A DNA stretch of 52,111 nt from Fidelibacterota bacterium (GTDB lineage Bacteria; Fidelibacterota; Marinisomatia; Marinisomatales; JAHJCW01). The DNA lies in assembly GCA_042577295.1 (NCBI GenBank), contig JBHPEE010000003.1:1-52111 (forward strand), in the 5' to 3' direction. Of this stretch, positions 1 through 52,111 are shown piece after piece (position 1 is the first letter of the stretch; each line of letters opens with the position of its first letter). A program made the translations under genes and the position numbers. Under the pieces are notes generated by a model. It had not been told where the DNA came from. It ran no database searches and saw only the letters and a program-made list of their open reading frames with translations.

Positions 1-12
1 TTTATATTTCAT
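1..12 (-). CDS. 5' end of an unknown gene running off the left edge (MKYK...), divergent from the repeat array
   Basis: Minus strand reads GGGAGGtaaactATGAAATATAAA: strong Shine-Dalgarno then ATG at 12. Only 4 codons are in the window. Confidence 0.55.
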
Positions 13-98
13 AGTTTACCTCCCAATCTGTTTAAAAAGACCTAGATAGGTAACTGAATTGTAGTTATTGGCGAATTAAGAATCAATATTTATCAATA

Positions 99-238
99 AA
101 GTCAAATAATACCACATTATGGATACGTTTTGTATGGATATACTTCGTTTTTTCAACCTTTTTTCAAATTTCAACTTACTTTAAGGGGGTAGGGTGATTG
201 TGGTGAGATAAGCTCACACACAATCTCAAATAATTTTC
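99..238 (+). repeat. Cassette-delimiting repeat copy R1 (full, with dif-like core at 99-127)
   Basis: Contains AAGTCAAATAA-TACCACA-TTATGGATACG, CTTCGTTTTTTCAACC, AAATTTCAACTTACTTT, GGGGGTAGGG and GTGAGATAAGCTCACACACAATCTCAAA. Aligns by eye with six other copies. Confidence 0.9.
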
Positions 239-268
239 TTGCTAAAAATCTACTTCCTATCCTATACT
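239..268 (+). promoter_or_regulatory. Possible sigma-70 promoter pointing into the left array
   Basis: TTGCTA-N18-TATACT just downstream of R1. The AT-rich background weakens this call. Confidence 0.3.
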
Positions 269-381
269 TAACCATATGAGATATACGACTTATAGTGCTT
301 AACACCCTACTGAGAACTCCGGAAGATGTAACTCTCTAGTTAAATATACGGTGATGAATATCATTAAAAATTTCAAATAAA

Positions 382-1107
382 ATGATTATATCTCATAAAT
401 ATAAATTTATCTTTATAAAACCAATTAAGGTTGCTGGAACAAGTGTAGAAGTAGCGCTTGCCAAACATTGTGGCAACGAAGATATTGTTACTCCGATTAC
501 TAAATATTCAAAATTCAGTGATGAAGATGAGTATTTTCACTCACCAATAAATTATGAAGGATATTATAATCATATCCCACCGCGCAAGATAAAAGAAAAA
601 ATAGGAAATAAAATATGGGATAACTATATCAAATTTACTATTGTGAGAAATCCTTGGGATCTTATTGTCTCTCGTTATTATTGGAGGAGACCAATAAAAA
701 GGAATCTAATTACTCACCTTTATGAAATAAAAGAAAGTATCCTAAATCCAAAATTTTATATAGCTGCACTGAAAATCTGTGCACAATATCTAATGTTTTA
801 TAATTTCAAATATTATATAAATAATTCCTATGAAGATTTGACAAATACAAGGTTTTATTTTGATTCAAAAGAAAAACCAATATGTGATTTTTATATAAGA
901 TATGAATATCTTGAGCAGGATTATGAGAAGGTATGCAAACGGATAGGAATACCATACGAAAAACTGCCACTAACAAAAACAAAACACAGAAAAAATAAAT
1001 TAAATTATTCAAGGTTTTATAATAAAGATACACAAAATTTAATACACAAACTTTTCAAGAAAGATATTGATTTCTTTAAGTATAAGTTCGAGAATAATAC
1101 TAAATAG
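382..1107 (+). CDS. Sulfotransferase family 2 domain protein
   Basis: MIISHKYKFIFIKPIKVAGTS (5'-PSB loop), VRNPWDLIVS (3'-PB motif), RYE and C-terminal FKKDIDFFKY, all typical of Sulfotransfer_2. Confidence 0.85.
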   Translation: MIISHKYKFIFIKPIKVAGTSVEVALAKHCGNEDIVTPITKYSKFSDEDEYFHSPINYEGYYNHIPPRKIKEKIGNKIWDNYIKFTIVRNPWDLIVSRYYWRRPIKRNLITHLYEIKESILNPKFYIAALKICAQYLMFYNFKYYINNSYEDLTNTRFYFDSKEKPICDFYIRYEYLEQDYEKVCKRIGIPYEKLPLTKTKHRKNKLNYSRFYNKDTQNLIHKLFKKDIDFFKYKFENNTK

Positions 1108-1189
1108 TTTAAATGTAATAGTACTGTATGGGATTTAAAATTTGGTGAAAAATTATAACTATTAAATTTATAAAAAGGAAAAATGATAA

Positions 1190-1957
1190 TTGTCTCTTAA
1201 ATCTATTGTTAAATATCTTCCGGTAATTCTGAAATATCCACTTTCTATGACTAAAAAAATGAATTACATATTTATTATTAGCCACATGCGCAGCTATTCA
1301 ACTTTGTTAAGCCATGTTCTCGGGAGTAATAAAAATATTGATGGATATGGGGAGTTACATTATTCTTATTTAAATCGATTTGATAGTCTTAAGGCAAAAA
1401 TTCAAGTTATGTACGCTGTGGATAATAGCTTACAAGGTAATTTCATTTTGGATAAGCTATTACATAATGCTAATCAAATAGCTGAATCTTTTCTTCAAAA
1501 AAATACTGTAAAACTGATATTTTTACTAAGAAATCCTATAGACACATATAAAAGTCGAATAAATTTACTCCAGCGAATTAAAAAACGAAATATTGACCCA
1601 TTACAAATTCATAATTATTATATAAATAGATTGCCAATGTTAGTTCAGCAAGCAAAATCATTAGATACAAAAAAAATCTTTATTGAATCAGAGCAAATCA
1701 AAACTAATACCTCAGCCACGTTACAAAAACTAAATAATTTTTTAGAATTGGATGATAAATTAACGAACAATTATCAATTATTTAAATTTTCAGGTTATGG
1801 TAATTATGGAGACAGTACAGATAATATTAAGATAGGAGTAATCAGCAAAGGATCAAATCAGTACGATAATATTGTTTTACCGGATGAGATAATGAAGATT
1901 GCCCATATCGTATATAATGAAAGTAAATTGAAACTAATGCAACTTTGCAATAATTAA
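1190..1957 (+). CDS. Sulfotransferase family protein
   Basis: IFIISHMRSYSTLLSHVLG PAPS-binding loop and IFLLRNP motif. TTG start after AAGGA. Confidence 0.75.
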   Translation: MSLKSIVKYLPVILKYPLSMTKKMNYIFIISHMRSYSTLLSHVLGSNKNIDGYGELHYSYLNRFDSLKAKIQVMYAVDNSLQGNFILDKLLHNANQIAESFLQKNTVKLIFLLRNPIDTYKSRINLLQRIKKRNIDPLQIHNYYINRLPMLVQQAKSLDTKKIFIESEQIKTNTSATLQKLNNFLELDDKLTNNYQLFKFSGYGNYGDSTDNIKIGVISKGSNQYDNIVLPDEIMKIAHIVYNESKLKLMQLCNN

Positions 1958-1987
1958 ATGAGAAAATTTTAGTATAAAAAACGATGG

Positions 1988-2068
1988 TTTTACAAATTTC
2001 AACCTACTTTAGCGGGGTAGGGTAGTCGTGGTGAAGTAAGGACACACAAATTTTTAAAATATTTTTTT
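1988..2068 (+). repeat. Repeat copy R2 (5'-truncated, no core)
   Basis: AAATTTCAACCTACTTTAGCGGGGTAGGGTAGTCGTGGTGAAGTAAGGACACACAAA. Confidence 0.85.
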
Positions 2069-2113
2069 GAAAATTTTATGACCATATTACAAAATAGTAA
2101 TAAACAACTGTAA

Positions 2114-3118
2114 GTGTATAAATTATGCATGATAAGTTTTACAGCTCAATTTAAGGCTATGTGTACAAACTATAAACGGCATAAAAAAATTCATTACATG
2201 AATACGATAAAGGAATTAATAAAGCACTTCTACAATTACACAAAAGTTGGAAATATCCTTATATCTCCAGCTAAGTGGTTATATCATATATATTGTTATC
2301 ACATACTTTCTGAAAAGGAATATATTAAACAAATGTCTAAAAAAATTTTAGGCTATGAATTAAATTTAGATAATCCTAAAACATTCAACGAAAAAATACA
2401 ATGGCTCCAGCTTAATAACAGAATACCACTAAAAACATTTTGTGCTGATAAGTATTCGGTGAGGGATTATATTAAAGATAAAATTGGTGAACAGTATCTT
2501 ATTCCTTTAGTTTATCATACAGACAATCCTGCTAACATTATACCTGAAAATCTGCCGGGTTATCCGTTTATAATAAAATCCAATCATGGTTGCGGTGGAC
2601 ACATAATCGTGAAAGATAAATCTATAATCGACTGGAAAAGAGTACAGAAATACTTAAAGAAATCTTTAAAGAGCAATTTTTATTATAAAACCAAAGAGTG
2701 GCAGTATAAAGATATTGAACCGCGTGTTTTAGTGGAAAAACTATTATTAGATGAAAATTCCAATATTCCAGATGATTATAAATTCAATTGTTTTAACGGA
2801 AAAGTAGAAATTATTTCCGCTGATATGAATAGGCATATTGATTTGAAAAGAAATGTATATGATAAAGATTGGAATTTTATTGATTGTAGATTGCGGTTAG
2901 AAAATGGGGGTCAGGTTAAAAAACCATATATGTTGAATAAAATGAAATCATTGGCAGAAGCACTTGCACAAGATTTTAAATATGTAAGAGTCGATTTATA
3001 TAATATAGATAGTAAAATATATTTTGGAGAATTAACCTTTAGTCCCGCAGCGGGATTTCAACAATTCATTCCTGAAAAATGGGATAGAATACTTGGTAAT
3101 AAACTCGTACTCCACTAA
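2114..3118 (+). CDS. TupA-like ATP-grasp protein (polysaccharide amidoligase family)
   Basis: NPKTFNEKIQWL, ADKYSVRDYI, IKSNHGCG, EWQYKDIEPR, DYKFNCFNG, VRVDLY and FGELTFSP motifs. The true start may be a downstream ATG (e.g. 2198). Confidence 0.85.
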   Translation: MYKLCMISFTAQFKAMCTNYKRHKKIHYMNTIKELIKHFYNYTKVGNILISPAKWLYHIYCYHILSEKEYIKQMSKKILGYELNLDNPKTFNEKIQWLQLNNRIPLKTFCADKYSVRDYIKDKIGEQYLIPLVYHTDNPANIIPENLPGYPFIIKSNHGCGGHIIVKDKSIIDWKRVQKYLKKSLKSNFYYKTKEWQYKDIEPRVLVEKLLLDENSNIPDDYKFNCFNGKVEIISADMNRHIDLKRNVYDKDWNFIDCRLRLENGGQVKKPYMLNKMKSLAEALAQDFKYVRVDLYNIDSKIYFGELTFSPAAGFQQFIPEKWDRILGNKLVLH

Positions 3119-3132
3119 TAATCATATATCAA

Positions 3133-3225
3133 TTCTTTTTTCAACCATTTTCGAAATTTCAACTCACTTTAAAGGAGCAGGGAGTTGAGGTGAGATAAAC
3201 TCATACACAATCTCAAATAATTTTT
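3133..3225 (+). repeat. Repeat copy R3 (no core)
   Basis: TTTTTTCAACCATTTTCGAAATTTCAACTCACTTTAAAGGAGCAGGGAGTTGAGGTGAGATAAACTCATACACAATCTCAAATAATTTT. Confidence 0.9.
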
Positions 3226-3245
3226 AATATTCTTGGAAATGTAAC

Positions 3246-3620
3246 TTATTTAAGTAACACGTTCGATTCATCTTGAACATATACGGGTAAACTTTTTGTC
3301 ACTAACTCGTAGCCATCCCATACTTGGCAAGTAATTATACAATTCATACTTGCATTTGGCGTACTCCAATATATCGGGTTACCACGACCATTATTTACAA
3401 AAGCACCTGCTGTTGATAGCCAATTAAAATCTAATTTGTCGTTGTCTGCATCGTGTACATATGCTTTTACTCTAACAACTTGGTTGATTTTTGGATCAGA
3501 TGGCGTTAATACTATTTCATTAATTAGAGGTGGAGTGTTTTTTGAACTTGTTGGCATTATATCATTTGAACAAGATATAAAAAAGATAAATAATACAATA
3601 AGTTGAATATTTATTTTCAT
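3246..3620 (-). CDS. Small lipoprotein with Ig/PKD-like domain
   Basis: Lipobox FFISC; NTPPLI...DADNDKLDFNW...YWSTP...ITCQVWDG Ig-like pattern. Confidence 0.7.
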   Translation of the reverse strand: MKINIQLIVLFIFFISCSNDIMPTSSKNTPPLINEIVLTPSDPKINQVVRVKAYVHDADNDKLDFNWLSTAGAFVNNGRGNPIYWSTPNASMNCIITCQVWDGYELVTKSLPVYVQDESNVLLK

Positions 3621-3772
3621 CTGGAATAACTATAATCTAAAAAAATTAATCCATTATAGTCTATATTACAATAATATTTCCGTAATAAATCGGGACCATG
3701 AATGGCTTTATTGAAGCAATGATTAAAGGCCACGACAAATCTGAATTCCTATGGGTAAGAGGTAAGTGTGCT

Positions 3773-3888
3773 GAAGTATATCGATATCCGGTAAGTTATC
3801 CTTTTTACGATACTTATAACCTTCCCAATGGTTTTGGATAAATTTTAAATATGCTATGTAAATTTTACGTATAATATTTTAATTCCAT
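3773..3888 (-). pseudogene. Frameshifted 5' fragment duplicating the start of the GT92 gene (4903-5871)
   Basis: 3773-3875 matches 5757-5859 with 5 mismatches in 103 bp. The ATG at 3888 is out of frame by 1 nt with the homologous reading. Confidence 0.8.
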
Positions 3889-3894
3889 TGATAG

Positions 3895-4857
3895 CTATGC
3901 AGGATCTTTATCATCTAAGTATTTAAATAACTCGTATTTATTAAAAACTGCTTCAACCTGGGTGTCAAATTGAAAACCTACTATATTTATATTTGACAAT
4001 GATTTCTGTTGAGTACCTCTAATAGAATGGGGATGTATTGATATATTATTAACACGCATAGCTTTAACATCATTCATTATAGTCATTGCTTTGAACCATG
4101 CATCATCATGATTTGGGCAAAGATCTAAAAATACTTTGTCGTTGAATACCTCCGTATGCAAAGAGTTCGGTGGAAATAAGCACCCATGCCCTGTATATGG
4201 AAATATATTATTTGATGGCCCTTGAAAATTATCATAATGTGATAACCATTGTTCATAAGATAATAGTTTATTATTATTTTCTTTCCTGATAGAACGTGCC
4301 ATATGACAATGTACATAATCGGGATTTTTAAGATATGATTCGTAAAGCTCTTTAAGCCAATTTTTGGGAAAGAAAATATCATCGTCCGCGGAAACAACAA
4401 TTGCTTCAGGATACTCTTTTAAAGTATATATTATTTTTGTAAAAGAACGCAAGTCCTTACAATATTCAATTTTCAGGCCTCTCTTTTTTTGTTTAAGCAA
4501 GCGCCTTGTTGTACTTTTTCCAGACTTTAGTGCATCATCATTAAATATTTTCTCATTTAACCATAAAATTATATGATCTGGTTTTACTGTTTGCTGGAGC
4601 AATGATTCTATTCCAAGATAAACTCGATCAATTCTTTCTGGAATAGTAGTCAGGCTAACAATTAAAAGTGGAGAACGTTTTTTGTTGGTAACGCCAGAAG
4701 TTGTATTTATGATTGAACTAATATAAAAGTATAGTTCTATAAATGGATTGTTGATTATTCTATATTTTAATAATCGATATGTTTTTGTAAGCAGTGATCC
4801 TATTATTGGTATATTTTGTATTGTGTTTTTAATGATTACTAACAGGGTTATGATTTT
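3895..4857 (-). CDS. GT-A fold glycosyltransferase; reading frame is open to 4857, beyond the ORF-track start at 4602
   Basis: Upstream in-frame sequence encodes the family motif LIVSLTTIPERI...IESLLQQTVKPD. ADDD (DxD) and DDAWFK motifs are present. No ATG/GTG/TTG between 4857 and 4602. Confidence 0.75.
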   Translation of the reverse strand, partial: KIITLLVIIKNTIQNIPIIGSLLTKTYRLLKYRIINNPFIELYFYISSIINTTSGVTNKKRSPLLIVSLTTIPERIDRVYLGIESLLQQTVKPDHIILWLNEKIFNDDALKSGKSTTRRLLKQKKRGLKIEYCKDLRSFTKIIYTLKEYPEAIVVSADDDIFFPKNWLKELYESYLKNPDYVHCHMARSIRKENNNKLLSYEQWLSHYDNFQGPSNNIFPYTGHGCLFPPNSLHTEVFNDKVFLDLCPNHDDAWFKAMTIMNDVKAMRVNNISIHPHSIRGTQQKSLSNINIVGFQFDTQVEAVFNKYELFKYLDDKDPA

Positions 4858-4902
4858 TTATTTTTAATAAAAAAATATTTGTATTTATGTCTGATACCCA
4901 TA

Positions 4903-5871
4903 CTATTTATTTTGCTGTATAGTTTTGCTTAGTTTAGATAAAAATCTTAAAATATTTTTATTATCAACATGATTAAACTGACTATTTAATTCAGTATAAA
5001 GTTCTTTTGTCTTCTTCCCCGTTTGCCATCCTTTTTTAAATTTTTTTCCTTTATCAATAAATTCTTCTTTAGACTTAGTTATATAATGATTTAGTTGAAA
5101 TAAATCGTTTGCGATTTTTCCTTTAACAATAATTGGTTCACCCAACAATAATTTTGTGAATATATCTTTCAGTGAAAAACGATGGCTAAATCTATGTACA
5201 TTAGTATAAGCGAATCTTTTAGATAAATATCGGGTATTAGAAATGCTTTTTACTGTATGCCGTACCACATTATTACCTGATTTCGTGAAATTACTAATTA
5301 CCAAACCGGAAGGTTTTGTTAAATGCCCGCTATCGCCAAAATTAGTCCAATTCACTTCAATCCTAGCAAGTTTTGAATCGTCAAATTGTTTTAAAGCGTC
5401 GGTAATGGAATTATGTGATTTAGGGAATAAGAATTCATCAATATCTAACTGAATTATAAATTTAAAATGAGATCTAAACCTTATAATAAAATCTGCGTAT
5501 GCCATCTGTTGAATAGAAAGGGTATCGGCATTTCTTCCGTCTCTAAGTCCCGGTACATCGGGAAAAGGAATGTGAGTTACCAGACCTTTTTCAATATATG
5601 GTTTGAGCAGGACTTGTGAACTCTTTTCTAAGCCGTTATCATAGAGTATAAAATGATCTACTCCCATCATTTTATGAAATTCAATCCATTCTACAAGATA
5701 ATCATCCTCGCCACGAAAAATTGCAACCAATCCAAGAAAGTAAAACGAATTTGCAGGAAGTATATCGATATCCGGTAAGTTCGCCTTTTTACGATACTTA
5801 TAACCTTCCCAACGGTGTTGGATAAATTTTAAATATGCTATGTATATTTTACGTATAATCTTTTGGATCAT
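4903..5871 (-). CDS. Glycosyltransferase family 92 / GT2-like protein
   Basis: AIFRGEDDYLVEWIEFH..GVDHFILYDN, QQMAY, LDIDEFL, VKSI and LNHYITKSKEEF motifs. Confidence 0.85.
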   Translation of the reverse strand: MIQKIIRKIYIAYLKFIQHRWEGYKYRKKANLPDIDILPANSFYFLGLVAIFRGEDDYLVEWIEFHKMMGVDHFILYDNGLEKSSQVLLKPYIEKGLVTHIPFPDVPGLRDGRNADTLSIQQMAYADFIIRFRSHFKFIIQLDIDEFLFPKSHNSITDALKQFDDSKLARIEVNWTNFGDSGHLTKPSGLVISNFTKSGNNVVRHTVKSISNTRYLSKRFAYTNVHRFSHRFSLKDIFTKLLLGEPIIVKGKIANDLFQLNHYITKSKEEFIDKGKKFKKGWQTGKKTKELYTELNSQFNHVDNKNILRFLSKLSKTIQQNK

Positions 5872-5998
5872 AATATTACTTTAAAATATATTAAATAATT
5901 ATCTAAATATATTATAAATGTTACCGATTATTAATTAAATTCGGTTGTATAAAATTAACCATTCAATCCTATTAAAATTGTATTGATTTGAGGCTGAC

Positions 5999-6190
5999 AT
6001 GAATATTAAACAAATTTCATTAATATTAATTGCTCTAGGAGCATTAATATTTATTCTTGGGTTTTTAGGAGAAATATTAAAGTTTATATTACAAAGCAAC
6101 ATTTTAACATTAGCATCTTTTGCCATTTTGATAGGTTTGGTTTTGTTGGGATATAGCATTTTTAAAGAAAGTAGAGGATCTGATTCCTAG
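5999..6190 (+). CDS. Small two-helix membrane protein
   Basis: 63 aa with two hydrophobic stretches; GAGG RBS upstream. Confidence 0.55.
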   Translation: MNIKQISLILIALGALIFILGFLGEILKFILQSNILTLASFAILIGLVLLGYSIFKESRGSDS

Positions 6191-6320
6191 AAAAGTAATC
6201 TGTATCACCTCTTTAAAAGGAATATAATCAAAATATATTAACCCGGTTTTATTTATTATTCTTAAGTATTGAATAATCAAGAAATTGGTACAATATATTA
6301 ATAACAAATTATAAGGACAA

Positions 6321-7130
6321 ATGATGACAAAATTTATTAGTACAATAGCATTATTGATTTTCGTATTTGGATGTTCAAGTACTCCCAATATACCCGAAAA
6401 TGTAGATTTAAAATCATGGGAAGATTCTGTGAGTTATAGCATAGGATCTGAAGTTGGTACTAATTTTAAAGCTGGAGGACTTCAATATGACAATGAATCC
6501 TTTTTTAATGGATTCATTGAGACATATAAGGCCGATAGTAGCTATGCTTATGGAGCAAGTTTAGCTGCCAATCTTATATTGCAGGGTATTGACATTTCAC
6601 CGTTAATATTACTCAAAGCTTTTGAAAGTACAACTTCAGACGATTCATTGGTTTTATCTCTTGGAGAAATAAAAAATATTTCTAGAAAATACCAAAATCA
6701 GTTGAGAGAGGAAGTTACCCAAAGAGCCAAAGAGAAAGCAGAAAATAATAGATTAAAAGGTGAATCATATATAGCTGAATATAAAAATAACAACACTAAT
6801 GTTATCGAATTAGAAAGTGGTTTACTATATCGGATTTTAACAGAAGGATTTGGTGATATTCCTACTGATAAAGATCGAGTTGTTGTTCACTATACTGGTA
6901 AATTAATTGATGGTACTGTTTTTGATAGTACTGTTGACCGTGGAGAGCCGTCTAAATTTATGGTCGGAAGTGTAATCCAAGGTTGGCAAGAAGCATTGCA
7001 ATTAATGAAAGTTGGATCAAAATGGGAATTAGTTATTCCATCAAACATAGCTTATGGTGAACGTGCAACTGGCAAAATTCCTGCTAACTCAGCGTTAGTT
7101 TTTGAGGTCGAATTACTTGGAATTGAGTAA
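6321..7130 (+). CDS. FKBP-type peptidyl-prolyl isomerase (FkpA/FklB-like lipoprotein)
   Basis: Lipobox [13 protein letters not shown]-domain, [27 protein letters not shown] and [14 protein letters not shown]. Confidence 0.92.
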
Positions 7131-7219
7131 TTAACACAATGTTATTCCTATAATTAAATGGGGGAATATCTTATTGTTTAAATATTTTTATTCTTATAAG
7201 CTACAACCGTAAACAGTTA

Positions 7220-7263
7220 TTAAAACAGAATAGAGGGTGATATCTCCCTCTATTCTGTTTTAA
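7220..7263. terminator. 18-bp perfect-stem hairpin between the FKBP gene and the pilus operon
   Basis: TTAAAACAGAATAGAGGG-tgatatct-CCCTCTATTCTGTTTTAA. Confidence 0.6.
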
Positions 7264-7435
7264 ATTGTGTTAATAATTATTGTTTTAGTATTTGAATGAT
7301 TTTTGAATAATAAAATTGGTTTTTAAGACAATAAAAGCTAAACTTAGAGATGATAGAACAGAGTACAACGTTCATTTATATACGTTTTACACAGAAGAGA
7401 ATATTTTAAAACATTGAAAAAATTGGTATAATATT

Positions 7436-8404
7436 GTGAAATTTATCTACTTAATGGAGAATGAGAAGTCAAAATCTCCACCTTTAAAACCTAACCTTAA
7501 AGAACATATTAAACCATATAGTCCGCCTCATCCATCAAGACCAATAAAATATATTCCCAGGTTTGATAAAGGAGTTAGGGATTATTGTAAACTTTTAAAT
7601 TTGACACGCGAACCTTTTTCTATGGCGCCTGAACCGGATTTTTTCTATCAATCAATACAGCATCGGGAGTGTCTTAATCACGTTGAAATAGGATTGAGAT
7701 TAAATCGAGGTTTGCAAGTTATATTGGGTAGTGTAGGTACGGGTAAAACCACTATTTCTCGACTATTATTAGATCGGTTTACTGATCATGAAGGAGATTT
7801 TACGTTATTTTTCATTCTGAATCCTACATGGCGCAATAATCAAGAATTTTTAATACATTTGAAAAAGATGTTCAATATCAAGGATGAATCAAATCTTATA
7901 ACAGATATGATGAATCAAATTGAACATTTTTTAATCGATTATGCTTTAAAATATAATAAAAGAATTGTGATGATTATTGACGAAGGACAGAAAATGGGCC
8001 CCAATCAGCTTGAAATTGTTAGATCATTATTGAATTTCGAGACAAACAGTGTGAAACTCATTCAGTTTGCAATATTTGCTCAACCCGAATTTATTGATAC
8101 ACTAAACATAATGGAAAATTTAAAGGATCGTATTGCATATATATCTAATATAAAAAATATTGATGAAAGAGATACAAAGGGCTTAATAGACCATCGTCTG
8201 AAAATAGCGGGCTTGCCTGATGGAGGGGAGCTTTTTACAGAAAATGCAAAAAACTTGATTCATAAATATACAAATGGATTTCCGCGAAAGATTATAATTA
8301 CCTGCCACAATTTACTTGTTGAAATGCTTATGAAGGGTAAATTAAAAGTGGATTCTGATTTAGTTTTTAAATTCACTCAACAAAATAATTTAATGTATGA
8401 GTAA
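7436..8404 (+). CDS. ExeA/GspA/MshM-family AAA ATPase
   Basis: REPFSMAPEPDFFY, Walker A GSVGTGKTT, IIDEGQ, FAQPEF and GFPRKI. The ATG at 7454 is the likelier start. Confidence 0.85.
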   Translation: MKFIYLMENEKSKSPPLKPNLKEHIKPYSPPHPSRPIKYIPRFDKGVRDYCKLLNLTREPFSMAPEPDFFYQSIQHRECLNHVEIGLRLNRGLQVILGSVGTGKTTISRLLLDRFTDHEGDFTLFFILNPTWRNNQEFLIHLKKMFNIKDESNLITDMMNQIEHFLIDYALKYNKRIVMIIDEGQKMGPNQLEIVRSLLNFETNSVKLIQFAIFAQPEFIDTLNIMENLKDRIAYISNIKNIDERDTKGLIDHRLKIAGLPDGGELFTENAKNLIHKYTNGFPRKIIITCHNLLVEMLMKGKLKVDSDLVFKFTQQNNLMYE

Positions 8405-10712
8405 AGAAGAAAAAGACAGAATACTAGCCACTAACAGACTAATTGAAATCCTGCGCGCGAGGAGAGGCTCCGAGGATGCAGCAGAGCCAGGGGATGAAAC
8501 GGTTGATTCTGAGTTAGTAAAAGATGATAAAGAGGGGGAAGCTGAAGTAATTGAGCAAGAACCTGCCTCTGAAATAAGTGAAAATAAAGATGTTGAAGAT
8601 GAAACGGTTGATTCTGAGTTAGTAAAAGATGATAAAGAGGGGGAAGCTGAAGTAATTGAACAAGAGCCTGCCTCTGAAATAAGTGAAAATAAAGATATTG
8701 AAGATGAAACCTCCGCTGATACTGACAAGGATCATTTGAGATCAAGCATATTGTCCAGGCTGAAATCGAGGAAAACAACACAGCAAGATCTTGACACAAC
8801 TAAATCTTCGAGCGATGATGGCACTTCTAAGCCTGAACAATCCCGCTTATCCCGTTTAACTGAAGAGTTCAAAGAAGATTTAATGCTCAAAACTGGACCA
8901 CTGAAAGATTTTGAGGAATCTGAGAGTAGTGACGGTGTAGTGCCTCCTGATTTTAACGAATCCTTAATTACATTTTATGAAGGAGCAACTAAAGAGTCAA
9001 AATGGAAAAAATTTGTTCGCCATTTAAAAAGATTTTTTGCTAATAGTCAAAGAAAAATATCAATATGTATCGATCAAAATTCGATACATCTTTTACAAAC
9101 TTACTCAGCTATGAACAAAACTGAAGTTGAAAAGGTAAAATCATATAGTTTGCCTTATGCATATGAAGATCAGTTAATAACAGGAATAAACGAGTTATTA
9201 TCACATGTTTTGGAATATGAAATTGATCCAAAAGATAAAAAACAATCTTTTGGGGTTTATTTTTCTATGAATACTCCTTCTAAAACAACAATTATTACAA
9301 GTCCAAAACTAAAAAAGCAAGAATTAAGTGAATTAATTGAATGGCACGCCGTAAAGAATTTGTCGTTTAGTCCAGAAAATAAAAATGTAAATTGGGAAAT
9401 TACTAATTCTGGAACAGGGGGTGAAAAACTCGATGTGATTATTGGCGTTACTGACAGTGTTTCAGTTAATAATATTGATAGTATTTTTAAAAAAAATGGT
9501 ATAGACCTTAGACTTACTTCAACATTACCTATTTTATTATGGAAATCATTTGTTAAAAACTATCCCGATAAAGACACTGGATCTTATATTGTAATCCATA
9601 TCGGCGAATCAAAAACATTGGTTATTGTAGTTACGGATCAAATCATACAGTTTTCAAGGGAAATAGCCATTGGAGCTCAAGATTTTTATAAGGCAATAAC
9701 AAAAAACATCGAAAAGGATGAATCAGGACAGAAGATTGATAATACTTTAGCACAGGATTTATTACTCAAATATGGCTTTCCTATAAATCTGTCGGGACTG
9801 GCCGCAAATTTTAATGTAGATCTTAATAAAGTCACAGTTGCCCTTAGGCCCGTTGTTGAAAGAATAGTTAGCGAACTTAACCGAACCCTTAATTTTTTTA
9901 AGAATCAGAATTCTTCTCTGGAATGGAAACAGTTTTTATTTGACGGAATTGCTTCTTCATTTCCGGGGTTGTTAGAGGCCATACAGGACAATATTTTCCA
10001 TCCAGTAGGATTGCTTAATCCCGTACGAGCAGGTGAATACGATTTCAAAGACGAAATCGGTCTGTCACTTCAACAATATCCTAAATATGTATTGAATTTT
10101 GCACTAATCTCAGATGAGGTAGAAAAATTCAATGTTTCGTCAAAACACATTCGTGAAAATTATAAATATTCATTTTATAGTAATATTATAGCAGCAGCAT
10201 TGGCAATATTCGTCCCATTATTTTTATTTACTGGTTTATATAGTAATTTTAAAATAAAACGAGGCAATAGAATCATTCAGGCCAAAAAAACGGAGCTGCA
10301 ACGTTTAGCAGTTGATACAAAAGATTATGAAAACTTTGTTGGTGATATTAAAGTAATTAATTCTACGGATAAATTCCTTAAGAATGACAAATTATATTCT
10401 GATAATCAAATTAGAATGCTAAAACTATTTTCGTCAGTTGTACCGGAAGAATTAAAATTAACGTCTATAAATTTTATAAATGCTGTTGGCTTACCTGATT
10501 CAATAGTTACTGCTGTCGATTTTAAAGAACATATAGAGATAACAGGCTTTATTGATAACTATAAATCGTTTGGGGATATTTATCTCGCCGATTTTATGTT
10601 ACAACTTGGAAAAATGCGTCAATTCTCTGACGTTAGAACTATCGATAAATATAACAGTATTTATTTAGGTAAAGATCAATTATTTTTTACATTGCGCCTT
10701 AATTTGAGATGA
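8397..10712 (+). CDS. PilM-like protein fused to a TM helix and PilN-like domain, with an acidic repeat N-terminus
   Basis: VIHIGESKT, SREIAIG and VSELNRTLNFF (PilM-like); TM IIAAALAIFVPLFLF; SSVVPEELKLTSI...IEITG (PilN-like). Lies directly before pilO. Confidence 0.7.
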   Translation: MSKEEKDRILATNRLIEILRARRGSEDAAEPGDETVDSELVKDDKEGEAEVIEQEPASEISENKDVEDETVDSELVKDDKEGEAEVIEQEPASEISENKDIEDETSADTDKDHLRSSILSRLKSRKTTQQDLDTTKSSSDDGTSKPEQSRLSRLTEEFKEDLMLKTGPLKDFEESESSDGVVPPDFNESLITFYEGATKESKWKKFVRHLKRFFANSQRKISICIDQNSIHLLQTYSAMNKTEVEKVKSYSLPYAYEDQLITGINELLSHVLEYEIDPKDKKQSFGVYFSMNTPSKTTIITSPKLKKQELSELIEWHAVKNLSFSPENKNVNWEITNSGTGGEKLDVIIGVTDSVSVNNIDSIFKKNGIDLRLTSTLPILLWKSFVKNYPDKDTGSYIVIHIGESKTLVIVVTDQIIQFSREIAIGAQDFYKAITKNIEKDESGQKIDNTLAQDLLLKYGFPINLSGLAANFNVDLNKVTVALRPVVERIVSELNRTLNFFKNQNSSLEWKQFLFDGIASSFPGLLEAIQDNIFHPVGLLNPVRAGEYDFKDEIGLSLQQYPKYVLNFALISDEVEKFNVSSKHIRENYKYSFYSNIIAAALAIFVPLFLFTGLYSNFKIKRGNRIIQAKKTELQRLAVDTKDYENFVGDIKVINSTDKFLKNDKLYSDNQIRMLKLFSSVVPEELKLTSINFINAVGLPDSIVTAVDFKEHIEITGFIDNYKSFGDIYLADFMLQLGKMRQFSDVRTIDKYNSIYLGKDQLFFTLRLNLR
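8493..8710 (+). repeat. In-frame 105-bp tandem duplication (35 aa, about 2 copies)
   Basis: Units start at 8493 and 8598, with a partial third at 8703. Unit encodes DETVDSELVKDDKEGEAEVIEQEPASEISENKDVE. Confidence 0.95.
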
Positions 10713-11302
10713 TGAAACAAAAAAAGACATTATTTTTTATATTAGTAAGCATATTATCGATCATTTTCTTGTATTGGTTATTTTCTGTGGTAATAATAGA
10801 TGCGAAAGAAAATAATAAAATTAAAAAAAGTATGATAGACGCTGAAAATAATTATAAGAGATTAAGCAATGAACGTAAAAATTATACAGAAATAAAAGAC
10901 AACTGGGAAAAACAGAGTCAATTTTTTGATTCATTAAAGGTACATATGCCGTTAAGAAAAAATTCAAAAGGTCCTAACTCGTATATTGAAACATTGGACA
11001 TTATTTTTAAGATTGCTGAAGATAATAATATATCAATTGATAAAATTAATCCTATTTTAATAAACAATTTTCCTGAAATTGTAGTTGCAAAAAGAAAACT
11101 CGATCAGAACATTATAAGATATGTAGTAGAAATTGAATGTAATGGAGATTTTTTTTCAATAGGTAGATTTTTTGAAGAGTTACAAAATCATAGAAGAATG
11201 ATTAATCTGCTAAAATTTAATATTGAAACGGAGTACCGAAGTACGGGTGGATTATTTTGTGAAGTAATACTTAATACTTATATAATTGTGGAAGATAACT
11301 GA
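10709..11302 (+). CDS. pilO: PilO/MshJ-like alignment subcomplex protein
   Basis: N-terminal TM and coiled coil; VEIECNGDFFSIGRFFEELQNHRRMI motif; synteny. Confidence 0.7.
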   Translation: MMKQKKTLFFILVSILSIIFLYWLFSVVIIDAKENNKIKKSMIDAENNYKRLSNERKNYTEIKDNWEKQSQFFDSLKVHMPLRKNSKGPNSYIETLDIIFKIAEDNNISIDKINPILINNFPEIVVAKRKLDQNIIRYVVEIECNGDFFSIGRFFEELQNHRRMINLLKFNIETEYRSTGGLFCEVILNTYIIVEDN

Positions 11303-11835
11303 TGGCTCAGAAAAAGAATACACGACTATATTTCCTATTAAGTGTCCTAGGGGTATTAACAATAATTTTAATTTTGCAGAGAACAGGTTCTACTAAAAAG
11401 ACCAAAGCAAAACCCCCGGTAGTCCAAAAAGAAAATAATGTAATTTCTGAAACACACACGACCGTTTCAAATGATAGAGCAATGGTAGTAAATAAAATCA
11501 AAAATACTAATACTGTTGTAGAAGAATTCCAGTTTGACGGCGATTGGAAGTTTGACCCATTTTTTTATTTAAATGAAGATTCCTTGGATGCACTTCGAGA
11601 TCGAGAACTTGGTCAATACAGAAAGTTGAGACTCAGCGGAATTTCCCTGCTGCGAGATCAGGGGTATTCCTTAATTAATTCAGTTATTATGACTGAAACA
11701 GATACAATTATGACTGCCAGTATATTGAAAGAAGGCGATGAGTTTGATGGTTTTCGTGTTTTAAGAATTGCGTTTGATCACGTCATTTTGCGCAAAGGAA
11801 ACCGTAATATAAGGTTAGAATTAGATGAATACTAA
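11302..11835 (+). CDS. PilP/MshK-like protein
   Basis: N-terminal TM, DPF, LRLSGI and EGDEFDGFRVLRI..DHVIL; lies between pilO and the secretin. Confidence 0.6.
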   Translation: MAQKKNTRLYFLLSVLGVLTIILILQRTGSTKKTKAKPPVVQKENNVISETHTTVSNDRAMVVNKIKNTNTVVEEFQFDGDWKFDPFFYLNEDSLDALRDRELGQYRKLRLSGISLLRDQGYSLINSVIMTETDTIMTASILKEGDEFDGFRVLRIAFDHVILRKGNRNIRLELDEY

Positions 11836-13624
11836 AAGATATAAATTTGCATTTTTTCTAATAGTGGCATTATGTTCATTGATATTTGCACAACAAATTG
11901 ATCGGATTCTTCCGTACAATAATTATGATACAACGGGAGTGTATATAATTTTTGACGGAGAGATTAAGTATGAAAAACAAATACTGCAATCGCCCCCTTC
12001 AATTTCCCTAATATTTCCCAATACAAAGCTCACTGAAGGGAATCATCACAAATCAGTTGAGCTGCCACCATTATATAAGATTGAAGCAAAGGAAACAATT
12101 AGTAATAAATATTTTAAACATACAAAAGTTGACCTATATTTTGACGAAATCCCTGAATTCAGAATTGATCATATAGGTAAAAATATTCTCCGGATTATAT
12201 GGTCAACCCAATATATAAGCGATGAATATGAAATCCAGAAACCAGACACAATCGACTCAAATTTAGAAATATGGTCTAGTTTTGATAATATAGTTTCGAT
12301 GAATTTAAAAAATGCCGAGCTAATTGATGTTCTACGTCTTATAGCTATGCAAAACGGAATGAATTTAATTACTGATGATGAAATCATTGGTATTGTTACG
12401 TTGACATTACGAGATGTGGGGGTAGGGCCTGCTCTTGATGCTATGTTGAAGGTTAATGGCTATGATTGGTTCATCCAAGATAATTTGATTGTAGTTAAAC
12501 CAGCAGCTGATGATTTTGAAGTTGGATTATTTACAAAGCATTATAAATTAGAACATGCCGATGCATTTTCCGTTGGAACAGCTTTAGAGCATGTTTTAAC
12601 TGAAAGTGGAGATTTTCAGGTGTTCTCTCCAGTAGCAAGTAGTAGCTATTTTGGCGGTGGTGGTATGGGTGGTGGTATGGGCGGTGGTATGGGCGGTGGT
12701 ATGACTGGTGGTATGGGCGGTGGTATGACTGGTGGTATGACTGGTGGTATGGGCGGTGGTGGCATGACTGGTGGCATGACTGGTGGCATGGCCGGTGGTA
12801 TGGCCGGTGGTATGGGCGGTAACTTGAGTATGATGACATCTGACCATATTCTGGTCACAGATATTTATTCAAATTTTGGCCTTATCGACCAAATTATAGA
12901 AGACTTAGATGTACGTGTACCGCAAATTAATATAGCCGTTAAATTTATTGAAACAAAATTGAATGTAAATGAACGACTAGGTATAGACTGGACGCTTCGT
13001 TCAGAAATGATTGGACCTGTACCAGACTCAGATCCATTAGCGATTGATTTTGAAAATTTCAAATTATATGATTCAAATAATTTAAGTTTATATTCTTTTT
13101 CACTACCAGTATTTGAGAGTTTATTGGAAATGTTGTCTTCCGATAGTGAAACGAAGCTGATTCAGGAACCACAAATAACGACAAAAGATAATACTACTGC
13201 TACGTTTAAAGTTGGTACAAAATACCCCGTAACTGTTACGCAAACTACAGAAATTTCTCAGACAGTCAGTTCTGAAGAGAAGGAAATCAGTATAACATTA
13301 AATGTTCAACCAAGAATAAATGATGATAAATTTATTTCCATGGATTTAACAGCTATGGTTCAAGCGCTGGTAGGGTTTACAGGGCCAAATAATGATCAAC
13401 CAATTATCTCTGATCGGACCTCTACAACGCATGTACGTGTTGAAGACCAAAAAACACTGATGATAGGGGGATTAATTTTTGATCAAGCAATTGAAGAGAA
13501 TAAAAAGATACCATTTATTTCAAGTATTCCTTTCTTAGGCAAACTGTTTATGCATACTACATATACAACTGAGCAACGTGAGTTATTAATATTTATTACT
13601 CCTTCAATAATTAGGCATCAATAA
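11825..13624 (+). CDS. pilQ: Outer-membrane secretin (PilQ/GspD/MshL family) with AMIN-like N-terminus and GGM insert
   Basis: SMNLKNAELIDVL, LDVRVPQINI, EPQITTKDN, IGGLI, KIPFISSIPFLGKLF and ELLIFITPSII. Confidence 0.85.
   Translation: MNTKRYKFAFFLIVALCSLIFAQQIDRILPYNNYDTTGVYIIFDGEIKYEKQILQSPPSISLIFPNTKLTEGNHHKSVELPPLYKIEAKETISNKYFKHTKVDLYFDEIPEFRIDHIGKNILRIIWSTQYISDEYEIQKPDTIDSNLEIWSSFDNIVSMNLKNAELIDVLRLIAMQNGMNLITDDEIIGIVTLTLRDVGVGPALDAMLKVNGYDWFIQDNLIVVKPAADDFEVGLFTKHYKLEHADAFSVGTALEHVLTESGDFQVFSPVASSSYFGGGGMGGGMGGGMGGGMTGGMGGGMTGGMTGGMGGGGMTGGMTGGMAGGMAGGMGGNLSMMTSDHILVTDIYSNFGLIDQIIEDLDVRVPQINIAVKFIETKLNVNERLGIDWTLRSEMIGPVPDSDPLAIDFENFKLYDSNNLSLYSFSLPVFESLLEMLSSDSETKLIQEPQITTKDNTTATFKVGTKYPVTVTQTTEISQTVSSEEKEISITLNVQPRINDDKFISMDLTAMVQALVGFTGPNNDQPIISDRTSTTHVRVEDQKTLMIGGLIFDQAIEENKKIPFISSIPFLGKLFMHTTYTTEQRELLIFITPSIIRHQ
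12652..12820 (+). repeat. GC-rich 12-bp-unit tandem repeat encoding (G/T/A)GGM, about 13 units
   Basis: ggcggtggtatg / actggtggtatg / gccggtggtatg units, in frame within the secretin. Confidence 0.95.
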
Positions 13625-13641
13625 AATAGTGGAGACGTTCT

Positions 13642-14697
13642 GTGGAGATTTATGAATTACTTTCATATATGGCAGAGATCAACGCCTCTGATCTTCATTT
13701 AAGACCAAATTCGCCACCCATTTATCGAATTGATGGCGCATTAGTCAAGACGAAGGATAAACCACTTTTGCCTGAGGATGTTCATATATTAATATTTGAT
13801 ATTATGAGAGATGAATACCGTAAGCGTTACGAAGAGGAATTAGAGATCGATTTTTCTGCTGAGTTTCGAGGAATTGGTCGATTTCGTGTTAATGTTTTTC
13901 GTAGTTATTATGGTGATGCAGTTGTATTTCGTGCGATAAATGAATCTGTTTGGACGTTTGAGGAATTAGGATTACCTCAAGTATTAAAAAAACTTGCATT
14001 ACAAGATCAGGGATTGGTCCTAATAACCGGTCCGACAGGATGTGGTAAAACCACAACATTAAATACCGTTGTAGAGTATATCAATAATCATAGAAAAAAA
14101 CACATTATTACAATTGAAGATCCAGTTGAATTTATCCATGAAAGTAAAATGTCCTTAATAACTCATCGCGAAGTTGGTTTGAATACACACTCCTTTGCAA
14201 AGGCATTACGCAGTTCTGTGCGTGAAGACCCTGATGTAATAGTAGTCGGGGAGATGCGTGATATTGAAACGACATCATTAGCTATGACGGCTGTAGAGAC
14301 GGGACACCTTGTATTTGGCACATTACACACGATGGATGCGACGCATACTATTGACCGAATTATAGATCAATATCCCCCGATACAACAAAATCAGATACGT
14401 TTAATGGTTAGCGAATCTTTACTTGGGGTTATTACGCAACGTTTACTGAAAAGGCAAACTGGGGGACGGATTGGTGCTTATGAAATTCTGATCAGCATTC
14501 CCGCAGTATCGAATTTAATTCGTGAAGGAAAAACTTTTCAATTAGCTTCAGTCATTCAGACTAATACTAAATTAGGGATGATCTCTATGGAGAACTCAAT
14601 CAAACGTTTATACAATGAAGCACTTATTTCGAAAGAAGAATATATGCAGGCTGAAAAAGAAAGTGATAGACTTATAAATGAATTAATTAAAAAATAA
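13642..14697 (+). CDS. pilT: Type IV pilus retraction ATPase PilT
   Basis: GPTGCGKTTT, TIEDPVE, REDPDVIVVGEMRD, ETGHLVFGTLHT and AVSNLIRE (AIRNLIRE-like). Confidence 0.9.
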   Translation: MEIYELLSYMAEINASDLHLRPNSPPIYRIDGALVKTKDKPLLPEDVHILIFDIMRDEYRKRYEEELEIDFSAEFRGIGRFRVNVFRSYYGDAVVFRAINESVWTFEELGLPQVLKKLALQDQGLVLITGPTGCGKTTTLNTVVEYINNHRKKHIITIEDPVEFIHESKMSLITHREVGLNTHSFAKALRSSVREDPDVIVVGEMRDIETTSLAMTAVETGHLVFGTLHTMDATHTIDRIIDQYPPIQQNQIRLMVSESLLGVITQRLLKRQTGGRIGAYEILISIPAVSNLIREGKTFQLASVIQTNTKLGMISMENSIKRLYNEALISKEEYMQAEKESDRLINELIKK

Positions 14698-14702
14698 ATC
14701 AT

Positions 14703-15815
14703 ATGCTTACTTTTGAAACCTTATTAAAATTAGTAATTGAATCAGATGCTTCCGATTTATTCATTAGTGTAGGGACTTATCCTATGCTTAAAATAGAAGG
14801 TGAAATGATTCGCCTTGATGAGGTTGAAATTACTCCTGATATAATGCAAGAAATTTATGATAATCTTTTAAACGAAGAACAAAAACAAATATTTAATAGT
14901 GAGAAAGAATTAGATTTTTCATATAGTTACACGGGAGTTGGTCGATTTCGAGTTAATTGTTTTACACAGCGCGGTACATCAACATTTGTAATTCATCATA
15001 TACCTGATAAAATATTATCAATAAATGAATTAAATTTACCAACGGTGATGCATGATGTTGCGCTTGAAGATCGAGGTTTAGTATTATTTGTTGGCTCAGC
15101 GGGTTCCGGAAAATCAACCTCCATGGCCGCATTAATAGACTATCGTAATCAACAAAAAGCAGGACATATATTAACCCTGGAAGATCCGATTGAATTTATA
15201 CATTCACATAGAAAATCAATCGTGAACCAACGTGAGATTGGGCCAGATTCAAAATCATATAAACGCGCCCTTAAAAGTGCACTAAGGGAAGCTCCTTCAG
15301 TATTATTAATGGGTGAAATACGAGATCTGGATCACGCCACTACTGCAATCACCCTAGCAGAAACTGGTCACCTTGTGTTAAGTACTTTGCATGCAACAAA
15401 TACCAGTATAGCTTTAGAGCGATTATTTAATATTCACGGTTCAGAATATCAAGAGGGGCTACAACGTCAATTAAGTGAAAACTTGACCGCCATTTTTGCA
15501 CAGCGATTGGTTCCTATGAAAAATGGCAAATTAATTCCGGCGGTTGAGGTATTATTACCATCTGCTCGTATAAAAGATTTGATAGGCAAGGGGGAGGTTC
15601 ACTTAATACAAAATTCAATTGCATTCTCAAGAGCAGAGGGGATGCAAACATTTGATCAGTGTTTAATGGATTATTATAATGATGGGAAAATCTCTGCTGG
15701 AACAGCATTGCAATATGCTGACCATAAAACTGATATTTCAATGCAAATCAGTGAAGCTGAATGGGCTGAAAAAGATATTAATATTGAACTGGAATTAGAC
15801 GAGTTAGAAAATTAA
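14703..15815 (+). CDS. pilU: PilU-like second retraction ATPase
   Basis: ASDLFISVG, GSAGSGKSTSMAALIDYRN, IVNQREIG and GMQTFDQ; tandem with pilT. Confidence 0.85.
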   Translation: MLTFETLLKLVIESDASDLFISVGTYPMLKIEGEMIRLDEVEITPDIMQEIYDNLLNEEQKQIFNSEKELDFSYSYTGVGRFRVNCFTQRGTSTFVIHHIPDKILSINELNLPTVMHDVALEDRGLVLFVGSAGSGKSTSMAALIDYRNQQKAGHILTLEDPIEFIHSHRKSIVNQREIGPDSKSYKRALKSALREAPSVLLMGEIRDLDHATTAITLAETGHLVLSTLHATNTSIALERLFNIHGSEYQEGLQRQLSENLTAIFAQRLVPMKNGKLIPAVEVLLPSARIKDLIGKGEVHLIQNSIAFSRAEGMQTFDQCLMDYYNDGKISAGTALQYADHKTDISMQISEAEWAEKDINIELELDELEN

Positions 15816-15818
15816 ACA

Positions 15819-16187
15819 ATGATAAAGAAAATTCTTATTATTGCGGACAGCAAGCATTCATATATTGATTCAATACAACAAGTATTAGAGGAACAGGAGT
15901 TTGAAATATTGGTTGCATACAGTGGAGTGTCTGGTTTTAATATGGCGAGAGATATAAAACCTGATTTGGCATTGATAGATTCTGCGCTCTCAGGCTTTAA
16001 TGGCTATCAAATTTGCAGTTTATTAAAACTAGATATAAAATACGAGGATATACGCATAATCATTATGACAGATAAAAATGATAGAAAAAGTCGAATTTTA
16101 GTCGGTAGTTCCGAAGCAGATGGATATTTAGAAAAACCAATTGATTTTCAAATGCTTATTGATAGAATTAGACAGCTTGAAGATTAA
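15819..16187 (+). CDS. Single-domain response regulator (PilG/PilH/CheY-like)
   Basis: KILIIAD, PDLALID, GYQIC and YLEKP receiver motifs. Confidence 0.8.
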   Translation: MIKKILIIADSKHSYIDSIQQVLEEQEFEILVAYSGVSGFNMARDIKPDLALIDSALSGFNGYQICSLLKLDIKYEDIRIIIMTDKNDRKSRILVGSSEADGYLEKPIDFQMLIDRIRQLED

Positions 16188-16189
16188 TA

Positions 16190-16948
16190 ATGATTATTTT
16201 AGTAATTATTTTAGGGCTGGTTATTGGCAGTTTTTTAAATGTGTGCATTTATCGAATTCAACGTAATCAGTCAATTATTAAACCGGGGTCAAAATGTCCA
16301 GCGTGCGACCATAAATTAAAATATTGGGAAAATATTCCTATACTGAGTTATCTGTTTTTACGAGGAAAATGTTCGGATTGTAATACGCGTATTTCATTAA
16401 GATATCCATTAGTGGAGTTAATTACTTCAATTGTATTTTTACTACTTTATTATACTTTTGGTTATACAATTGAGACTTTTTTATTTTGTATTCTTTTTTG
16501 CATTGTTATTATTATAACTTTTATTGATATTGACATACAACTAATACCAGACAAATTATTAATACTATGTTTGATACCAACTACAATTTATATCATACTA
16601 ACAGATTTGAATGATATTTGGATATATTTAATTGGAGCAATCGGTTTAAGTGGTGGGTTCCTTTTGGTTGGGTATCTTGGTAAATTAATTTATAAAGAAG
16701 ATAGCATGGGAATGGGTGATGTTAAGTATGCTTTTATTCTTGGACTATTATTAGGCTGGAAAAACGGTTTATTAGCTATCGGTATTGCTTTTATATCTGC
16801 CGCTATTATTATTTTATTTCTCTTCATATTTAAAAAATTAACACCTAGGCAAAGAATCCCCTTTGGTCCCTTTATGAGTATAGGATTGTTAGCGGCTCTT
16901 ATTTGGGGTAATAAAATTATTAATTGGTATTTTCATTTTTATAATTGA
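16190..16948 (+). CDS. pilD: Prepilin peptidase/N-methyltransferase
   Basis: GSFLNVCIYR, two CxxC motifs, RYPLVE, IDIDIQLIPD, MGMGDVK and IPFGPF. Confidence 0.93.
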   Translation: MIILVIILGLVIGSFLNVCIYRIQRNQSIIKPGSKCPACDHKLKYWENIPILSYLFLRGKCSDCNTRISLRYPLVELITSIVFLLLYYTFGYTIETFLFCILFCIVIIITFIDIDIQLIPDKLLILCLIPTTIYIILTDLNDIWIYLIGAIGLSGGFLLVGYLGKLIYKEDSMGMGDVKYAFILGLLLGWKNGLLAIGIAFISAAIIILFLFIFKKLTPRQRIPFGPFMSIGLLAALIWGNKIINWYFHFYN

Positions 16949-18597
16949 TCATGAAGATTGAAATGATTATCGAAAGGGATAAAATAGGACAAATGCTCCT
17001 GAATGAAGGTGTAATTGATAAAGATCAATTAAAGGAGGCTTTGTTATATAAAACAAACAATAATGTATATTTGGGTAAAGCTCTAGAATCGTTGAAAATG
17101 GCAACTAGTGATCAAATTATACAAGCAGTGAGCGAGCAACTCGAAATTCCATGTGTGAATCCACTAAACTATAAAATCAGCAAAGATACATTAAAATTAA
17201 TAAAAGAAGAATCATGCCGAGAACTAAATGTCATTCCGTTATTTCATTTTGATGATCAGTTGACAATTGCTTGTTCCGATCAAAACAATATTTATGTAGT
17301 AGATGAACTAGCCGAAGAAACAGTTATGGAAATTAATATTGTATTGGCAACTGACCAGAATATTAGAAAATCTATTGATTTACATTATAATATTGATGGA
17401 TTAAAAGATGGAAACGACACAACCTCTCATGCGATCAATATTGATATTGAAATTATTGAAGCAGTAAACATGTTATTGGAAGCTGCAATAAATATGAGCG
17501 CCAGTGATATTCATATTGAACCAAGAGAGAAGGATGTTCGAGTAAGATTTCGAGTTGATGGTATGTTAAGTGAATACTATACCCTGCCAAGGAAATCATT
17601 ATTATCAATAATATCGAGAATAAAAATTTTATCTGGAATGAATATCGCCGAAACGCGCCAATCTCAAGACGGACGTTTTCGTTATAAATTTGAAGATAAA
17701 GCTGCTGATATACGTTGTGCCTCCTTTCCTACCCCGACCGGCGAAAAAATGGTCATGCGCATACTAGATATATCAAAGGGTATAATTACTTTGGAAAATC
17801 TAGGGTTTTCCAAAACGATGCTCAAAAATTGGGATAAAGTTGTCAATGAGCAACATGGACTGATATTAGTAACTGGCCCCACCGGCTCTGGTAAATCGAC
17901 CACTTTATATGCGACGTTGAATATAATAAACTCAGTAGCTGTAAATATTTTAACAGTTGAAGATCCTATCGAATATCAGCTAGAGAATATCAATCAAAGT
18001 CAAATCAATGAGAAAGCCAATGTTACCTTCTCATCATCATTGCGTGCCATGTTACGCTTAGATCCAGACATTATTATGGTTGGTGAAATGCGGGACCGTG
18101 AAACTATTGAATTGGCGATTCGAGCCTCATTAACAGGGCATTTAGTATTAAGTACCCTTCATACGAATGATTCTGCATCAGCTTATACTAGAATTTTAAA
18201 TATGGGTGTAGATGCATTTCTAATTACCTCAACTGTCCGTGCAATATTAGCACAACGACTAATACGAAGACTATGTCCAAAATGTAAAAAATCAGTGAAA
18301 CCTACAGTCGCAGAACAAAAAAAATTAAAATTACCGGAAGATTTTAAGGGTAATTTGTTCAAACCTGTTGGGTGTCTTGAATGTCGAAATATTGGATATG
18401 CCGGTCGGGCGGGAGTATACGAATTATTAATTCCAAATGAAGAAATTTCTGCATTAGTCAATGAACGCTCGACATCGAAGGACATAGAAGAAATCGCACG
18501 GAAAAATGGGATGATTACCCTTAATGAATCAGCACGACAATATGTTATAGATGGCACTACTTCTATTGAAGAAATGATAAGAATCTCTTTAGTTTAA
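16945..18597 (+). CDS. pilB: Pilus assembly ATPase PilB/GspE/MshE
   Basis: N-terminal KIGQMLL/YLGKAL (MshEN-like), ASDIHIEP, GPTGSGKSTT, LRLDPDIIMVGEMRD and a tetracysteine motif. Confidence 0.9.
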   Translation: MIMKIEMIIERDKIGQMLLNEGVIDKDQLKEALLYKTNNNVYLGKALESLKMATSDQIIQAVSEQLEIPCVNPLNYKISKDTLKLIKEESCRELNVIPLFHFDDQLTIACSDQNNIYVVDELAEETVMEINIVLATDQNIRKSIDLHYNIDGLKDGNDTTSHAINIDIEIIEAVNMLLEAAINMSASDIHIEPREKDVRVRFRVDGMLSEYYTLPRKSLLSIISRIKILSGMNIAETRQSQDGRFRYKFEDKAADIRCASFPTPTGEKMVMRILDISKGIITLENLGFSKTMLKNWDKVVNEQHGLILVTGPTGSGKSTTLYATLNIINSVAVNILTVEDPIEYQLENINQSQINEKANVTFSSSLRAMLRLDPDIIMVGEMRDRETIELAIRASLTGHLVLSTLHTNDSASAYTRILNMGVDAFLITSTVRAILAQRLIRRLCPKCKKSVKPTVAEQKKLKLPEDFKGNLFKPVGCLECRNIGYAGRAGVYELLIPNEEISALVNERSTSKDIEEIARKNGMITLNESARQYVIDGTTSIEEMIRISLV

Positions 18598-18606
18598 GAA
18601 ATTTAT

Positions 18607-20001
18607 ATGAATTATATTTTTGGTATTACTGCAAAGAAGTCAACACAATACAATAAATTTGTCTCAGGTTCCCAAAAAAAGTTATCTGGAAGTTCGAATA
18701 ATGTAAAGTTAGCTTATTCTCTCAGTTCGATTTTATCTTATATGACCATAGATAATTATGATGCTATTTTTGTGGATTGGACGATCTTGTCGAAAAATTA
18801 TAAAACTTTTGAGAAACAATTACAAAAGATAAATAAATTTATACCATTAATTATAATTACTAATGATTCTGAAATAGATAGCGAATTATTTGTTGGCTGC
18901 CCATCACTTTTTCGAGTAATCAATCAATCAACCGCTGTAAAAATAATTCCTGAAATTCTAAATGATATAATATTGTATAATCAATTATTAGAAGAATTAA
19001 CCCCTTATGCTAAGTCATTTATTATACCGAATGGATTTAAATCCATAATTGGCAATTCCCGTGTTATGCTAAGCGTTTATAAACAATTAGCAAAGGTTTC
19101 TCAAACTAATTTTACTACTTTAATACTGGGTGAAAGTGGCTGTGGAAAAGAAGTAATTGCCAATACAATTCATGATTTAAGTAATAGAAAAAGTCAACAA
19201 CTTGTGTCTCTCAATTGTGCGGCGATCCCATCTAATTTACAAGAGAGTGAATTATTCGGCTTTGAAAAGGGTGCCTTCACTGATGCAAATAAGGAAAAAG
19301 ATGGAAAATTTGAGTTAGCAAATCATGGTACACTTTTTTTCGATGAAATTGGAGATATGGCACTGGATCTTCAATCAAAATTACTTAGAGTATTAGAAAG
19401 CAATACATATATGCGTTTGGGGGGAATTAAAGAGAAAAAAGTTGATGCACGATATATTGCGGCGACGCATCGCAATTTAAATGATATGGTGAAAAACGGC
19501 AGTTTTAGATCTGATTTATTTTATAGACTAAATGTTATCCCAATCCACCTGCCATTACTTCAAGAGCGGGGAAATGACATAGTATTATTATGCCTAAATA
19601 TTATTGGAAAAATATTAGCTCAAGGATCATTATCTTTACATTCAATTTCTTGGGATTTAATCGAAGAATTGAAAAAGTTACCCCTGATGGGGAATATTCG
19701 GGAACTTGAAAATATGCTGACGAGAATAATATTCAATTCCACAGGTCCAGTTCTGGATAAAGAAAGTTTAAGTGAATTCGATATTGCCAGTGACCATATA
19801 GAAAAACCAGTATTGGATTCTGAAGATGTTAATTATGAAATTATGCCATTGAAAAAAATCGAGAAGAATGTAATTAGTAAAGCACTAATTATATATCATG
19901 GGAATATATCTAATGTTGCTAAAATATTAGAGATTTCTAGATCAGCATTATATAGGAAAATAAATAAATACGATTTAGGGAAAAAAGACTTAACGTCTTA
20001 A
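18607..20001 (+). CDS. Sigma-54-dependent activator (PilR/NtrC-like) with divergent receiver-like N-terminus
   Basis: GESGCGKE, ESELFG, GAFTDA, FFDEIG, DLFYRLNV, GNIRELEN and a Fis-type HTH. Confidence 0.88.
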   Translation: MNYIFGITAKKSTQYNKFVSGSQKKLSGSSNNVKLAYSLSSILSYMTIDNYDAIFVDWTILSKNYKTFEKQLQKINKFIPLIIITNDSEIDSELFVGCPSLFRVINQSTAVKIIPEILNDIILYNQLLEELTPYAKSFIIPNGFKSIIGNSRVMLSVYKQLAKVSQTNFTTLILGESGCGKEVIANTIHDLSNRKSQQLVSLNCAAIPSNLQESELFGFEKGAFTDANKEKDGKFELANHGTLFFDEIGDMALDLQSKLLRVLESNTYMRLGGIKEKKVDARYIAATHRNLNDMVKNGSFRSDLFYRLNVIPIHLPLLQERGNDIVLLCLNIIGKILAQGSLSLHSISWDLIEELKKLPLMGNIRELENMLTRIIFNSTGPVLDKESLSEFDIASDHIEKPVLDSEDVNYEIMPLKKIEKNVISKALIIYHGNISNVAKILEISRSALYRKINKYDLGKKDLTS

Positions 20002-20017
20002 GTCAAAATAACTAAAT

Positions 20018-21229
20018 ATGCCACAATATCAATACAGAGCAATTGATTCGGATGGAATCATTACCGACGAAATCGTTGATGCTACTTCATCGCGCGAACT
20101 CAAAAAGACAGTACTTAAAACCAATGTATTCCCATTAACTGTCAAACGAGTAAGACAGCCATTATTTAATAATAATTTAAAAAAAACCCGTTATAGAATT
20201 AAATCCCAAGAGCTTGAAAATTTCACTTCTCAATTATATGTTATGGTAGCAGCCGGTGTACCATTAATTAAAAGTTTAAAAACGATCTCTAAGCAAGTTG
20301 AATCTGACAAAATGAAAAGTGTTGTAGACGATATCATTGAAAGAATAAATAGAGGTGAAGTATTTTCAAAATCACTGAGTCATTATCCTAAAGTATTTAA
20401 TTATTTATATGTTAATATGATTAGAGTGGGCGAAACAACAGGATCACTGGATGTCATTCTTGAGCATATACGAAATTTTTTACATTGGGATATAGCTATT
20501 AAACGTAAGGTAAAAGCTGCAATGCGTTATCCAATGATGGTAGTAGCGTTATTGGTGATAGCTTTTATAGGAATAATTGGTTTTGTTACGCCTATGTTTG
20601 CTGATTTGTTTGCATCTGCGGATGTAGTATTACCACTGCCAACTCGAATAATGCTGGGTCTTAGTACGATCATAACAGAATATTGGTTAATTACATCAAT
20701 AGTAATCCTTGTAATAATATTATCAATACGTTACTATATTAGTCGACCGGGAGGGGCATACAGGTTTGATGTGATCAAATTATTTGTTCCAGTATTTAAG
20801 GATATTGTACTGTATTCTACGATATCAAGGTTCGCACATATATTGGAAACATTAAATCGAAGCGGCATCACAATTATAAATGCGCTTGAAATATTAGAGC
20901 ATACTCTCGACAATCGTGTAATTGCAAAAGATATTAGTAATGCAAAAGAGCTTGTGTTACAAGGAGTCCCTCTTGCCGAAGCTTTGTCTAAAAGTAAACA
21001 TATTCCTGCAATGACTACAATGATGATTGATACTGGTGAACAATCAGGAGCATTAGATGATATGCTGCATAGTATTGCTGAACAATACGATACTATCGTT
21101 AAAACAAAAATTGAAGGACTTGCCGCGGCTATTGAACCTATATTGACTGTGGTAATAGGTGGTTTTTTACTACTTTTTGCTTTATCAATTTTCTTGCCAA
21201 TGTGGAATTTGGTAGAGGTAATAAAATAA
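20018..21229 (+). CDS. pilC: Inner-membrane platform protein PilC/GspF/MshG
   Basis: AGVPL, VGETTGSLD, AAMRYP, LPLPTR, GEQSGALD and IEP motifs. Confidence 0.92.
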   Translation: MPQYQYRAIDSDGIITDEIVDATSSRELKKTVLKTNVFPLTVKRVRQPLFNNNLKKTRYRIKSQELENFTSQLYVMVAAGVPLIKSLKTISKQVESDKMKSVVDDIIERINRGEVFSKSLSHYPKVFNYLYVNMIRVGETTGSLDVILEHIRNFLHWDIAIKRKVKAAMRYPMMVVALLVIAFIGIIGFVTPMFADLFASADVVLPLPTRIMLGLSTIITEYWLITSIVILVIILSIRYYISRPGGAYRFDVIKLFVPVFKDIVLYSTISRFAHILETLNRSGITIINALEILEHTLDNRVIAKDISNAKELVLQGVPLAEALSKSKHIPAMTTMMIDTGEQSGALDDMLHSIAEQYDTIVKTKIEGLAAAIEPILTVVIGGFLLLFALSIFLPMWNLVEVIK

Positions 21230-21239
21230 TAATGAATAA

Positions 21240-21728
21240 ATGATGATTAAAAATTATTACAAAAAGGGAAATAACCGAGGCGTTACTCTAATAGAAGTTG
21301 TTGTTGTGTTGTTTATTATTGGAATTTTTGTTGCAGCAGTATTGCCGAAATTCAGGAATACTTTGGATAACGCGAATCTCATGTCAGCAGCGGGCAAGTT
21401 AAAGGATGATTTACATTATATACATAACTTTGCAGTTACACACCATAGAAGTACCTGGTTTACTGTTGATATTAATTCAAATAGTTATAGTTACGGTATT
21501 TATTCAACACCACCCAACAGCGATCCGGTTGAATTGACTGATCCTGCTACTGGTCAACCTGCTATTATACATTTGGATGATTATAATAGTATCATAACTT
21601 CTGAGACTTTAGGTGGAGGGTTTGACTATAGTTGGTGGGGTACTCCTTCTAATAGTGGTCAAATTGTTCTAAATGGTACAAAAACTATTGTCATTGAAGC
21701 TGAGTCTGGATACATATATGAATTATAA
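21240..21728 (+). CDS. Minor pilin (FimT/GspH/MshC-like)
   Basis: Class III signal RG|VTLIEV followed by a hydrophobic helix. Confidence 0.8.
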   Translation: MMIKNYYKKGNNRGVTLIEVVVVLFIIGIFVAAVLPKFRNTLDNANLMSAAGKLKDDLHYIHNFAVTHHRSTWFTVDINSNSYSYGIYSTPPNSDPVELTDPATGQPAIIHLDDYNSIITSETLGGGFDYSWWGTPSNSGQIVLNGTKTIVIEAESGYIYEL

Positions 21729-22212
21729 AAAAAATCAATCTGGCTTTTCTTTAATTGATGCCATAATTGGTATTATGATTATTAGTTTTGTACTAACTGG
21801 TGTATTATATGTATTACTAGATTTGAGAGTCAAAAGTATTGAAAATGAAGTAACAGCAAAAGGCGCCACTTATGCAAATTCAATAATGAATTATATACGC
21901 GGTCATAGATTTGATGAAAATTATAGTACGTTAGGACCGCCGTGGACTTTCCCATTAGGTCAAGATGGTGGCGGCGGCGGGGACCATGATGATATTGATG
22001 ATTTTATTGGAGCAGATTGGTCGATAATTCCGGGTTATGCAGAATTAGGCTATCAAGCAACGTCAGATATATTCTATGTTGATGAACGAATCGATATGCT
22101 TGTAAATTGTGGGTATATGACTTATTATAAAAGAATTACTGTGACCGTTTCTCATGCAGATTTAGAAAATCCGATAGTATTAACTTCTATTATGACACCT
22201 CATGGAGAATAG
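21718..22212 (+). CDS. Minor pilin (MshD/PilV-like)
   Basis: SG|FSLIDA signal; RFDEN...DDIDDF...KRITVTV pattern recalled from MshD. ATG at 21718 preferred over the ORF-track start. Confidence 0.7.
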   Translation: MNYKKNQSGFSLIDAIIGIMIISFVLTGVLYVLLDLRVKSIENEVTAKGATYANSIMNYIRGHRFDENYSTLGPPWTFPLGQDGGGGGDHDDIDDFIGADWSIIPGYAELGYQATSDIFYVDERIDMLVNCGYMTYYKRITVTVSHADLENPIVLTSIMTPHGE

Positions 22213-22729
22213 AAGAATAAATAAATTATTTAGTGAAACTATTAATTCAAAAGGATATACCTTAATTGAATTGATAGTGGCAATGACAATAATTGGAATA
22301 ATTGCCAGTTTATTGGCGATGTATTTAATGGTAGGTGCCGGTGTATTTAATAAAGTTCAGTCAAGGAAATCACTTGTTATTAATGCTTCTTTAAGTTTAA
22401 AAAAATTTACAAGGGAAGTTAGTTCAACTTGGCAAATATTTTCTGCTACTTCAAAAAATATTCAGTTTACTGCTACAATGGATACTTTAGTGATTATTAG
22501 TTATGAAATAAATACAGATGGTACACTAACCCGAAAATTAGGTAATGGGAATAAAGAATTAATCGCTACCAATATCGATTATAATGGTAGTAATTTTAGT
22601 TACTTTGACATAAATGACAATATTGGCACGCCGATTAGGCGAATTAGAATTTCTCTTTTATTTATTAGTAATGATGAATCGTCCCGCTTTACAGCCGATG
22701 TATCACCTGAAACTATTAGAGAACGATAA
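22202..22729 (+). CDS. Minor pilin (MshO/PilW-like)
   Basis: KG|YTLIEL signal; LKKFTREV helix. Confidence 0.75.
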   Translation: MENRRINKLFSETINSKGYTLIELIVAMTIIGIIASLLAMYLMVGAGVFNKVQSRKSLVINASLSLKKFTREVSSTWQIFSATSKNIQFTATMDTLVIISYEINTDGTLTRKLGNGNKELIATNIDYNGSNFSYFDINDNIGTPIRRIRISLLFISNDESSRFTADVSPETIRER

Positions 22730-22760
22730 TGCATATATTTGAACTATTTTGGAGGTACCT

Positions 22761-23741
22761 ATGAAAATATTAAAAAACGACAAAGGATTTGTTGTTTCTG
22801 TTACCGCTATAATTATGGCCGTTATAGTTGGTATCATGGTATTATATTTTTCTAATTCAATAGCACCAAATTTCACTAGCTCTGTAAATAATTACTCAAG
22901 TTCGCAAGCACGCTGGGCCGCAATTTCAGGTATGGAACATGCATTTTACAAACTTATATTTGGCCTGGATGATATAGCTGGGTCCTATCCATTTCATAAT
23001 GGCAATATTGTTATTGATACAATGACAGTTAACCCGATAGAAGGTACACTAGGAATTACATCTACAGGAACGCATGGAAATAGTACTCGAATATTCTCCC
23101 TTAAAGCATTGCCAATTGAAGCAGATTCAACAGTATTAATGGGTTTTGAAGATGACGAAGGTTTTTTGTATGATCCTTACGGATTAGGTCCAGGACCAAG
23201 ATGGTGGGGGCTCTCCTGTGCCGGTGAATTACCAAATGGCATTTTACCTACATATGTTTTAACCGGAGCTGATAGCTGTTTCTTTTTTGGTACAAAAGTC
23301 CAAAACAATAGTAATCTAATTTTTTCACCAGTTGAGTTAAATGGGGGTAACTATGAATTATTACTATCATTAGCTGCTGGTAAAGATGTAGAGGATGTAG
23401 AGGACCAATCTGATTTCCAGACAGGAGATTTTTTAGAGTTCTTAGTTAATGGTGTTTTAATTGAACGTTGGGAAGGGATAAGTGCGGGCGGTGGAAATCC
23501 AATGTATCCTACAGTTGGTGTTGGTACAGATTCAGTGGGTAATCCCGCAGGTGTATTAACGCCACAATTTCAGGACTTTCATTTTAATCTTACAGAAATT
23601 ATGGGTATGCCATTAGATACAATGCGATTAGAAATTGAAGGAAAAACTAATAATAAGCTAAAATATATTGGCATTGAGGGTATTAGCCTTATGGGTTTAG
23701 GTGGTTGGTCAGTCGAGACGGGATCTTATATAGAAATATAA
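22761..23741 (+). CDS. Minor pilin (MshP/PilX-like) with C-terminal beta-rich domain
   Basis: KG|FVVSV signal lacking Glu5 and QARWAAISGME PilX-N motif; GGAGG RBS before ATG 22761. Confidence 0.7.
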   Translation: MKILKNDKGFVVSVTAIIMAVIVGIMVLYFSNSIAPNFTSSVNNYSSSQARWAAISGMEHAFYKLIFGLDDIAGSYPFHNGNIVIDTMTVNPIEGTLGITSTGTHGNSTRIFSLKALPIEADSTVLMGFEDDEGFLYDPYGLGPGPRWWGLSCAGELPNGILPTYVLTGADSCFFFGTKVQNNSNLIFSPVELNGGNYELLLSLAAGKDVEDVEDQSDFQTGDFLEFLVNGVLIERWEGISAGGGNPMYPTVGVGTDSVGNPAGVLTPQFQDFHFNLTEIMGMPLDTMRLEIEGKTNNKLKYIGIEGISLMGLGGWSVETGSYIEI

Positions 23742-23754
23742 AGAGGTTATTTGA

Positions 23755-24012
23755 ATGGAACTAATTATTACTATAGCTATAGTTATTGCAGCGGTATTTT
23801 TGGTAGTTACCGGTGCATTATTATTATTTTCACCGGAATTATTAATTCGTTTTAATGACTATCTTTTGAATATAGCAAAAAAGGAAATAAAGTTCAGTAT
23901 AAAAAATATATTACCGGTTGATGTATTTGTTTATACTAAAAGGTTTATCTTTGGATTATTACTTATTCTTTTAGGTCTGTATTTAATTTATACAATCAGT
24001 TTATTGTTTTAA
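23755..24012 (+). CDS. Small two-TM membrane protein
   Basis: 85 aa with two hydrophobic segments; AGAGG RBS. Confidence 0.6.
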   Translation: MELIITIAIVIAAVFLVVTGALLLFSPELLIRFNDYLLNIAKKEIKFSIKNILPVDVFVYTKRFIFGLLLILLGLYLIYTISLLF

Positions 24013-24088
24013 TAAATTATAATATATAGCGTATAAATTATAATATACAGCGTATAAATAACAATATGTAGTGTATCGTTATAGGACA
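24012..24088 (+). promoter_or_regulatory. Three 21-bp direct repeats plus a TGT-N11-ACA box upstream of the pilin promoter (putative activator sites)
   Basis: ATAAATTATAATATATAGCGT / ATAAATTATAATATACAGCGT / ATAAATAACAATATGTAGTGT; TGTATCGTTATAGGACA at 24072-24088. Confidence 0.5.
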
Positions 24089-24163
24089 CTTTGCATTAAA
24101 ATGGGGAATAGACCGTTCTGGTGTTGTAGCGTTAAAATAAATAATAACAATAATATACATGTT

Positions 24164-24179
24164 TGGCACACTATTTGCA
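24164..24179 (+). promoter_or_regulatory. Sigma-54 -24/-12 promoter of the major pilin
   Basis: TGGCAC-ACTAT-TTGCA, a perfect consensus match about 100 bp before the ATG. Confidence 0.85.
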
Positions 24180-24276
24180 CTATATAAAGTGAATGACCAA
24201 TCGGGATGGTGCATAGATAAAAAGCCGTACAAGACTGGTCCTGATGGCATAATAAAAAAAAGGAAGGAAAACGAAT

Positions 24277-24687
24277 ATGAAAAATCAAAAAGGTTTTACA
24301 TTAATCGAGTTGATCGTAGTTATTGCGATTATTGCTATATTAGCGGCCGTTGCTGTACCGGCTTTTATTAATGTAGTAGATGAAGCGCACCTAGCAAATA
24401 TGGATGCTGTTGAAGGTGTATTCAGAAGTGCTGCTGTTATGTATGCTTCTGACCAATTACTAACTACTGGTACCTATAATTATCCTGTAACAGCTAATGC
24501 GACTATTGCTTTACTTACTGAGGATGGCGCGATAAATGATTGGGAAGATGGCGCCGCTGGTGTATGGGAATATCACCCAGGAGGTTCGGCAACAGCTTGG
24601 GGAACATTAACATATGTAGGTGTACCTTTTGCTGCGGGCCCCCCAATTGTCCCGTCCTCGTATACTATTGTATCAGCTAGATTATAA
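24277..24687 (+). CDS. pilA: Major type IV pilin (PilA/MshA-like)
   Basis: MKNQKG|FTLIELIVVIAIIAILAAVAVP; has its own promoter, AGGAAGG RBS and terminator. Confidence 0.88.
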   Translation: MKNQKGFTLIELIVVIAIIAILAAVAVPAFINVVDEAHLANMDAVEGVFRSAAVMYASDQLLTTGTYNYPVTANATIALLTEDGAINDWEDGAAGVWEYHPGGSATAWGTLTYVGVPFAAGPPIVPSSYTIVSARL

Positions 24688-24711
24688 TAGCAACATAATA
24701 AGGATTAAATT

Positions 24712-24752
24712 AAAAAAAAGATCTGCTCCTTCTGGGGTAGATCTTTTTTTTT
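24712..24752 (+). terminator. Rho-independent terminator after the major pilin
   Basis: A-tract, AGATCTGCTCC-ttct-GGGGTAGATCT, T-tract. Confidence 0.85.
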
Positions 24753-24786
24753 CAAATTATAGACAACACAGAATGCAGAATTTAAA

Positions 24787-25167
24787 ATGTTTGGGTTAAA
24801 AGAAGATGGAATGACGGTAGCTGAGATGGTAATGGTTTTTGCAATAGCAAGCATAATTACTTTAACTGCCTTTCCCTATTACAATAATCTAGTAAAAGAA
24901 ACACACCAGGCTAAAGTGAAGTTAACGTATAATAATATTAAAACTTCTATTGCCCTTGCAAAGGCTGATAGCGTATTTGCTATTGGAAAAATCAGAGTAC
25001 CTTTTCCGCATCAGGTGACTAGTGATAAAATAATTGGTTTATCAGAGTCTAATAATTGGATAAATGACGAAATAGGCACCTGGACCTATCTCCCGATAGG
25101 AGCAGAAATTGTATATAATAGAACTAGCGATGATGACTATTCATTAAAAATTATATATAAAGATTAA
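24787..25167 (+). CDS. Second, divergent pilin-like protein
   Basis: EDG|MTVAEM signal; shares the (I/N)NxW.....G.W.Y.P.G pattern with the major pilin. Confidence 0.65.
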   Translation: MFGLKEDGMTVAEMVMVFAIASIITLTAFPYYNNLVKETHQAKVKLTYNNIKTSIALAKADSVFAIGKIRVPFPHQVTSDKIIGLSESNNWINDEIGTWTYLPIGAEIVYNRTSDDDYSLKIIYKD

Positions 25168-25211
25168 AATATTATAACTACTAAAAAAGATAATATATAT
25201 CATAAATTGAG

Positions 25212-25246
25212 AAAAAAAGACTCCACATTTGTGGAGTCTTTTTTTT
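25212..25246 (+). terminator. Rho-independent terminator
   Basis: A-tract, GACTCCAC-attt-GTGGAGTC, T-tract. Confidence 0.85.
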
Positions 25247-25355
25247 CTATCATATAACTGAAAAATTGAGCGGGCAATACATCATTAGCTTTAAATTAGC
25301 CGTGTATAAATTATATAGACTATTAAAAAGAGCAGTTTCAACAAAAATCTAGCAT

Positions 25356-28300
25356 TTGATGAAATTTATTAGAAATCTAGCCGCAGGATTACTACTAATC
25401 ATAATTACTGATGTACTATTTGCGGGTGCAGTCGATACTAGCTGGGTACAGAAGATGTTTACTAGAGAAGAGGGAGATATTTCCATCATTCCGGATTTCG
25501 ATGATGCTTATGGTGTATCATTCCGTGATATTAATAATGACGGATTACCTGATCTATATGTAACCCGTTTCCGTGAATTAAATCGATTGTTAATAAATCG
25601 TGGTCAAGGTTTATCTTTTAAAGATCAAACAATCCGAACCGGTTTAGGGGGAAATTTAACACCCCAGCGATTACAAAATTTAGAATTAGGGGCCGATATA
25701 ATTGATTTTAATAATGATGGTTTACCGGATGTATTAACTGTCGGTTGGGGAGTAACAACCACCCTTTATAAACAACAAAAAATATTGGATTTTAAAGATT
25801 ATACTGAAGACATCGGTTTGAAACACCCCATAAGTGGAAATGCGGGAATCTGGGCTGATATTGATATTGACGGTGATTTAGATCTGTTTATTACCGATGA
25901 ACATGGTAAAAATCATTTATATGTTCAATCAAAACCGGAAGTTTTTACTGAATTAGCGGATGGATTTGGGCTGGATGGCCATCAGATCAGCCAAGGAGCT
26001 GCTTTTGGTGATCTGAACGCCGATGGTTACCCGGATTTATATATTTGTAATTGGTTTGAACCGGACATGTTATTTATTAATAAAAGCGGTGAATATTTTG
26101 AAAAAGCACCAATATTAGTTACCCATTTAACTGATTCATTAAATTCAAACGGTGTTACCTTTGGAGATTTGGACAATGACGGTGATTTAGATATTTTGGT
26201 AACCGACCGCAATAATTCCAGCAAAATATATCGTAACGATTTTGATTCTACAAATAATACTCTCAGATTTACCGATGTAACCGATAATTCATTGCTAATT
26301 AATAATTATCCATCCTATTCCGGCAATATTGCCGATTTTAATAATGATGGTTTACTTGATATATTTTTTACAAATATTGGGCCAAACTTGCTATTTTTAA
26401 ATCAAGGTAGTATAAAATTTCAGTTAGCTTACACCGAGCAGATTATAGATTACGAATACCCTGATGCAAATTACAGCACCGGTGCAGCAGTCGCAGATTT
26501 AGAAAACGATGGTGATTTGGATTTATTTGTATCTAATAAAGATACTTATAGCCAATTATATGTAAATCCATTACAGAATAGTAATTATCTTAGATTTGAA
26601 TTTGAAGGAATTTATAGTAACCGAGACGCAATAGGTACAAAAGTATGGTTGTATGAGGAAGCGGATAGTGCAAGTAGTAATCGATTAATAGGTTTCAGAG
26701 AAATTTCAAGCAGCGCCGGTTATTTATCGGCCAGTGAATTAATCGCTCATTTTGGAGTGAGATCAAATATAACATATACACTTAGAGCACTTTTTCCTTC
26801 AGGAAGAGAAATCATCTTAAATAATATAATTCCCGATCAGACCATCAAGATTGATGAAGTGTCCGGAATATTAAAGGTTTCAAAACGTACTCAGCAAACT
26901 ATTGGCACTATTGTTCGGCAGCCATCATTTTTAATTAATTTAGGATTAATACTCTTTTTAATTATTTTAATTGGTCTTTTTATCGCTATCGCCATTAAAC
27001 GCTATTTGTGGAAGTCAAAACAGACCGCAATATTTTTAGTAATAATTCTATCAATTTTATATATTTTCTGGTCCGGAATGCGTGATCGTCCCATGTCAGA
27101 AACACTTGGAGTACAAATCCTCGTTATATTGACAATCTTGATATTTACAATCGGCTTTATGGAAAAGTTACGGCAAGTGAATAAGAAACGATTTGAATAT
27201 CGCCATGTTTTACATCGATTTTCGGAAGACCTTATTTTTATCAGAAATAATACAAAATTATATGATCAGTTGGTCACAATGATTCAGAGTTCTCTTGATG
27301 TAAAGTTTACAGGCGTTGTTGAGATAAAAAATGAAAAAACCGGTAAACAATATTTTTCAATACCTAATAATATTAAGTGGAATACAATTACTTTTTCGGA
27401 TGAACAGATAAGAGTTCTTTTAGCAAATAATAGTATTAATCAAACAATAATTACTGAACAGTACCAACAATTTCCTCCGAATATAGATCTTATTATTCCA
27501 CTAAAAAGACAGGCAAAACTTTATGCAATGCTAATTTTAATTCGTAATGAAAACACTAAATTCTACCAACAAGAAGATATTACATTATTGACGACAGTTG
27601 CCAATCAAGCTTCGCTTGCAATAGAGAATAATTTATATATAGAAGAAACGAAAGCATTAACCAAATCATTGACTGAATCACAAGTGCAAAAACGCTATGT
27701 GAATGAATTAGAAGAGAAGAATCGAAATTTGGAGGAATTATTTATCGAATTGAGAGAAACTCAATCGCAATTAATTCAAAGTGAAAAGATGTCAAGTTTG
27801 GGTCAATTAGTGGCCGGCGTTGCCCACGAATTGAACAATCCTATCGGTTATTTATATGCCAATATGAAGGAGTTACAAAAATATATAAATTTATTAAAAC
27901 AAGGCGAAGACGGAAAAATCGGAACCTCAGTAGAATATATTAAAGAGGATATTGATCAATTGATTTTGGAAAGTGTGGAAGGCAGCGAACGCGTTAAGAC
28001 AATCGTGGAAAACCTCCGTAAGTTCTCTCGCTTGGATGAAGCAGAGTTCAAATATGCAGATATTCACGAAGGATTGGATTCTACTATAATGTTAATTGAA
28101 AAGGAATTGGGCAAAAACATTAAATTGCATAAAGATTATTCTGATATGCCGTCAATTAGTTGTATGCCGGGGCATCTTAATCAAGTGTTTTTAAATATGT
28201 TGCTCAATGCAATACAAGCTATTGAAGGTAATGGGAATATTTGGATTTCAACAGCAATTAAGAATGATAAAGTTGTTATTAAATTCAAAGATGATGGAAA

Positions 28301-28499
28301 GGGAATTCCCAAAGAAAATATTGTTAAAATATTTGAACCATTTTTCACAACAAAACCGGTTGGAATGGGAACGGGCTTAGGATTAAGTATCAGTTATGGC
28401 ATTATTCAAGAACACGGTGGTGATATGAAAGTAAAAAGTAAAAAGAAAACCGGCACGACATTTACGATTTCAATTCCATATAACCCATTACAAAAATAA
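25356..28499 (+). CDS. Membrane sensor histidine kinase with FG-GAP propeller and ASPIC/UnbV extracytoplasmic domain, about 3 TMs and a GAF-like domain
   Basis: Signal peptide; seven DxxxDGxxDL repeats; NRDAIGTKV...GYLS....AHFG; H-box GVAHELNNP; N-box LNQVFLNMLLNA; DDGKG; FFTTKPVGMGTGLGL. Confidence 0.88.
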   Translation: MMKFIRNLAAGLLLIIITDVLFAGAVDTSWVQKMFTREEGDISIIPDFDDAYGVSFRDINNDGLPDLYVTRFRELNRLLINRGQGLSFKDQTIRTGLGGNLTPQRLQNLELGADIIDFNNDGLPDVLTVGWGVTTTLYKQQKILDFKDYTEDIGLKHPISGNAGIWADIDIDGDLDLFITDEHGKNHLYVQSKPEVFTELADGFGLDGHQISQGAAFGDLNADGYPDLYICNWFEPDMLFINKSGEYFEKAPILVTHLTDSLNSNGVTFGDLDNDGDLDILVTDRNNSSKIYRNDFDSTNNTLRFTDVTDNSLLINNYPSYSGNIADFNNDGLLDIFFTNIGPNLLFLNQGSIKFQLAYTEQIIDYEYPDANYSTGAAVADLENDGDLDLFVSNKDTYSQLYVNPLQNSNYLRFEFEGIYSNRDAIGTKVWLYEEADSASSNRLIGFREISSSAGYLSASELIAHFGVRSNITYTLRALFPSGREIILNNIIPDQTIKIDEVSGILKVSKRTQQTIGTIVRQPSFLINLGLILFLIILIGLFIAIAIKRYLWKSKQTAIFLVIILSILYIFWSGMRDRPMSETLGVQILVILTILIFTIGFMEKLRQVNKKRFEYRHVLHRFSEDLIFIRNNTKLYDQLVTMIQSSLDVKFTGVVEIKNEKTGKQYFSIPNNIKWNTITFSDEQIRVLLANNSINQTIITEQYQQFPPNIDLIIPLKRQAKLYAMLILIRNENTKFYQQEDITLLTTVANQASLAIENNLYIEETKALTKSLTESQVQKRYVNELEEKNRNLEELFIELRETQSQLIQSEKMSSLGQLVAGVAHELNNPIGYLYANMKELQKYINLLKQGEDGKIGTSVEYIKEDIDQLILESVEGSERVKTIVENLRKFSRLDEAEFKYADIHEGLDSTIMLIEKELGKNIKLHKDYSDMPSISCMPGHLNQVFLNMLLNAIQAIEGNGNIWISTAIKNDKVVIKFKDDGKGIPKENIVKIFEPFFTTKPVGMGTGLGLSISYGIIQEHGGDMKVKSKKKTGTTFTISIPYNPLQK

Positions 28500-28502
28500 T
28501 AT

Positions 28503-29933
28503 ATGAATCCAACAATTTTAATCGTTGATGATGAACAGCATGTCCTGAACTCCATTAATCGCACTTTACGGCATGATTATAATGTCATTTTATCTTTAGA
28601 CGGAAAATCAGCATTACAAGTATTGCGTGAACAAGAGGTATCGGCTATTTTAGCCGATCAGCGTATGCCGGGACTTACCGGTTCGGATTTCTTTCGGGAA
28701 TCGATCAAAATTCAGCCTGATACCACACGCGTTTTAATTACCGGTTATTCAGATATTGAAGCCGTAGTACAAGCTGTCAATGATGGACAAATATATTTTT
28801 ATATCGAAAAACCATGGGAACCGGATGATTTGAAATTGATAATAAAAAGAGCAGTTGAACGTTATCAATTGATCAGAGATAATAAAGATCTGATACATAG
28901 GTTGGAGATCGCCAATCAGCAATTGAGCAACGAAAATATTGTGCTAAAAAAGGATGTTGAGCAAAAGTACAATTTTTCTAATATAATTGGCGAAAGTAAA
29001 GCAATGCAGGATGTGTATGATTTGATGAGAAAAGTCATACCGACTGATACAACAGTTTATATTTCTGGCGAAACAGGAACCGGGAAAGAATTAATTGCGC
29101 GGGCTATTCATTTTAACGGACCGCGTAAAGATAAAATATTCGCTGCTCAGAATTGTGCCGCCTTACCTGATACTTTACTGGAGAGCGCCTTATTTGGACA
29201 TACAAAAGGCGCTTTTACTGATGCTACATCAGATAAAAAGGGATTATTTGAGGTAGCTGATGGCGGAACGGTATTCTTAGATGAATTATCAGACACGTCA
29301 CCGGCCTTGCAACAGCGATTATTGCGAGTAATCCAAGAAGGGGAATTTCAGCCGGTTGGTTCGAATAAAACGATTAAAGTCAATGTGAGGATTCTTTCTG
29401 CAACTAATAGAGATTTACTAAATCTAGTTCAACAGGGAAAATTTCGAGAGGATCTATATTATAGAATTAATGTATTCCCAATACATCTTCCTCCATTAAG
29501 AGATCGAATGGATGACATATCTTTACTTGCAAATTATTTTCTGAATAAATATATGATCCAAGCCGGCAAAACTATTAACGGCTTCTCAGAAGATGTATTA
29601 AAATATTTATTATCCATTAAATATCCGGGGAATGTTCGTGAATTGGAGAATATGATCCAACGCGCAGTCATTTTAGCCGGAAATGACCAAACCTTATCCT
29701 TAAATCATTTGCAAACGGAATGGGAAGGGAGTCAAGCAACGATAAAGACAATCACTAATTTACAATCAGATATTCAATTTTCATCATTACCAAGACTTGT
29801 GGAAGAACTTGAGATCAAATATATAACACAGACTCTTAAATCAAATCAAGGGAACATTAGTAAAACTGCCATCGAATTAGGGTTGAGTAGAGCAGGTCTA
29901 TACAAAAAACTAAAACGCTATAATATTGGTTAA
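28503..29933 (+). CDS. Sigma-54-dependent response regulator (NtrC family)
   Basis: IVDDE, ADQRMPG, KPW, GETGTGKE, GAFTDA, YPGNVRELEN and a Fis HTH; 3 bp after the kinase. Confidence 0.92.
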   Translation: MNPTILIVDDEQHVLNSINRTLRHDYNVILSLDGKSALQVLREQEVSAILADQRMPGLTGSDFFRESIKIQPDTTRVLITGYSDIEAVVQAVNDGQIYFYIEKPWEPDDLKLIIKRAVERYQLIRDNKDLIHRLEIANQQLSNENIVLKKDVEQKYNFSNIIGESKAMQDVYDLMRKVIPTDTTVYISGETGTGKELIARAIHFNGPRKDKIFAAQNCAALPDTLLESALFGHTKGAFTDATSDKKGLFEVADGGTVFLDELSDTSPALQQRLLRVIQEGEFQPVGSNKTIKVNVRILSATNRDLLNLVQQGKFREDLYYRINVFPIHLPPLRDRMDDISLLANYFLNKYMIQAGKTINGFSEDVLKYLLSIKYPGNVRELENMIQRAVILAGNDQTLSLNHLQTEWEGSQATIKTITNLQSDIQFSSLPRLVEELEIKYITQTLKSNQGNISKTAIELGLSRAGLYKKLKRYNIG

Positions 29934-29935
29934 AT

Positions 29936-29976
29936 TGTATACTATGTATACATTTAATATGCATACATAGTATACA
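29936..29976. promoter_or_regulatory. Paired palindromic upstream activator sites
   Basis: TGTATACTATGTATACA (29936-29952) and TGCATACATAGTATACA (29960-29976); together a 14-bp-arm inverted repeat. Confidence 0.6.
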
Positions 29977-30071
29977 TATCATTGTTAAATATTCCTATGA
30001 ATAATTAATAATTATTTAATAAGTATCTAATATTTATATATTTACATCAATAAGCTAATAATATTTAACTT

Positions 30072-30087
30072 TGGCATAATTATTGTA
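30072..30087 (+). promoter_or_regulatory. Probable sigma-54 promoter
   Basis: TGGCAT-AATTA-TTGTA with correct spacing; the -12 element is a GT variant. Lies about 40 bp before ATG 30127. Confidence 0.6.
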
Positions 30088-30126
30088 TCTTATATAGTAG
30101 AGTATAAAAGTTCATGAGGTGAAAAA

Positions 30127-31545
30127 ATGAAAAAGATAAAAAATTCAATAATATTATTTGCAGCATTAAGTGCAATATTAGTTTTGCAAGGTTGTTACAC
30201 GCAAATGGAATCAACTAAAAAAGTAAAGGTTTCCAGACGACCTGTTTATGAAACTAGAACTTATACCTATACCGAACCGGTGGTAAATGATTCTTTGGTT
30301 TTTTATCAGGACGAGGATGGATACATTTACTATAAAGATATATACGGAAATATAAATTATGTAGAAGATGATTCAAGTTTTTCCACAGCTTATCAAAAAA
30401 GCTTTACACTTGAAACTCCTGTCACACAAGTCAAAGAATATCATCACTATTATTACGATGATTCGAACTATTATAATATGCACGACCCATATTATGACAA
30501 CTTCAGCTGGAATGTGAGTTTCTCGTGGGGTAACCGATATTATAGTCCATATCGTTATTATAATTACTCACCATATCACTGGGACAGATATTATACAAAT
30601 GCATATTGGAATTATTCCTATTATGATCCATATTGGGGTCACAGTCCATTTTATTCCTATAATTCTGGTTATTATTGGGGACATCAGTATAATAACTATT
30701 GGGGTGGGAGTTGGTATGGAGATAACCGCTGGTATAATAGTAAATATAGCAACAACTATAACCGGGACAAGCGCGATTGGGATCGTCGCGGAAGTAACAG
30801 CAGAGATAGAAACACATACATTCAACGGAATAATACCAATAGTTATACTGGTGGAGTGTCTAATCCGGCAAGCGATACCAAGGTGAATACACCAAAAAAA
30901 CGTACCGTTATTAAAAGAGTTAAAAGCAGTACAGAACAAAAAGCACCGAGAAAAGAATCTCCTAAGGTTATAAAAAGAACTCGTTCTCAATCTAATAATG
31001 GGAAAAAAGATAATAGTAAACAGAATACTAAACCGAGTACAAGAATTCGTTCTACTAACAAAAAGGATACCAGTAGTAATTTAAATCGATCTCCTAAAGT
31101 GAGGACTAATTCTGTCCGAGTCAGAACTCAGTCTACTATTAGACCGAGTACTCAAAAAAATAGTGCTAGAACACAAACGGTAAGAAGACCAATATCTCGA
31201 ACACAGGTTGCGGTAAACCGTACATCGACACAGAAAAATGTAAGAACGCAAACCGTATCCAATAAAAGAAGTATTGTTAAAAGTAATAGCACAAAACAGA
31301 CGCGCCCTGCTGTAAAATCTACGAAGACAAAAACTAAACAATCAAAGACGTTTGCTTCAAAATCACCGATTAAAAAATCGACTTCAACAAAGAGCTATAA
31401 TAAAACTAGCTCAAATCGAAAGTCTTCGAGTCGATCAAGCAAATCGTCATCATATAGCTCAAATAGTAGCAGCAGATCTTCCTCGTCAGCCACTAGCTCT
31501 CGTAGTTCATCCAGTAAAAACTCTAGTAGTAGATCGCGAAAATAG
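30127..31545 (+). CDS. Lipoprotein with Tyr/Trp/Asn-rich middle and long Ser/Arg/Lys/Thr-rich disordered tail
   Basis: Lipobox LQGC, GAGGTG RBS and strong composition bias. Confidence 0.75.
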   Translation: MKKIKNSIILFAALSAILVLQGCYTQMESTKKVKVSRRPVYETRTYTYTEPVVNDSLVFYQDEDGYIYYKDIYGNINYVEDDSSFSTAYQKSFTLETPVTQVKEYHHYYYDDSNYYNMHDPYYDNFSWNVSFSWGNRYYSPYRYYNYSPYHWDRYYTNAYWNYSYYDPYWGHSPFYSYNSGYYWGHQYNNYWGGSWYGDNRWYNSKYSNNYNRDKRDWDRRGSNSRDRNTYIQRNNTNSYTGGVSNPASDTKVNTPKKRTVIKRVKSSTEQKAPRKESPKVIKRTRSQSNNGKKDNSKQNTKPSTRIRSTNKKDTSSNLNRSPKVRTNSVRVRTQSTIRPSTQKNSARTQTVRRPISRTQVAVNRTSTQKNVRTQTVSNKRSIVKSNSTKQTRPAVKSTKTKTKQSKTFASKSPIKKSTSTKSYNKTSSNRKSSSRSSKSSSYSSNSSSRSSSSATSSRSSSSKNSSSRSRK

Positions 31546-31547
31546 AA

Positions 31548-32930
31548 ATGAGGACAACAATGAAAAAATACATAATTAAGTTGACTTTCGGTATGCTGTT
31601 CACAATTGGAATAGCAAGTGGACAGAGTGCTTATGATGCCGTACACATTACAGAAAATGAAGAAGGATTTGGTACACGCGCTTTAGCGATGGGTGGTGCT
31701 TACACGGCCTTAGCGGATGATTACTCTGGTATCTATTGGAATCCGGCTGGTTTAGGTTCCATAAAAGAGACTAGTATTTATGCTGAATTATCTCACATGC
31801 AATTCTCTAATGATGCATTATATATGGGAAATTTGACTTCAAATAATCAAGGATTCACTAAACTCAAATCACTTGGATTTGTAATGCCGCTTCCCACCAA
31901 CCAAGGAAGTTTTGTTATAGCTGGTGGTTTTAACAGAGTATTAGATTTTGATGATCACTTGTATTTCGAAGGTTTTGGAGATATATCTAATGACCTCGGA
32001 TTTGAGATTGAAGATGATGATGGCAATATTTATTTCTACCCGTTTGATCAAGGTGTTTACAGACAAGAAGAAGTCCGTAGCGAGGGTGGTTTGCGTCATT
32101 GGAGTCTTGGTGGAGCGCTTGCACTTTCACCTAATTTCACAATTGGATTGACGACATCGTTGGTTCATGGAAAGGAAGAATACAATTTCGGATTTTCTCA
32201 ATATGATGATGACAATCTGTACTATGAGTATCCCGGTGATTTTGATGAGTATAGCGTTAATCAATATTTACAATCAGATTATTATGCTTTCAATCTAAAA
32301 CTCGGTGGTATGGTAGACTTAAATAATATGTTAAAAGTTGGAGGAGTTATTACTTTACCATCGACATATTATATTGAGGAGACGCACTCTTTCAGTGATG
32401 AATTAGTCTTTGATGATGGTACAAATGATCCAACGGAGGATACAGGTAATTGGGATTACCATGTTAAAACTCCCTTTATATTTGATGCGGGTATAGCATT
32501 TACAAATAAGTTGATTACTTTATCAGCTGCAACACGCTACCGCGATTGGTCTCAAACCCGTTTCGAAGTCTCAGATTTTGAATCAAATAGTCAGGATTAC
32601 AATGATCTTATAAGTGAGAATAATATTTTAGCTCGTGATTATGATCAAGTTCTAGAATATAGATTGGGTGGAGAAATAACTCTACCCGGACTTAAAACAA
32701 AATTACGGGCTGGCTATACACTGATTCCATCACCTCTGCGAGATTCAAATGACGACCGTATAACTTACAGTGCCGGTGTGAGCTTTAAAGTAGATAATAA
32801 TGTTAGTCTCGATTTTTCATACTTAAAACGTGATTGGACACGCGATAGTTGGGATATATATACTCCTGCCGGAGTCCAAGAAAAGATTGAAACACACAAA
32901 GTGTTAGTAGGTTTGACGTATAACCTCTGA
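31548..32930 (+). CDS. OmpP1/FadL-like outer-membrane beta-barrel
   Basis: GTRALAMGGAYTALADDYSGIYWNPAGL and C-terminal VGLTYNL strand. The start may be 31560. Confidence 0.8.
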   Translation: MRTTMKKYIIKLTFGMLFTIGIASGQSAYDAVHITENEEGFGTRALAMGGAYTALADDYSGIYWNPAGLGSIKETSIYAELSHMQFSNDALYMGNLTSNNQGFTKLKSLGFVMPLPTNQGSFVIAGGFNRVLDFDDHLYFEGFGDISNDLGFEIEDDDGNIYFYPFDQGVYRQEEVRSEGGLRHWSLGGALALSPNFTIGLTTSLVHGKEEYNFGFSQYDDDNLYYEYPGDFDEYSVNQYLQSDYYAFNLKLGGMVDLNNMLKVGGVITLPSTYYIEETHSFSDELVFDDGTNDPTEDTGNWDYHVKTPFIFDAGIAFTNKLITLSAATRYRDWSQTRFEVSDFESNSQDYNDLISENNILARDYDQVLEYRLGGEITLPGLKTKLRAGYTLIPSPLRDSNDDRITYSAGVSFKVDNNVSLDFSYLKRDWTRDSWDIYTPAGVQEKIETHKVLVGLTYNL

Positions 32931-32956
32931 TAATCACCGTTCTCAGAGGACACGAT

Positions 32957-32983
32957 AAAAAAGGGAGCGTTGCTCCCTTTTTT
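32957..32983 (+). terminator. Rho-independent terminator
   Basis: AAAAAAGGGAGC-gtt-GCTCCCTTTTTT. Confidence 0.85.
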
Positions 32984-33068
32984 ATTTGTAAATATTATTC
33001 CTGCGGTAATTTAATGAAAATGTTTCGTTTTAAGGATCTATGACGCAAACAACAAGTCTGGTAAGCTA

Positions 33069-33092
33069 AAAACAACCCATAAGGGTTGTTTT
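33069..33092 (-). terminator. Terminator for the minus-strand island genes
   Basis: AAAACAACCC-ataa-GGGTTGTTTT. Confidence 0.65.
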
Positions 33093-33162
33093 CTTTAACT
33101 ACTTACGTAATTGCAGGATGATACGAATAATTATTATAATATATCTGGTAAGCATTAGTATT

Positions 33163-33438
33163 TTACCTCCTTTTGTTGTCTTTATGAAGTTTAACCATTA
33201 GCTCATGATAACAATCACCATCCTCATGATCATTAAGATCCCAGGCATAGGTTACACTTGGATTAGCCTCCGGTGGGAACTGGGGATAGTGAGAACCATT
33301 CAGTATTATCCCTTTGATCTCTTCAACTAGTTCATCTATGGTTGCCTTTCTTCTAAGTGTTAAATGCCCTTTATCTTCTTCTATTGATTCATAGTCAATT
33401 CCAACCACAAAGTCTCTCACCTCAGAATGGTAGTTCAT
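33163..33438 (-). CDS. Hypothetical protein, coupled to the upstream SSB-like gene
   Basis: 91-aa ORF overlapping the end of the upstream gene; no motif recognised. Confidence 0.5.
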   Translation of the reverse strand: MNYHSEVRDFVVGIDYESIEEDKGHLTLRRKATIDELVEEIKGIILNGSHYPQFPPEANPSVTYAWDLNDHEDGDCYHELMVKLHKDNKRR

Positions 33439-33901
33439 TACTTATATTCCCATCCAGTATCTCTAACAGTTTATTCATCCTGATCTCTATCTCATTAAGA
33501 TCTTCAAAAGTCCAGGGCTTATTAGTCTGTCCTATACTGATGGCGGCTATCTTTAAGGCTACCTGTCTATGTATATCTACTATACGTTCATCCAGATCCT
33601 TTAGGACTGTTTTTTTAATTAACTTATTATTACCATTATAAGGGGTTACCTGCCATTCCAGTTCACCATTATCATGTTTATGCTTACAAAGAATAAGGTG
33701 TGTTCCCTTACCATATTTCATTAGTTTTAAATGTAAGGCATCTTCAGCAAATATACCTCGTGACTCACCTTCATACTCTACTCCGTAGAGGTTCCATGCT
33801 CCGTACTGGCTTTCACCGCTATTACATTTATCATAGGTTAGTATTACCTTATAATCATGATCTATCTTCTTTAGTTGAAGGGTTTTGATTTTATCATTCA
33901 T
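33422..33901 (-). CDS. Hypothetical protein, possibly a phage-type ssDNA-binding protein
   Basis: AAGGAG RBS before ATG 33901; beta-rich N-terminal part with GESQYGAWNLY; acidic/aromatic C-terminus ...SNELPF like SSB tails. Confidence 0.5.
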   Translation of the reverse strand: MNDKIKTLQLKKIDHDYKVILTYDKCNSGESQYGAWNLYGVEYEGESRGIFAEDALHLKLMKYGKGTHLILCKHKHDNGELEWQVTPYNGNNKLIKKTVLKDLDERIVDIHRQVALKIAAISIGQTNKPWTFEDLNEIEIRMNKLLEILDGNISNELPF

Positions 33902-34152
33902 ATGTACTCCTTTAAACAAAACCCCTAACAATATGCTAGGGGTTATTCACAGTACATATACAGTAAAATCAATGAGATTTGCAGTATAACCAGCTCGTTA
34001 GTTCATGGGTTTTTCATTAAAGGTGTCCTTCTAAAGTCTTCATAGTGTATTGGTAGTAGCTAGTACAATAGGTATTTATTGCTTTTTTTATATCGATTGT
34101 TTTGCATAAATGTTTTAAGATATATTTATCCTTAATAATAAGGGAGTTTGAT

Positions 34153-35238
34153 ATGAATGTTACTCATCGTATTATTTTAGTTGTATTTATTATCCTATTT
34201 CTTTTTACCTGTAAAAAAACTCCAACCGATTCAGGTCCCGTAGCAGTAACATTCCCTGATGCTAATTTTGAAACACTGATAAGGGAAGCCTTAGACCAAC
34301 CTACAGGAGATATATTAAATACTGATTTACTAACTATTACAGAATTGGATGGCAATGATAGGGAAATAGTCGATATTAGCGGTATTGAACATTGCTTGTA
34401 TTTAGAGAATCTCTATTTACAGAAAAATTCTATATCTGATATAAGTGCGCTAAGTGGCTTAATCAAACTCAAAAAATTATATCTTTATAACAATTTTGTT
34501 ATTATAGATATTAACGTTTTATCAAATCTAATAAATTTAGAACAACTATTTTTATCTAATAATCTAATAACTGACATAACACCAATTACTGGGTTGAATA
34601 ATCTTATTACACTATTAATAGGTGGAAATCCATTAGACGATATTGGTGCTATTTCAAATCTTACACAATTGCAAGCCCTTTACCTGGGGAATTGTCATAT
34701 AGGTAATATTAATGCTTTATCAAATCTTACGAATTTAAAATTATTGGAACTTAATGACACACAAATAACAGATATAGCTATTCTCTCAGGGTTAACTGAC
34801 TTGGAAACATTATGGGTGTGTAATAATAATCTTTCCGAGATACATACACTTGCTAGTTTAACAAAGCTCAAATTTTTACACTTAGCTAATACAAACACTG
34901 TCAGTATTAGTGATTTAACAGGATTAATCAATTTAACTTCATTATTTATTTTTAATAATCAAATAGTTGATATAGGTCCACTATCAGAATTGGTAAATTT
35001 AACAAATGTAAATATGTGGGGTAACCAAATTGTAAATATTTCTCCATTATCTGGATTAACTAACCTTGAATCAGTAAATATAAATCAAAATAGTGTTACA
35101 GACATATCACCATTAGTAGACAATTCAGGGATTGACGATGGAGATGAAATATGGCTTGAGAATAACCCTCTTAGTGATACGTCGATAAATACTTATATAT
35201 CACAATTAGAAGCTAGGGGAGTTACAGTATATTGGTAA
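34153..35238 (+). CDS. Internalin-like leucine-rich-repeat lipoprotein
   Basis: GGGAG RBS; lipobox LFTC; FPDANFE cap; about 12 22-aa LxxLxLxxNxIxDIxxL repeats. Confidence 0.88.
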   Translation: MNVTHRIILVVFIILFLFTCKKTPTDSGPVAVTFPDANFETLIREALDQPTGDILNTDLLTITELDGNDREIVDISGIEHCLYLENLYLQKNSISDISALSGLIKLKKLYLYNNFVIIDINVLSNLINLEQLFLSNNLITDITPITGLNNLITLLIGGNPLDDIGAISNLTQLQALYLGNCHIGNINALSNLTNLKLLELNDTQITDIAILSGLTDLETLWVCNNNLSEIHTLASLTKLKFLHLANTNTVSISDLTGLINLTSLFIFNNQIVDIGPLSELVNLTNVNMWGNQIVNISPLSGLTNLESVNINQNSVTDISPLVDNSGIDDGDEIWLENNPLSDTSINTYISQLEARGVTVYW

Positions 35239-35306
35239 ATAATTAAGTTGAATGGAAAGAATTTGAGTCAATCATTGCAACTTTAATTGCTGTAACATGA
35301 ATGCAT

Positions 35307-35486
35307 TTATCCAGGACCAGAGTAGAATTCTCCTTTCGAACTACCCCATATGTTTTGTGCGTAAACCTCTGTAAAAATTTCTTCAGGTGTTTTGTTTAGA
35401 TTCAACCTTTGCATCACAAACTGTTTGAAAAGTATGTAGCGATCAAGCAGAAAGATTGGGACTAATTTTTTGATGTGTGATTTCAT
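35307..35486 (-). pseudogene. Truncated 5' fragment resembling a class I SAM-methyltransferase N-terminus (59 aa)
   Basis: Manual translation MKSHIKK...TPEEIFTEVYAQNIWGSSKGEFYSGPG*. The F..Y..N.WG...SGPG pattern normally precedes an MTase core that is missing here. Confidence 0.55.
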
Positions 35487-35601
35487 TACATTAAAACTTT
35501 TTTTGCAGTATAATTAATAAATGATCTGCAAATCTCATTAAATAATTTATACAAATATACAGTTAGTTTTTGCTCTATATTAATACAGTTGTAAAATTTC
35601 T

Positions 35602-35731
35602 AAAAAATTTTATTGGATTATGCCTGAGGTTGTCTCACCACCAACACCGTACCGCCATAAAGTAGGTTGAAATTTGGAAAATGGTTGAAAAAACGAAGTG
35701 TGTCCCTAATTAGGTATTATTGGACTTTGTT
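35602..35731 (-). repeat. Repeat copy R4 (full, core 35699-35727)
   Basis: + strand AAAGTAGGTTGAAATTT...GTTGAAAAAACGAAG TGTGTCCCTAA TTAGGTA TTATTGGACTT. Confidence 0.9.
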
Positions 35732-35901
35732 TTGGATAGTTTTTTCTCTTTGAACAAACCCCAACGTTTAATTTGTGGTGATTTTGGCGTTTCATTAGAA
35801 TCATCCGTTTCTGCTGGCATTATAATAGCAAAACCTGACGAGAAGACGGTGAATGGGTCTCTAAAATTATTAACGTCAATATTTGTTTTCTTTTTTTTCA
35901 T
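35710..35901 (-). CDS. Small basic hypothetical protein (63 aa) whose stop lies inside the R4 core
   Basis: AGAGG RBS before ATG 35901; fills the R5-R4 interval. Confidence 0.4.
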   Translation of the reverse strand: MKKKKTNIDVNNFRDPFTVFSSGFAIIMPAETDDSNETPKSPQIKRWGLFKEKKLSKTKSNNT

Positions 35902-35990
35902 AACAAAACCTCTAACTATGTTCAACTTAGACAATATTTGTATTATGATGGTTGTCATTGGCATATCAATAGCGTTTGATAAATTTCTAG

Positions 35991-36084
35991 AAAAAAATAT
36001 TTTTAGATTGTGTGTGAGTCTATCTCACCTCAAATACGTACCCCTTTAAAGTAAGTTGAAATTTGGGGAAATGTTGAAAAACGA
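35991..36084 (-). repeat. Repeat copy R5 (no core)
   Basis: AGATTGTGTGTGAGTCTATCTCACC...TACCCCTTTAAAGTAAGTTGAAATTTGG..GTTGAAAAACGA. Confidence 0.9.
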
Positions 36085-36103
36085 TTATTCCCCAATTTGA
36101 GTT

Positions 36104-36691
36104 TTATTGTAAGTCGAATTCAATTAACTCAAGTGTTTCTTTATCGAATCCAGTATTAATTATTCTTATAAAACCAATATCTTCTGCAAGATATAAATCA
36201 TCCATATCAAAATCTGAATTAAAATATCGTACACAATTAAATATTCCCGCCTCAACTGTTTCAGTAGAATTGGCTAAACGTTCAATCCTAACTGTATCTA
36301 GCTCTCCCTCTTGGTTGATATAATTAATATTTGAATCTTCTCCAACTTTAAGATTTCCGTCAATAACTGGTACTCTGCCTTGAGCTTTATTAAAAAATGG
36401 ATACCAATATATAATATTATTTTCTATTCCAAAACCGATATCATCATCATCTCCACTATAAACTTGTATAGCATTAATCAATATTTGTTGTGTCAATCTT
36501 ATTTCCCAAATTTCTCCATCTAGATTTTTATATTGCCATTTATTGCCAACCTTCATCGGGAAAAAATCATTAGCTATTATAGATTGATTTGTTATTTCTT
36601 GTTTTTCTGAATCAGTAAGTTTTTTGCTGCATTGAACAAGTAGAAATAACCCAAATGAGAAGTAGATAATAGAAATGAATATAGTTTTCAT
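36104..36691 (-). CDS. Hypothetical lipoprotein (cassette gene)
   Basis: AAGGAGG RBS; lipobox LVQC; FFPMKVGNKWQY and TVEAGIFNC...LAEDIGFI motifs of a common beta-rich family. Confidence 0.75.
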   Translation of the reverse strand: MKTIFISIIYFSFGLFLLVQCSKKLTDSEKQEITNQSIIANDFFPMKVGNKWQYKNLDGEIWEIRLTQQILINAIQVYSGDDDDIGFGIENNIIYWYPFFNKAQGRVPVIDGNLKVGEDSNINYINQEGELDTVRIERLANSTETVEAGIFNCVRYFNSDFDMDDLYLAEDIGFIRIINTGFDKETLELIEFDLQ

Positions 36692-36799
36692 CTAACCTCC
36701 TTGAATAAAAAAAACGAATAACTATAGTAAAACTACTTCTAAATCAGAATTTATTTCAACTTCAATAAATATCTACAGTATATGTATTAATAAATTCTG

Positions 36800-36926
36800 A
36801 AATTTTATTGAAGATTGTGTGTGAACTTATCTAACCCCAACACTCTACCCCCATCTAAGTAAGTTGAAATTTCGAAAATGATTGAAAAAACGAAGTGTGT
36901 CCCTAATTAGGGTTTATTTGACTTTG
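36800..36926 (-). repeat. Repeat copy R6 (full, core 36896-36924)
   Basis: AGATTGTGTGTGAACTTATCTAACC...AAGTAAGTTGAAATTT...CGAAG TGTGTCCCTAA TTAGGGT TTATTTGACTT. Confidence 0.9.
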
Positions 36927-37520
36927 TTAGAATTTTTGAATTTCGAAATTTTCTACCCAAATCAACTCACAAGAATGGCTACCATTATCAGCACGACTTA
37001 AAGAACTGACCCAACGCCAACCACCTTTCGCATCAATCCTTATTAAATTACCACTAAATTCGACTATATCGCCTTTGTGTGTACGGTTTATCATCGATCT
37101 AACTGATTGATTCGCAGGTACGAGATGCATATTTCCACTGTGGGTTTCAATCTCTCTCCTAGGAATAGGAAATTTATCTGTCCGCCATCTGTACCAACGA
37201 TTTGATTGCGAGATATCGATAAGGTCCAACACCTCTTCATCAGACATCCTTCCCCAGCCTAAAGCCAAGTCTACGGGTGATATATTTGATTCTCGCCCCG
37301 AACGGTAATTCTTCTTGGAAAGCACTTTAGCTTTAATATAAAAATTCGCTAGAGGGGTAATAGTATATTCTTTAAATGGAAAGCTTTGAGGGGAGACTAT
37401 TTTTACTTGCCTTGGAGGGGAGGGCGCTAATACACCAGGGCCAAACCTAACAGCGCCATTTCTTAGGAAAACAAACCACAAAACAGTTAGGGCTAATAAA
37501 AAATATATTATTTTCTTCAT
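36927..37520 (-). CDS. Conserved-looking hypothetical exported protein (cassette gene)
   Basis: N-terminal hydrophobic helix; SPVDLALGWGRMSD, SQSNRWY, HSGNMHLVPA, WVSSLSR.D and CELIWV. Visibly more GC-rich than its neighbours. Confidence 0.75.
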   Translation of the reverse strand: MKKIIYFLLALTVLWFVFLRNGAVRFGPGVLAPSPPRQVKIVSPQSFPFKEYTITPLANFYIKAKVLSKKNYRSGRESNISPVDLALGWGRMSDEEVLDLIDISQSNRWYRWRTDKFPIPRREIETHSGNMHLVPANQSVRSMINRTHKGDIVEFSGNLIRIDAKGGWRWVSSLSRADNGSHSCELIWVENFEIQKF

Positions 37521-37610
37521 TTATGTTATATTATTCTAAATAATGCCTTTTAAAATGATTTCAAACTTACATAGAAGACGGTTATTATAACTTATGTGAA
37601 AAATAATCTG

Positions 37611-37735
37611 GAAAATTGTTTGAGATTGTGTAAGTCCTTATCTCACTACAATCACCCTACCCACTTAAAGTAGGTTGAAATTTCAAAAATGGTTGAAAAA
37701 ACGAAGTGTGTCCCTAATTAGGTATTATTTGACTT
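37611..37735 (-). repeat. Repeat copy R7 (full, core 37707-37735), tRNA-proximal
   Basis: TTTGAGATTGTGTAAG..TATCTCAC...CCCTACCC..AAAGTAGGTTGAAATTT...CGAAG TGTGTCCCTAA TTAGGTA TTATTTGACTT. Confidence 0.9.
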
Positions 37736-37760
37736 AGTTACACTGATTCCAAGAAACACA

Positions 37761-37784
37761 AAACCTCGTCGTGAAACGAGGTTT
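37761..37784 (-). terminator. Terminator downstream of tRNA-Arg
   Basis: AAACCTCGT-cgtgaa-ACGAGGTTT. Confidence 0.7.
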
Positions 37785-37792
37785 ATCTTCAG

Positions 37793-37866
37793 TACCCCGG
37801 ACAGGATTCGAACCTGTGGCCCACAGCTTAGAAGGCTGTTGCTCTATCCAGCTGAGCTACCGGGGC
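37793..37866 (-). tRNA. tRNA-Arg (anticodon TCT), CCA not encoded
   Basis: GCCCCGGTAGCTCAGCTGGATAGAGCAACAGCCTTCTAAGCTGTGGGCCACAGGTTCGAATCCTGTCCGGGGTA folds into a cloverleaf. Confidence 0.97.
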
Positions 37867-37989
37867 AATTTAGAGGCGGAAATTAGGGTATATTATAAAA
37901 ATATTTAATAAGAATATCGGTAAAATCATTATTTTTAAATGAAAAATAATAGCGAAAATACTATCGACGGAACATCGACGAGAAATCCC

Positions 37990-38018
37990 TTGCTATTTTT
38001 TACAGATATTTGTACACT
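37990..38018 (+). promoter_or_regulatory. Possible sigma-70 promoter
   Basis: TTGCTA-N17-TACACT upstream of 38075. Confidence 0.45.
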
Positions 38019-38074
38019 TATCCTCGAGAGAACAGCATTAGATATATATTATAATAAAAAATAGGAGAAAAATT

Positions 38075-38302
38075 ATGGCTGAAAAAGTAAAAACATGTGG
38101 AGTAAAAAAAGAATCCGGCTTTCTTTATTATTTAGATAAACAAGGTGATGTATCACGTTCACAAATGGCTCGCGCAGGAAAAGGCGGCGGTAATGCAGAA
38201 AAAATAGCGACTGTCGGTGTAAAACGTGAAAGTGGATTCTTATACTTTATTGATAAAGATGGCGATGTAGCACGTGCAAAAATGGCTCGCGGACGTAAAT
38301 AA
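38075..38302 (+). CDS. Small basic two-repeat protein, CC1-like DNA-binding candidate
   Basis: Two copies of AEK..T.GVK.ESGFLY..DK.GDV.R..MAR; AGGAG RBS; own terminator. Confidence 0.6.
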   Translation: MAEKVKTCGVKKESGFLYYLDKQGDVSRSQMARAGKGGGNAEKIATVGVKRESGFLYFIDKDGDVARAKMARGRK

Positions 38303-38317
38303 ATAAAGTCTTTAATT

Positions 38318-38349
38318 AAAAAAAGCCTTCTTTAGAAGGCTTTTTTTTT
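38318..38349 (+). terminator. Rho-independent terminator
   Basis: A-tract, GCCTTCT-tt-AGAAGGC, T-tract. Confidence 0.85.
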
Positions 38350-38400
38350 ATTTAATGTTAATTAATCGTTAATTACGTTATCTAAATTTCCATATAAAAT

Positions 38401-39684
38401 ATGAATATTTTTTCCTTTACTAGATTATCTATAATAATATTGTTTTTGTCATTTAATGTGGTTTTTGGTCAAAATCCAATAGTAACAAGCATTGAGTTCA
38501 TTGGTTACAACAAGTTAAAACCATATATTATTGAAAGAGAAATACTACATCCCATTGATGTTCCATTAGATTCTTCACTGGCTGAAGCCGATCGTCAACG
38601 TCTTGAAAATTTGGGAATATTCAGTATTGTGACTTTACAAGTATTCAATCAAAACCAAAATGAAGTTATACTTCGATATACAGTAATTGAATCATGGCGG
38701 TTTTTCCCGATGATAACCCCGGTTTATGATGAGAAATGGGGATGGTCCGTTGGAGCAATGTTAATGATCAATAATTTTCGAGGCAGGAATGAATCTTTTA
38801 CTATCCAAGGTCAGTATGGTGGACAGAATACAATTGGCGTTGCATTTGTTAACCCATGGATTGCCGGTGATCACATATCATTTCAATTAAGTATTGGAAA
38901 TGATATTTACAGTCATAATATTTTACCATATGATATCAATAGCAAGCACCTGCAATTAGGGTTTGGAAAATACTTTAACAATGACATTCGAGCAAAAATT
39001 GGATTTAAAATAATTGATAAAACTTATTCAAATGAATTGGAGGGCAGCAGAAAATTCAGCTATGTTATTCCCTTCCTAAATCTAAGGCATGACACTAGAG
39101 ATCTATATGCTAATCCGAGTAAGGGAATCCTCATTTCCAATAATATCTATTATAGACTTGATACCAATGGTGATAAAAACAATCAATTAGTTTGGAACCA
39201 ATCAACAAGTTATTTTAAAGAAATTAATGGTGGTAGCAGAAATACGGTAGCAGGTGTTAATATTTCAAATCTATTATCATTTAGTAAAACACTTGATGTT
39301 TGGTACGATTACTTAGGTGGAGCGTATACGATTAGAGGATGGAACGTACCGAATCAAAAATTATATACTGGCGGTGATCAATCCTATAGATTTGGTATGA
39401 ACTGGATTACGGCTTCTGCGGAGATACGGCAAACAATTGTTCCAAAATTTGCAACAAGGTATAATAATGAATTCGGACTGTCAATTGTAGCTTTTACCGA
39501 TATCGGAGTAATTAATAACAGTATTTCTGAACTATTGAGGGAAACACCTTTATTGGGATTTGGAATAGGGATAAGAGTTCCATGGCCTGTCATAAAATCA
39601 TTAAGATTGGATTATGGTTGGTCATTCTATAATGGAAAATATATGGAGCAATCACTCCATCTAGCTTTTGGCGAGAAATTTTAG
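38401..39684 (+). CDS. Omp85 (BamA/TamA-family) outer-membrane protein with one POTRA domain
   Basis: IEFIGYNKLKPYIIERE...RLENLGIF POTRA, NFRGRNE, LGGAYTIRGW, GFGIGIR, LRLDYG and C-terminal GEKF. Confidence 0.82.
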   Translation: MNIFSFTRLSIIILFLSFNVVFGQNPIVTSIEFIGYNKLKPYIIEREILHPIDVPLDSSLAEADRQRLENLGIFSIVTLQVFNQNQNEVILRYTVIESWRFFPMITPVYDEKWGWSVGAMLMINNFRGRNESFTIQGQYGGQNTIGVAFVNPWIAGDHISFQLSIGNDIYSHNILPYDINSKHLQLGFGKYFNNDIRAKIGFKIIDKTYSNELEGSRKFSYVIPFLNLRHDTRDLYANPSKGILISNNIYYRLDTNGDKNNQLVWNQSTSYFKEINGGSRNTVAGVNISNLLSFSKTLDVWYDYLGGAYTIRGWNVPNQKLYTGGDQSYRFGMNWITASAEIRQTIVPKFATRYNNEFGLSIVAFTDIGVINNSISELLRETPLLGFGIGIRVPWPVIKSLRLDYGWSFYNGKYMEQSLHLAFGEKF

Positions 39685-39687
39685 GAT

Positions 39688-40350
39688 TTATTTATTTTTT
39701 TTAAATATCATCGCTTTTTCAAAGCGATTTTCCGTACCATTTCTTAGACGCACAATATTACTACGATGCGTATAAATTGCAAACCACGGTATTAACAAAG
39801 CGAAAATTAGTAATGATAATGAACCTTGCTCAATTCCAAAAATCGGTAGGATTAGTAATATTATAGGTAAGGCAACAGTTGCCATAATTGAGCTCAGAGA
39901 AACATATCCTGTTAAAATTAACGTAATTACAAAAGCTAGTAAACACAATGGAAATGCAATCGGGAATAACGCAATTAGCATCCCAGCTAAAGTACCAATA
40001 CCTTTTCCACCACGGAAACCGGCGAAAATTGTATAAGTATGACCTAATACTGCTGCAAAGCCGCATAATATTTGAATTACTCCAACATCAGCAATAGACT
40101 GCCCTTTTAAAAGTATTGTGGCATAAATTGCTGTTGGCAGCCATCCTTTGAAAATATCAATAATTACAACTACCAAGGCTGGTTTCCAACCTAACACTCT
40201 GAAAACATTAGTTCCGCCGGCATTACCGCTGCCATGCTCACGAATGTCGATTCCTTTTACCAATTTACCAAAAATAATACTTGTTGGAAATGATCCGGTT
40301 ATAAAGCTCAATAAAAGTAATAATAGTAACTGTAGGTATGATTCAATCAT
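39688..40350 (-). CDS. plsY: Glycerol-3-phosphate acyltransferase PlsY
   Basis: DIREHGSGNAGGTNVFR, DIFKG, GH...FRGGKG and HRSNIVRL..GTE. Confidence 0.95.
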   Translation of the reverse strand: MIESYLQLLLLLLLSFITGSFPTSIIFGKLVKGIDIREHGSGNAGGTNVFRVLGWKPALVVVIIDIFKGWLPTAIYATILLKGQSIADVGVIQILCGFAAVLGHTYTIFAGFRGGKGIGTLAGMLIALFPIAFPLCLLAFVITLILTGYVSLSSIMATVALPIILLILPIFGIEQGSLSLLIFALLIPWFAIYTHRSNIVRLRNGTENRFEKAMIFKKNK

Positions 40351-40354
40351 TTAT

Positions 40355-42133
40355 TTAGTTTTCCTGTATTTGAACTGCAATACCCATAGAGTTAGTTCCG
40401 GCATGAGTTCCCAGTCCGGGTCCAATTTTTGAAAAGAATACATTTTCCTTACCAATCTTATTAATAAAATATTCTTCGAATTTGCGAGCACGTTGTTCGC
40501 AATTACCATGCGCAATACCAATTCGATATTGTGAATTAGGCGGTATTTTTTTTTCAACGTATTTAATAAAACGATCATAAAGATTTCTTTTGCCAAATAG
40601 TTTACCATCGGATACTATTGCACCTTTTTTATCTATAGTTAGAACTGGAAAAGCATGTAATAGATCAGCAACGGTTTTCTTAGATTTAGAGATACGGCCG
40701 CCACGGACAATGTATTCAAGGGTATGTAATAACACATAAATTCTTGTATTTTTTATCGCATTATTTATATCATTAATAATTTCATCACTAGATTTATTGG
40801 CTTCAATTGCTTCTGCTGCCCGAATGGCGATCAATCCTATTCCAATAGACAGACTATTAGAATCAATAACAGTAGTTGGGAAATTAGTCAGTACTTTTGA
40901 TGCTGTTAGGGCTGACTGCATAGTACCACTAGTTATTGCAGGCAAATGAATTGAAATGGCAGATTCATAATGCGTTGCTAAAAACTGATACTGCCGTCTA
41001 AAGTCTCCGGGTGTAGGTTGGCTTGTTTTAGGATGAACCGGATTATTTTGTAATTCATCCCAAAATTCCTCACTAGAAAGCGTTACCTTATCAATATAAT
41101 GTTTATCACCAAAATTTAATCTTACCGGAACGACATGTATATTTTTTTCTTCTAGGATGCTATCAGGAAGATCGGCAGTTGAGTCTACAACGATAGCAGT
41201 GCGTTTATGTTGTTTATGTGCATCTTTTTGTTGTTGAAGCATATCATCGGCTTTGTCTTTAGATACTTTGCCAAAACTTCGACAAATTTCAAATACGGTT
41301 TTTGGATTATCAGTATGAATATGTATTTTTGCTTTATGTTTTGATCCAGCGATAATTAATGAATCTCCAAGCACCATCAACTGATCTTTTAGTTTTATTC
41401 TATTAACATTCTCTCCATTAATAATGCACTCAGTACAATATCGATACTTTTCGTTAATCTCTATATTTTTAATTTTAGGTTTTAGTCCTCGAGGAATCGT
41501 TATATTACGTATTTTCCCTTCGCTTATGAATTCTTGAATTCCATTTAATAAATCCACAAATCCTTGTCCACCTGCATCCACAACTCCAGCTTTGGCTAAC
41601 ACTTTTAATTTTTTCGGTGTATCTTTTACAGATTTTTGAGCAATTTTTAGGGCGCGCTCGAGAATCTCTACAAAATCAGGACATTTATTACTTAATTTAT
41701 GTAATGCGTTTGCCCAATCACTTATGACGGTTAAAATAGTCCCTTCAACAGGATTAAGTAAGGCTTGATATGCATATTGTTTACCAATTATTACAGCTTC
41801 TGCAAATTGTTGTGTTGTCACTTTAGTGTGATTATGTAACCCTTCGGCCAGTCCGACAAGAAATTGAGCAAGAATTGAGCCGGCGTTGCCCCTAGCTCCA
41901 TCTAATGCAGAATCGGCAATAAGATTACTCATGTCAGATATATTGGAATGAACATTTTGCTGAATGTCGTTTTTAATCTCCGACAGAGTGTATGCCAGAT
42001 TTGTACCGGTATCTGCATCGGGAACCGGAAAAACATTTATTTCATTAAGATAGTCTTCTCTCTCAAGTACTCTCTGTAATCCCGCTGATAATACGCGGTA
42101 CAGTCGAATTCCATCTAAATATTTAATACTCAT
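40355..42133 (-). CDS. DAK2-DegV fusion (fatty acid kinase FakA/FakB-like)
   Basis: LNEINVFPVPDADTGTN, GARGN, PVEGTILTV and VVDAGGQG; then DSTAD, KTSQP, SGT and GTHAG (DegV). Confidence 0.9.
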   Translation of the reverse strand: MSIKYLDGIRLYRVLSAGLQRVLEREDYLNEINVFPVPDADTGTNLAYTLSEIKNDIQQNVHSNISDMSNLIADSALDGARGNAGSILAQFLVGLAEGLHNHTKVTTQQFAEAVIIGKQYAYQALLNPVEGTILTVISDWANALHKLSNKCPDFVEILERALKIAQKSVKDTPKKLKVLAKAGVVDAGGQGFVDLLNGIQEFISEGKIRNITIPRGLKPKIKNIEINEKYRYCTECIINGENVNRIKLKDQLMVLGDSLIIAGSKHKAKIHIHTDNPKTVFEICRSFGKVSKDKADDMLQQQKDAHKQHKRTAIVVDSTADLPDSILEEKNIHVVPVRLNFGDKHYIDKVTLSSEEFWDELQNNPVHPKTSQPTPGDFRRQYQFLATHYESAISIHLPAITSGTMQSALTASKVLTNFPTTVIDSNSLSIGIGLIAIRAAEAIEANKSSDEIINDINNAIKNTRIYVLLHTLEYIVRGGRISKSKKTVADLLHAFPVLTIDKKGAIVSDGKLFGKRNLYDRFIKYVEKKIPPNSQYRIGIAHGNCEQRARKFEEYFINKIGKENVFFSKIGPGLGTHAGTNSMGIAVQIQEN

Positions 42134-42155
42134 GATCTAATTATTGTATATATAT

Positions 42156-42785
42156 TTATGGAAGTTGATTATTCTCAGATGCGACCATTCCACCGGAAAT
42201 TAAGGTTTTTAATCCCTCCTCTATGCTTAATCCTGATTGTCTTAAATCTTTCTCTTTAACAAATAACATAAATCCTGATGTGGGATTTGGTGTGGTCGGT
42301 AGAAAAATATGGACGTATTGTTCGCCGCTTTTACTTTTTGAATAAGCAGTAACAAATGCTAATGTCCATAAGCCTTTCCGAGGATATTCTATCAGTACAA
42401 CTTGTTTAAAACTCCTCTTACCTGGCATTGCTAAAGTTTGCATAATTTGCCGGGACGACGTATAGATTGTACTAATCAAAGGTACTTTTTCCATAATACT
42501 TTCAAAAAAAGTAAATAACCGTTTTCCAATCACATTGCTAACAACTGTTCCGATAATAAATATAACCACCAAAGCGCCGATAAATTCAATTATATTTGCA
42601 AGAATTTCATTATTACTAAAAAATGTAATAGTTCTTAAATACGGAATATCAGGAGCAATCCCAATTATGAACCGTAATAATAGGTATGTAATATAAATCG
42701 GCAATAATGTTAGGATTCCGGTGATAAAATTATTTCTTACTATTCTAACAGGAGTTTTTTTGGTGGTTTTCTTAGTCATGTTCAT
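42156..42785 (-). CDS. DUF502 family membrane protein
   Basis: VVLIEYPRKG and FLPTTPNPTSGF...ISGG. Confidence 0.88.
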   Translation of the reverse strand: MNMTKKTTKKTPVRIVRNNFITGILTLLPIYITYLLLRFIIGIAPDIPYLRTITFFSNNEILANIIEFIGALVVIFIIGTVVSNVIGKRLFTFFESIMEKVPLISTIYTSSRQIMQTLAMPGKRSFKQVVLIEYPRKGLWTLAFVTAYSKSKSGEQYVHIFLPTTPNPTSGFMLFVKEKDLRQSGLSIEEGLKTLISGGMVASENNQLP

Positions 42786-43284
42786 CTGAATTTAAATTAT
42801 TTCTTTCAAATTCGAGTAAGTATTTTTTCATTTTTAAGCCACCTGCATAACCTCCAAGGTTACCATTTTTTGCAATTATTCTATGGCATGGAATAATAAT
42901 TGGAAGCGGATTGCGAGCGTTGGCAGTTCCAACTGCTCGAGCAGCTTTTGGATTATTTAGTTTTTGTGCGATTTGGCTGTATGAAGTAGTTCTGCCGTAT
43001 GGAACCTTTGCTACTTCAGCTAATACTTTTTTATAGAATGGAGATGCTCCTATTTTTGTTTTGATATTGAAGACTTTTCGTTTACCATTAAAATATTCGG
43101 TAAGCTGATTAATTGTATCTTCAAAGCCGGATTTGTTTTCAAAAAAATCTATGTCAGGATAATATTTTTGTAATATTTGTTCTGAGATTACTTCATTTGG
43201 TAAGTATACTCTTAATAAACTTTCGTCGTCCCGGACTAATCCTAAAATTCTAACCGGTGTATCGATATTTGTATAATAAAGCAT
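42772..43284 (-). CDS. ogt: Methylated-DNA--protein-cysteine methyltransferase
   Basis: VPYGRTTSY, ARAVG, NPLPIIIPCHR and GGYAGG. Confidence 0.93.
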   Translation of the reverse strand: MLYYTNIDTPVRILGLVRDDESLLRVYLPNEVISEQILQKYYPDIDFFENKSGFEDTINQLTEYFNGKRKVFNIKTKIGASPFYKKVLAEVAKVPYGRTTSYSQIAQKLNNPKAARAVGTANARNPLPIIIPCHRIIAKNGNLGGYAGGLKMKKYLLEFERNNLNSDEHD

Positions 43285-43285
43285 A

Positions 43286-44161
43286 TCATTTCCTTTTGTA
43301 ATTTACTAATAAGGCACCAAAAATAATCAAACTTGCGCCAAATAATATTAAAAATGATAATTGTTCACCTAAAAATATCCAGCCAATAATAATAGCCAAT
43401 ATGGGTGGAAAGAAGGCAACATAAGTAATTTGTGATAAAGATAGATAGGCGAACAACCAGTAATAGAGCGAAAAAGTAATGACTGATCCAAATACAATTA
43501 AGTATGCTGTAGCAAACAAATTAGTTTTAGTCCAGATCATTGCCTGTCCGGGCTCAGTGAGAATTGCAAAAGTAAATAAGAATATACCTCCAATACTTTG
43601 AGACATAGCATTTAATTGAAAGGTATTAACCTCATTCTTATATTTCTTAAGATATGCATTCGGCCATGATGCTACTAATACTGCAAGTAAAATAACTATA
43701 ACTCCAACACCAACGTTGTGACCACCTAAGTTTTCACTCTGTGAAATGATTAAGACAGTCCCTATTATTCCCAATAATAAACTAATAATTTTCTTTTTAT
43801 TTAGCCGTTCACTAGGTAAATAAAAATGAGCCATAACAGAAGTAATTATTGGAAAACTTGCCCACAGGATTGAGGCCAGATTAGAATAAACATATTGAGT
43901 CCCCCAATATGTTAAAACATAACTAATACCAAAATTAAATAAACCAAATTGCATATAAATTGAAAGTGCTCTTTTATTTAGGGGTAGTTTTTCACGGCGC
44001 ATTAACATAATTATCCAGAAAATTAATCCACCAAATAAAAAGCGTATACCAACAGCGTAAGAAGGCACCATTCCTTCGTTAAGACTAACCTTAAGTGCGT
44101 ACCAAGTTGTTCCCCAAATTATTGAAAGCAGGGTATAGGCAATATATATCTTGGTTTTCAT
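43286..44161 (-). CDS. EamA/DMT family transporter
   Basis: IIWGTTW, about 10 TMs and FLGE motif. Confidence 0.88.
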   Translation of the reverse strand: MKTKIYIAYTLLSIIWGTTWYALKVSLNEGMVPSYAVGIRFLFGGLIFWIIMLMRREKLPLNKRALSIYMQFGLFNFGISYVLTYWGTQYVYSNLASILWASFPIITSVMAHFYLPSERLNKKKIISLLLGIIGTVLIISQSENLGGHNVGVGVIVILLAVLVASWPNAYLKKYKNEVNTFQLNAMSQSIGGIFLFTFAILTEPGQAMIWTKTNLFATAYLIVFGSVITFSLYYWLFAYLSLSQITYVAFFPPILAIIIGWIFLGEQLSFLILFGASLIIFGALLVNYKRK

Positions 44162-44183
44162 AATAAAATGAAGTATAAATATA

Positions 44184-44208
44184 ATCGCCCTGTGATATAC
44201 AGGGCGAT
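44184..44208 (-). terminator. Hairpin after secF
   Basis: ATCGCCCTGT-gatat-ACAGGGCGAT. Confidence 0.6.
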
Positions 44209-44237
44209 GTAAAAGTTTACAATATAATTAGAAGGTC

Positions 44238-45164
44238 TTATTTTTGCTTGGTATGGAGTAAGGCTACAATAGGACTTGCAATATAAATGCTAGAATAAGT
44301 ACCTACAATTACACCGACCATCATTGCAAAAGCAAAATTATGTATTACTTCGCCACCAAATAACCATAATATCAGCACAACAAAAAATGTAGTTAATGAT
44401 GTGACTACTGTTCTGCTTAACGATTCATTTACACTAGCATTAATGATAGTTAAATAATCATCACGGCGGCGAATTTTGATGTTCTCACGAATTCTATCAA
44501 AAATTACAATTGTATCGTTCAGTGAATATCCAACAATTGTTAAAAATGCTGCAACGATTGGAAGGGATATTTCCAAGCCAAGGATTGAAAATATACCAAG
44601 AGTTATTAAAACATCGTGTGTAAGCGCTGCGATTGCGCCCAATGCAAATTTAAACTCAAATCGAATAGAGATATAGATAAGAATTAAACCAAGAGCGGAG
44701 ATAATTGCCATGATTACCTTACCGCTGAGTTCCGCCCCAACTTTTGGTCCAACTTTTTCGATACTTAATATAAAATCTTTAGAATCTTCCGGTACGTTTT
44801 CTGGAAATGATTTATAAAAATGATCAATAATTGCTTGAGCTATATTGCCATGTTCCTCTTCCTGGCTTGCAAGTCTTACAGAAATACTTGCAGGAGTCCC
44901 GAAATGTTTAATTTCTTGTTTGCTGTAATCGTAAGATCTGCCCTCAACATTTACATCGGTTAAGGAGTTGCGAATGTCGTTTACATCCATTTCTTTAGTG
45001 AAATGAACTGCCACCATTGTTCCACCTTCAAAATCGATGCTAAGTTTTGGTCCGCCATGTGATAATAGAGAACCTAATCCTAATAAGATAATCACTCCGG
45101 ACAGGATAAATCCTACCCGCATTTGTTTCATAAAATCTATATTCGTGTCTTTTATAAGTCTCAT
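44238..45164 (-). CDS. secF: Protein translocase subunit SecF
   Basis: IDFEGG, VGPKVGAEL, HD, GYSLNDTIVIFDRIRE and GTYSSIYIA. Confidence 0.96.
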   Translation of the reverse strand: MRLIKDTNIDFMKQMRVGFILSGVIILLGLGSLLSHGGPKLSIDFEGGTMVAVHFTKEMDVNDIRNSLTDVNVEGRSYDYSKQEIKHFGTPASISVRLASQEEEHGNIAQAIIDHFYKSFPENVPEDSKDFILSIEKVGPKVGAELSGKVIMAIISALGLILIYISIRFEFKFALGAIAALTHDVLITLGIFSILGLEISLPIVAAFLTIVGYSLNDTIVIFDRIRENIKIRRRDDYLTIINASVNESLSRTVVTSLTTFFVVLILWLFGGEVIHNFAFAMMVGVIVGTYSSIYIASPIVALLHTKQK

Positions 45165-47080
45165 ATGCTTAGTTTCTGTAAATTTTTATGGTTTGTTATT
45201 GACATAAATACTGTGCGTGTCACGAAGATTGCTGTGAACATACTAATCGCAATTCCCCAAAATAGTACAGTGGCAAAACCCTTTATTGGTCCTGTGCCAA
45301 ATTGATATAGTACCAGAGCTGCAATAACAGTTGTAACATTTGCATCAACAATTGTTGTCAATGCGCGGTTATAACCGGCATCGATGGCGGCACGAACGGT
45401 TTTTCCTTTACGTAACTCCTCCCGAATTCTTTCAAAAATAATTACGTTGGCATCAATTGACATACCCATAGTTAATATTAATGCCGCAATACCGGGAAGT
45501 GTTAATGTCGCTTGTAGAAGTGCCAAAATTGATAGTACTAATATCATATTCCAAATCAGAGCAAAATTAGCAATTGAACCTGCAATCTTATAATAAATCA
45601 ACATAAATAACATCACAATTATTAGGGCGATAATTACAGAACGGGTACCTTGTTTGATTGAATCAGCGCCTAATGATGGGCCTACTATCCTTTCTTCAAT
45701 TATTTGTACAGGCACAGGTAAAGCACCGGCGCGCAACACAATTGCGATATCCTTTGCCTCATTCAAGTCGGCGAATCCTTGTATACGAGTTCCGCCACTA
45801 GGAATTTTTTCTATAATATTTGGCGCCATATGTACTTTATTGTCGAGGACAATTGCGATTCGGCGATTTATATTAGCGCCTGTGATTCTCGACCACTGTT
45901 TTGTACCGTCACTGTTCATTTCTACTAGAACAACGGGTTGTCCTGCTATATCACTTCCGGTGCCGGATATATTTTCCTTTGCATCAGAGATTACGCCACC
46001 GGTCAATTCCGGTTCATTTTCCAAATGATATAGTCTATAAATTTTTATTTGATTTCCACTAGCATCGGTCAATTCTTGAGCTTTATTGCTTAAAGCAAAT
46101 TTGCTCGAAGTAGACTCAAGTAACTGTTCAACTTTCGGTAGTGCTAATATCTTGTTTACGGCATAAACATTGGATTCAGGTACACCAAGATCTCTGTCGA
46201 AATCTCTTAATAGTGATGAAAACGGACTGTTTGCAAACAATCGCTGGTCTACAATAACGCTTGTATCTTCGCTTGCTGCACTTTCTGGTGCTGCATCGCC
46301 AAATAATTCACTAACTGTTATAGTTTTATCATCACTTACTTGTTGTTCTACTTTTTCTTCTTGCGGTTCTGTCTGTTCCGATAACTCAGCTGCAACTTCT
46401 GCTAAGTCCTCATTTCCCTTGAGAATATTATCTACTCGAGTAAGCATGTCCTGCGTGATTTCTGCATCTTTGACAAGATAAAATTCAAGTAAAGCTGTAC
46501 TTTGAAGTAAATCACGAGCTCTTTCTGAATCCTGAATTCCTGCTAATTCAACTATGATACGTTGGCTGCCTTGCTTCTGAATTGTTGGCTCAGCTACACC
46601 AAATTGGTCAACTCGGTTTTGAAGAATTTCGAGTACACGATTGATCGCGTCATCAGATTCATCGCGCAATTTGCTAATGATTTCTTCGGTGGATGCACCG
46701 TATTCGTGGAAATATCGCGCTAAGCGTAGATTATCTTCCTTGGAAATACTTGTAAACAAATTAAAAAAGTCGGCATCAGGTTCATTCAGTCGATCGGTTA
46801 CTTTGTTTAGAGTATTTTCTAAGCTTTTATCTTTATTAATTGCAAGACCGCTGATAAGTGTAGGCAAATCGACTTCTAAGACAATATACATTCCGCCTTT
46901 TAAATCAAGTCCCTGTTTTATTATCTTTGATTCAATTGCCCTTAATTTTCCTGCTTCACGGAGAGTTTCTTTCTTTTCTTCAGACATTTGTTGAAAAGAT
47001 ATTGATGGCCACAAAGCATAAACTGCCCACGCAAGTATTATGGTAATAATAATGTATCTTGGAGTTAATTTTTTATTCAT
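45161..47080 (-). CDS. secD: Protein translocase subunit SecD
   Basis: GLDLKGG, RVDQFGVAEP, LRAGALP, VGPSLG and DANVIIFERIREE. Confidence 0.96.
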   Translation of the reverse strand: MNKKLTPRYIIITIILAWAVYALWPSISFQQMSEEKKETLREAGKLRAIESKIIKQGLDLKGGMYIVLEVDLPTLISGLAINKDKSLENTLNKVTDRLNEPDADFFNLFTSISKEDNLRLARYFHEYGASTEEIISKLRDESDDAINRVLEILQNRVDQFGVAEPTIQKQGSQRIIVELAGIQDSERARDLLQSTALLEFYLVKDAEITQDMLTRVDNILKGNEDLAEVAAELSEQTEPQEEKVEQQVSDDKTITVSELFGDAAPESAASEDTSVIVDQRLFANSPFSSLLRDFDRDLGVPESNVYAVNKILALPKVEQLLESTSSKFALSNKAQELTDASGNQIKIYRLYHLENEPELTGGVISDAKENISGTGSDIAGQPVVLVEMNSDGTKQWSRITGANINRRIAIVLDNKVHMAPNIIEKIPSGGTRIQGFADLNEAKDIAIVLRAGALPVPVQIIEERIVGPSLGADSIKQGTRSVIIALIIVMLFMLIYYKIAGSIANFALIWNMILVLSILALLQATLTLPGIAALILTMGMSIDANVIIFERIREELRKGKTVRAAIDAGYNRALTTIVDANVTTVIAALVLYQFGTGPIKGFATVLFWGIAISMFTAIFVTRTVFMSITNHKNLQKLSI

Positions 47081-47158
47081 TTAATTGTGAATTTTGTTAT
47101 ATAAAAAAGTCCGCAAATATACCCTAAATGCGGATTGGCAGTCAATTTCTATTTATAA

Positions 47159-47509
47159 TTATGATAGAGTATTGCGGTGTGATTTTTTCAGTCCCCTTAC
47201 AACTAAATCATAAGAATCATCAATCATTTGGTAAATTAATTCATCTGGCAAACTTCCATCAAGAATTATGGTATTCCAATGCTCCTTATTCATGTGATAC
47301 CCCGGAATGATAGATTGATGCATACCACGCAAGAGCTGTGCCTCTTCAGGAGCACATTTTAGATTAATACGCATGGGGATTTCATCCTCAGCAATTAGAG
47401 CAAACAGTTTATTCACGACTTTAAATACTAAAGTTGTTTCATCAAAAGGGTAGCTGGAAGTGGTTGCTTTTTTATTAAGCAAATATTGATTTAGCGATTC
47501 GAGGTTCAT
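47159..47509 (-). CDS. MmcQ/YjbR family protein
   Basis: YPFD...VFKV..KLFAL, NLKC and PGYHMNKEHWNT. Confidence 0.92.
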   Translation of the reverse strand: MNLESLNQYLLNKKATTSSYPFDETTLVFKVVNKLFALIAEDEIPMRINLKCAPEEAQLLRGMHQSIIPGYHMNKEHWNTIILDGSLPDELIYQMIDDSYDLVVRGLKKSHRNTLS

Positions 47510-47546
47510 TTTAATTATTACATAGTTTGTGAAATGACAATTTGTT

Positions 47547-47939
47547 TTATTCCAAAAACCGAGCTTCCCTCATCATATAAAATGTAGCGTTGCGTAAATC
47601 ATCCTCAGAACATTCTTTACATGCACCTTTTGGGGGCATTGTACCATAATTACCGGTATAGCCATCTTGAACATGTTGTACAAGTGTTTCAATGTCATTT
47701 GCTCTATTTACAGTCCAGCGAGCTTTATCAGTTAGCATAGTCACTTCGCCCACAGCATTTTCATGACAAATATAACAATATGAGTGAAATGTTGTTTTTC
47801 CACTATCCAACATCTCTTCAGTAGGTGTCTGAAATGTATAGGTTGGGGTAGGGGGAAGAGTAGTCTCTTGTGGTTTTTTATTGCCACCGCCACAAGCGAT
47901 TACTAATGTAATTATTATAATGCTCATTAATTGTTTCAT
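47547..47939 (-). CDS. Cytochrome c5-like lipoprotein
   Basis: Lipobox VIAC; CYICH heme motif; MPPKGAC..CS. Confidence 0.85.
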   Translation of the reverse strand: MKQLMSIIIITLVIACGGGNKKPQETTLPPTPTYTFQTPTEEMLDSGKTTFHSYCYICHENAVGEVTMLTDKARWTVNRANDIETLVQHVQDGYTGNYGTMPPKGACKECSEDDLRNATFYMMREARFLE

Positions 47940-47975
47940 CTATGTTCTCTTATAATTATCTTCTAAAACTTATGA

Positions 47976-48992
47976 TTAATGTACATGTCTTTCATAATAT
48001 TGAGTCAATTCGCTATTTAATTCATATTTTGTATTTTCTGAACACCAAGCAGATTTAATGCTATTTTTAGAAAGTTGGTAAATATCGGATAAATCTAGAT
48101 TAAATGTTTCTAGTAAAGATATATATTCGTTCTCCAATGATGTTCCAAACATTTTTGGATCATCTGTATTAACCGATACTAACATACCTTTTTTGTAGAA
48201 TTGACAAATAGGGTGTTCCCCAATAGATTTTACCACATTTGTTTTTACGTTTGAAATTGGACACATTTCAACCGGTATTTGATTATCAATTAAATACTGT
48301 ACTAATTCGGAATCTTGATATGCATTTGTACCATGACCAATTCTGTCAACGTTTAAATCCTTTATTGCTTGCCATATATAGTCAGGTCCCGCTGCTTCTC
48401 CTGCATGACAGGTTGTTCTTAAGCCTTCTCTTTTAGCTTCCCGGTAAACATTAGTAAATAAACAGGGTGGGAATTCTTTTTCTTTCCCACCTAAACCAAT
48501 TCCGACTATTCCTTGGTCCTTTGCTTCTAATATTTGTTTCAGCTGTGGTAATTTATCTTCTTCATTCCGTACTAAATCGGCTATTAGGCTTATTTTTATT
48601 TTTTCAGAATGTTTATTAAGTCCTTTTCGAATTGCATATGTAATTTCTTGAGGCAGAGAATCCTTTTTTCCAAAATCGGATGGAGAAAAATATATTTCAG
48701 CATATAGGATATTTTGCTCAGCTAAGCTTAGAGCAACATGTTCTGCAATAAACTGGTAATCTTCATATTCCCGAATAAAACTATTCTTCCAATACCAGGT
48801 GTTAATAAAGTGCACAAAATTAGTATAAGTAAATTTTTTTTCTAGATCACTAATAGTAATGTAGTTGTTACCCTGATACTTTTCGATTAACTGTAAAAGG
48901 GCGTCTAAAGGAATGGCACCTTCTAGATGCAAATGAAGTTCTACTTTAGGGAGGTATCTAATAAATGAGTTTATTTTTTTATTCGATACCAA
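47976..48992 (-). CDS. add: Adenosine/adenine deaminase
   Basis: LPKVELHLHLEG, HAGE, RIGHG, EMCPISN and NTDDP. Confidence 0.9.
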   Translation of the reverse strand: MVSNKKINSFIRYLPKVELHLHLEGAIPLDALLQLIEKYQGNNYITISDLEKKFTYTNFVHFINTWYWKNSFIREYEDYQFIAEHVALSLAEQNILYAEIYFSPSDFGKKDSLPQEITYAIRKGLNKHSEKIKISLIADLVRNEEDKLPQLKQILEAKDQGIVGIGLGGKEKEFPPCLFTNVYREAKREGLRTTCHAGEAAGPDYIWQAIKDLNVDRIGHGTNAYQDSELVQYLIDNQIPVEMCPISNVKTNVVKSIGEHPICQFYKKGMLVSVNTDDPKMFGTSLENEYISLLETFNLDLSDIYQLSKNSIKSAWCSENTKYELNSELTQYYERHVH

Positions 48993-49016
48993 ACGTTTTC
49001 CGATTTAGATAAATAT

Positions 49017-50246
49017 TTAGTGAGTATCTTTATATTTCTTTAGTATATCAATGACATAATCAATATCAGCTTCGGTATGATTTCCATTAACTTGGAAACG
49101 AATTTCTTCATCACCTTTTGGTACTACCGGAAAATTTAGTCCGGTTGCTAATACGCCATGATTAGTTAAAAACTTAACCATGTCAGCTGTTTTTGGTGTG
49201 TCTCTAACCATTAATGGTACTACCGGATGATCGCCTGCAATTGTTTCATATCCGTTTGCATGCAGACCTGCTTCAAATCTCTTTGTCATTTTACGGAGAT
49301 GCTTGAGCAGCTTTAATCCTTCGGGACTATCCAGTATTTCAAGTGCTTTTAATGCAGCAGCCGTTTCACCAACTGTAATTGGATTAGAATAAATATACAT
49401 AGGAGCAGTTTGACGTAAGTATTCTGTAATAGCCTTTGATGTAACTACATAACCGCCGTTTACGCCGAATCCTTTGCCAAGTGTTCCAATTATTACATTG
49501 ACATTGGCGCCACAATATTCTTCAGTTCCACGACCCGTAGGACCAAAACCACCTACGCCGTGTGAATCATCAATTATTGATATAAGACCTTCTTCAAATT
49601 TGTCATCGTACTTTTGACAAAGTTCGGTAAATTCTTTTAGTGGTGCATTATCCCCACGCATACTGAAAATACCATCAGTTACAACCAATGCTCTTTTTGC
49701 CTTGCCCGCCCATTCTTGTATTTTAGCTTCCAAATCAGCCATGTCATTATGTTTATAAACTGCCTTACCAAGGGGGCGGGAGAGACGCATGGCTTGAATG
49801 ATACAGTTATGATTCAATTCGTCGCTTATATAAACTGTTTCCTTAGTCGCTAACGGCATTAAAACACCCAAGCTAGTTACATAAGCAGAACTGAATATCA
49901 TACCGGATTCTTTTCCATGGAATTTTGCAAGTTTTTCCTCGAGCTCAATATGATGTTTATATGTTCCGCTAATAAAGCGCACTGCTCCAGGACCAACACC
50001 AAATTCTCTAGTGGCTTTTTCTTCAGCTTTTATCACTTCAGGATGTAGGGACATACCAAGATATGAATTTGAGTTCATTTTTACGAATTCTCTATTTCCA
50101 TAACCTTCGACAAAAAAACGCACACTATTTTCTCCTTCGGCCGGTTTCATACCGGTGATTACCATTTCAGCGCCCTTTGCTGAACCTTTGGCTTTTAATT
50201 CTGCAACAGAATCAGTTAAAATTTTATTTAGTTTTGTAATTGACAT
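49017..50246 (-). CDS. kbl: Glycine C-acetyltransferase (2-amino-3-ketobutyrate CoA ligase), AONS family
   Basis: SNSYLG, AVRFISGT, SDELNH, TDGIFSMRG, DDSH, TLGK and FPVVPKG; co-transcribed with threonine dehydrogenase. Confidence 0.85.
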   Translation of the reverse strand: MSITKLNKILTDSVAELKAKGSAKGAEMVITGMKPAEGENSVRFFVEGYGNREFVKMNSNSYLGMSLHPEVIKAEEKATREFGVGPGAVRFISGTYKHHIELEEKLAKFHGKESGMIFSSAYVTSLGVLMPLATKETVYISDELNHNCIIQAMRLSRPLGKAVYKHNDMADLEAKIQEWAGKAKRALVVTDGIFSMRGDNAPLKEFTELCQKYDDKFEEGLISIIDDSHGVGGFGPTGRGTEEYCGANVNVIIGTLGKGFGVNGGYVVTSKAITEYLRQTAPMYIYSNPITVGETAAALKALEILDSPEGLKLLKHLRKMTKRFEAGLHANGYETIAGDHPVVPLMVRDTPKTADMVKFLTNHGVLATGLNFPVVPKGDEEIRFQVNGNHTEADIDYVIDILKKYKDTH

Positions 50247-50261
50247 TAATTTCTCCGAAAA

Positions 50262-51209
50262 TTATAATTTTTTTGATAATACTTCTAACATATCCTTAGT
50301 CATAGCTTCGAGATCGTATTCATGTTTCCAGCCCCATTCTTCCCGAGCTGCTGAATCATCCATACTGTTAGGCCAAGATTCGGCGATAGCTTTTTTTACA
50401 GGATCTACGTCATAATCTATTGTGAATTCCGGAATATGTTTTCTTATCGCCCCTGCGATGATTTCAGGATCGAAACTCATAGCAGTTACATTGAATGCGT
50501 TACGATGTTTTAATCTTGCGGGATCCGCCTCCATTAAGTCAATACCGGCTTTGATTGCGTCAGGCATATACATCATGTCTAAGAAAGTCCCTGCGGGAAG
50601 ATTGCAGGTATATTTTTTATGCTTAATTGCTTCATAATAGATTTCCACAGCATAATCGGTTGTGCCACCGCCAGGTAATGTTTCATTTGATATTATTCCA
50701 GGATAACGAACACCACGCGTATCAACACCAAATCGTTTGTAGTAATAATCGCATAACAATTCACCCGATACTTTAGTTACACCGTACATTGTATTTGGTC
50801 GCTGAATAGTATCTTGAGGAGTGTTATCGAGAGGAGTCGTAGGGCCAAAGGCTCCAATGGAACTTGGTGTAAAAATGGCGCATTTAAATTCACGTGCCAC
50901 CTCTAAAACATTATATAATCCATTGATATTTACATTCCATGCTAATACTGGATTTGCTTCAGCCACCGCCGATAATATTGCAGCAAGATGATATATAGTA
51001 TCAATATCATATTTTTTTACAACATTTGCGACCGCCATTGCATCATTACAATCAACTATTTCAAATGGTCCTGAATTTAATAGTTTGTCGCTCGGTTTAG
51101 TTTTGCGACCGCCTGCCACAACATTATCGTTTCCATATTTCTCTCGGAGTGACATAGTTAATTCTGAACCAATTTGTCCTACGGCCCCGGTGACTAATAT
51201 TTTCTTCAT
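50262..51209 (-). CDS. tdh: L-threonine 3-dehydrogenase (SDR/epimerase type)
   Basis: GAVGQIG, HLAAILSA, PSSIGAFG, YGVTK, PGGGTTDYA and MMYMPD. Confidence 0.88.
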   Translation of the reverse strand: MKKILVTGAVGQIGSELTMSLREKYGNDNVVAGGRKTKPSDKLLNSGPFEIVDCNDAMAVANVVKKYDIDTIYHLAAILSAVAEANPVLAWNVNINGLYNVLEVAREFKCAIFTPSSIGAFGPTTPLDNTPQDTIQRPNTMYGVTKVSGELLCDYYYKRFGVDTRGVRYPGIISNETLPGGGTTDYAVEIYYEAIKHKKYTCNLPAGTFLDMMYMPDAIKAGIDLMEADPARLKHRNAFNVTAMSFDPEIIAGAIRKHIPEFTIDYDVDPVKKAIAESWPNSMDDSAAREEWGWKHEYDLEAMTKDMLEVLSKKL

Positions 51210-51353
51210 TTATCTGCCTATTTTAAAAATGTTAGTAAAATTGGGTATTTGTATTTTAAAAGTAATATAAGATATTTTTATCTTAGATATTAGGCGTGAA
51301 AATTAATTCAATTAGTCAATCAATATCAATTTTATAAGTGCATATAATAAAAA

Positions 51354-52111
51354 TTATAGCGAACGACGTTCCCGTTTAATAAGTCTTGGAAATAGAAGAT
51401 TCAGAAGGATTCTGAAAGGAATTAGTGCTAAAAGAAAAATACCTACTAATACATTTAAAATATGGTCAAATAGTTCTGTATTATGTTTATTAAAATATTT
51501 CCAAAATGACAAGTGGGAGCTTACAATCATTTTAAAGCGTTTTCGATATACACTAACTCCACCTTGATGAGTTATGTATGAATTAGTTGTAAATTGCACA
51601 GTAAAGCCGGCATCCCAAATCCTTTTACATATGTCGACATCACTAAAAAACATTGGGAATTGTTCATCAAGTAAGCCAATTTTATTAAAAATATTCCTGG
51701 AAATTAATAATGCCGCTCCTGCCGGTTGATCTACTAAGCAAGTCTTTTTGTGATCAAAGTCACCCATTTTCCAATAATTGAATTCCTTTGAATTTTTGAA
51801 TATTTTACTTAATCCAATTGATTCATATAAAATATCTCGCCTGCGAGGAAAACGTCTGCAAGAATTTTGTATCTTTCCATCAGAGAAACGTAATTGCGGA
51901 GCAATTGCTCCGATGTATTTATTGTCTTTTATTTCATTTAATAAATTTATAACTGTGCCATTAGGAACAGTAGCATCAGGATTAAGAAGAAGTATATAAT
52001 CACTTTTTGCATTATTAATACCTTGATTGTTGGCTAAAGTGTAACCAAGATTTACATTATTTCTCTAATAAATTTTGGAAGACTAATCTCTTTTGATAAG
52101 GGAATATACAT
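51354..52111 (-). CDS. GT2 family glycosyltransferase, 5'-partial, with an apparent frameshift near 52064
   Basis: Frame is open 51354-52064 and encodes NLGYTLANNQG, LLLNPD, GAALL, DEQFPMFFSDVD and HQGG. In-frame TAG at 52065-52067. Confidence 0.8.

Follow-up and report, generated by a model that had tools for sequence, protein, structure and literature searches.

The P' arm of phage lambda has three tandem arm sites. In Prochlorococcus, tycheposons are cargo-carrying elements that use tyrosine recombinases to integrate at several tRNA genes. In the islands of these cells older elements are pushed outward by successive integrations, partial tRNAs and degraded remnants occur throughout, and the rarity of the elements contrasts with the constancy of the islands (bioRxiv 10.1101/2020.12.28.424599). 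The locus considered here has seven copies of an intergenic repeat, arranged in two arrays within a window of 52,111 nucleotides (the whole stretch of DNA that was analysed) from a genome of 1.85 Mb that is 78% complete. The small gene-carrying units beside two tRNA genes were most likely inserted by a phage-type integrase. They are most likely islands of the ordinary, already known kind, and the novelty lies in an unusual, reusable junction module. The repeat itself is probably the attL/P'-arm junction module of tRNA-targeting integrative islets, with arrays produced by serial insertion, recombination and decay.

Structure and Distribution of the Repeat

The repeat consists of a 5' half (A-B-C) and a 3' half (D-E) of about 115 nt. 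The full unit opens with tRNA sequence, either the 3' end of the gene or a 3' half that has been displaced, and the 5' half of the repeat sits directly 3' of these intact genes or halves. Part A is a terminator-like hairpin, B is made up of one to four 11-bp RGTCAAAYAAA units (iterons) in tandem, and C of one or two GGAYAC repeats spaced 15 bp. Part D, which is A+T-rich, extends from T6-CAAC to AATTTCAACYTACTT, the best conserved block (its bases match the consensus in 90% or more of 112 unique copies). Part E has a G-rich GG(G/C)GGTAGGGTG block, a GTGAG/CTCAC hairpin and TCAAATAATTTT. A G-rich 12-mer in D-E is close to the ops site of RfaH. D-E is also found alone, between genes. These short copies have a sharp 5' edge, starting 0-8 nt past the stop codon of the upstream gene in 9 cases; such an edge looks more like that of a defined unit than the outcome of random decay, and this counts against integrative islets.

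The seven copies and their motifs, first proposed from the sequence alone, were recovered at the positions given then by alignment (36 invariant columns, mean column identity 65%) and by an nhmmer profile built from them (own E-values 7.4e-39 to 2.1e-21). With AAATTTCAAC as the measuring point the spacings also agree exactly, at 1828 and 1160 bp in the left array and 389, 808 and 811 bp in the right one. The profile gives no eighth copy in the 52-kb window, whose pilus and housekeeping parts are free of the repeat as stated, and no Rfam family matches it.

The left array is on the forward strand. R1 (94-245; E=1.3e-37, model 5-141) is a medium form with about one iteron, two GGATAY repeats and D-E, and contains the ops-like 12-mer exactly at 185-196. 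R2 (1982-2076; E=2.1e-21, model 50-144) is a minimal form that starts just 5' of AAATTTCAAC, and R3 (3101-3234; E=4e-27, model 14-143) is a short D-E form followed by a convergent gene. The right array is on the reverse strand. R7 (37601-37742; E=7.4e-39) is the tRNA-proximal, attL-like copy. R6 (36790-36931; E=4.8e-35) is a medium form with the exact 12-mer at 36841-36852. R5 (35986-36110; E=3.2e-27) is a short D-E form with a degenerate G-rich block (4 mismatches to GGNGGTAGNNTG). The outermost copy, R4 (35593-35733; E=8.2e-38), is a medium form with one iteron, one GGACAC and D-E; the iteron motif is present as a TCCAAT variant at both ends of the copy. Upstream stops had been noted as lying close to or inside the next copy, and they do abut or overlap it. 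The stop at 1957, that of the second sulfotransferase gene, is 25 nt from the start of R2, and R3 (from 3101) overlaps the stop of the TupA-like gene at 3118. The first bases of R6 (to 36931) overlap the stop of gene A at 36927, and the remaining stop, at 36104, meets the edge of R5 at 36110.

Genome-wide, the seven-copy profile finds 19 copies, 12 of them beyond the window on 9 other contigs. Within the family it matches 5 of the other 9 genomes; it matches none of 31 genomes from other families of the same order. Metagenomes yielded 103 matches across 67 contigs.

Species-Specific Islands Beside Two tRNA Genes

Both window arrays are species-specific islands beside tRNA genes. The right island occupies 2.55 kb of the reverse strand (35239-37791), as delimited by comparison with congeners G002 and G004. 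It is absent in G002, where the empty site has an LRR gene ending 9 nt from the tRNA; in G004 one unrelated gene takes its place. Its anchor is tRNA-Arg(TCT) (37792-37866, reverse strand; ARAGORN, Rfam 71.4 bits). The right array had been said to start immediately after the terminator of this tRNA. R7 does lie 50 bp past the gene, and the terminator-like hairpin between them, placed by alignment at 37760-37785 on the reverse strand, belongs to the repeated unit. It is homologous to the hairpins after other repeat-bearing tRNAs and tRNA fragments and, from the sequence, differs from the copy on contig C26 by a compensatory T-A versus C-G change. The left island (1-5900) is assigned by synteny as the distal part of a tRNA-Pro(TGG) island whose tRNA is on contig C65. 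This stretch has no counterpart in G003 and G004; synteny returns at about 5927, or at 4904 in G002. The empty tRNA-Pro site of G004 has a neighbouring gene that ends 57 bp from the tRNA.

The left cargo, on the forward strand, comprises two sulfotransferase-family genes (382-1107, PF03567 E=1.2e-7; 1190-1957, PF13469 E=2.4e-7) and a TupA-like ATP-grasp gene (2114-3118; PF14305 E=3.9e-56). The right cargo, on the reverse strand, includes gene A (36927-37520; 197 aa, signal-peptide-like N-terminus) and gene B (36104-36691; 195 aa, lipoprotein-like N-terminus), neither with a Pfam family, and between R5 and R4 an 84-aa ORF (35710-35964, no family) of uncertain coding status. Genes A and B each occur in one of ten family genomes, the source genome. 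At the tRNA-Gly locus identity between species is 77% up to the core motif, there is none beyond, and the cargo differs.

A search for a displaced tRNA-Arg fragment in the right island found none (best local score 16-20; shuffled sequences average 16 and reach 24), and R6, R5 and R4 lack a P arm, tRNA fragment and hairpin. Simple tandem integration predicts all three, so their absence counts against the islet interpretation.

tRNA Genes, Putative Arm-Type Sites and Integrase

In the source genome copies lie 50-95 bp 3' of, and co-oriented with, tRNA-Arg(TCT), tRNA-Met(CAT), tRNA-Pro(TGG) and tRNA-Gly(CCC), and three further copies follow tRNA 3' halves. Congeners and other MAGs have copies after tRNA-Gly(CCC), tRNA-Pro(TGG) and tRNA-Ser(CGA). 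Among metagenome copies with the 5' module, 25 of 41 are preceded by a tRNA (9 copies) or by a fragment of one (16 copies); among the 62 copies that lack the module, only 1 is. The other 16 of the 41 show neither when probed with the source genome's tRNAs only, and they count against the islets. A tRNA and a direct repeat of its 3' part bracket islets on contigs C44, C90 and C56 and in G004. The tRNA-Pro island of G003 ends with a degenerate piece of the tRNA-Pro 3' region, matching at 18 of 23 bases by eye, and a second native-hairpin copy. The source genome has at least 25 tRNA 3' fragments, 13 of them from tRNA-Val(CAC), and congeners show 3-16 matches to such a tRNA-fragment junction. At least eight tRNAs are used (Arg, Pro(TGG), Pro(GGG), Gly, Met, Val, Ser and Leu); five or more for one integrase would be unexpected, and this breadth counts against integrative islets.

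Metagenome contigs L101, L119 and L120 share the order integrase gene, two GGAYAC repeats, tRNA 3' half, hairpin, three iterons, two GGAYAC repeats and D(-E). Their integrase proteins pass PF00589, and the integrase gene and A-B-C-D-E stand on opposite sides of the tRNA core. GGAYAC pairs flank the tRNA core on both sides, an arrangement that matches the P arm, core and P' arm of a lambda-type attP. In G003 an intact element with the same integrase family is found at tRNA-Ala(GGC), and each of its ends has GGATAC pairs. Elements differ in the GGAYAC half-site and in its spacing, a point against islets of this type. A co-occurring recombinase had been named as something to look for. None is present in the window or beside any of the 19 source-genome copies, and a scan of 20 neighbouring proteins found none, which also counts against the islets; the genome has four tyrosine recombinases, two Xer-like and two on other contigs.

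A tyrosine integrase of 320-357 aa would act in trans on units that lack an integrase gene, with GGAYAC as its arm-type sites. The tRNA-derived core of a putative circular unit would recombine with a chromosomal tRNA gene or an older tRNA fragment, each insertion leaving tRNA, A-B-C-D-E and cargo. Repetition at tRNA-Arg(TCT) and tRNA-Pro(TGG) would give the two arrays, which recombination between the about 140-bp copies, together with deletion, may have shaped afterwards; medium and short copies inside them would be remnants or recombinants. Neither excision nor a circular junction was observed, a further point against this scheme. D-E faces the cargo and, more tentatively, might serve in addition as an expression leader for it. 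Serial insertion of a small gene-carrying mobile unit, one of two possibilities in the original prediction, fits the species-specific arrays at tRNAs with empty sites in congeners, as well as tested cargo genes unique to the source genome and content after the repeat that differs between species at the same tRNA.

Alternative Interpretations of the Repeat

Expression could be the main role of D-E. In this proposal, which is tentative and distinctly less probable than not, D-E would be mainly promoter or leader sequence, an analogue of JUMPStart/ops. Its G-rich 12-mer, exposed on the non-template strand, would recruit the single antiterminator-like NusG paralog of the genus, which is of the UpxY/RfaH type, so that horizontally acquired cargo is read through. 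It is compatible with an islet origin of the 5' half. Glycan-modifying enzymes and secreted proteins, of the kind that such factors typically target, are among the cargo, and a co-oriented ORF follows 6 of the 7 window copies. A second NusG-family gene occurs in all five congeners searched; that of G003 scores 122.9 bits against the UpxY-family model (cut-off 100). The paralog was not found in the source genome (78% complete), where its neighbouring genes are unassembled too. The 12-mer is exactly GGNGGTAGNNTG in 24 of 117 anchored copies and within one mismatch in 60; of seven exact matches in the source genome, three are in repeat copies and the other four inside ORFs. For RfaH recruitment, G4, G5, A7 and G8 are reported to be essential and T11-G12 is the pause dinucleotide (PMC5995543), and all of these bases are present here. 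The same source found a C3:G8 stem important; here position 3 is mostly G, so the stem cannot form. In the Bacteroides opsX examples quoted in PMC11685472 a hairpin precedes the 12-mer, and here it follows, the opposite arrangement. By crude ORF calls, motif-bearing copies are co-oriented with the next gene in 32 cases versus 15 opposed, and motif-poor copies in 25 versus 22, no significant difference (Fisher p=0.2). In addition, a promoter in D was not identified, and the likeness to ops was noticed post hoc.

The other possibility in the original prediction was an integron-like system that uses a new recombination site. In that form it is not supported, the long repeat being, in all likelihood, the arm of a classical tRNA-borne tyrosine-integrase attachment site. 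In such a system, which is improbable, the tRNA-proximal long copy would be an attI-like landing pad and short D-E an attC-like secondary site carried by the cassette, and a recombinase would exchange single genes by crossover at or near AATTTCAACYTACTT. In the window a long copy at the tRNA is followed by short copies between single genes, and contig L098 has the same layout (one long and five short copies in 7.5 kb). Conservation is highest at AATTTCAACYTACTT, interspecies homology at tRNA-Gly stops right past it, three contigs are 93-96% identical from it onward and unrelated upstream of D, and the nine abutting stops mentioned above lie against D. However, there is neither a conserved attC-like single-strand fold nor inverted core sites, the arrays adjoin no recombinase, and the best recombinase scores 93 bits, short of the integron-integrase cut-off of 265. 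Gene content after the repeat varies among relatives and gene order is not kept, as gene capture had led one to expect, but the breakpoints are scattered and not at a fixed repeat position. Homology breakpoints fall 0-3, 15-18, 39, 54, 78 and 96-100 nt from the core motif. Those at 90% identity or more are few, with 18 nt as the only offset in the 15-18 range, and homologous recombination or deletion fits them as well. Genes between copies in relatives are found in either orientation.

A selfish, self-spreading miniature repeat of the MITE/REP type that favours sites past tRNA terminators and between accessory genes is still less probable. The repeat is short, intergenic, multi-copy and limited to one bacterial family, and at least one other, unrelated intergenic repeat family is present in the source genome. 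Its body is flanked by 9-bp direct repeats TCAAATAAT, which co-vary in R4 as TCCAATAA at both ends; this 9-mer is the iteron itself, however, and need not be a target duplication. Copies scattered singly through core intergenic regions had been named as evidence against a cassette system. Single copies do occur elsewhere, at tRNAs and accessory genes and not in core intergenic sequence. Terminal inverted repeats are absent, no transposase was seen near any copy, a copy is kept in place across species at tRNA-Gly and tRNA-Pro, and a free MITE would not be expected to keep so strictly to one order and orientation with respect to tRNA cores and integrase genes.

Least probable is the replication origin of an episomal satellite, with Rep iterons beside DnaA-box-like TGTGGATAC/TGTGGATAA repeats and an A+T-rich stretch, for although the 11-bp iterons are in tandem, D is A+T-rich and the TGTGGATA(A/C) pairs are one base off the DnaA-box consensus, no rep, primase or helicase gene was seen beside any copy, a search of 2.9 million viral contigs did not turn up the pattern, and the GGAYAC pairs around the tRNA core by the integrase gene are better explained as arm-type sites.

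Comparison with Known Systems

Integrons resemble these arrays of one- or two-gene, mostly co-oriented units bounded by family-specific repeats of about 100-140 bp, in which stops fall at the margin of the following repeat and one special site heads the array. They differ in having an IntI and an attC-type imperfect palindrome or conserved fold, neither of which is seen here. The repeat here precedes the gene it travels with, whereas the integron repeat follows it, and the head of the array is a tRNA gene.

Like ops/JUMPStart and opsX (PMC5995543, PMC11685472), the repeat has a G-rich sense-strand 12-mer close to GGCGGTAGnnTG upstream of polysaccharide or secreted-protein genes, and the genus has a UpxY-family NusG paralog. 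In contrast, with G usual at position 3, no small non-template hairpin is predicted. The repeat also occurs in many copies, each before a single gene and not a long operon, and roughly one copy in three faces a gene that is convergent to it.

Tycheposons share with the islets the tRNA-targeted cargo elements, outward stacking, partial tRNAs and remnants, and rare elements against constant islands. The likeness is one of organisation; lineage and integrase family differ. What is reiterated here is a sequence-conserved arm module and not the partial tRNA alone, down to single-gene spacing and often without a tRNA fragment.

With islands of the lambda/P4 type the integrative islets share insertion at the 3' part of a tRNA gene, a far end that repeats the 3' sequence of the tRNA in direct orientation, and short repeated motifs on both sides of the core by the integrase gene; as in lambda, three tandem direct repeats are found, here in the integrase-distal arm. 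Unlike those islands, most units here lack an integrase and carry one to three genes, and at least eight different tRNAs are served. The arm holds two repeat types, iterons and GGAYAC, and as a further component the highly conserved D-E block, which occurs by itself as well.

Distribution and anatomy of the repeat

The original prediction placed seven copies of one intergenic element in the window, in a left array on the forward strand (R1 to R3, at 99-238, 1988-2068 and 3133-3225) and a right array on the reverse strand (R4 to R7, at 35602-35731, 35991-36084, 36800-36926 and 37611-37735). All seven were recovered there, with exactly the motifs and spacings claimed. A profile built from them gives E-values of 7.4e-39 to 2.1e-21 for R1-R7 and finds no further copy within the window, which is the whole of contig C3. 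The full-genome scan that the prediction had proposed (1.85 Mb in 125 contigs, 78% complete) adds 12 copies on nine other contigs. Weaker copies are detected by BLAST in four of the seven other genomes of the genus and in one of two further genomes of the family, and none is detected in 31 genomes of other families in the order. A search by core pattern yields only four loci among genome contigs, no matches in viral contigs, and 67 metagenome contigs with 103 copies. The description of the family as uncharacterised also holds in Rfam: at the gathering threshold only tRNA passes, and the E-value mode applied to 35500-37800 returns five matches, every one with E of at least 5.6.

Alignment of all copies with their flanks, together with 112 unique copies from all sources, resolves the repeat into five modules. 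Module A is a terminator-like hairpin, B consists of one to four tandem 11-bp iterons (RGTCAAAYAAA), and C is a GGAYAC-type repeat present once or twice with 15-bp spacing. Module D, T6-CAAC..TTTT..AATTTCAACYTACTT, is the block conserved best, each consensus base being carried by at least 90% of the 112 unique copies. Module E comprises GG(G/C)GGTAGGGTG, an imperfect GTGAG/CTCAC hairpin and TCAAATAATTTT; D-E is the 3' half that faces the cargo, the accessory genes between copies. R7 has the order A-B-C-D-E. R1, R6 and R4 begin at the last iteron, R3 and R5 are D-E, and R2 holds the end of D only, followed by E.

Variants of both halves occur. In metagenome loci L072, L082, L084, L089, L090, L098, L103, L121, L126 and L128, and at 15050-15100 of contig C44 of the window's genome, the same D-E block is joined to a second type of arm, in which three TTTCGCAYC-like repeats are accompanied by GTGGATACC..GGGATACC at an 11-bp period. 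An alternative right half with GAACGWTAG..ATTAG at its start replaces E after the core motif; it is common to the tRNA-Gly(CCC) locus of two congeners (G001:C61, G002:C108) and a tRNA-Pro-type attP-like metagenome contig (L119:13945-14069). Neither a small reverse-strand ORF at the GGAYAC repeats nor the tiny leader ORFs of E are consistent among copies, and both were dismissed.

Association with tRNA genes

In the extended alignment, full copies stand directly 3' of tRNA genes. ARAGORN places four copies of the window's genome 50-95 bp downstream of, and co-oriented with, tRNA-Arg(TCT), tRNA-Met(CAT), tRNA-His/Pro(TGG) and tRNA-Gly(CCC), and tRNA 3' halves precede three more. Copies in relatives and other MAGs are found likewise at tRNA-Gly(CCC), Pro(TGG) and Ser(CGA). 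The 5' module is present on 41 of the 103 metagenome copies; of these, an intact tRNA precedes nine, a tRNA fragment another 16, and neither the remaining 16. Among the 62 copies scored as 5'-truncated, some of which actually bear the second arm type, none follows a tRNA and one follows a tRNA fragment.

The genome also holds at least 25 tRNA 3' fragments, 13 of them from tRNA-Val(CAC) and mostly covering nt 29-78. On contigs C44 (Pro-GGG, 44 nt at 100%), C90 (Gly-CCC, 24 nt) and C56 (Val-CAC, 50 nt), islets, which would be small tRNA-targeting integrative units, have a tRNA gene at one end and its 3' part, directly repeated, at the other. A distal direct repeat of the tRNA 3' part is found at tRNA-Pro in congener G003 and at tRNA-Val in congener G004 as well.

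The thirteen tRNA-Val(CAC) 3' parts, on contigs C24, C30, C47, C56, C76, C34, C8 and C2, are spaced 1.6-7.4 kb apart, and the intervals hold blocks of genes for secreted proteins and lipoproteins. In G004 a junction of this kind has 16 matches, and some of them fall well away from the tRNA-Val gene, midway along a 311-kb contig. Islets bearing tRNA-Val fragments often have, just inside them, a copy of another intergenic repeat family (about 60 nt, at least 15 copies) that is unrelated to the first. This other family is made of two or three CCAAAAACG-type direct repeats followed by a hairpin-like terminal CCAAAAACGGTGGGTTTTG, and occurs on contigs C2, C11, C19, C24, C30, C34, C35 and C76 (e.g., C30:11541 and C24:7739).

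The two islands of the window

Both arrays of the window are tRNA-anchored, species-specific islands. At tRNA-Arg(TCT), where the right array is anchored, the site is empty and the repeat absent in congener G002, whose LRR gene stops 9 nt from the tRNA; in G004 a single unrelated gene occupies the site, again with the repeat absent. The right-array cargo genes A and B were each found in none of nine other genomes of the family, and no displaced tRNA-Arg fragment above chance was detected in the right island.

The LRR lipoprotein gene facing tRNA-Arg (34102-35238) and its orthologues (loci L024 and L025) vary strongly between species: the product is 378 aa long in the window, G002 has a 542-aa version containing an internal duplication, and a stop interrupts the gene in G004. 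R4 is followed, at 35300-35480 on the reverse strand, by a short ORF (about 60 aa) whose end looks like the N-terminal part of SAM-dependent methyltransferases and which may be a truncated cargo gene.

For the left array, synteny with the window begins near 5927 in G003 and G004 and at 4904 in G002. The tRNA-Pro(TGG) site is empty in G004, where the FKBP/pilus-side region leads through a two-gene response-regulator pair straight into the tRNA. It is occupied in G003 and in the window's genome. The G003 insert, 2.7 kb between the pilus-side region and tRNA-Pro(TGG), has the order repeat, gene, repeat; it ends with a degenerate 3' fragment of tRNA-Pro and the native hairpin, here in a second copy. 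Because tRNA-Pro(TGG) and a full repeat copy end contig C65 of the window's genome, and from the synteny, the first 5.9 kb of the window are most likely the distal part of the tRNA-Pro(TGG) island. These anchored islands, with empty sites in congeners, support one of the two mechanisms originally offered, the serial insertion of a small gene-carrying unit.

Further into the window, the type IV pilus operon, which carries its own sigma-54 activator (18607-20001), is directly followed at 25356-29933 by genes for a 1047-aa histidine kinase with FG-GAP/ASPIC repeats and for a sigma-54-type response regulator.

Association with a tyrosine integrase

The non-Xer integrase on contig C119 of the same genome, used as a tblastn query, has matches in 8 of the 67 metagenome contigs. 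In three of these loci (L101, L119 and L120) the integrase gene ends 60-200 nt before an attP-like row: a GGAYAC-type pair, a tRNA 3' half (Pro, Pro, and Arg- or Ser-like, respectively), the hairpin, three iterons, a second GGAYAC pair and D(-E). This row has the P arm, core, P' arm order of a lambda-type attP. A complete element of the C119 integrase family, with GGATAC pairs at both ends, occupies tRNA-Ala(GGC) in G003 (contig C15). In all four loci the integrase gene is next to the attachment site, and arm-type repeats, the putative arm sites, flank the core on both sides. All repeat-linked integrases pass PF00589, and none reaches the curated cut-off for XerC, XerD or integron integrase. 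The window's genome has four tyrosine recombinases, none in the window, and no serine recombinase; no recombinase lies near any of its 19 repeat copies.

Contig C119 is 2493 bp long. Its 352-aa integrase lies between two ORFs that resemble DNA methyltransferases by eye, and two GGATACC motifs fall in the 110 nt before the start codon. One integrase match, at 682-698 kb of contig C15 of G004, was set aside. Unlike the rest of G004, that stretch (682000-698000, locus L066) is of very high G+C, and long ORFs overlap there on its two strands; it probably reflects a wrong join or contamination in the assembly.

The system behaves like the islands that integrases build at tRNA genes, and with moderate confidence the repeats are read as attL/P'-arm junction modules of tRNA-targeting integrative islets.

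Exchange of flanks

At tRNA-Gly(CCC), identity between the window's genome and three others is 75-77% from the tRNA through the hairpin, iterons and GGAYAC to D; it stops right after AATTTCAACYTACTT, and the downstream sequences have nothing in common. Three metagenome contigs are 93-96% identical from AATTTCAACYTACTT onward and unrelated upstream of D. The repeat is a place of flank exchange. The pattern at first resembled a fixed crossover, but systematic mapping of HSP ends gave only about six independent breakpoints, scattered at 0-3, 18, 39, 54, 78 and 96-100 nt from the core motif, and so did not show a single position. Homologous recombination between copies, or deletion, accounts for these breakpoints equally well. 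Parts of the window occur in 24 public sediment, marine or seep runs (at best 0.37 of sampled words); the four examined gave unitigs of only 150-480 nt at depth 2-5, with no joint in the island.

Alternative roles of the repeat

A role as promoter or leader would be a second function of D-E, serious but unproven. By crude ORF calls, the downstream ORF is co-oriented with 52 of 82 metagenome copies and the upstream ORF with 57 (25 opposed). With 30 of the 82 downstream ORFs opposed, the orientation bias is too loose for a plain promoter, and inspection of D-E by eye gave no convincing match to sigma-70, sigma-54, ECF or Bacteroidota-type promoter motifs. The G-rich block resembles the RfaH ops element: the 12-mer GGNGGTAGNNTG is exact in 24 of 117 copies and has at most one mismatch in 60. 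PMC5995543 describes a C3:G8 hairpin in ops and the bases essential for RfaH; those bases are present in the 12-mer, whereas position 3, C in ops, is mostly G here, so that the stem described there is not predicted. The exact 12-mer has seven matches in the window's genome, three in repeat copies and four inside ORFs. The next ORF has the same orientation as the copy for 32 of 47 copies that bear the motif vs 25 of 47 of the rest, a difference that is not significant.

A second NusG-family gene is present in all five congeners searched, at G003:C12:48634-49140 (4634-5140 of locus L134; about 168 aa) and at the equivalent place in G001, G002, G004 and G005. The G003 protein scores 122.9 bits against the UpxY-family model (cut-off 100). 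In the window's genome (78% complete) only the housekeeping NusG was found, and the neighbours of the paralog, ddl and cysS, are also unassembled. By eye, the ORFs on either side of the paralog resemble ddl and cysS. Each genome has one copy of the paralog, whereas Bacteroides has many locus-specific UpxY copies.

The other mechanism originally offered was integron-like capture with a new recombination site. For the repeat as a whole this was not borne out: there is no IntI and no attC-type fold, the repeat stands ahead of its gene, and a tRNA heads the array. For the D-E half capture is an unlikely reading, in which the block would be a secondary attachment site that the island integrase, or a partner, uses to take up and shuffle single genes downstream of a landing pad anchored at a tRNA (attI/attC-like), and also an ops-bearing leader that ties each captured gene to the regulon of the single UpxY/RfaH-type antiterminator of the genus. 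This double role is improbable; if true, it would amount to gene capture with expression control built in, without any relation to integrons. In this 78% complete genome the IntI test covered fragments of three recombinases (contigs C29, C6 and C87) and the full C119 integrase. Among all nine proteins scanned with TIGR02249, the best scored 119.8 bits against a cut-off of 265, and the repeat-linked integrases score 23-93 bits. RNAalifold gave no consensus structure for 18 copies, z falls below -3 for only two of the 18 single folds, and no inverted RYYYAAC/GTTRRRY pair was seen on reading the alignments. The system is not an integron.

A MITE would be expected to show itself at its ends. Reading the copies revealed no inverted repeat common to the two ends, and the flanking 9-mer direct repeat TCAAATAAT is ambiguous as a target-site duplication because it is identical to the iteron. 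An sRNA or riboswitch reading of D-E was dropped since folding gave no consensus structure for the block.

Significance and comparison with known systems

The islets illustrate how an uncultured sediment lineage assembles its flexible genome: many tiny units, most of them lacking an integrase and carrying one to three genes, pile up beside tRNA genes, each with a conserved modular junction. Island growth of the tycheposon type, described in marine cyanobacteria, is thereby extended to a very different bacterium. Two features are added: an arm module common to elements targeting at least eight tRNAs, and a block, facing the cargo and bearing an ops-like site, that could tie acquired genes to a NusG-paralog regulon. 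The repeat profile is also a practical annotation marker for island boundaries in this bacterial family.

Tycheposons provide the closest picture, in which successive integrations at a tRNA site push older elements outward. According to their description (10.1101/2020.12.28.424599), tycheposon islands retain partial tRNAs and remnants. In contrast to ordinary islands, the units here are tiny, most of them have no integrase, and they use at least eight tRNAs; the arm is modular, with two arm types sharing a common D-E. D-E is also reiterated alone, at single-gene spacing and without tRNA fragments, which simple tandem integration leaves unexplained. Unlike in integrons, the repeat travels ahead of its own gene, and the head of the array is a tRNA.
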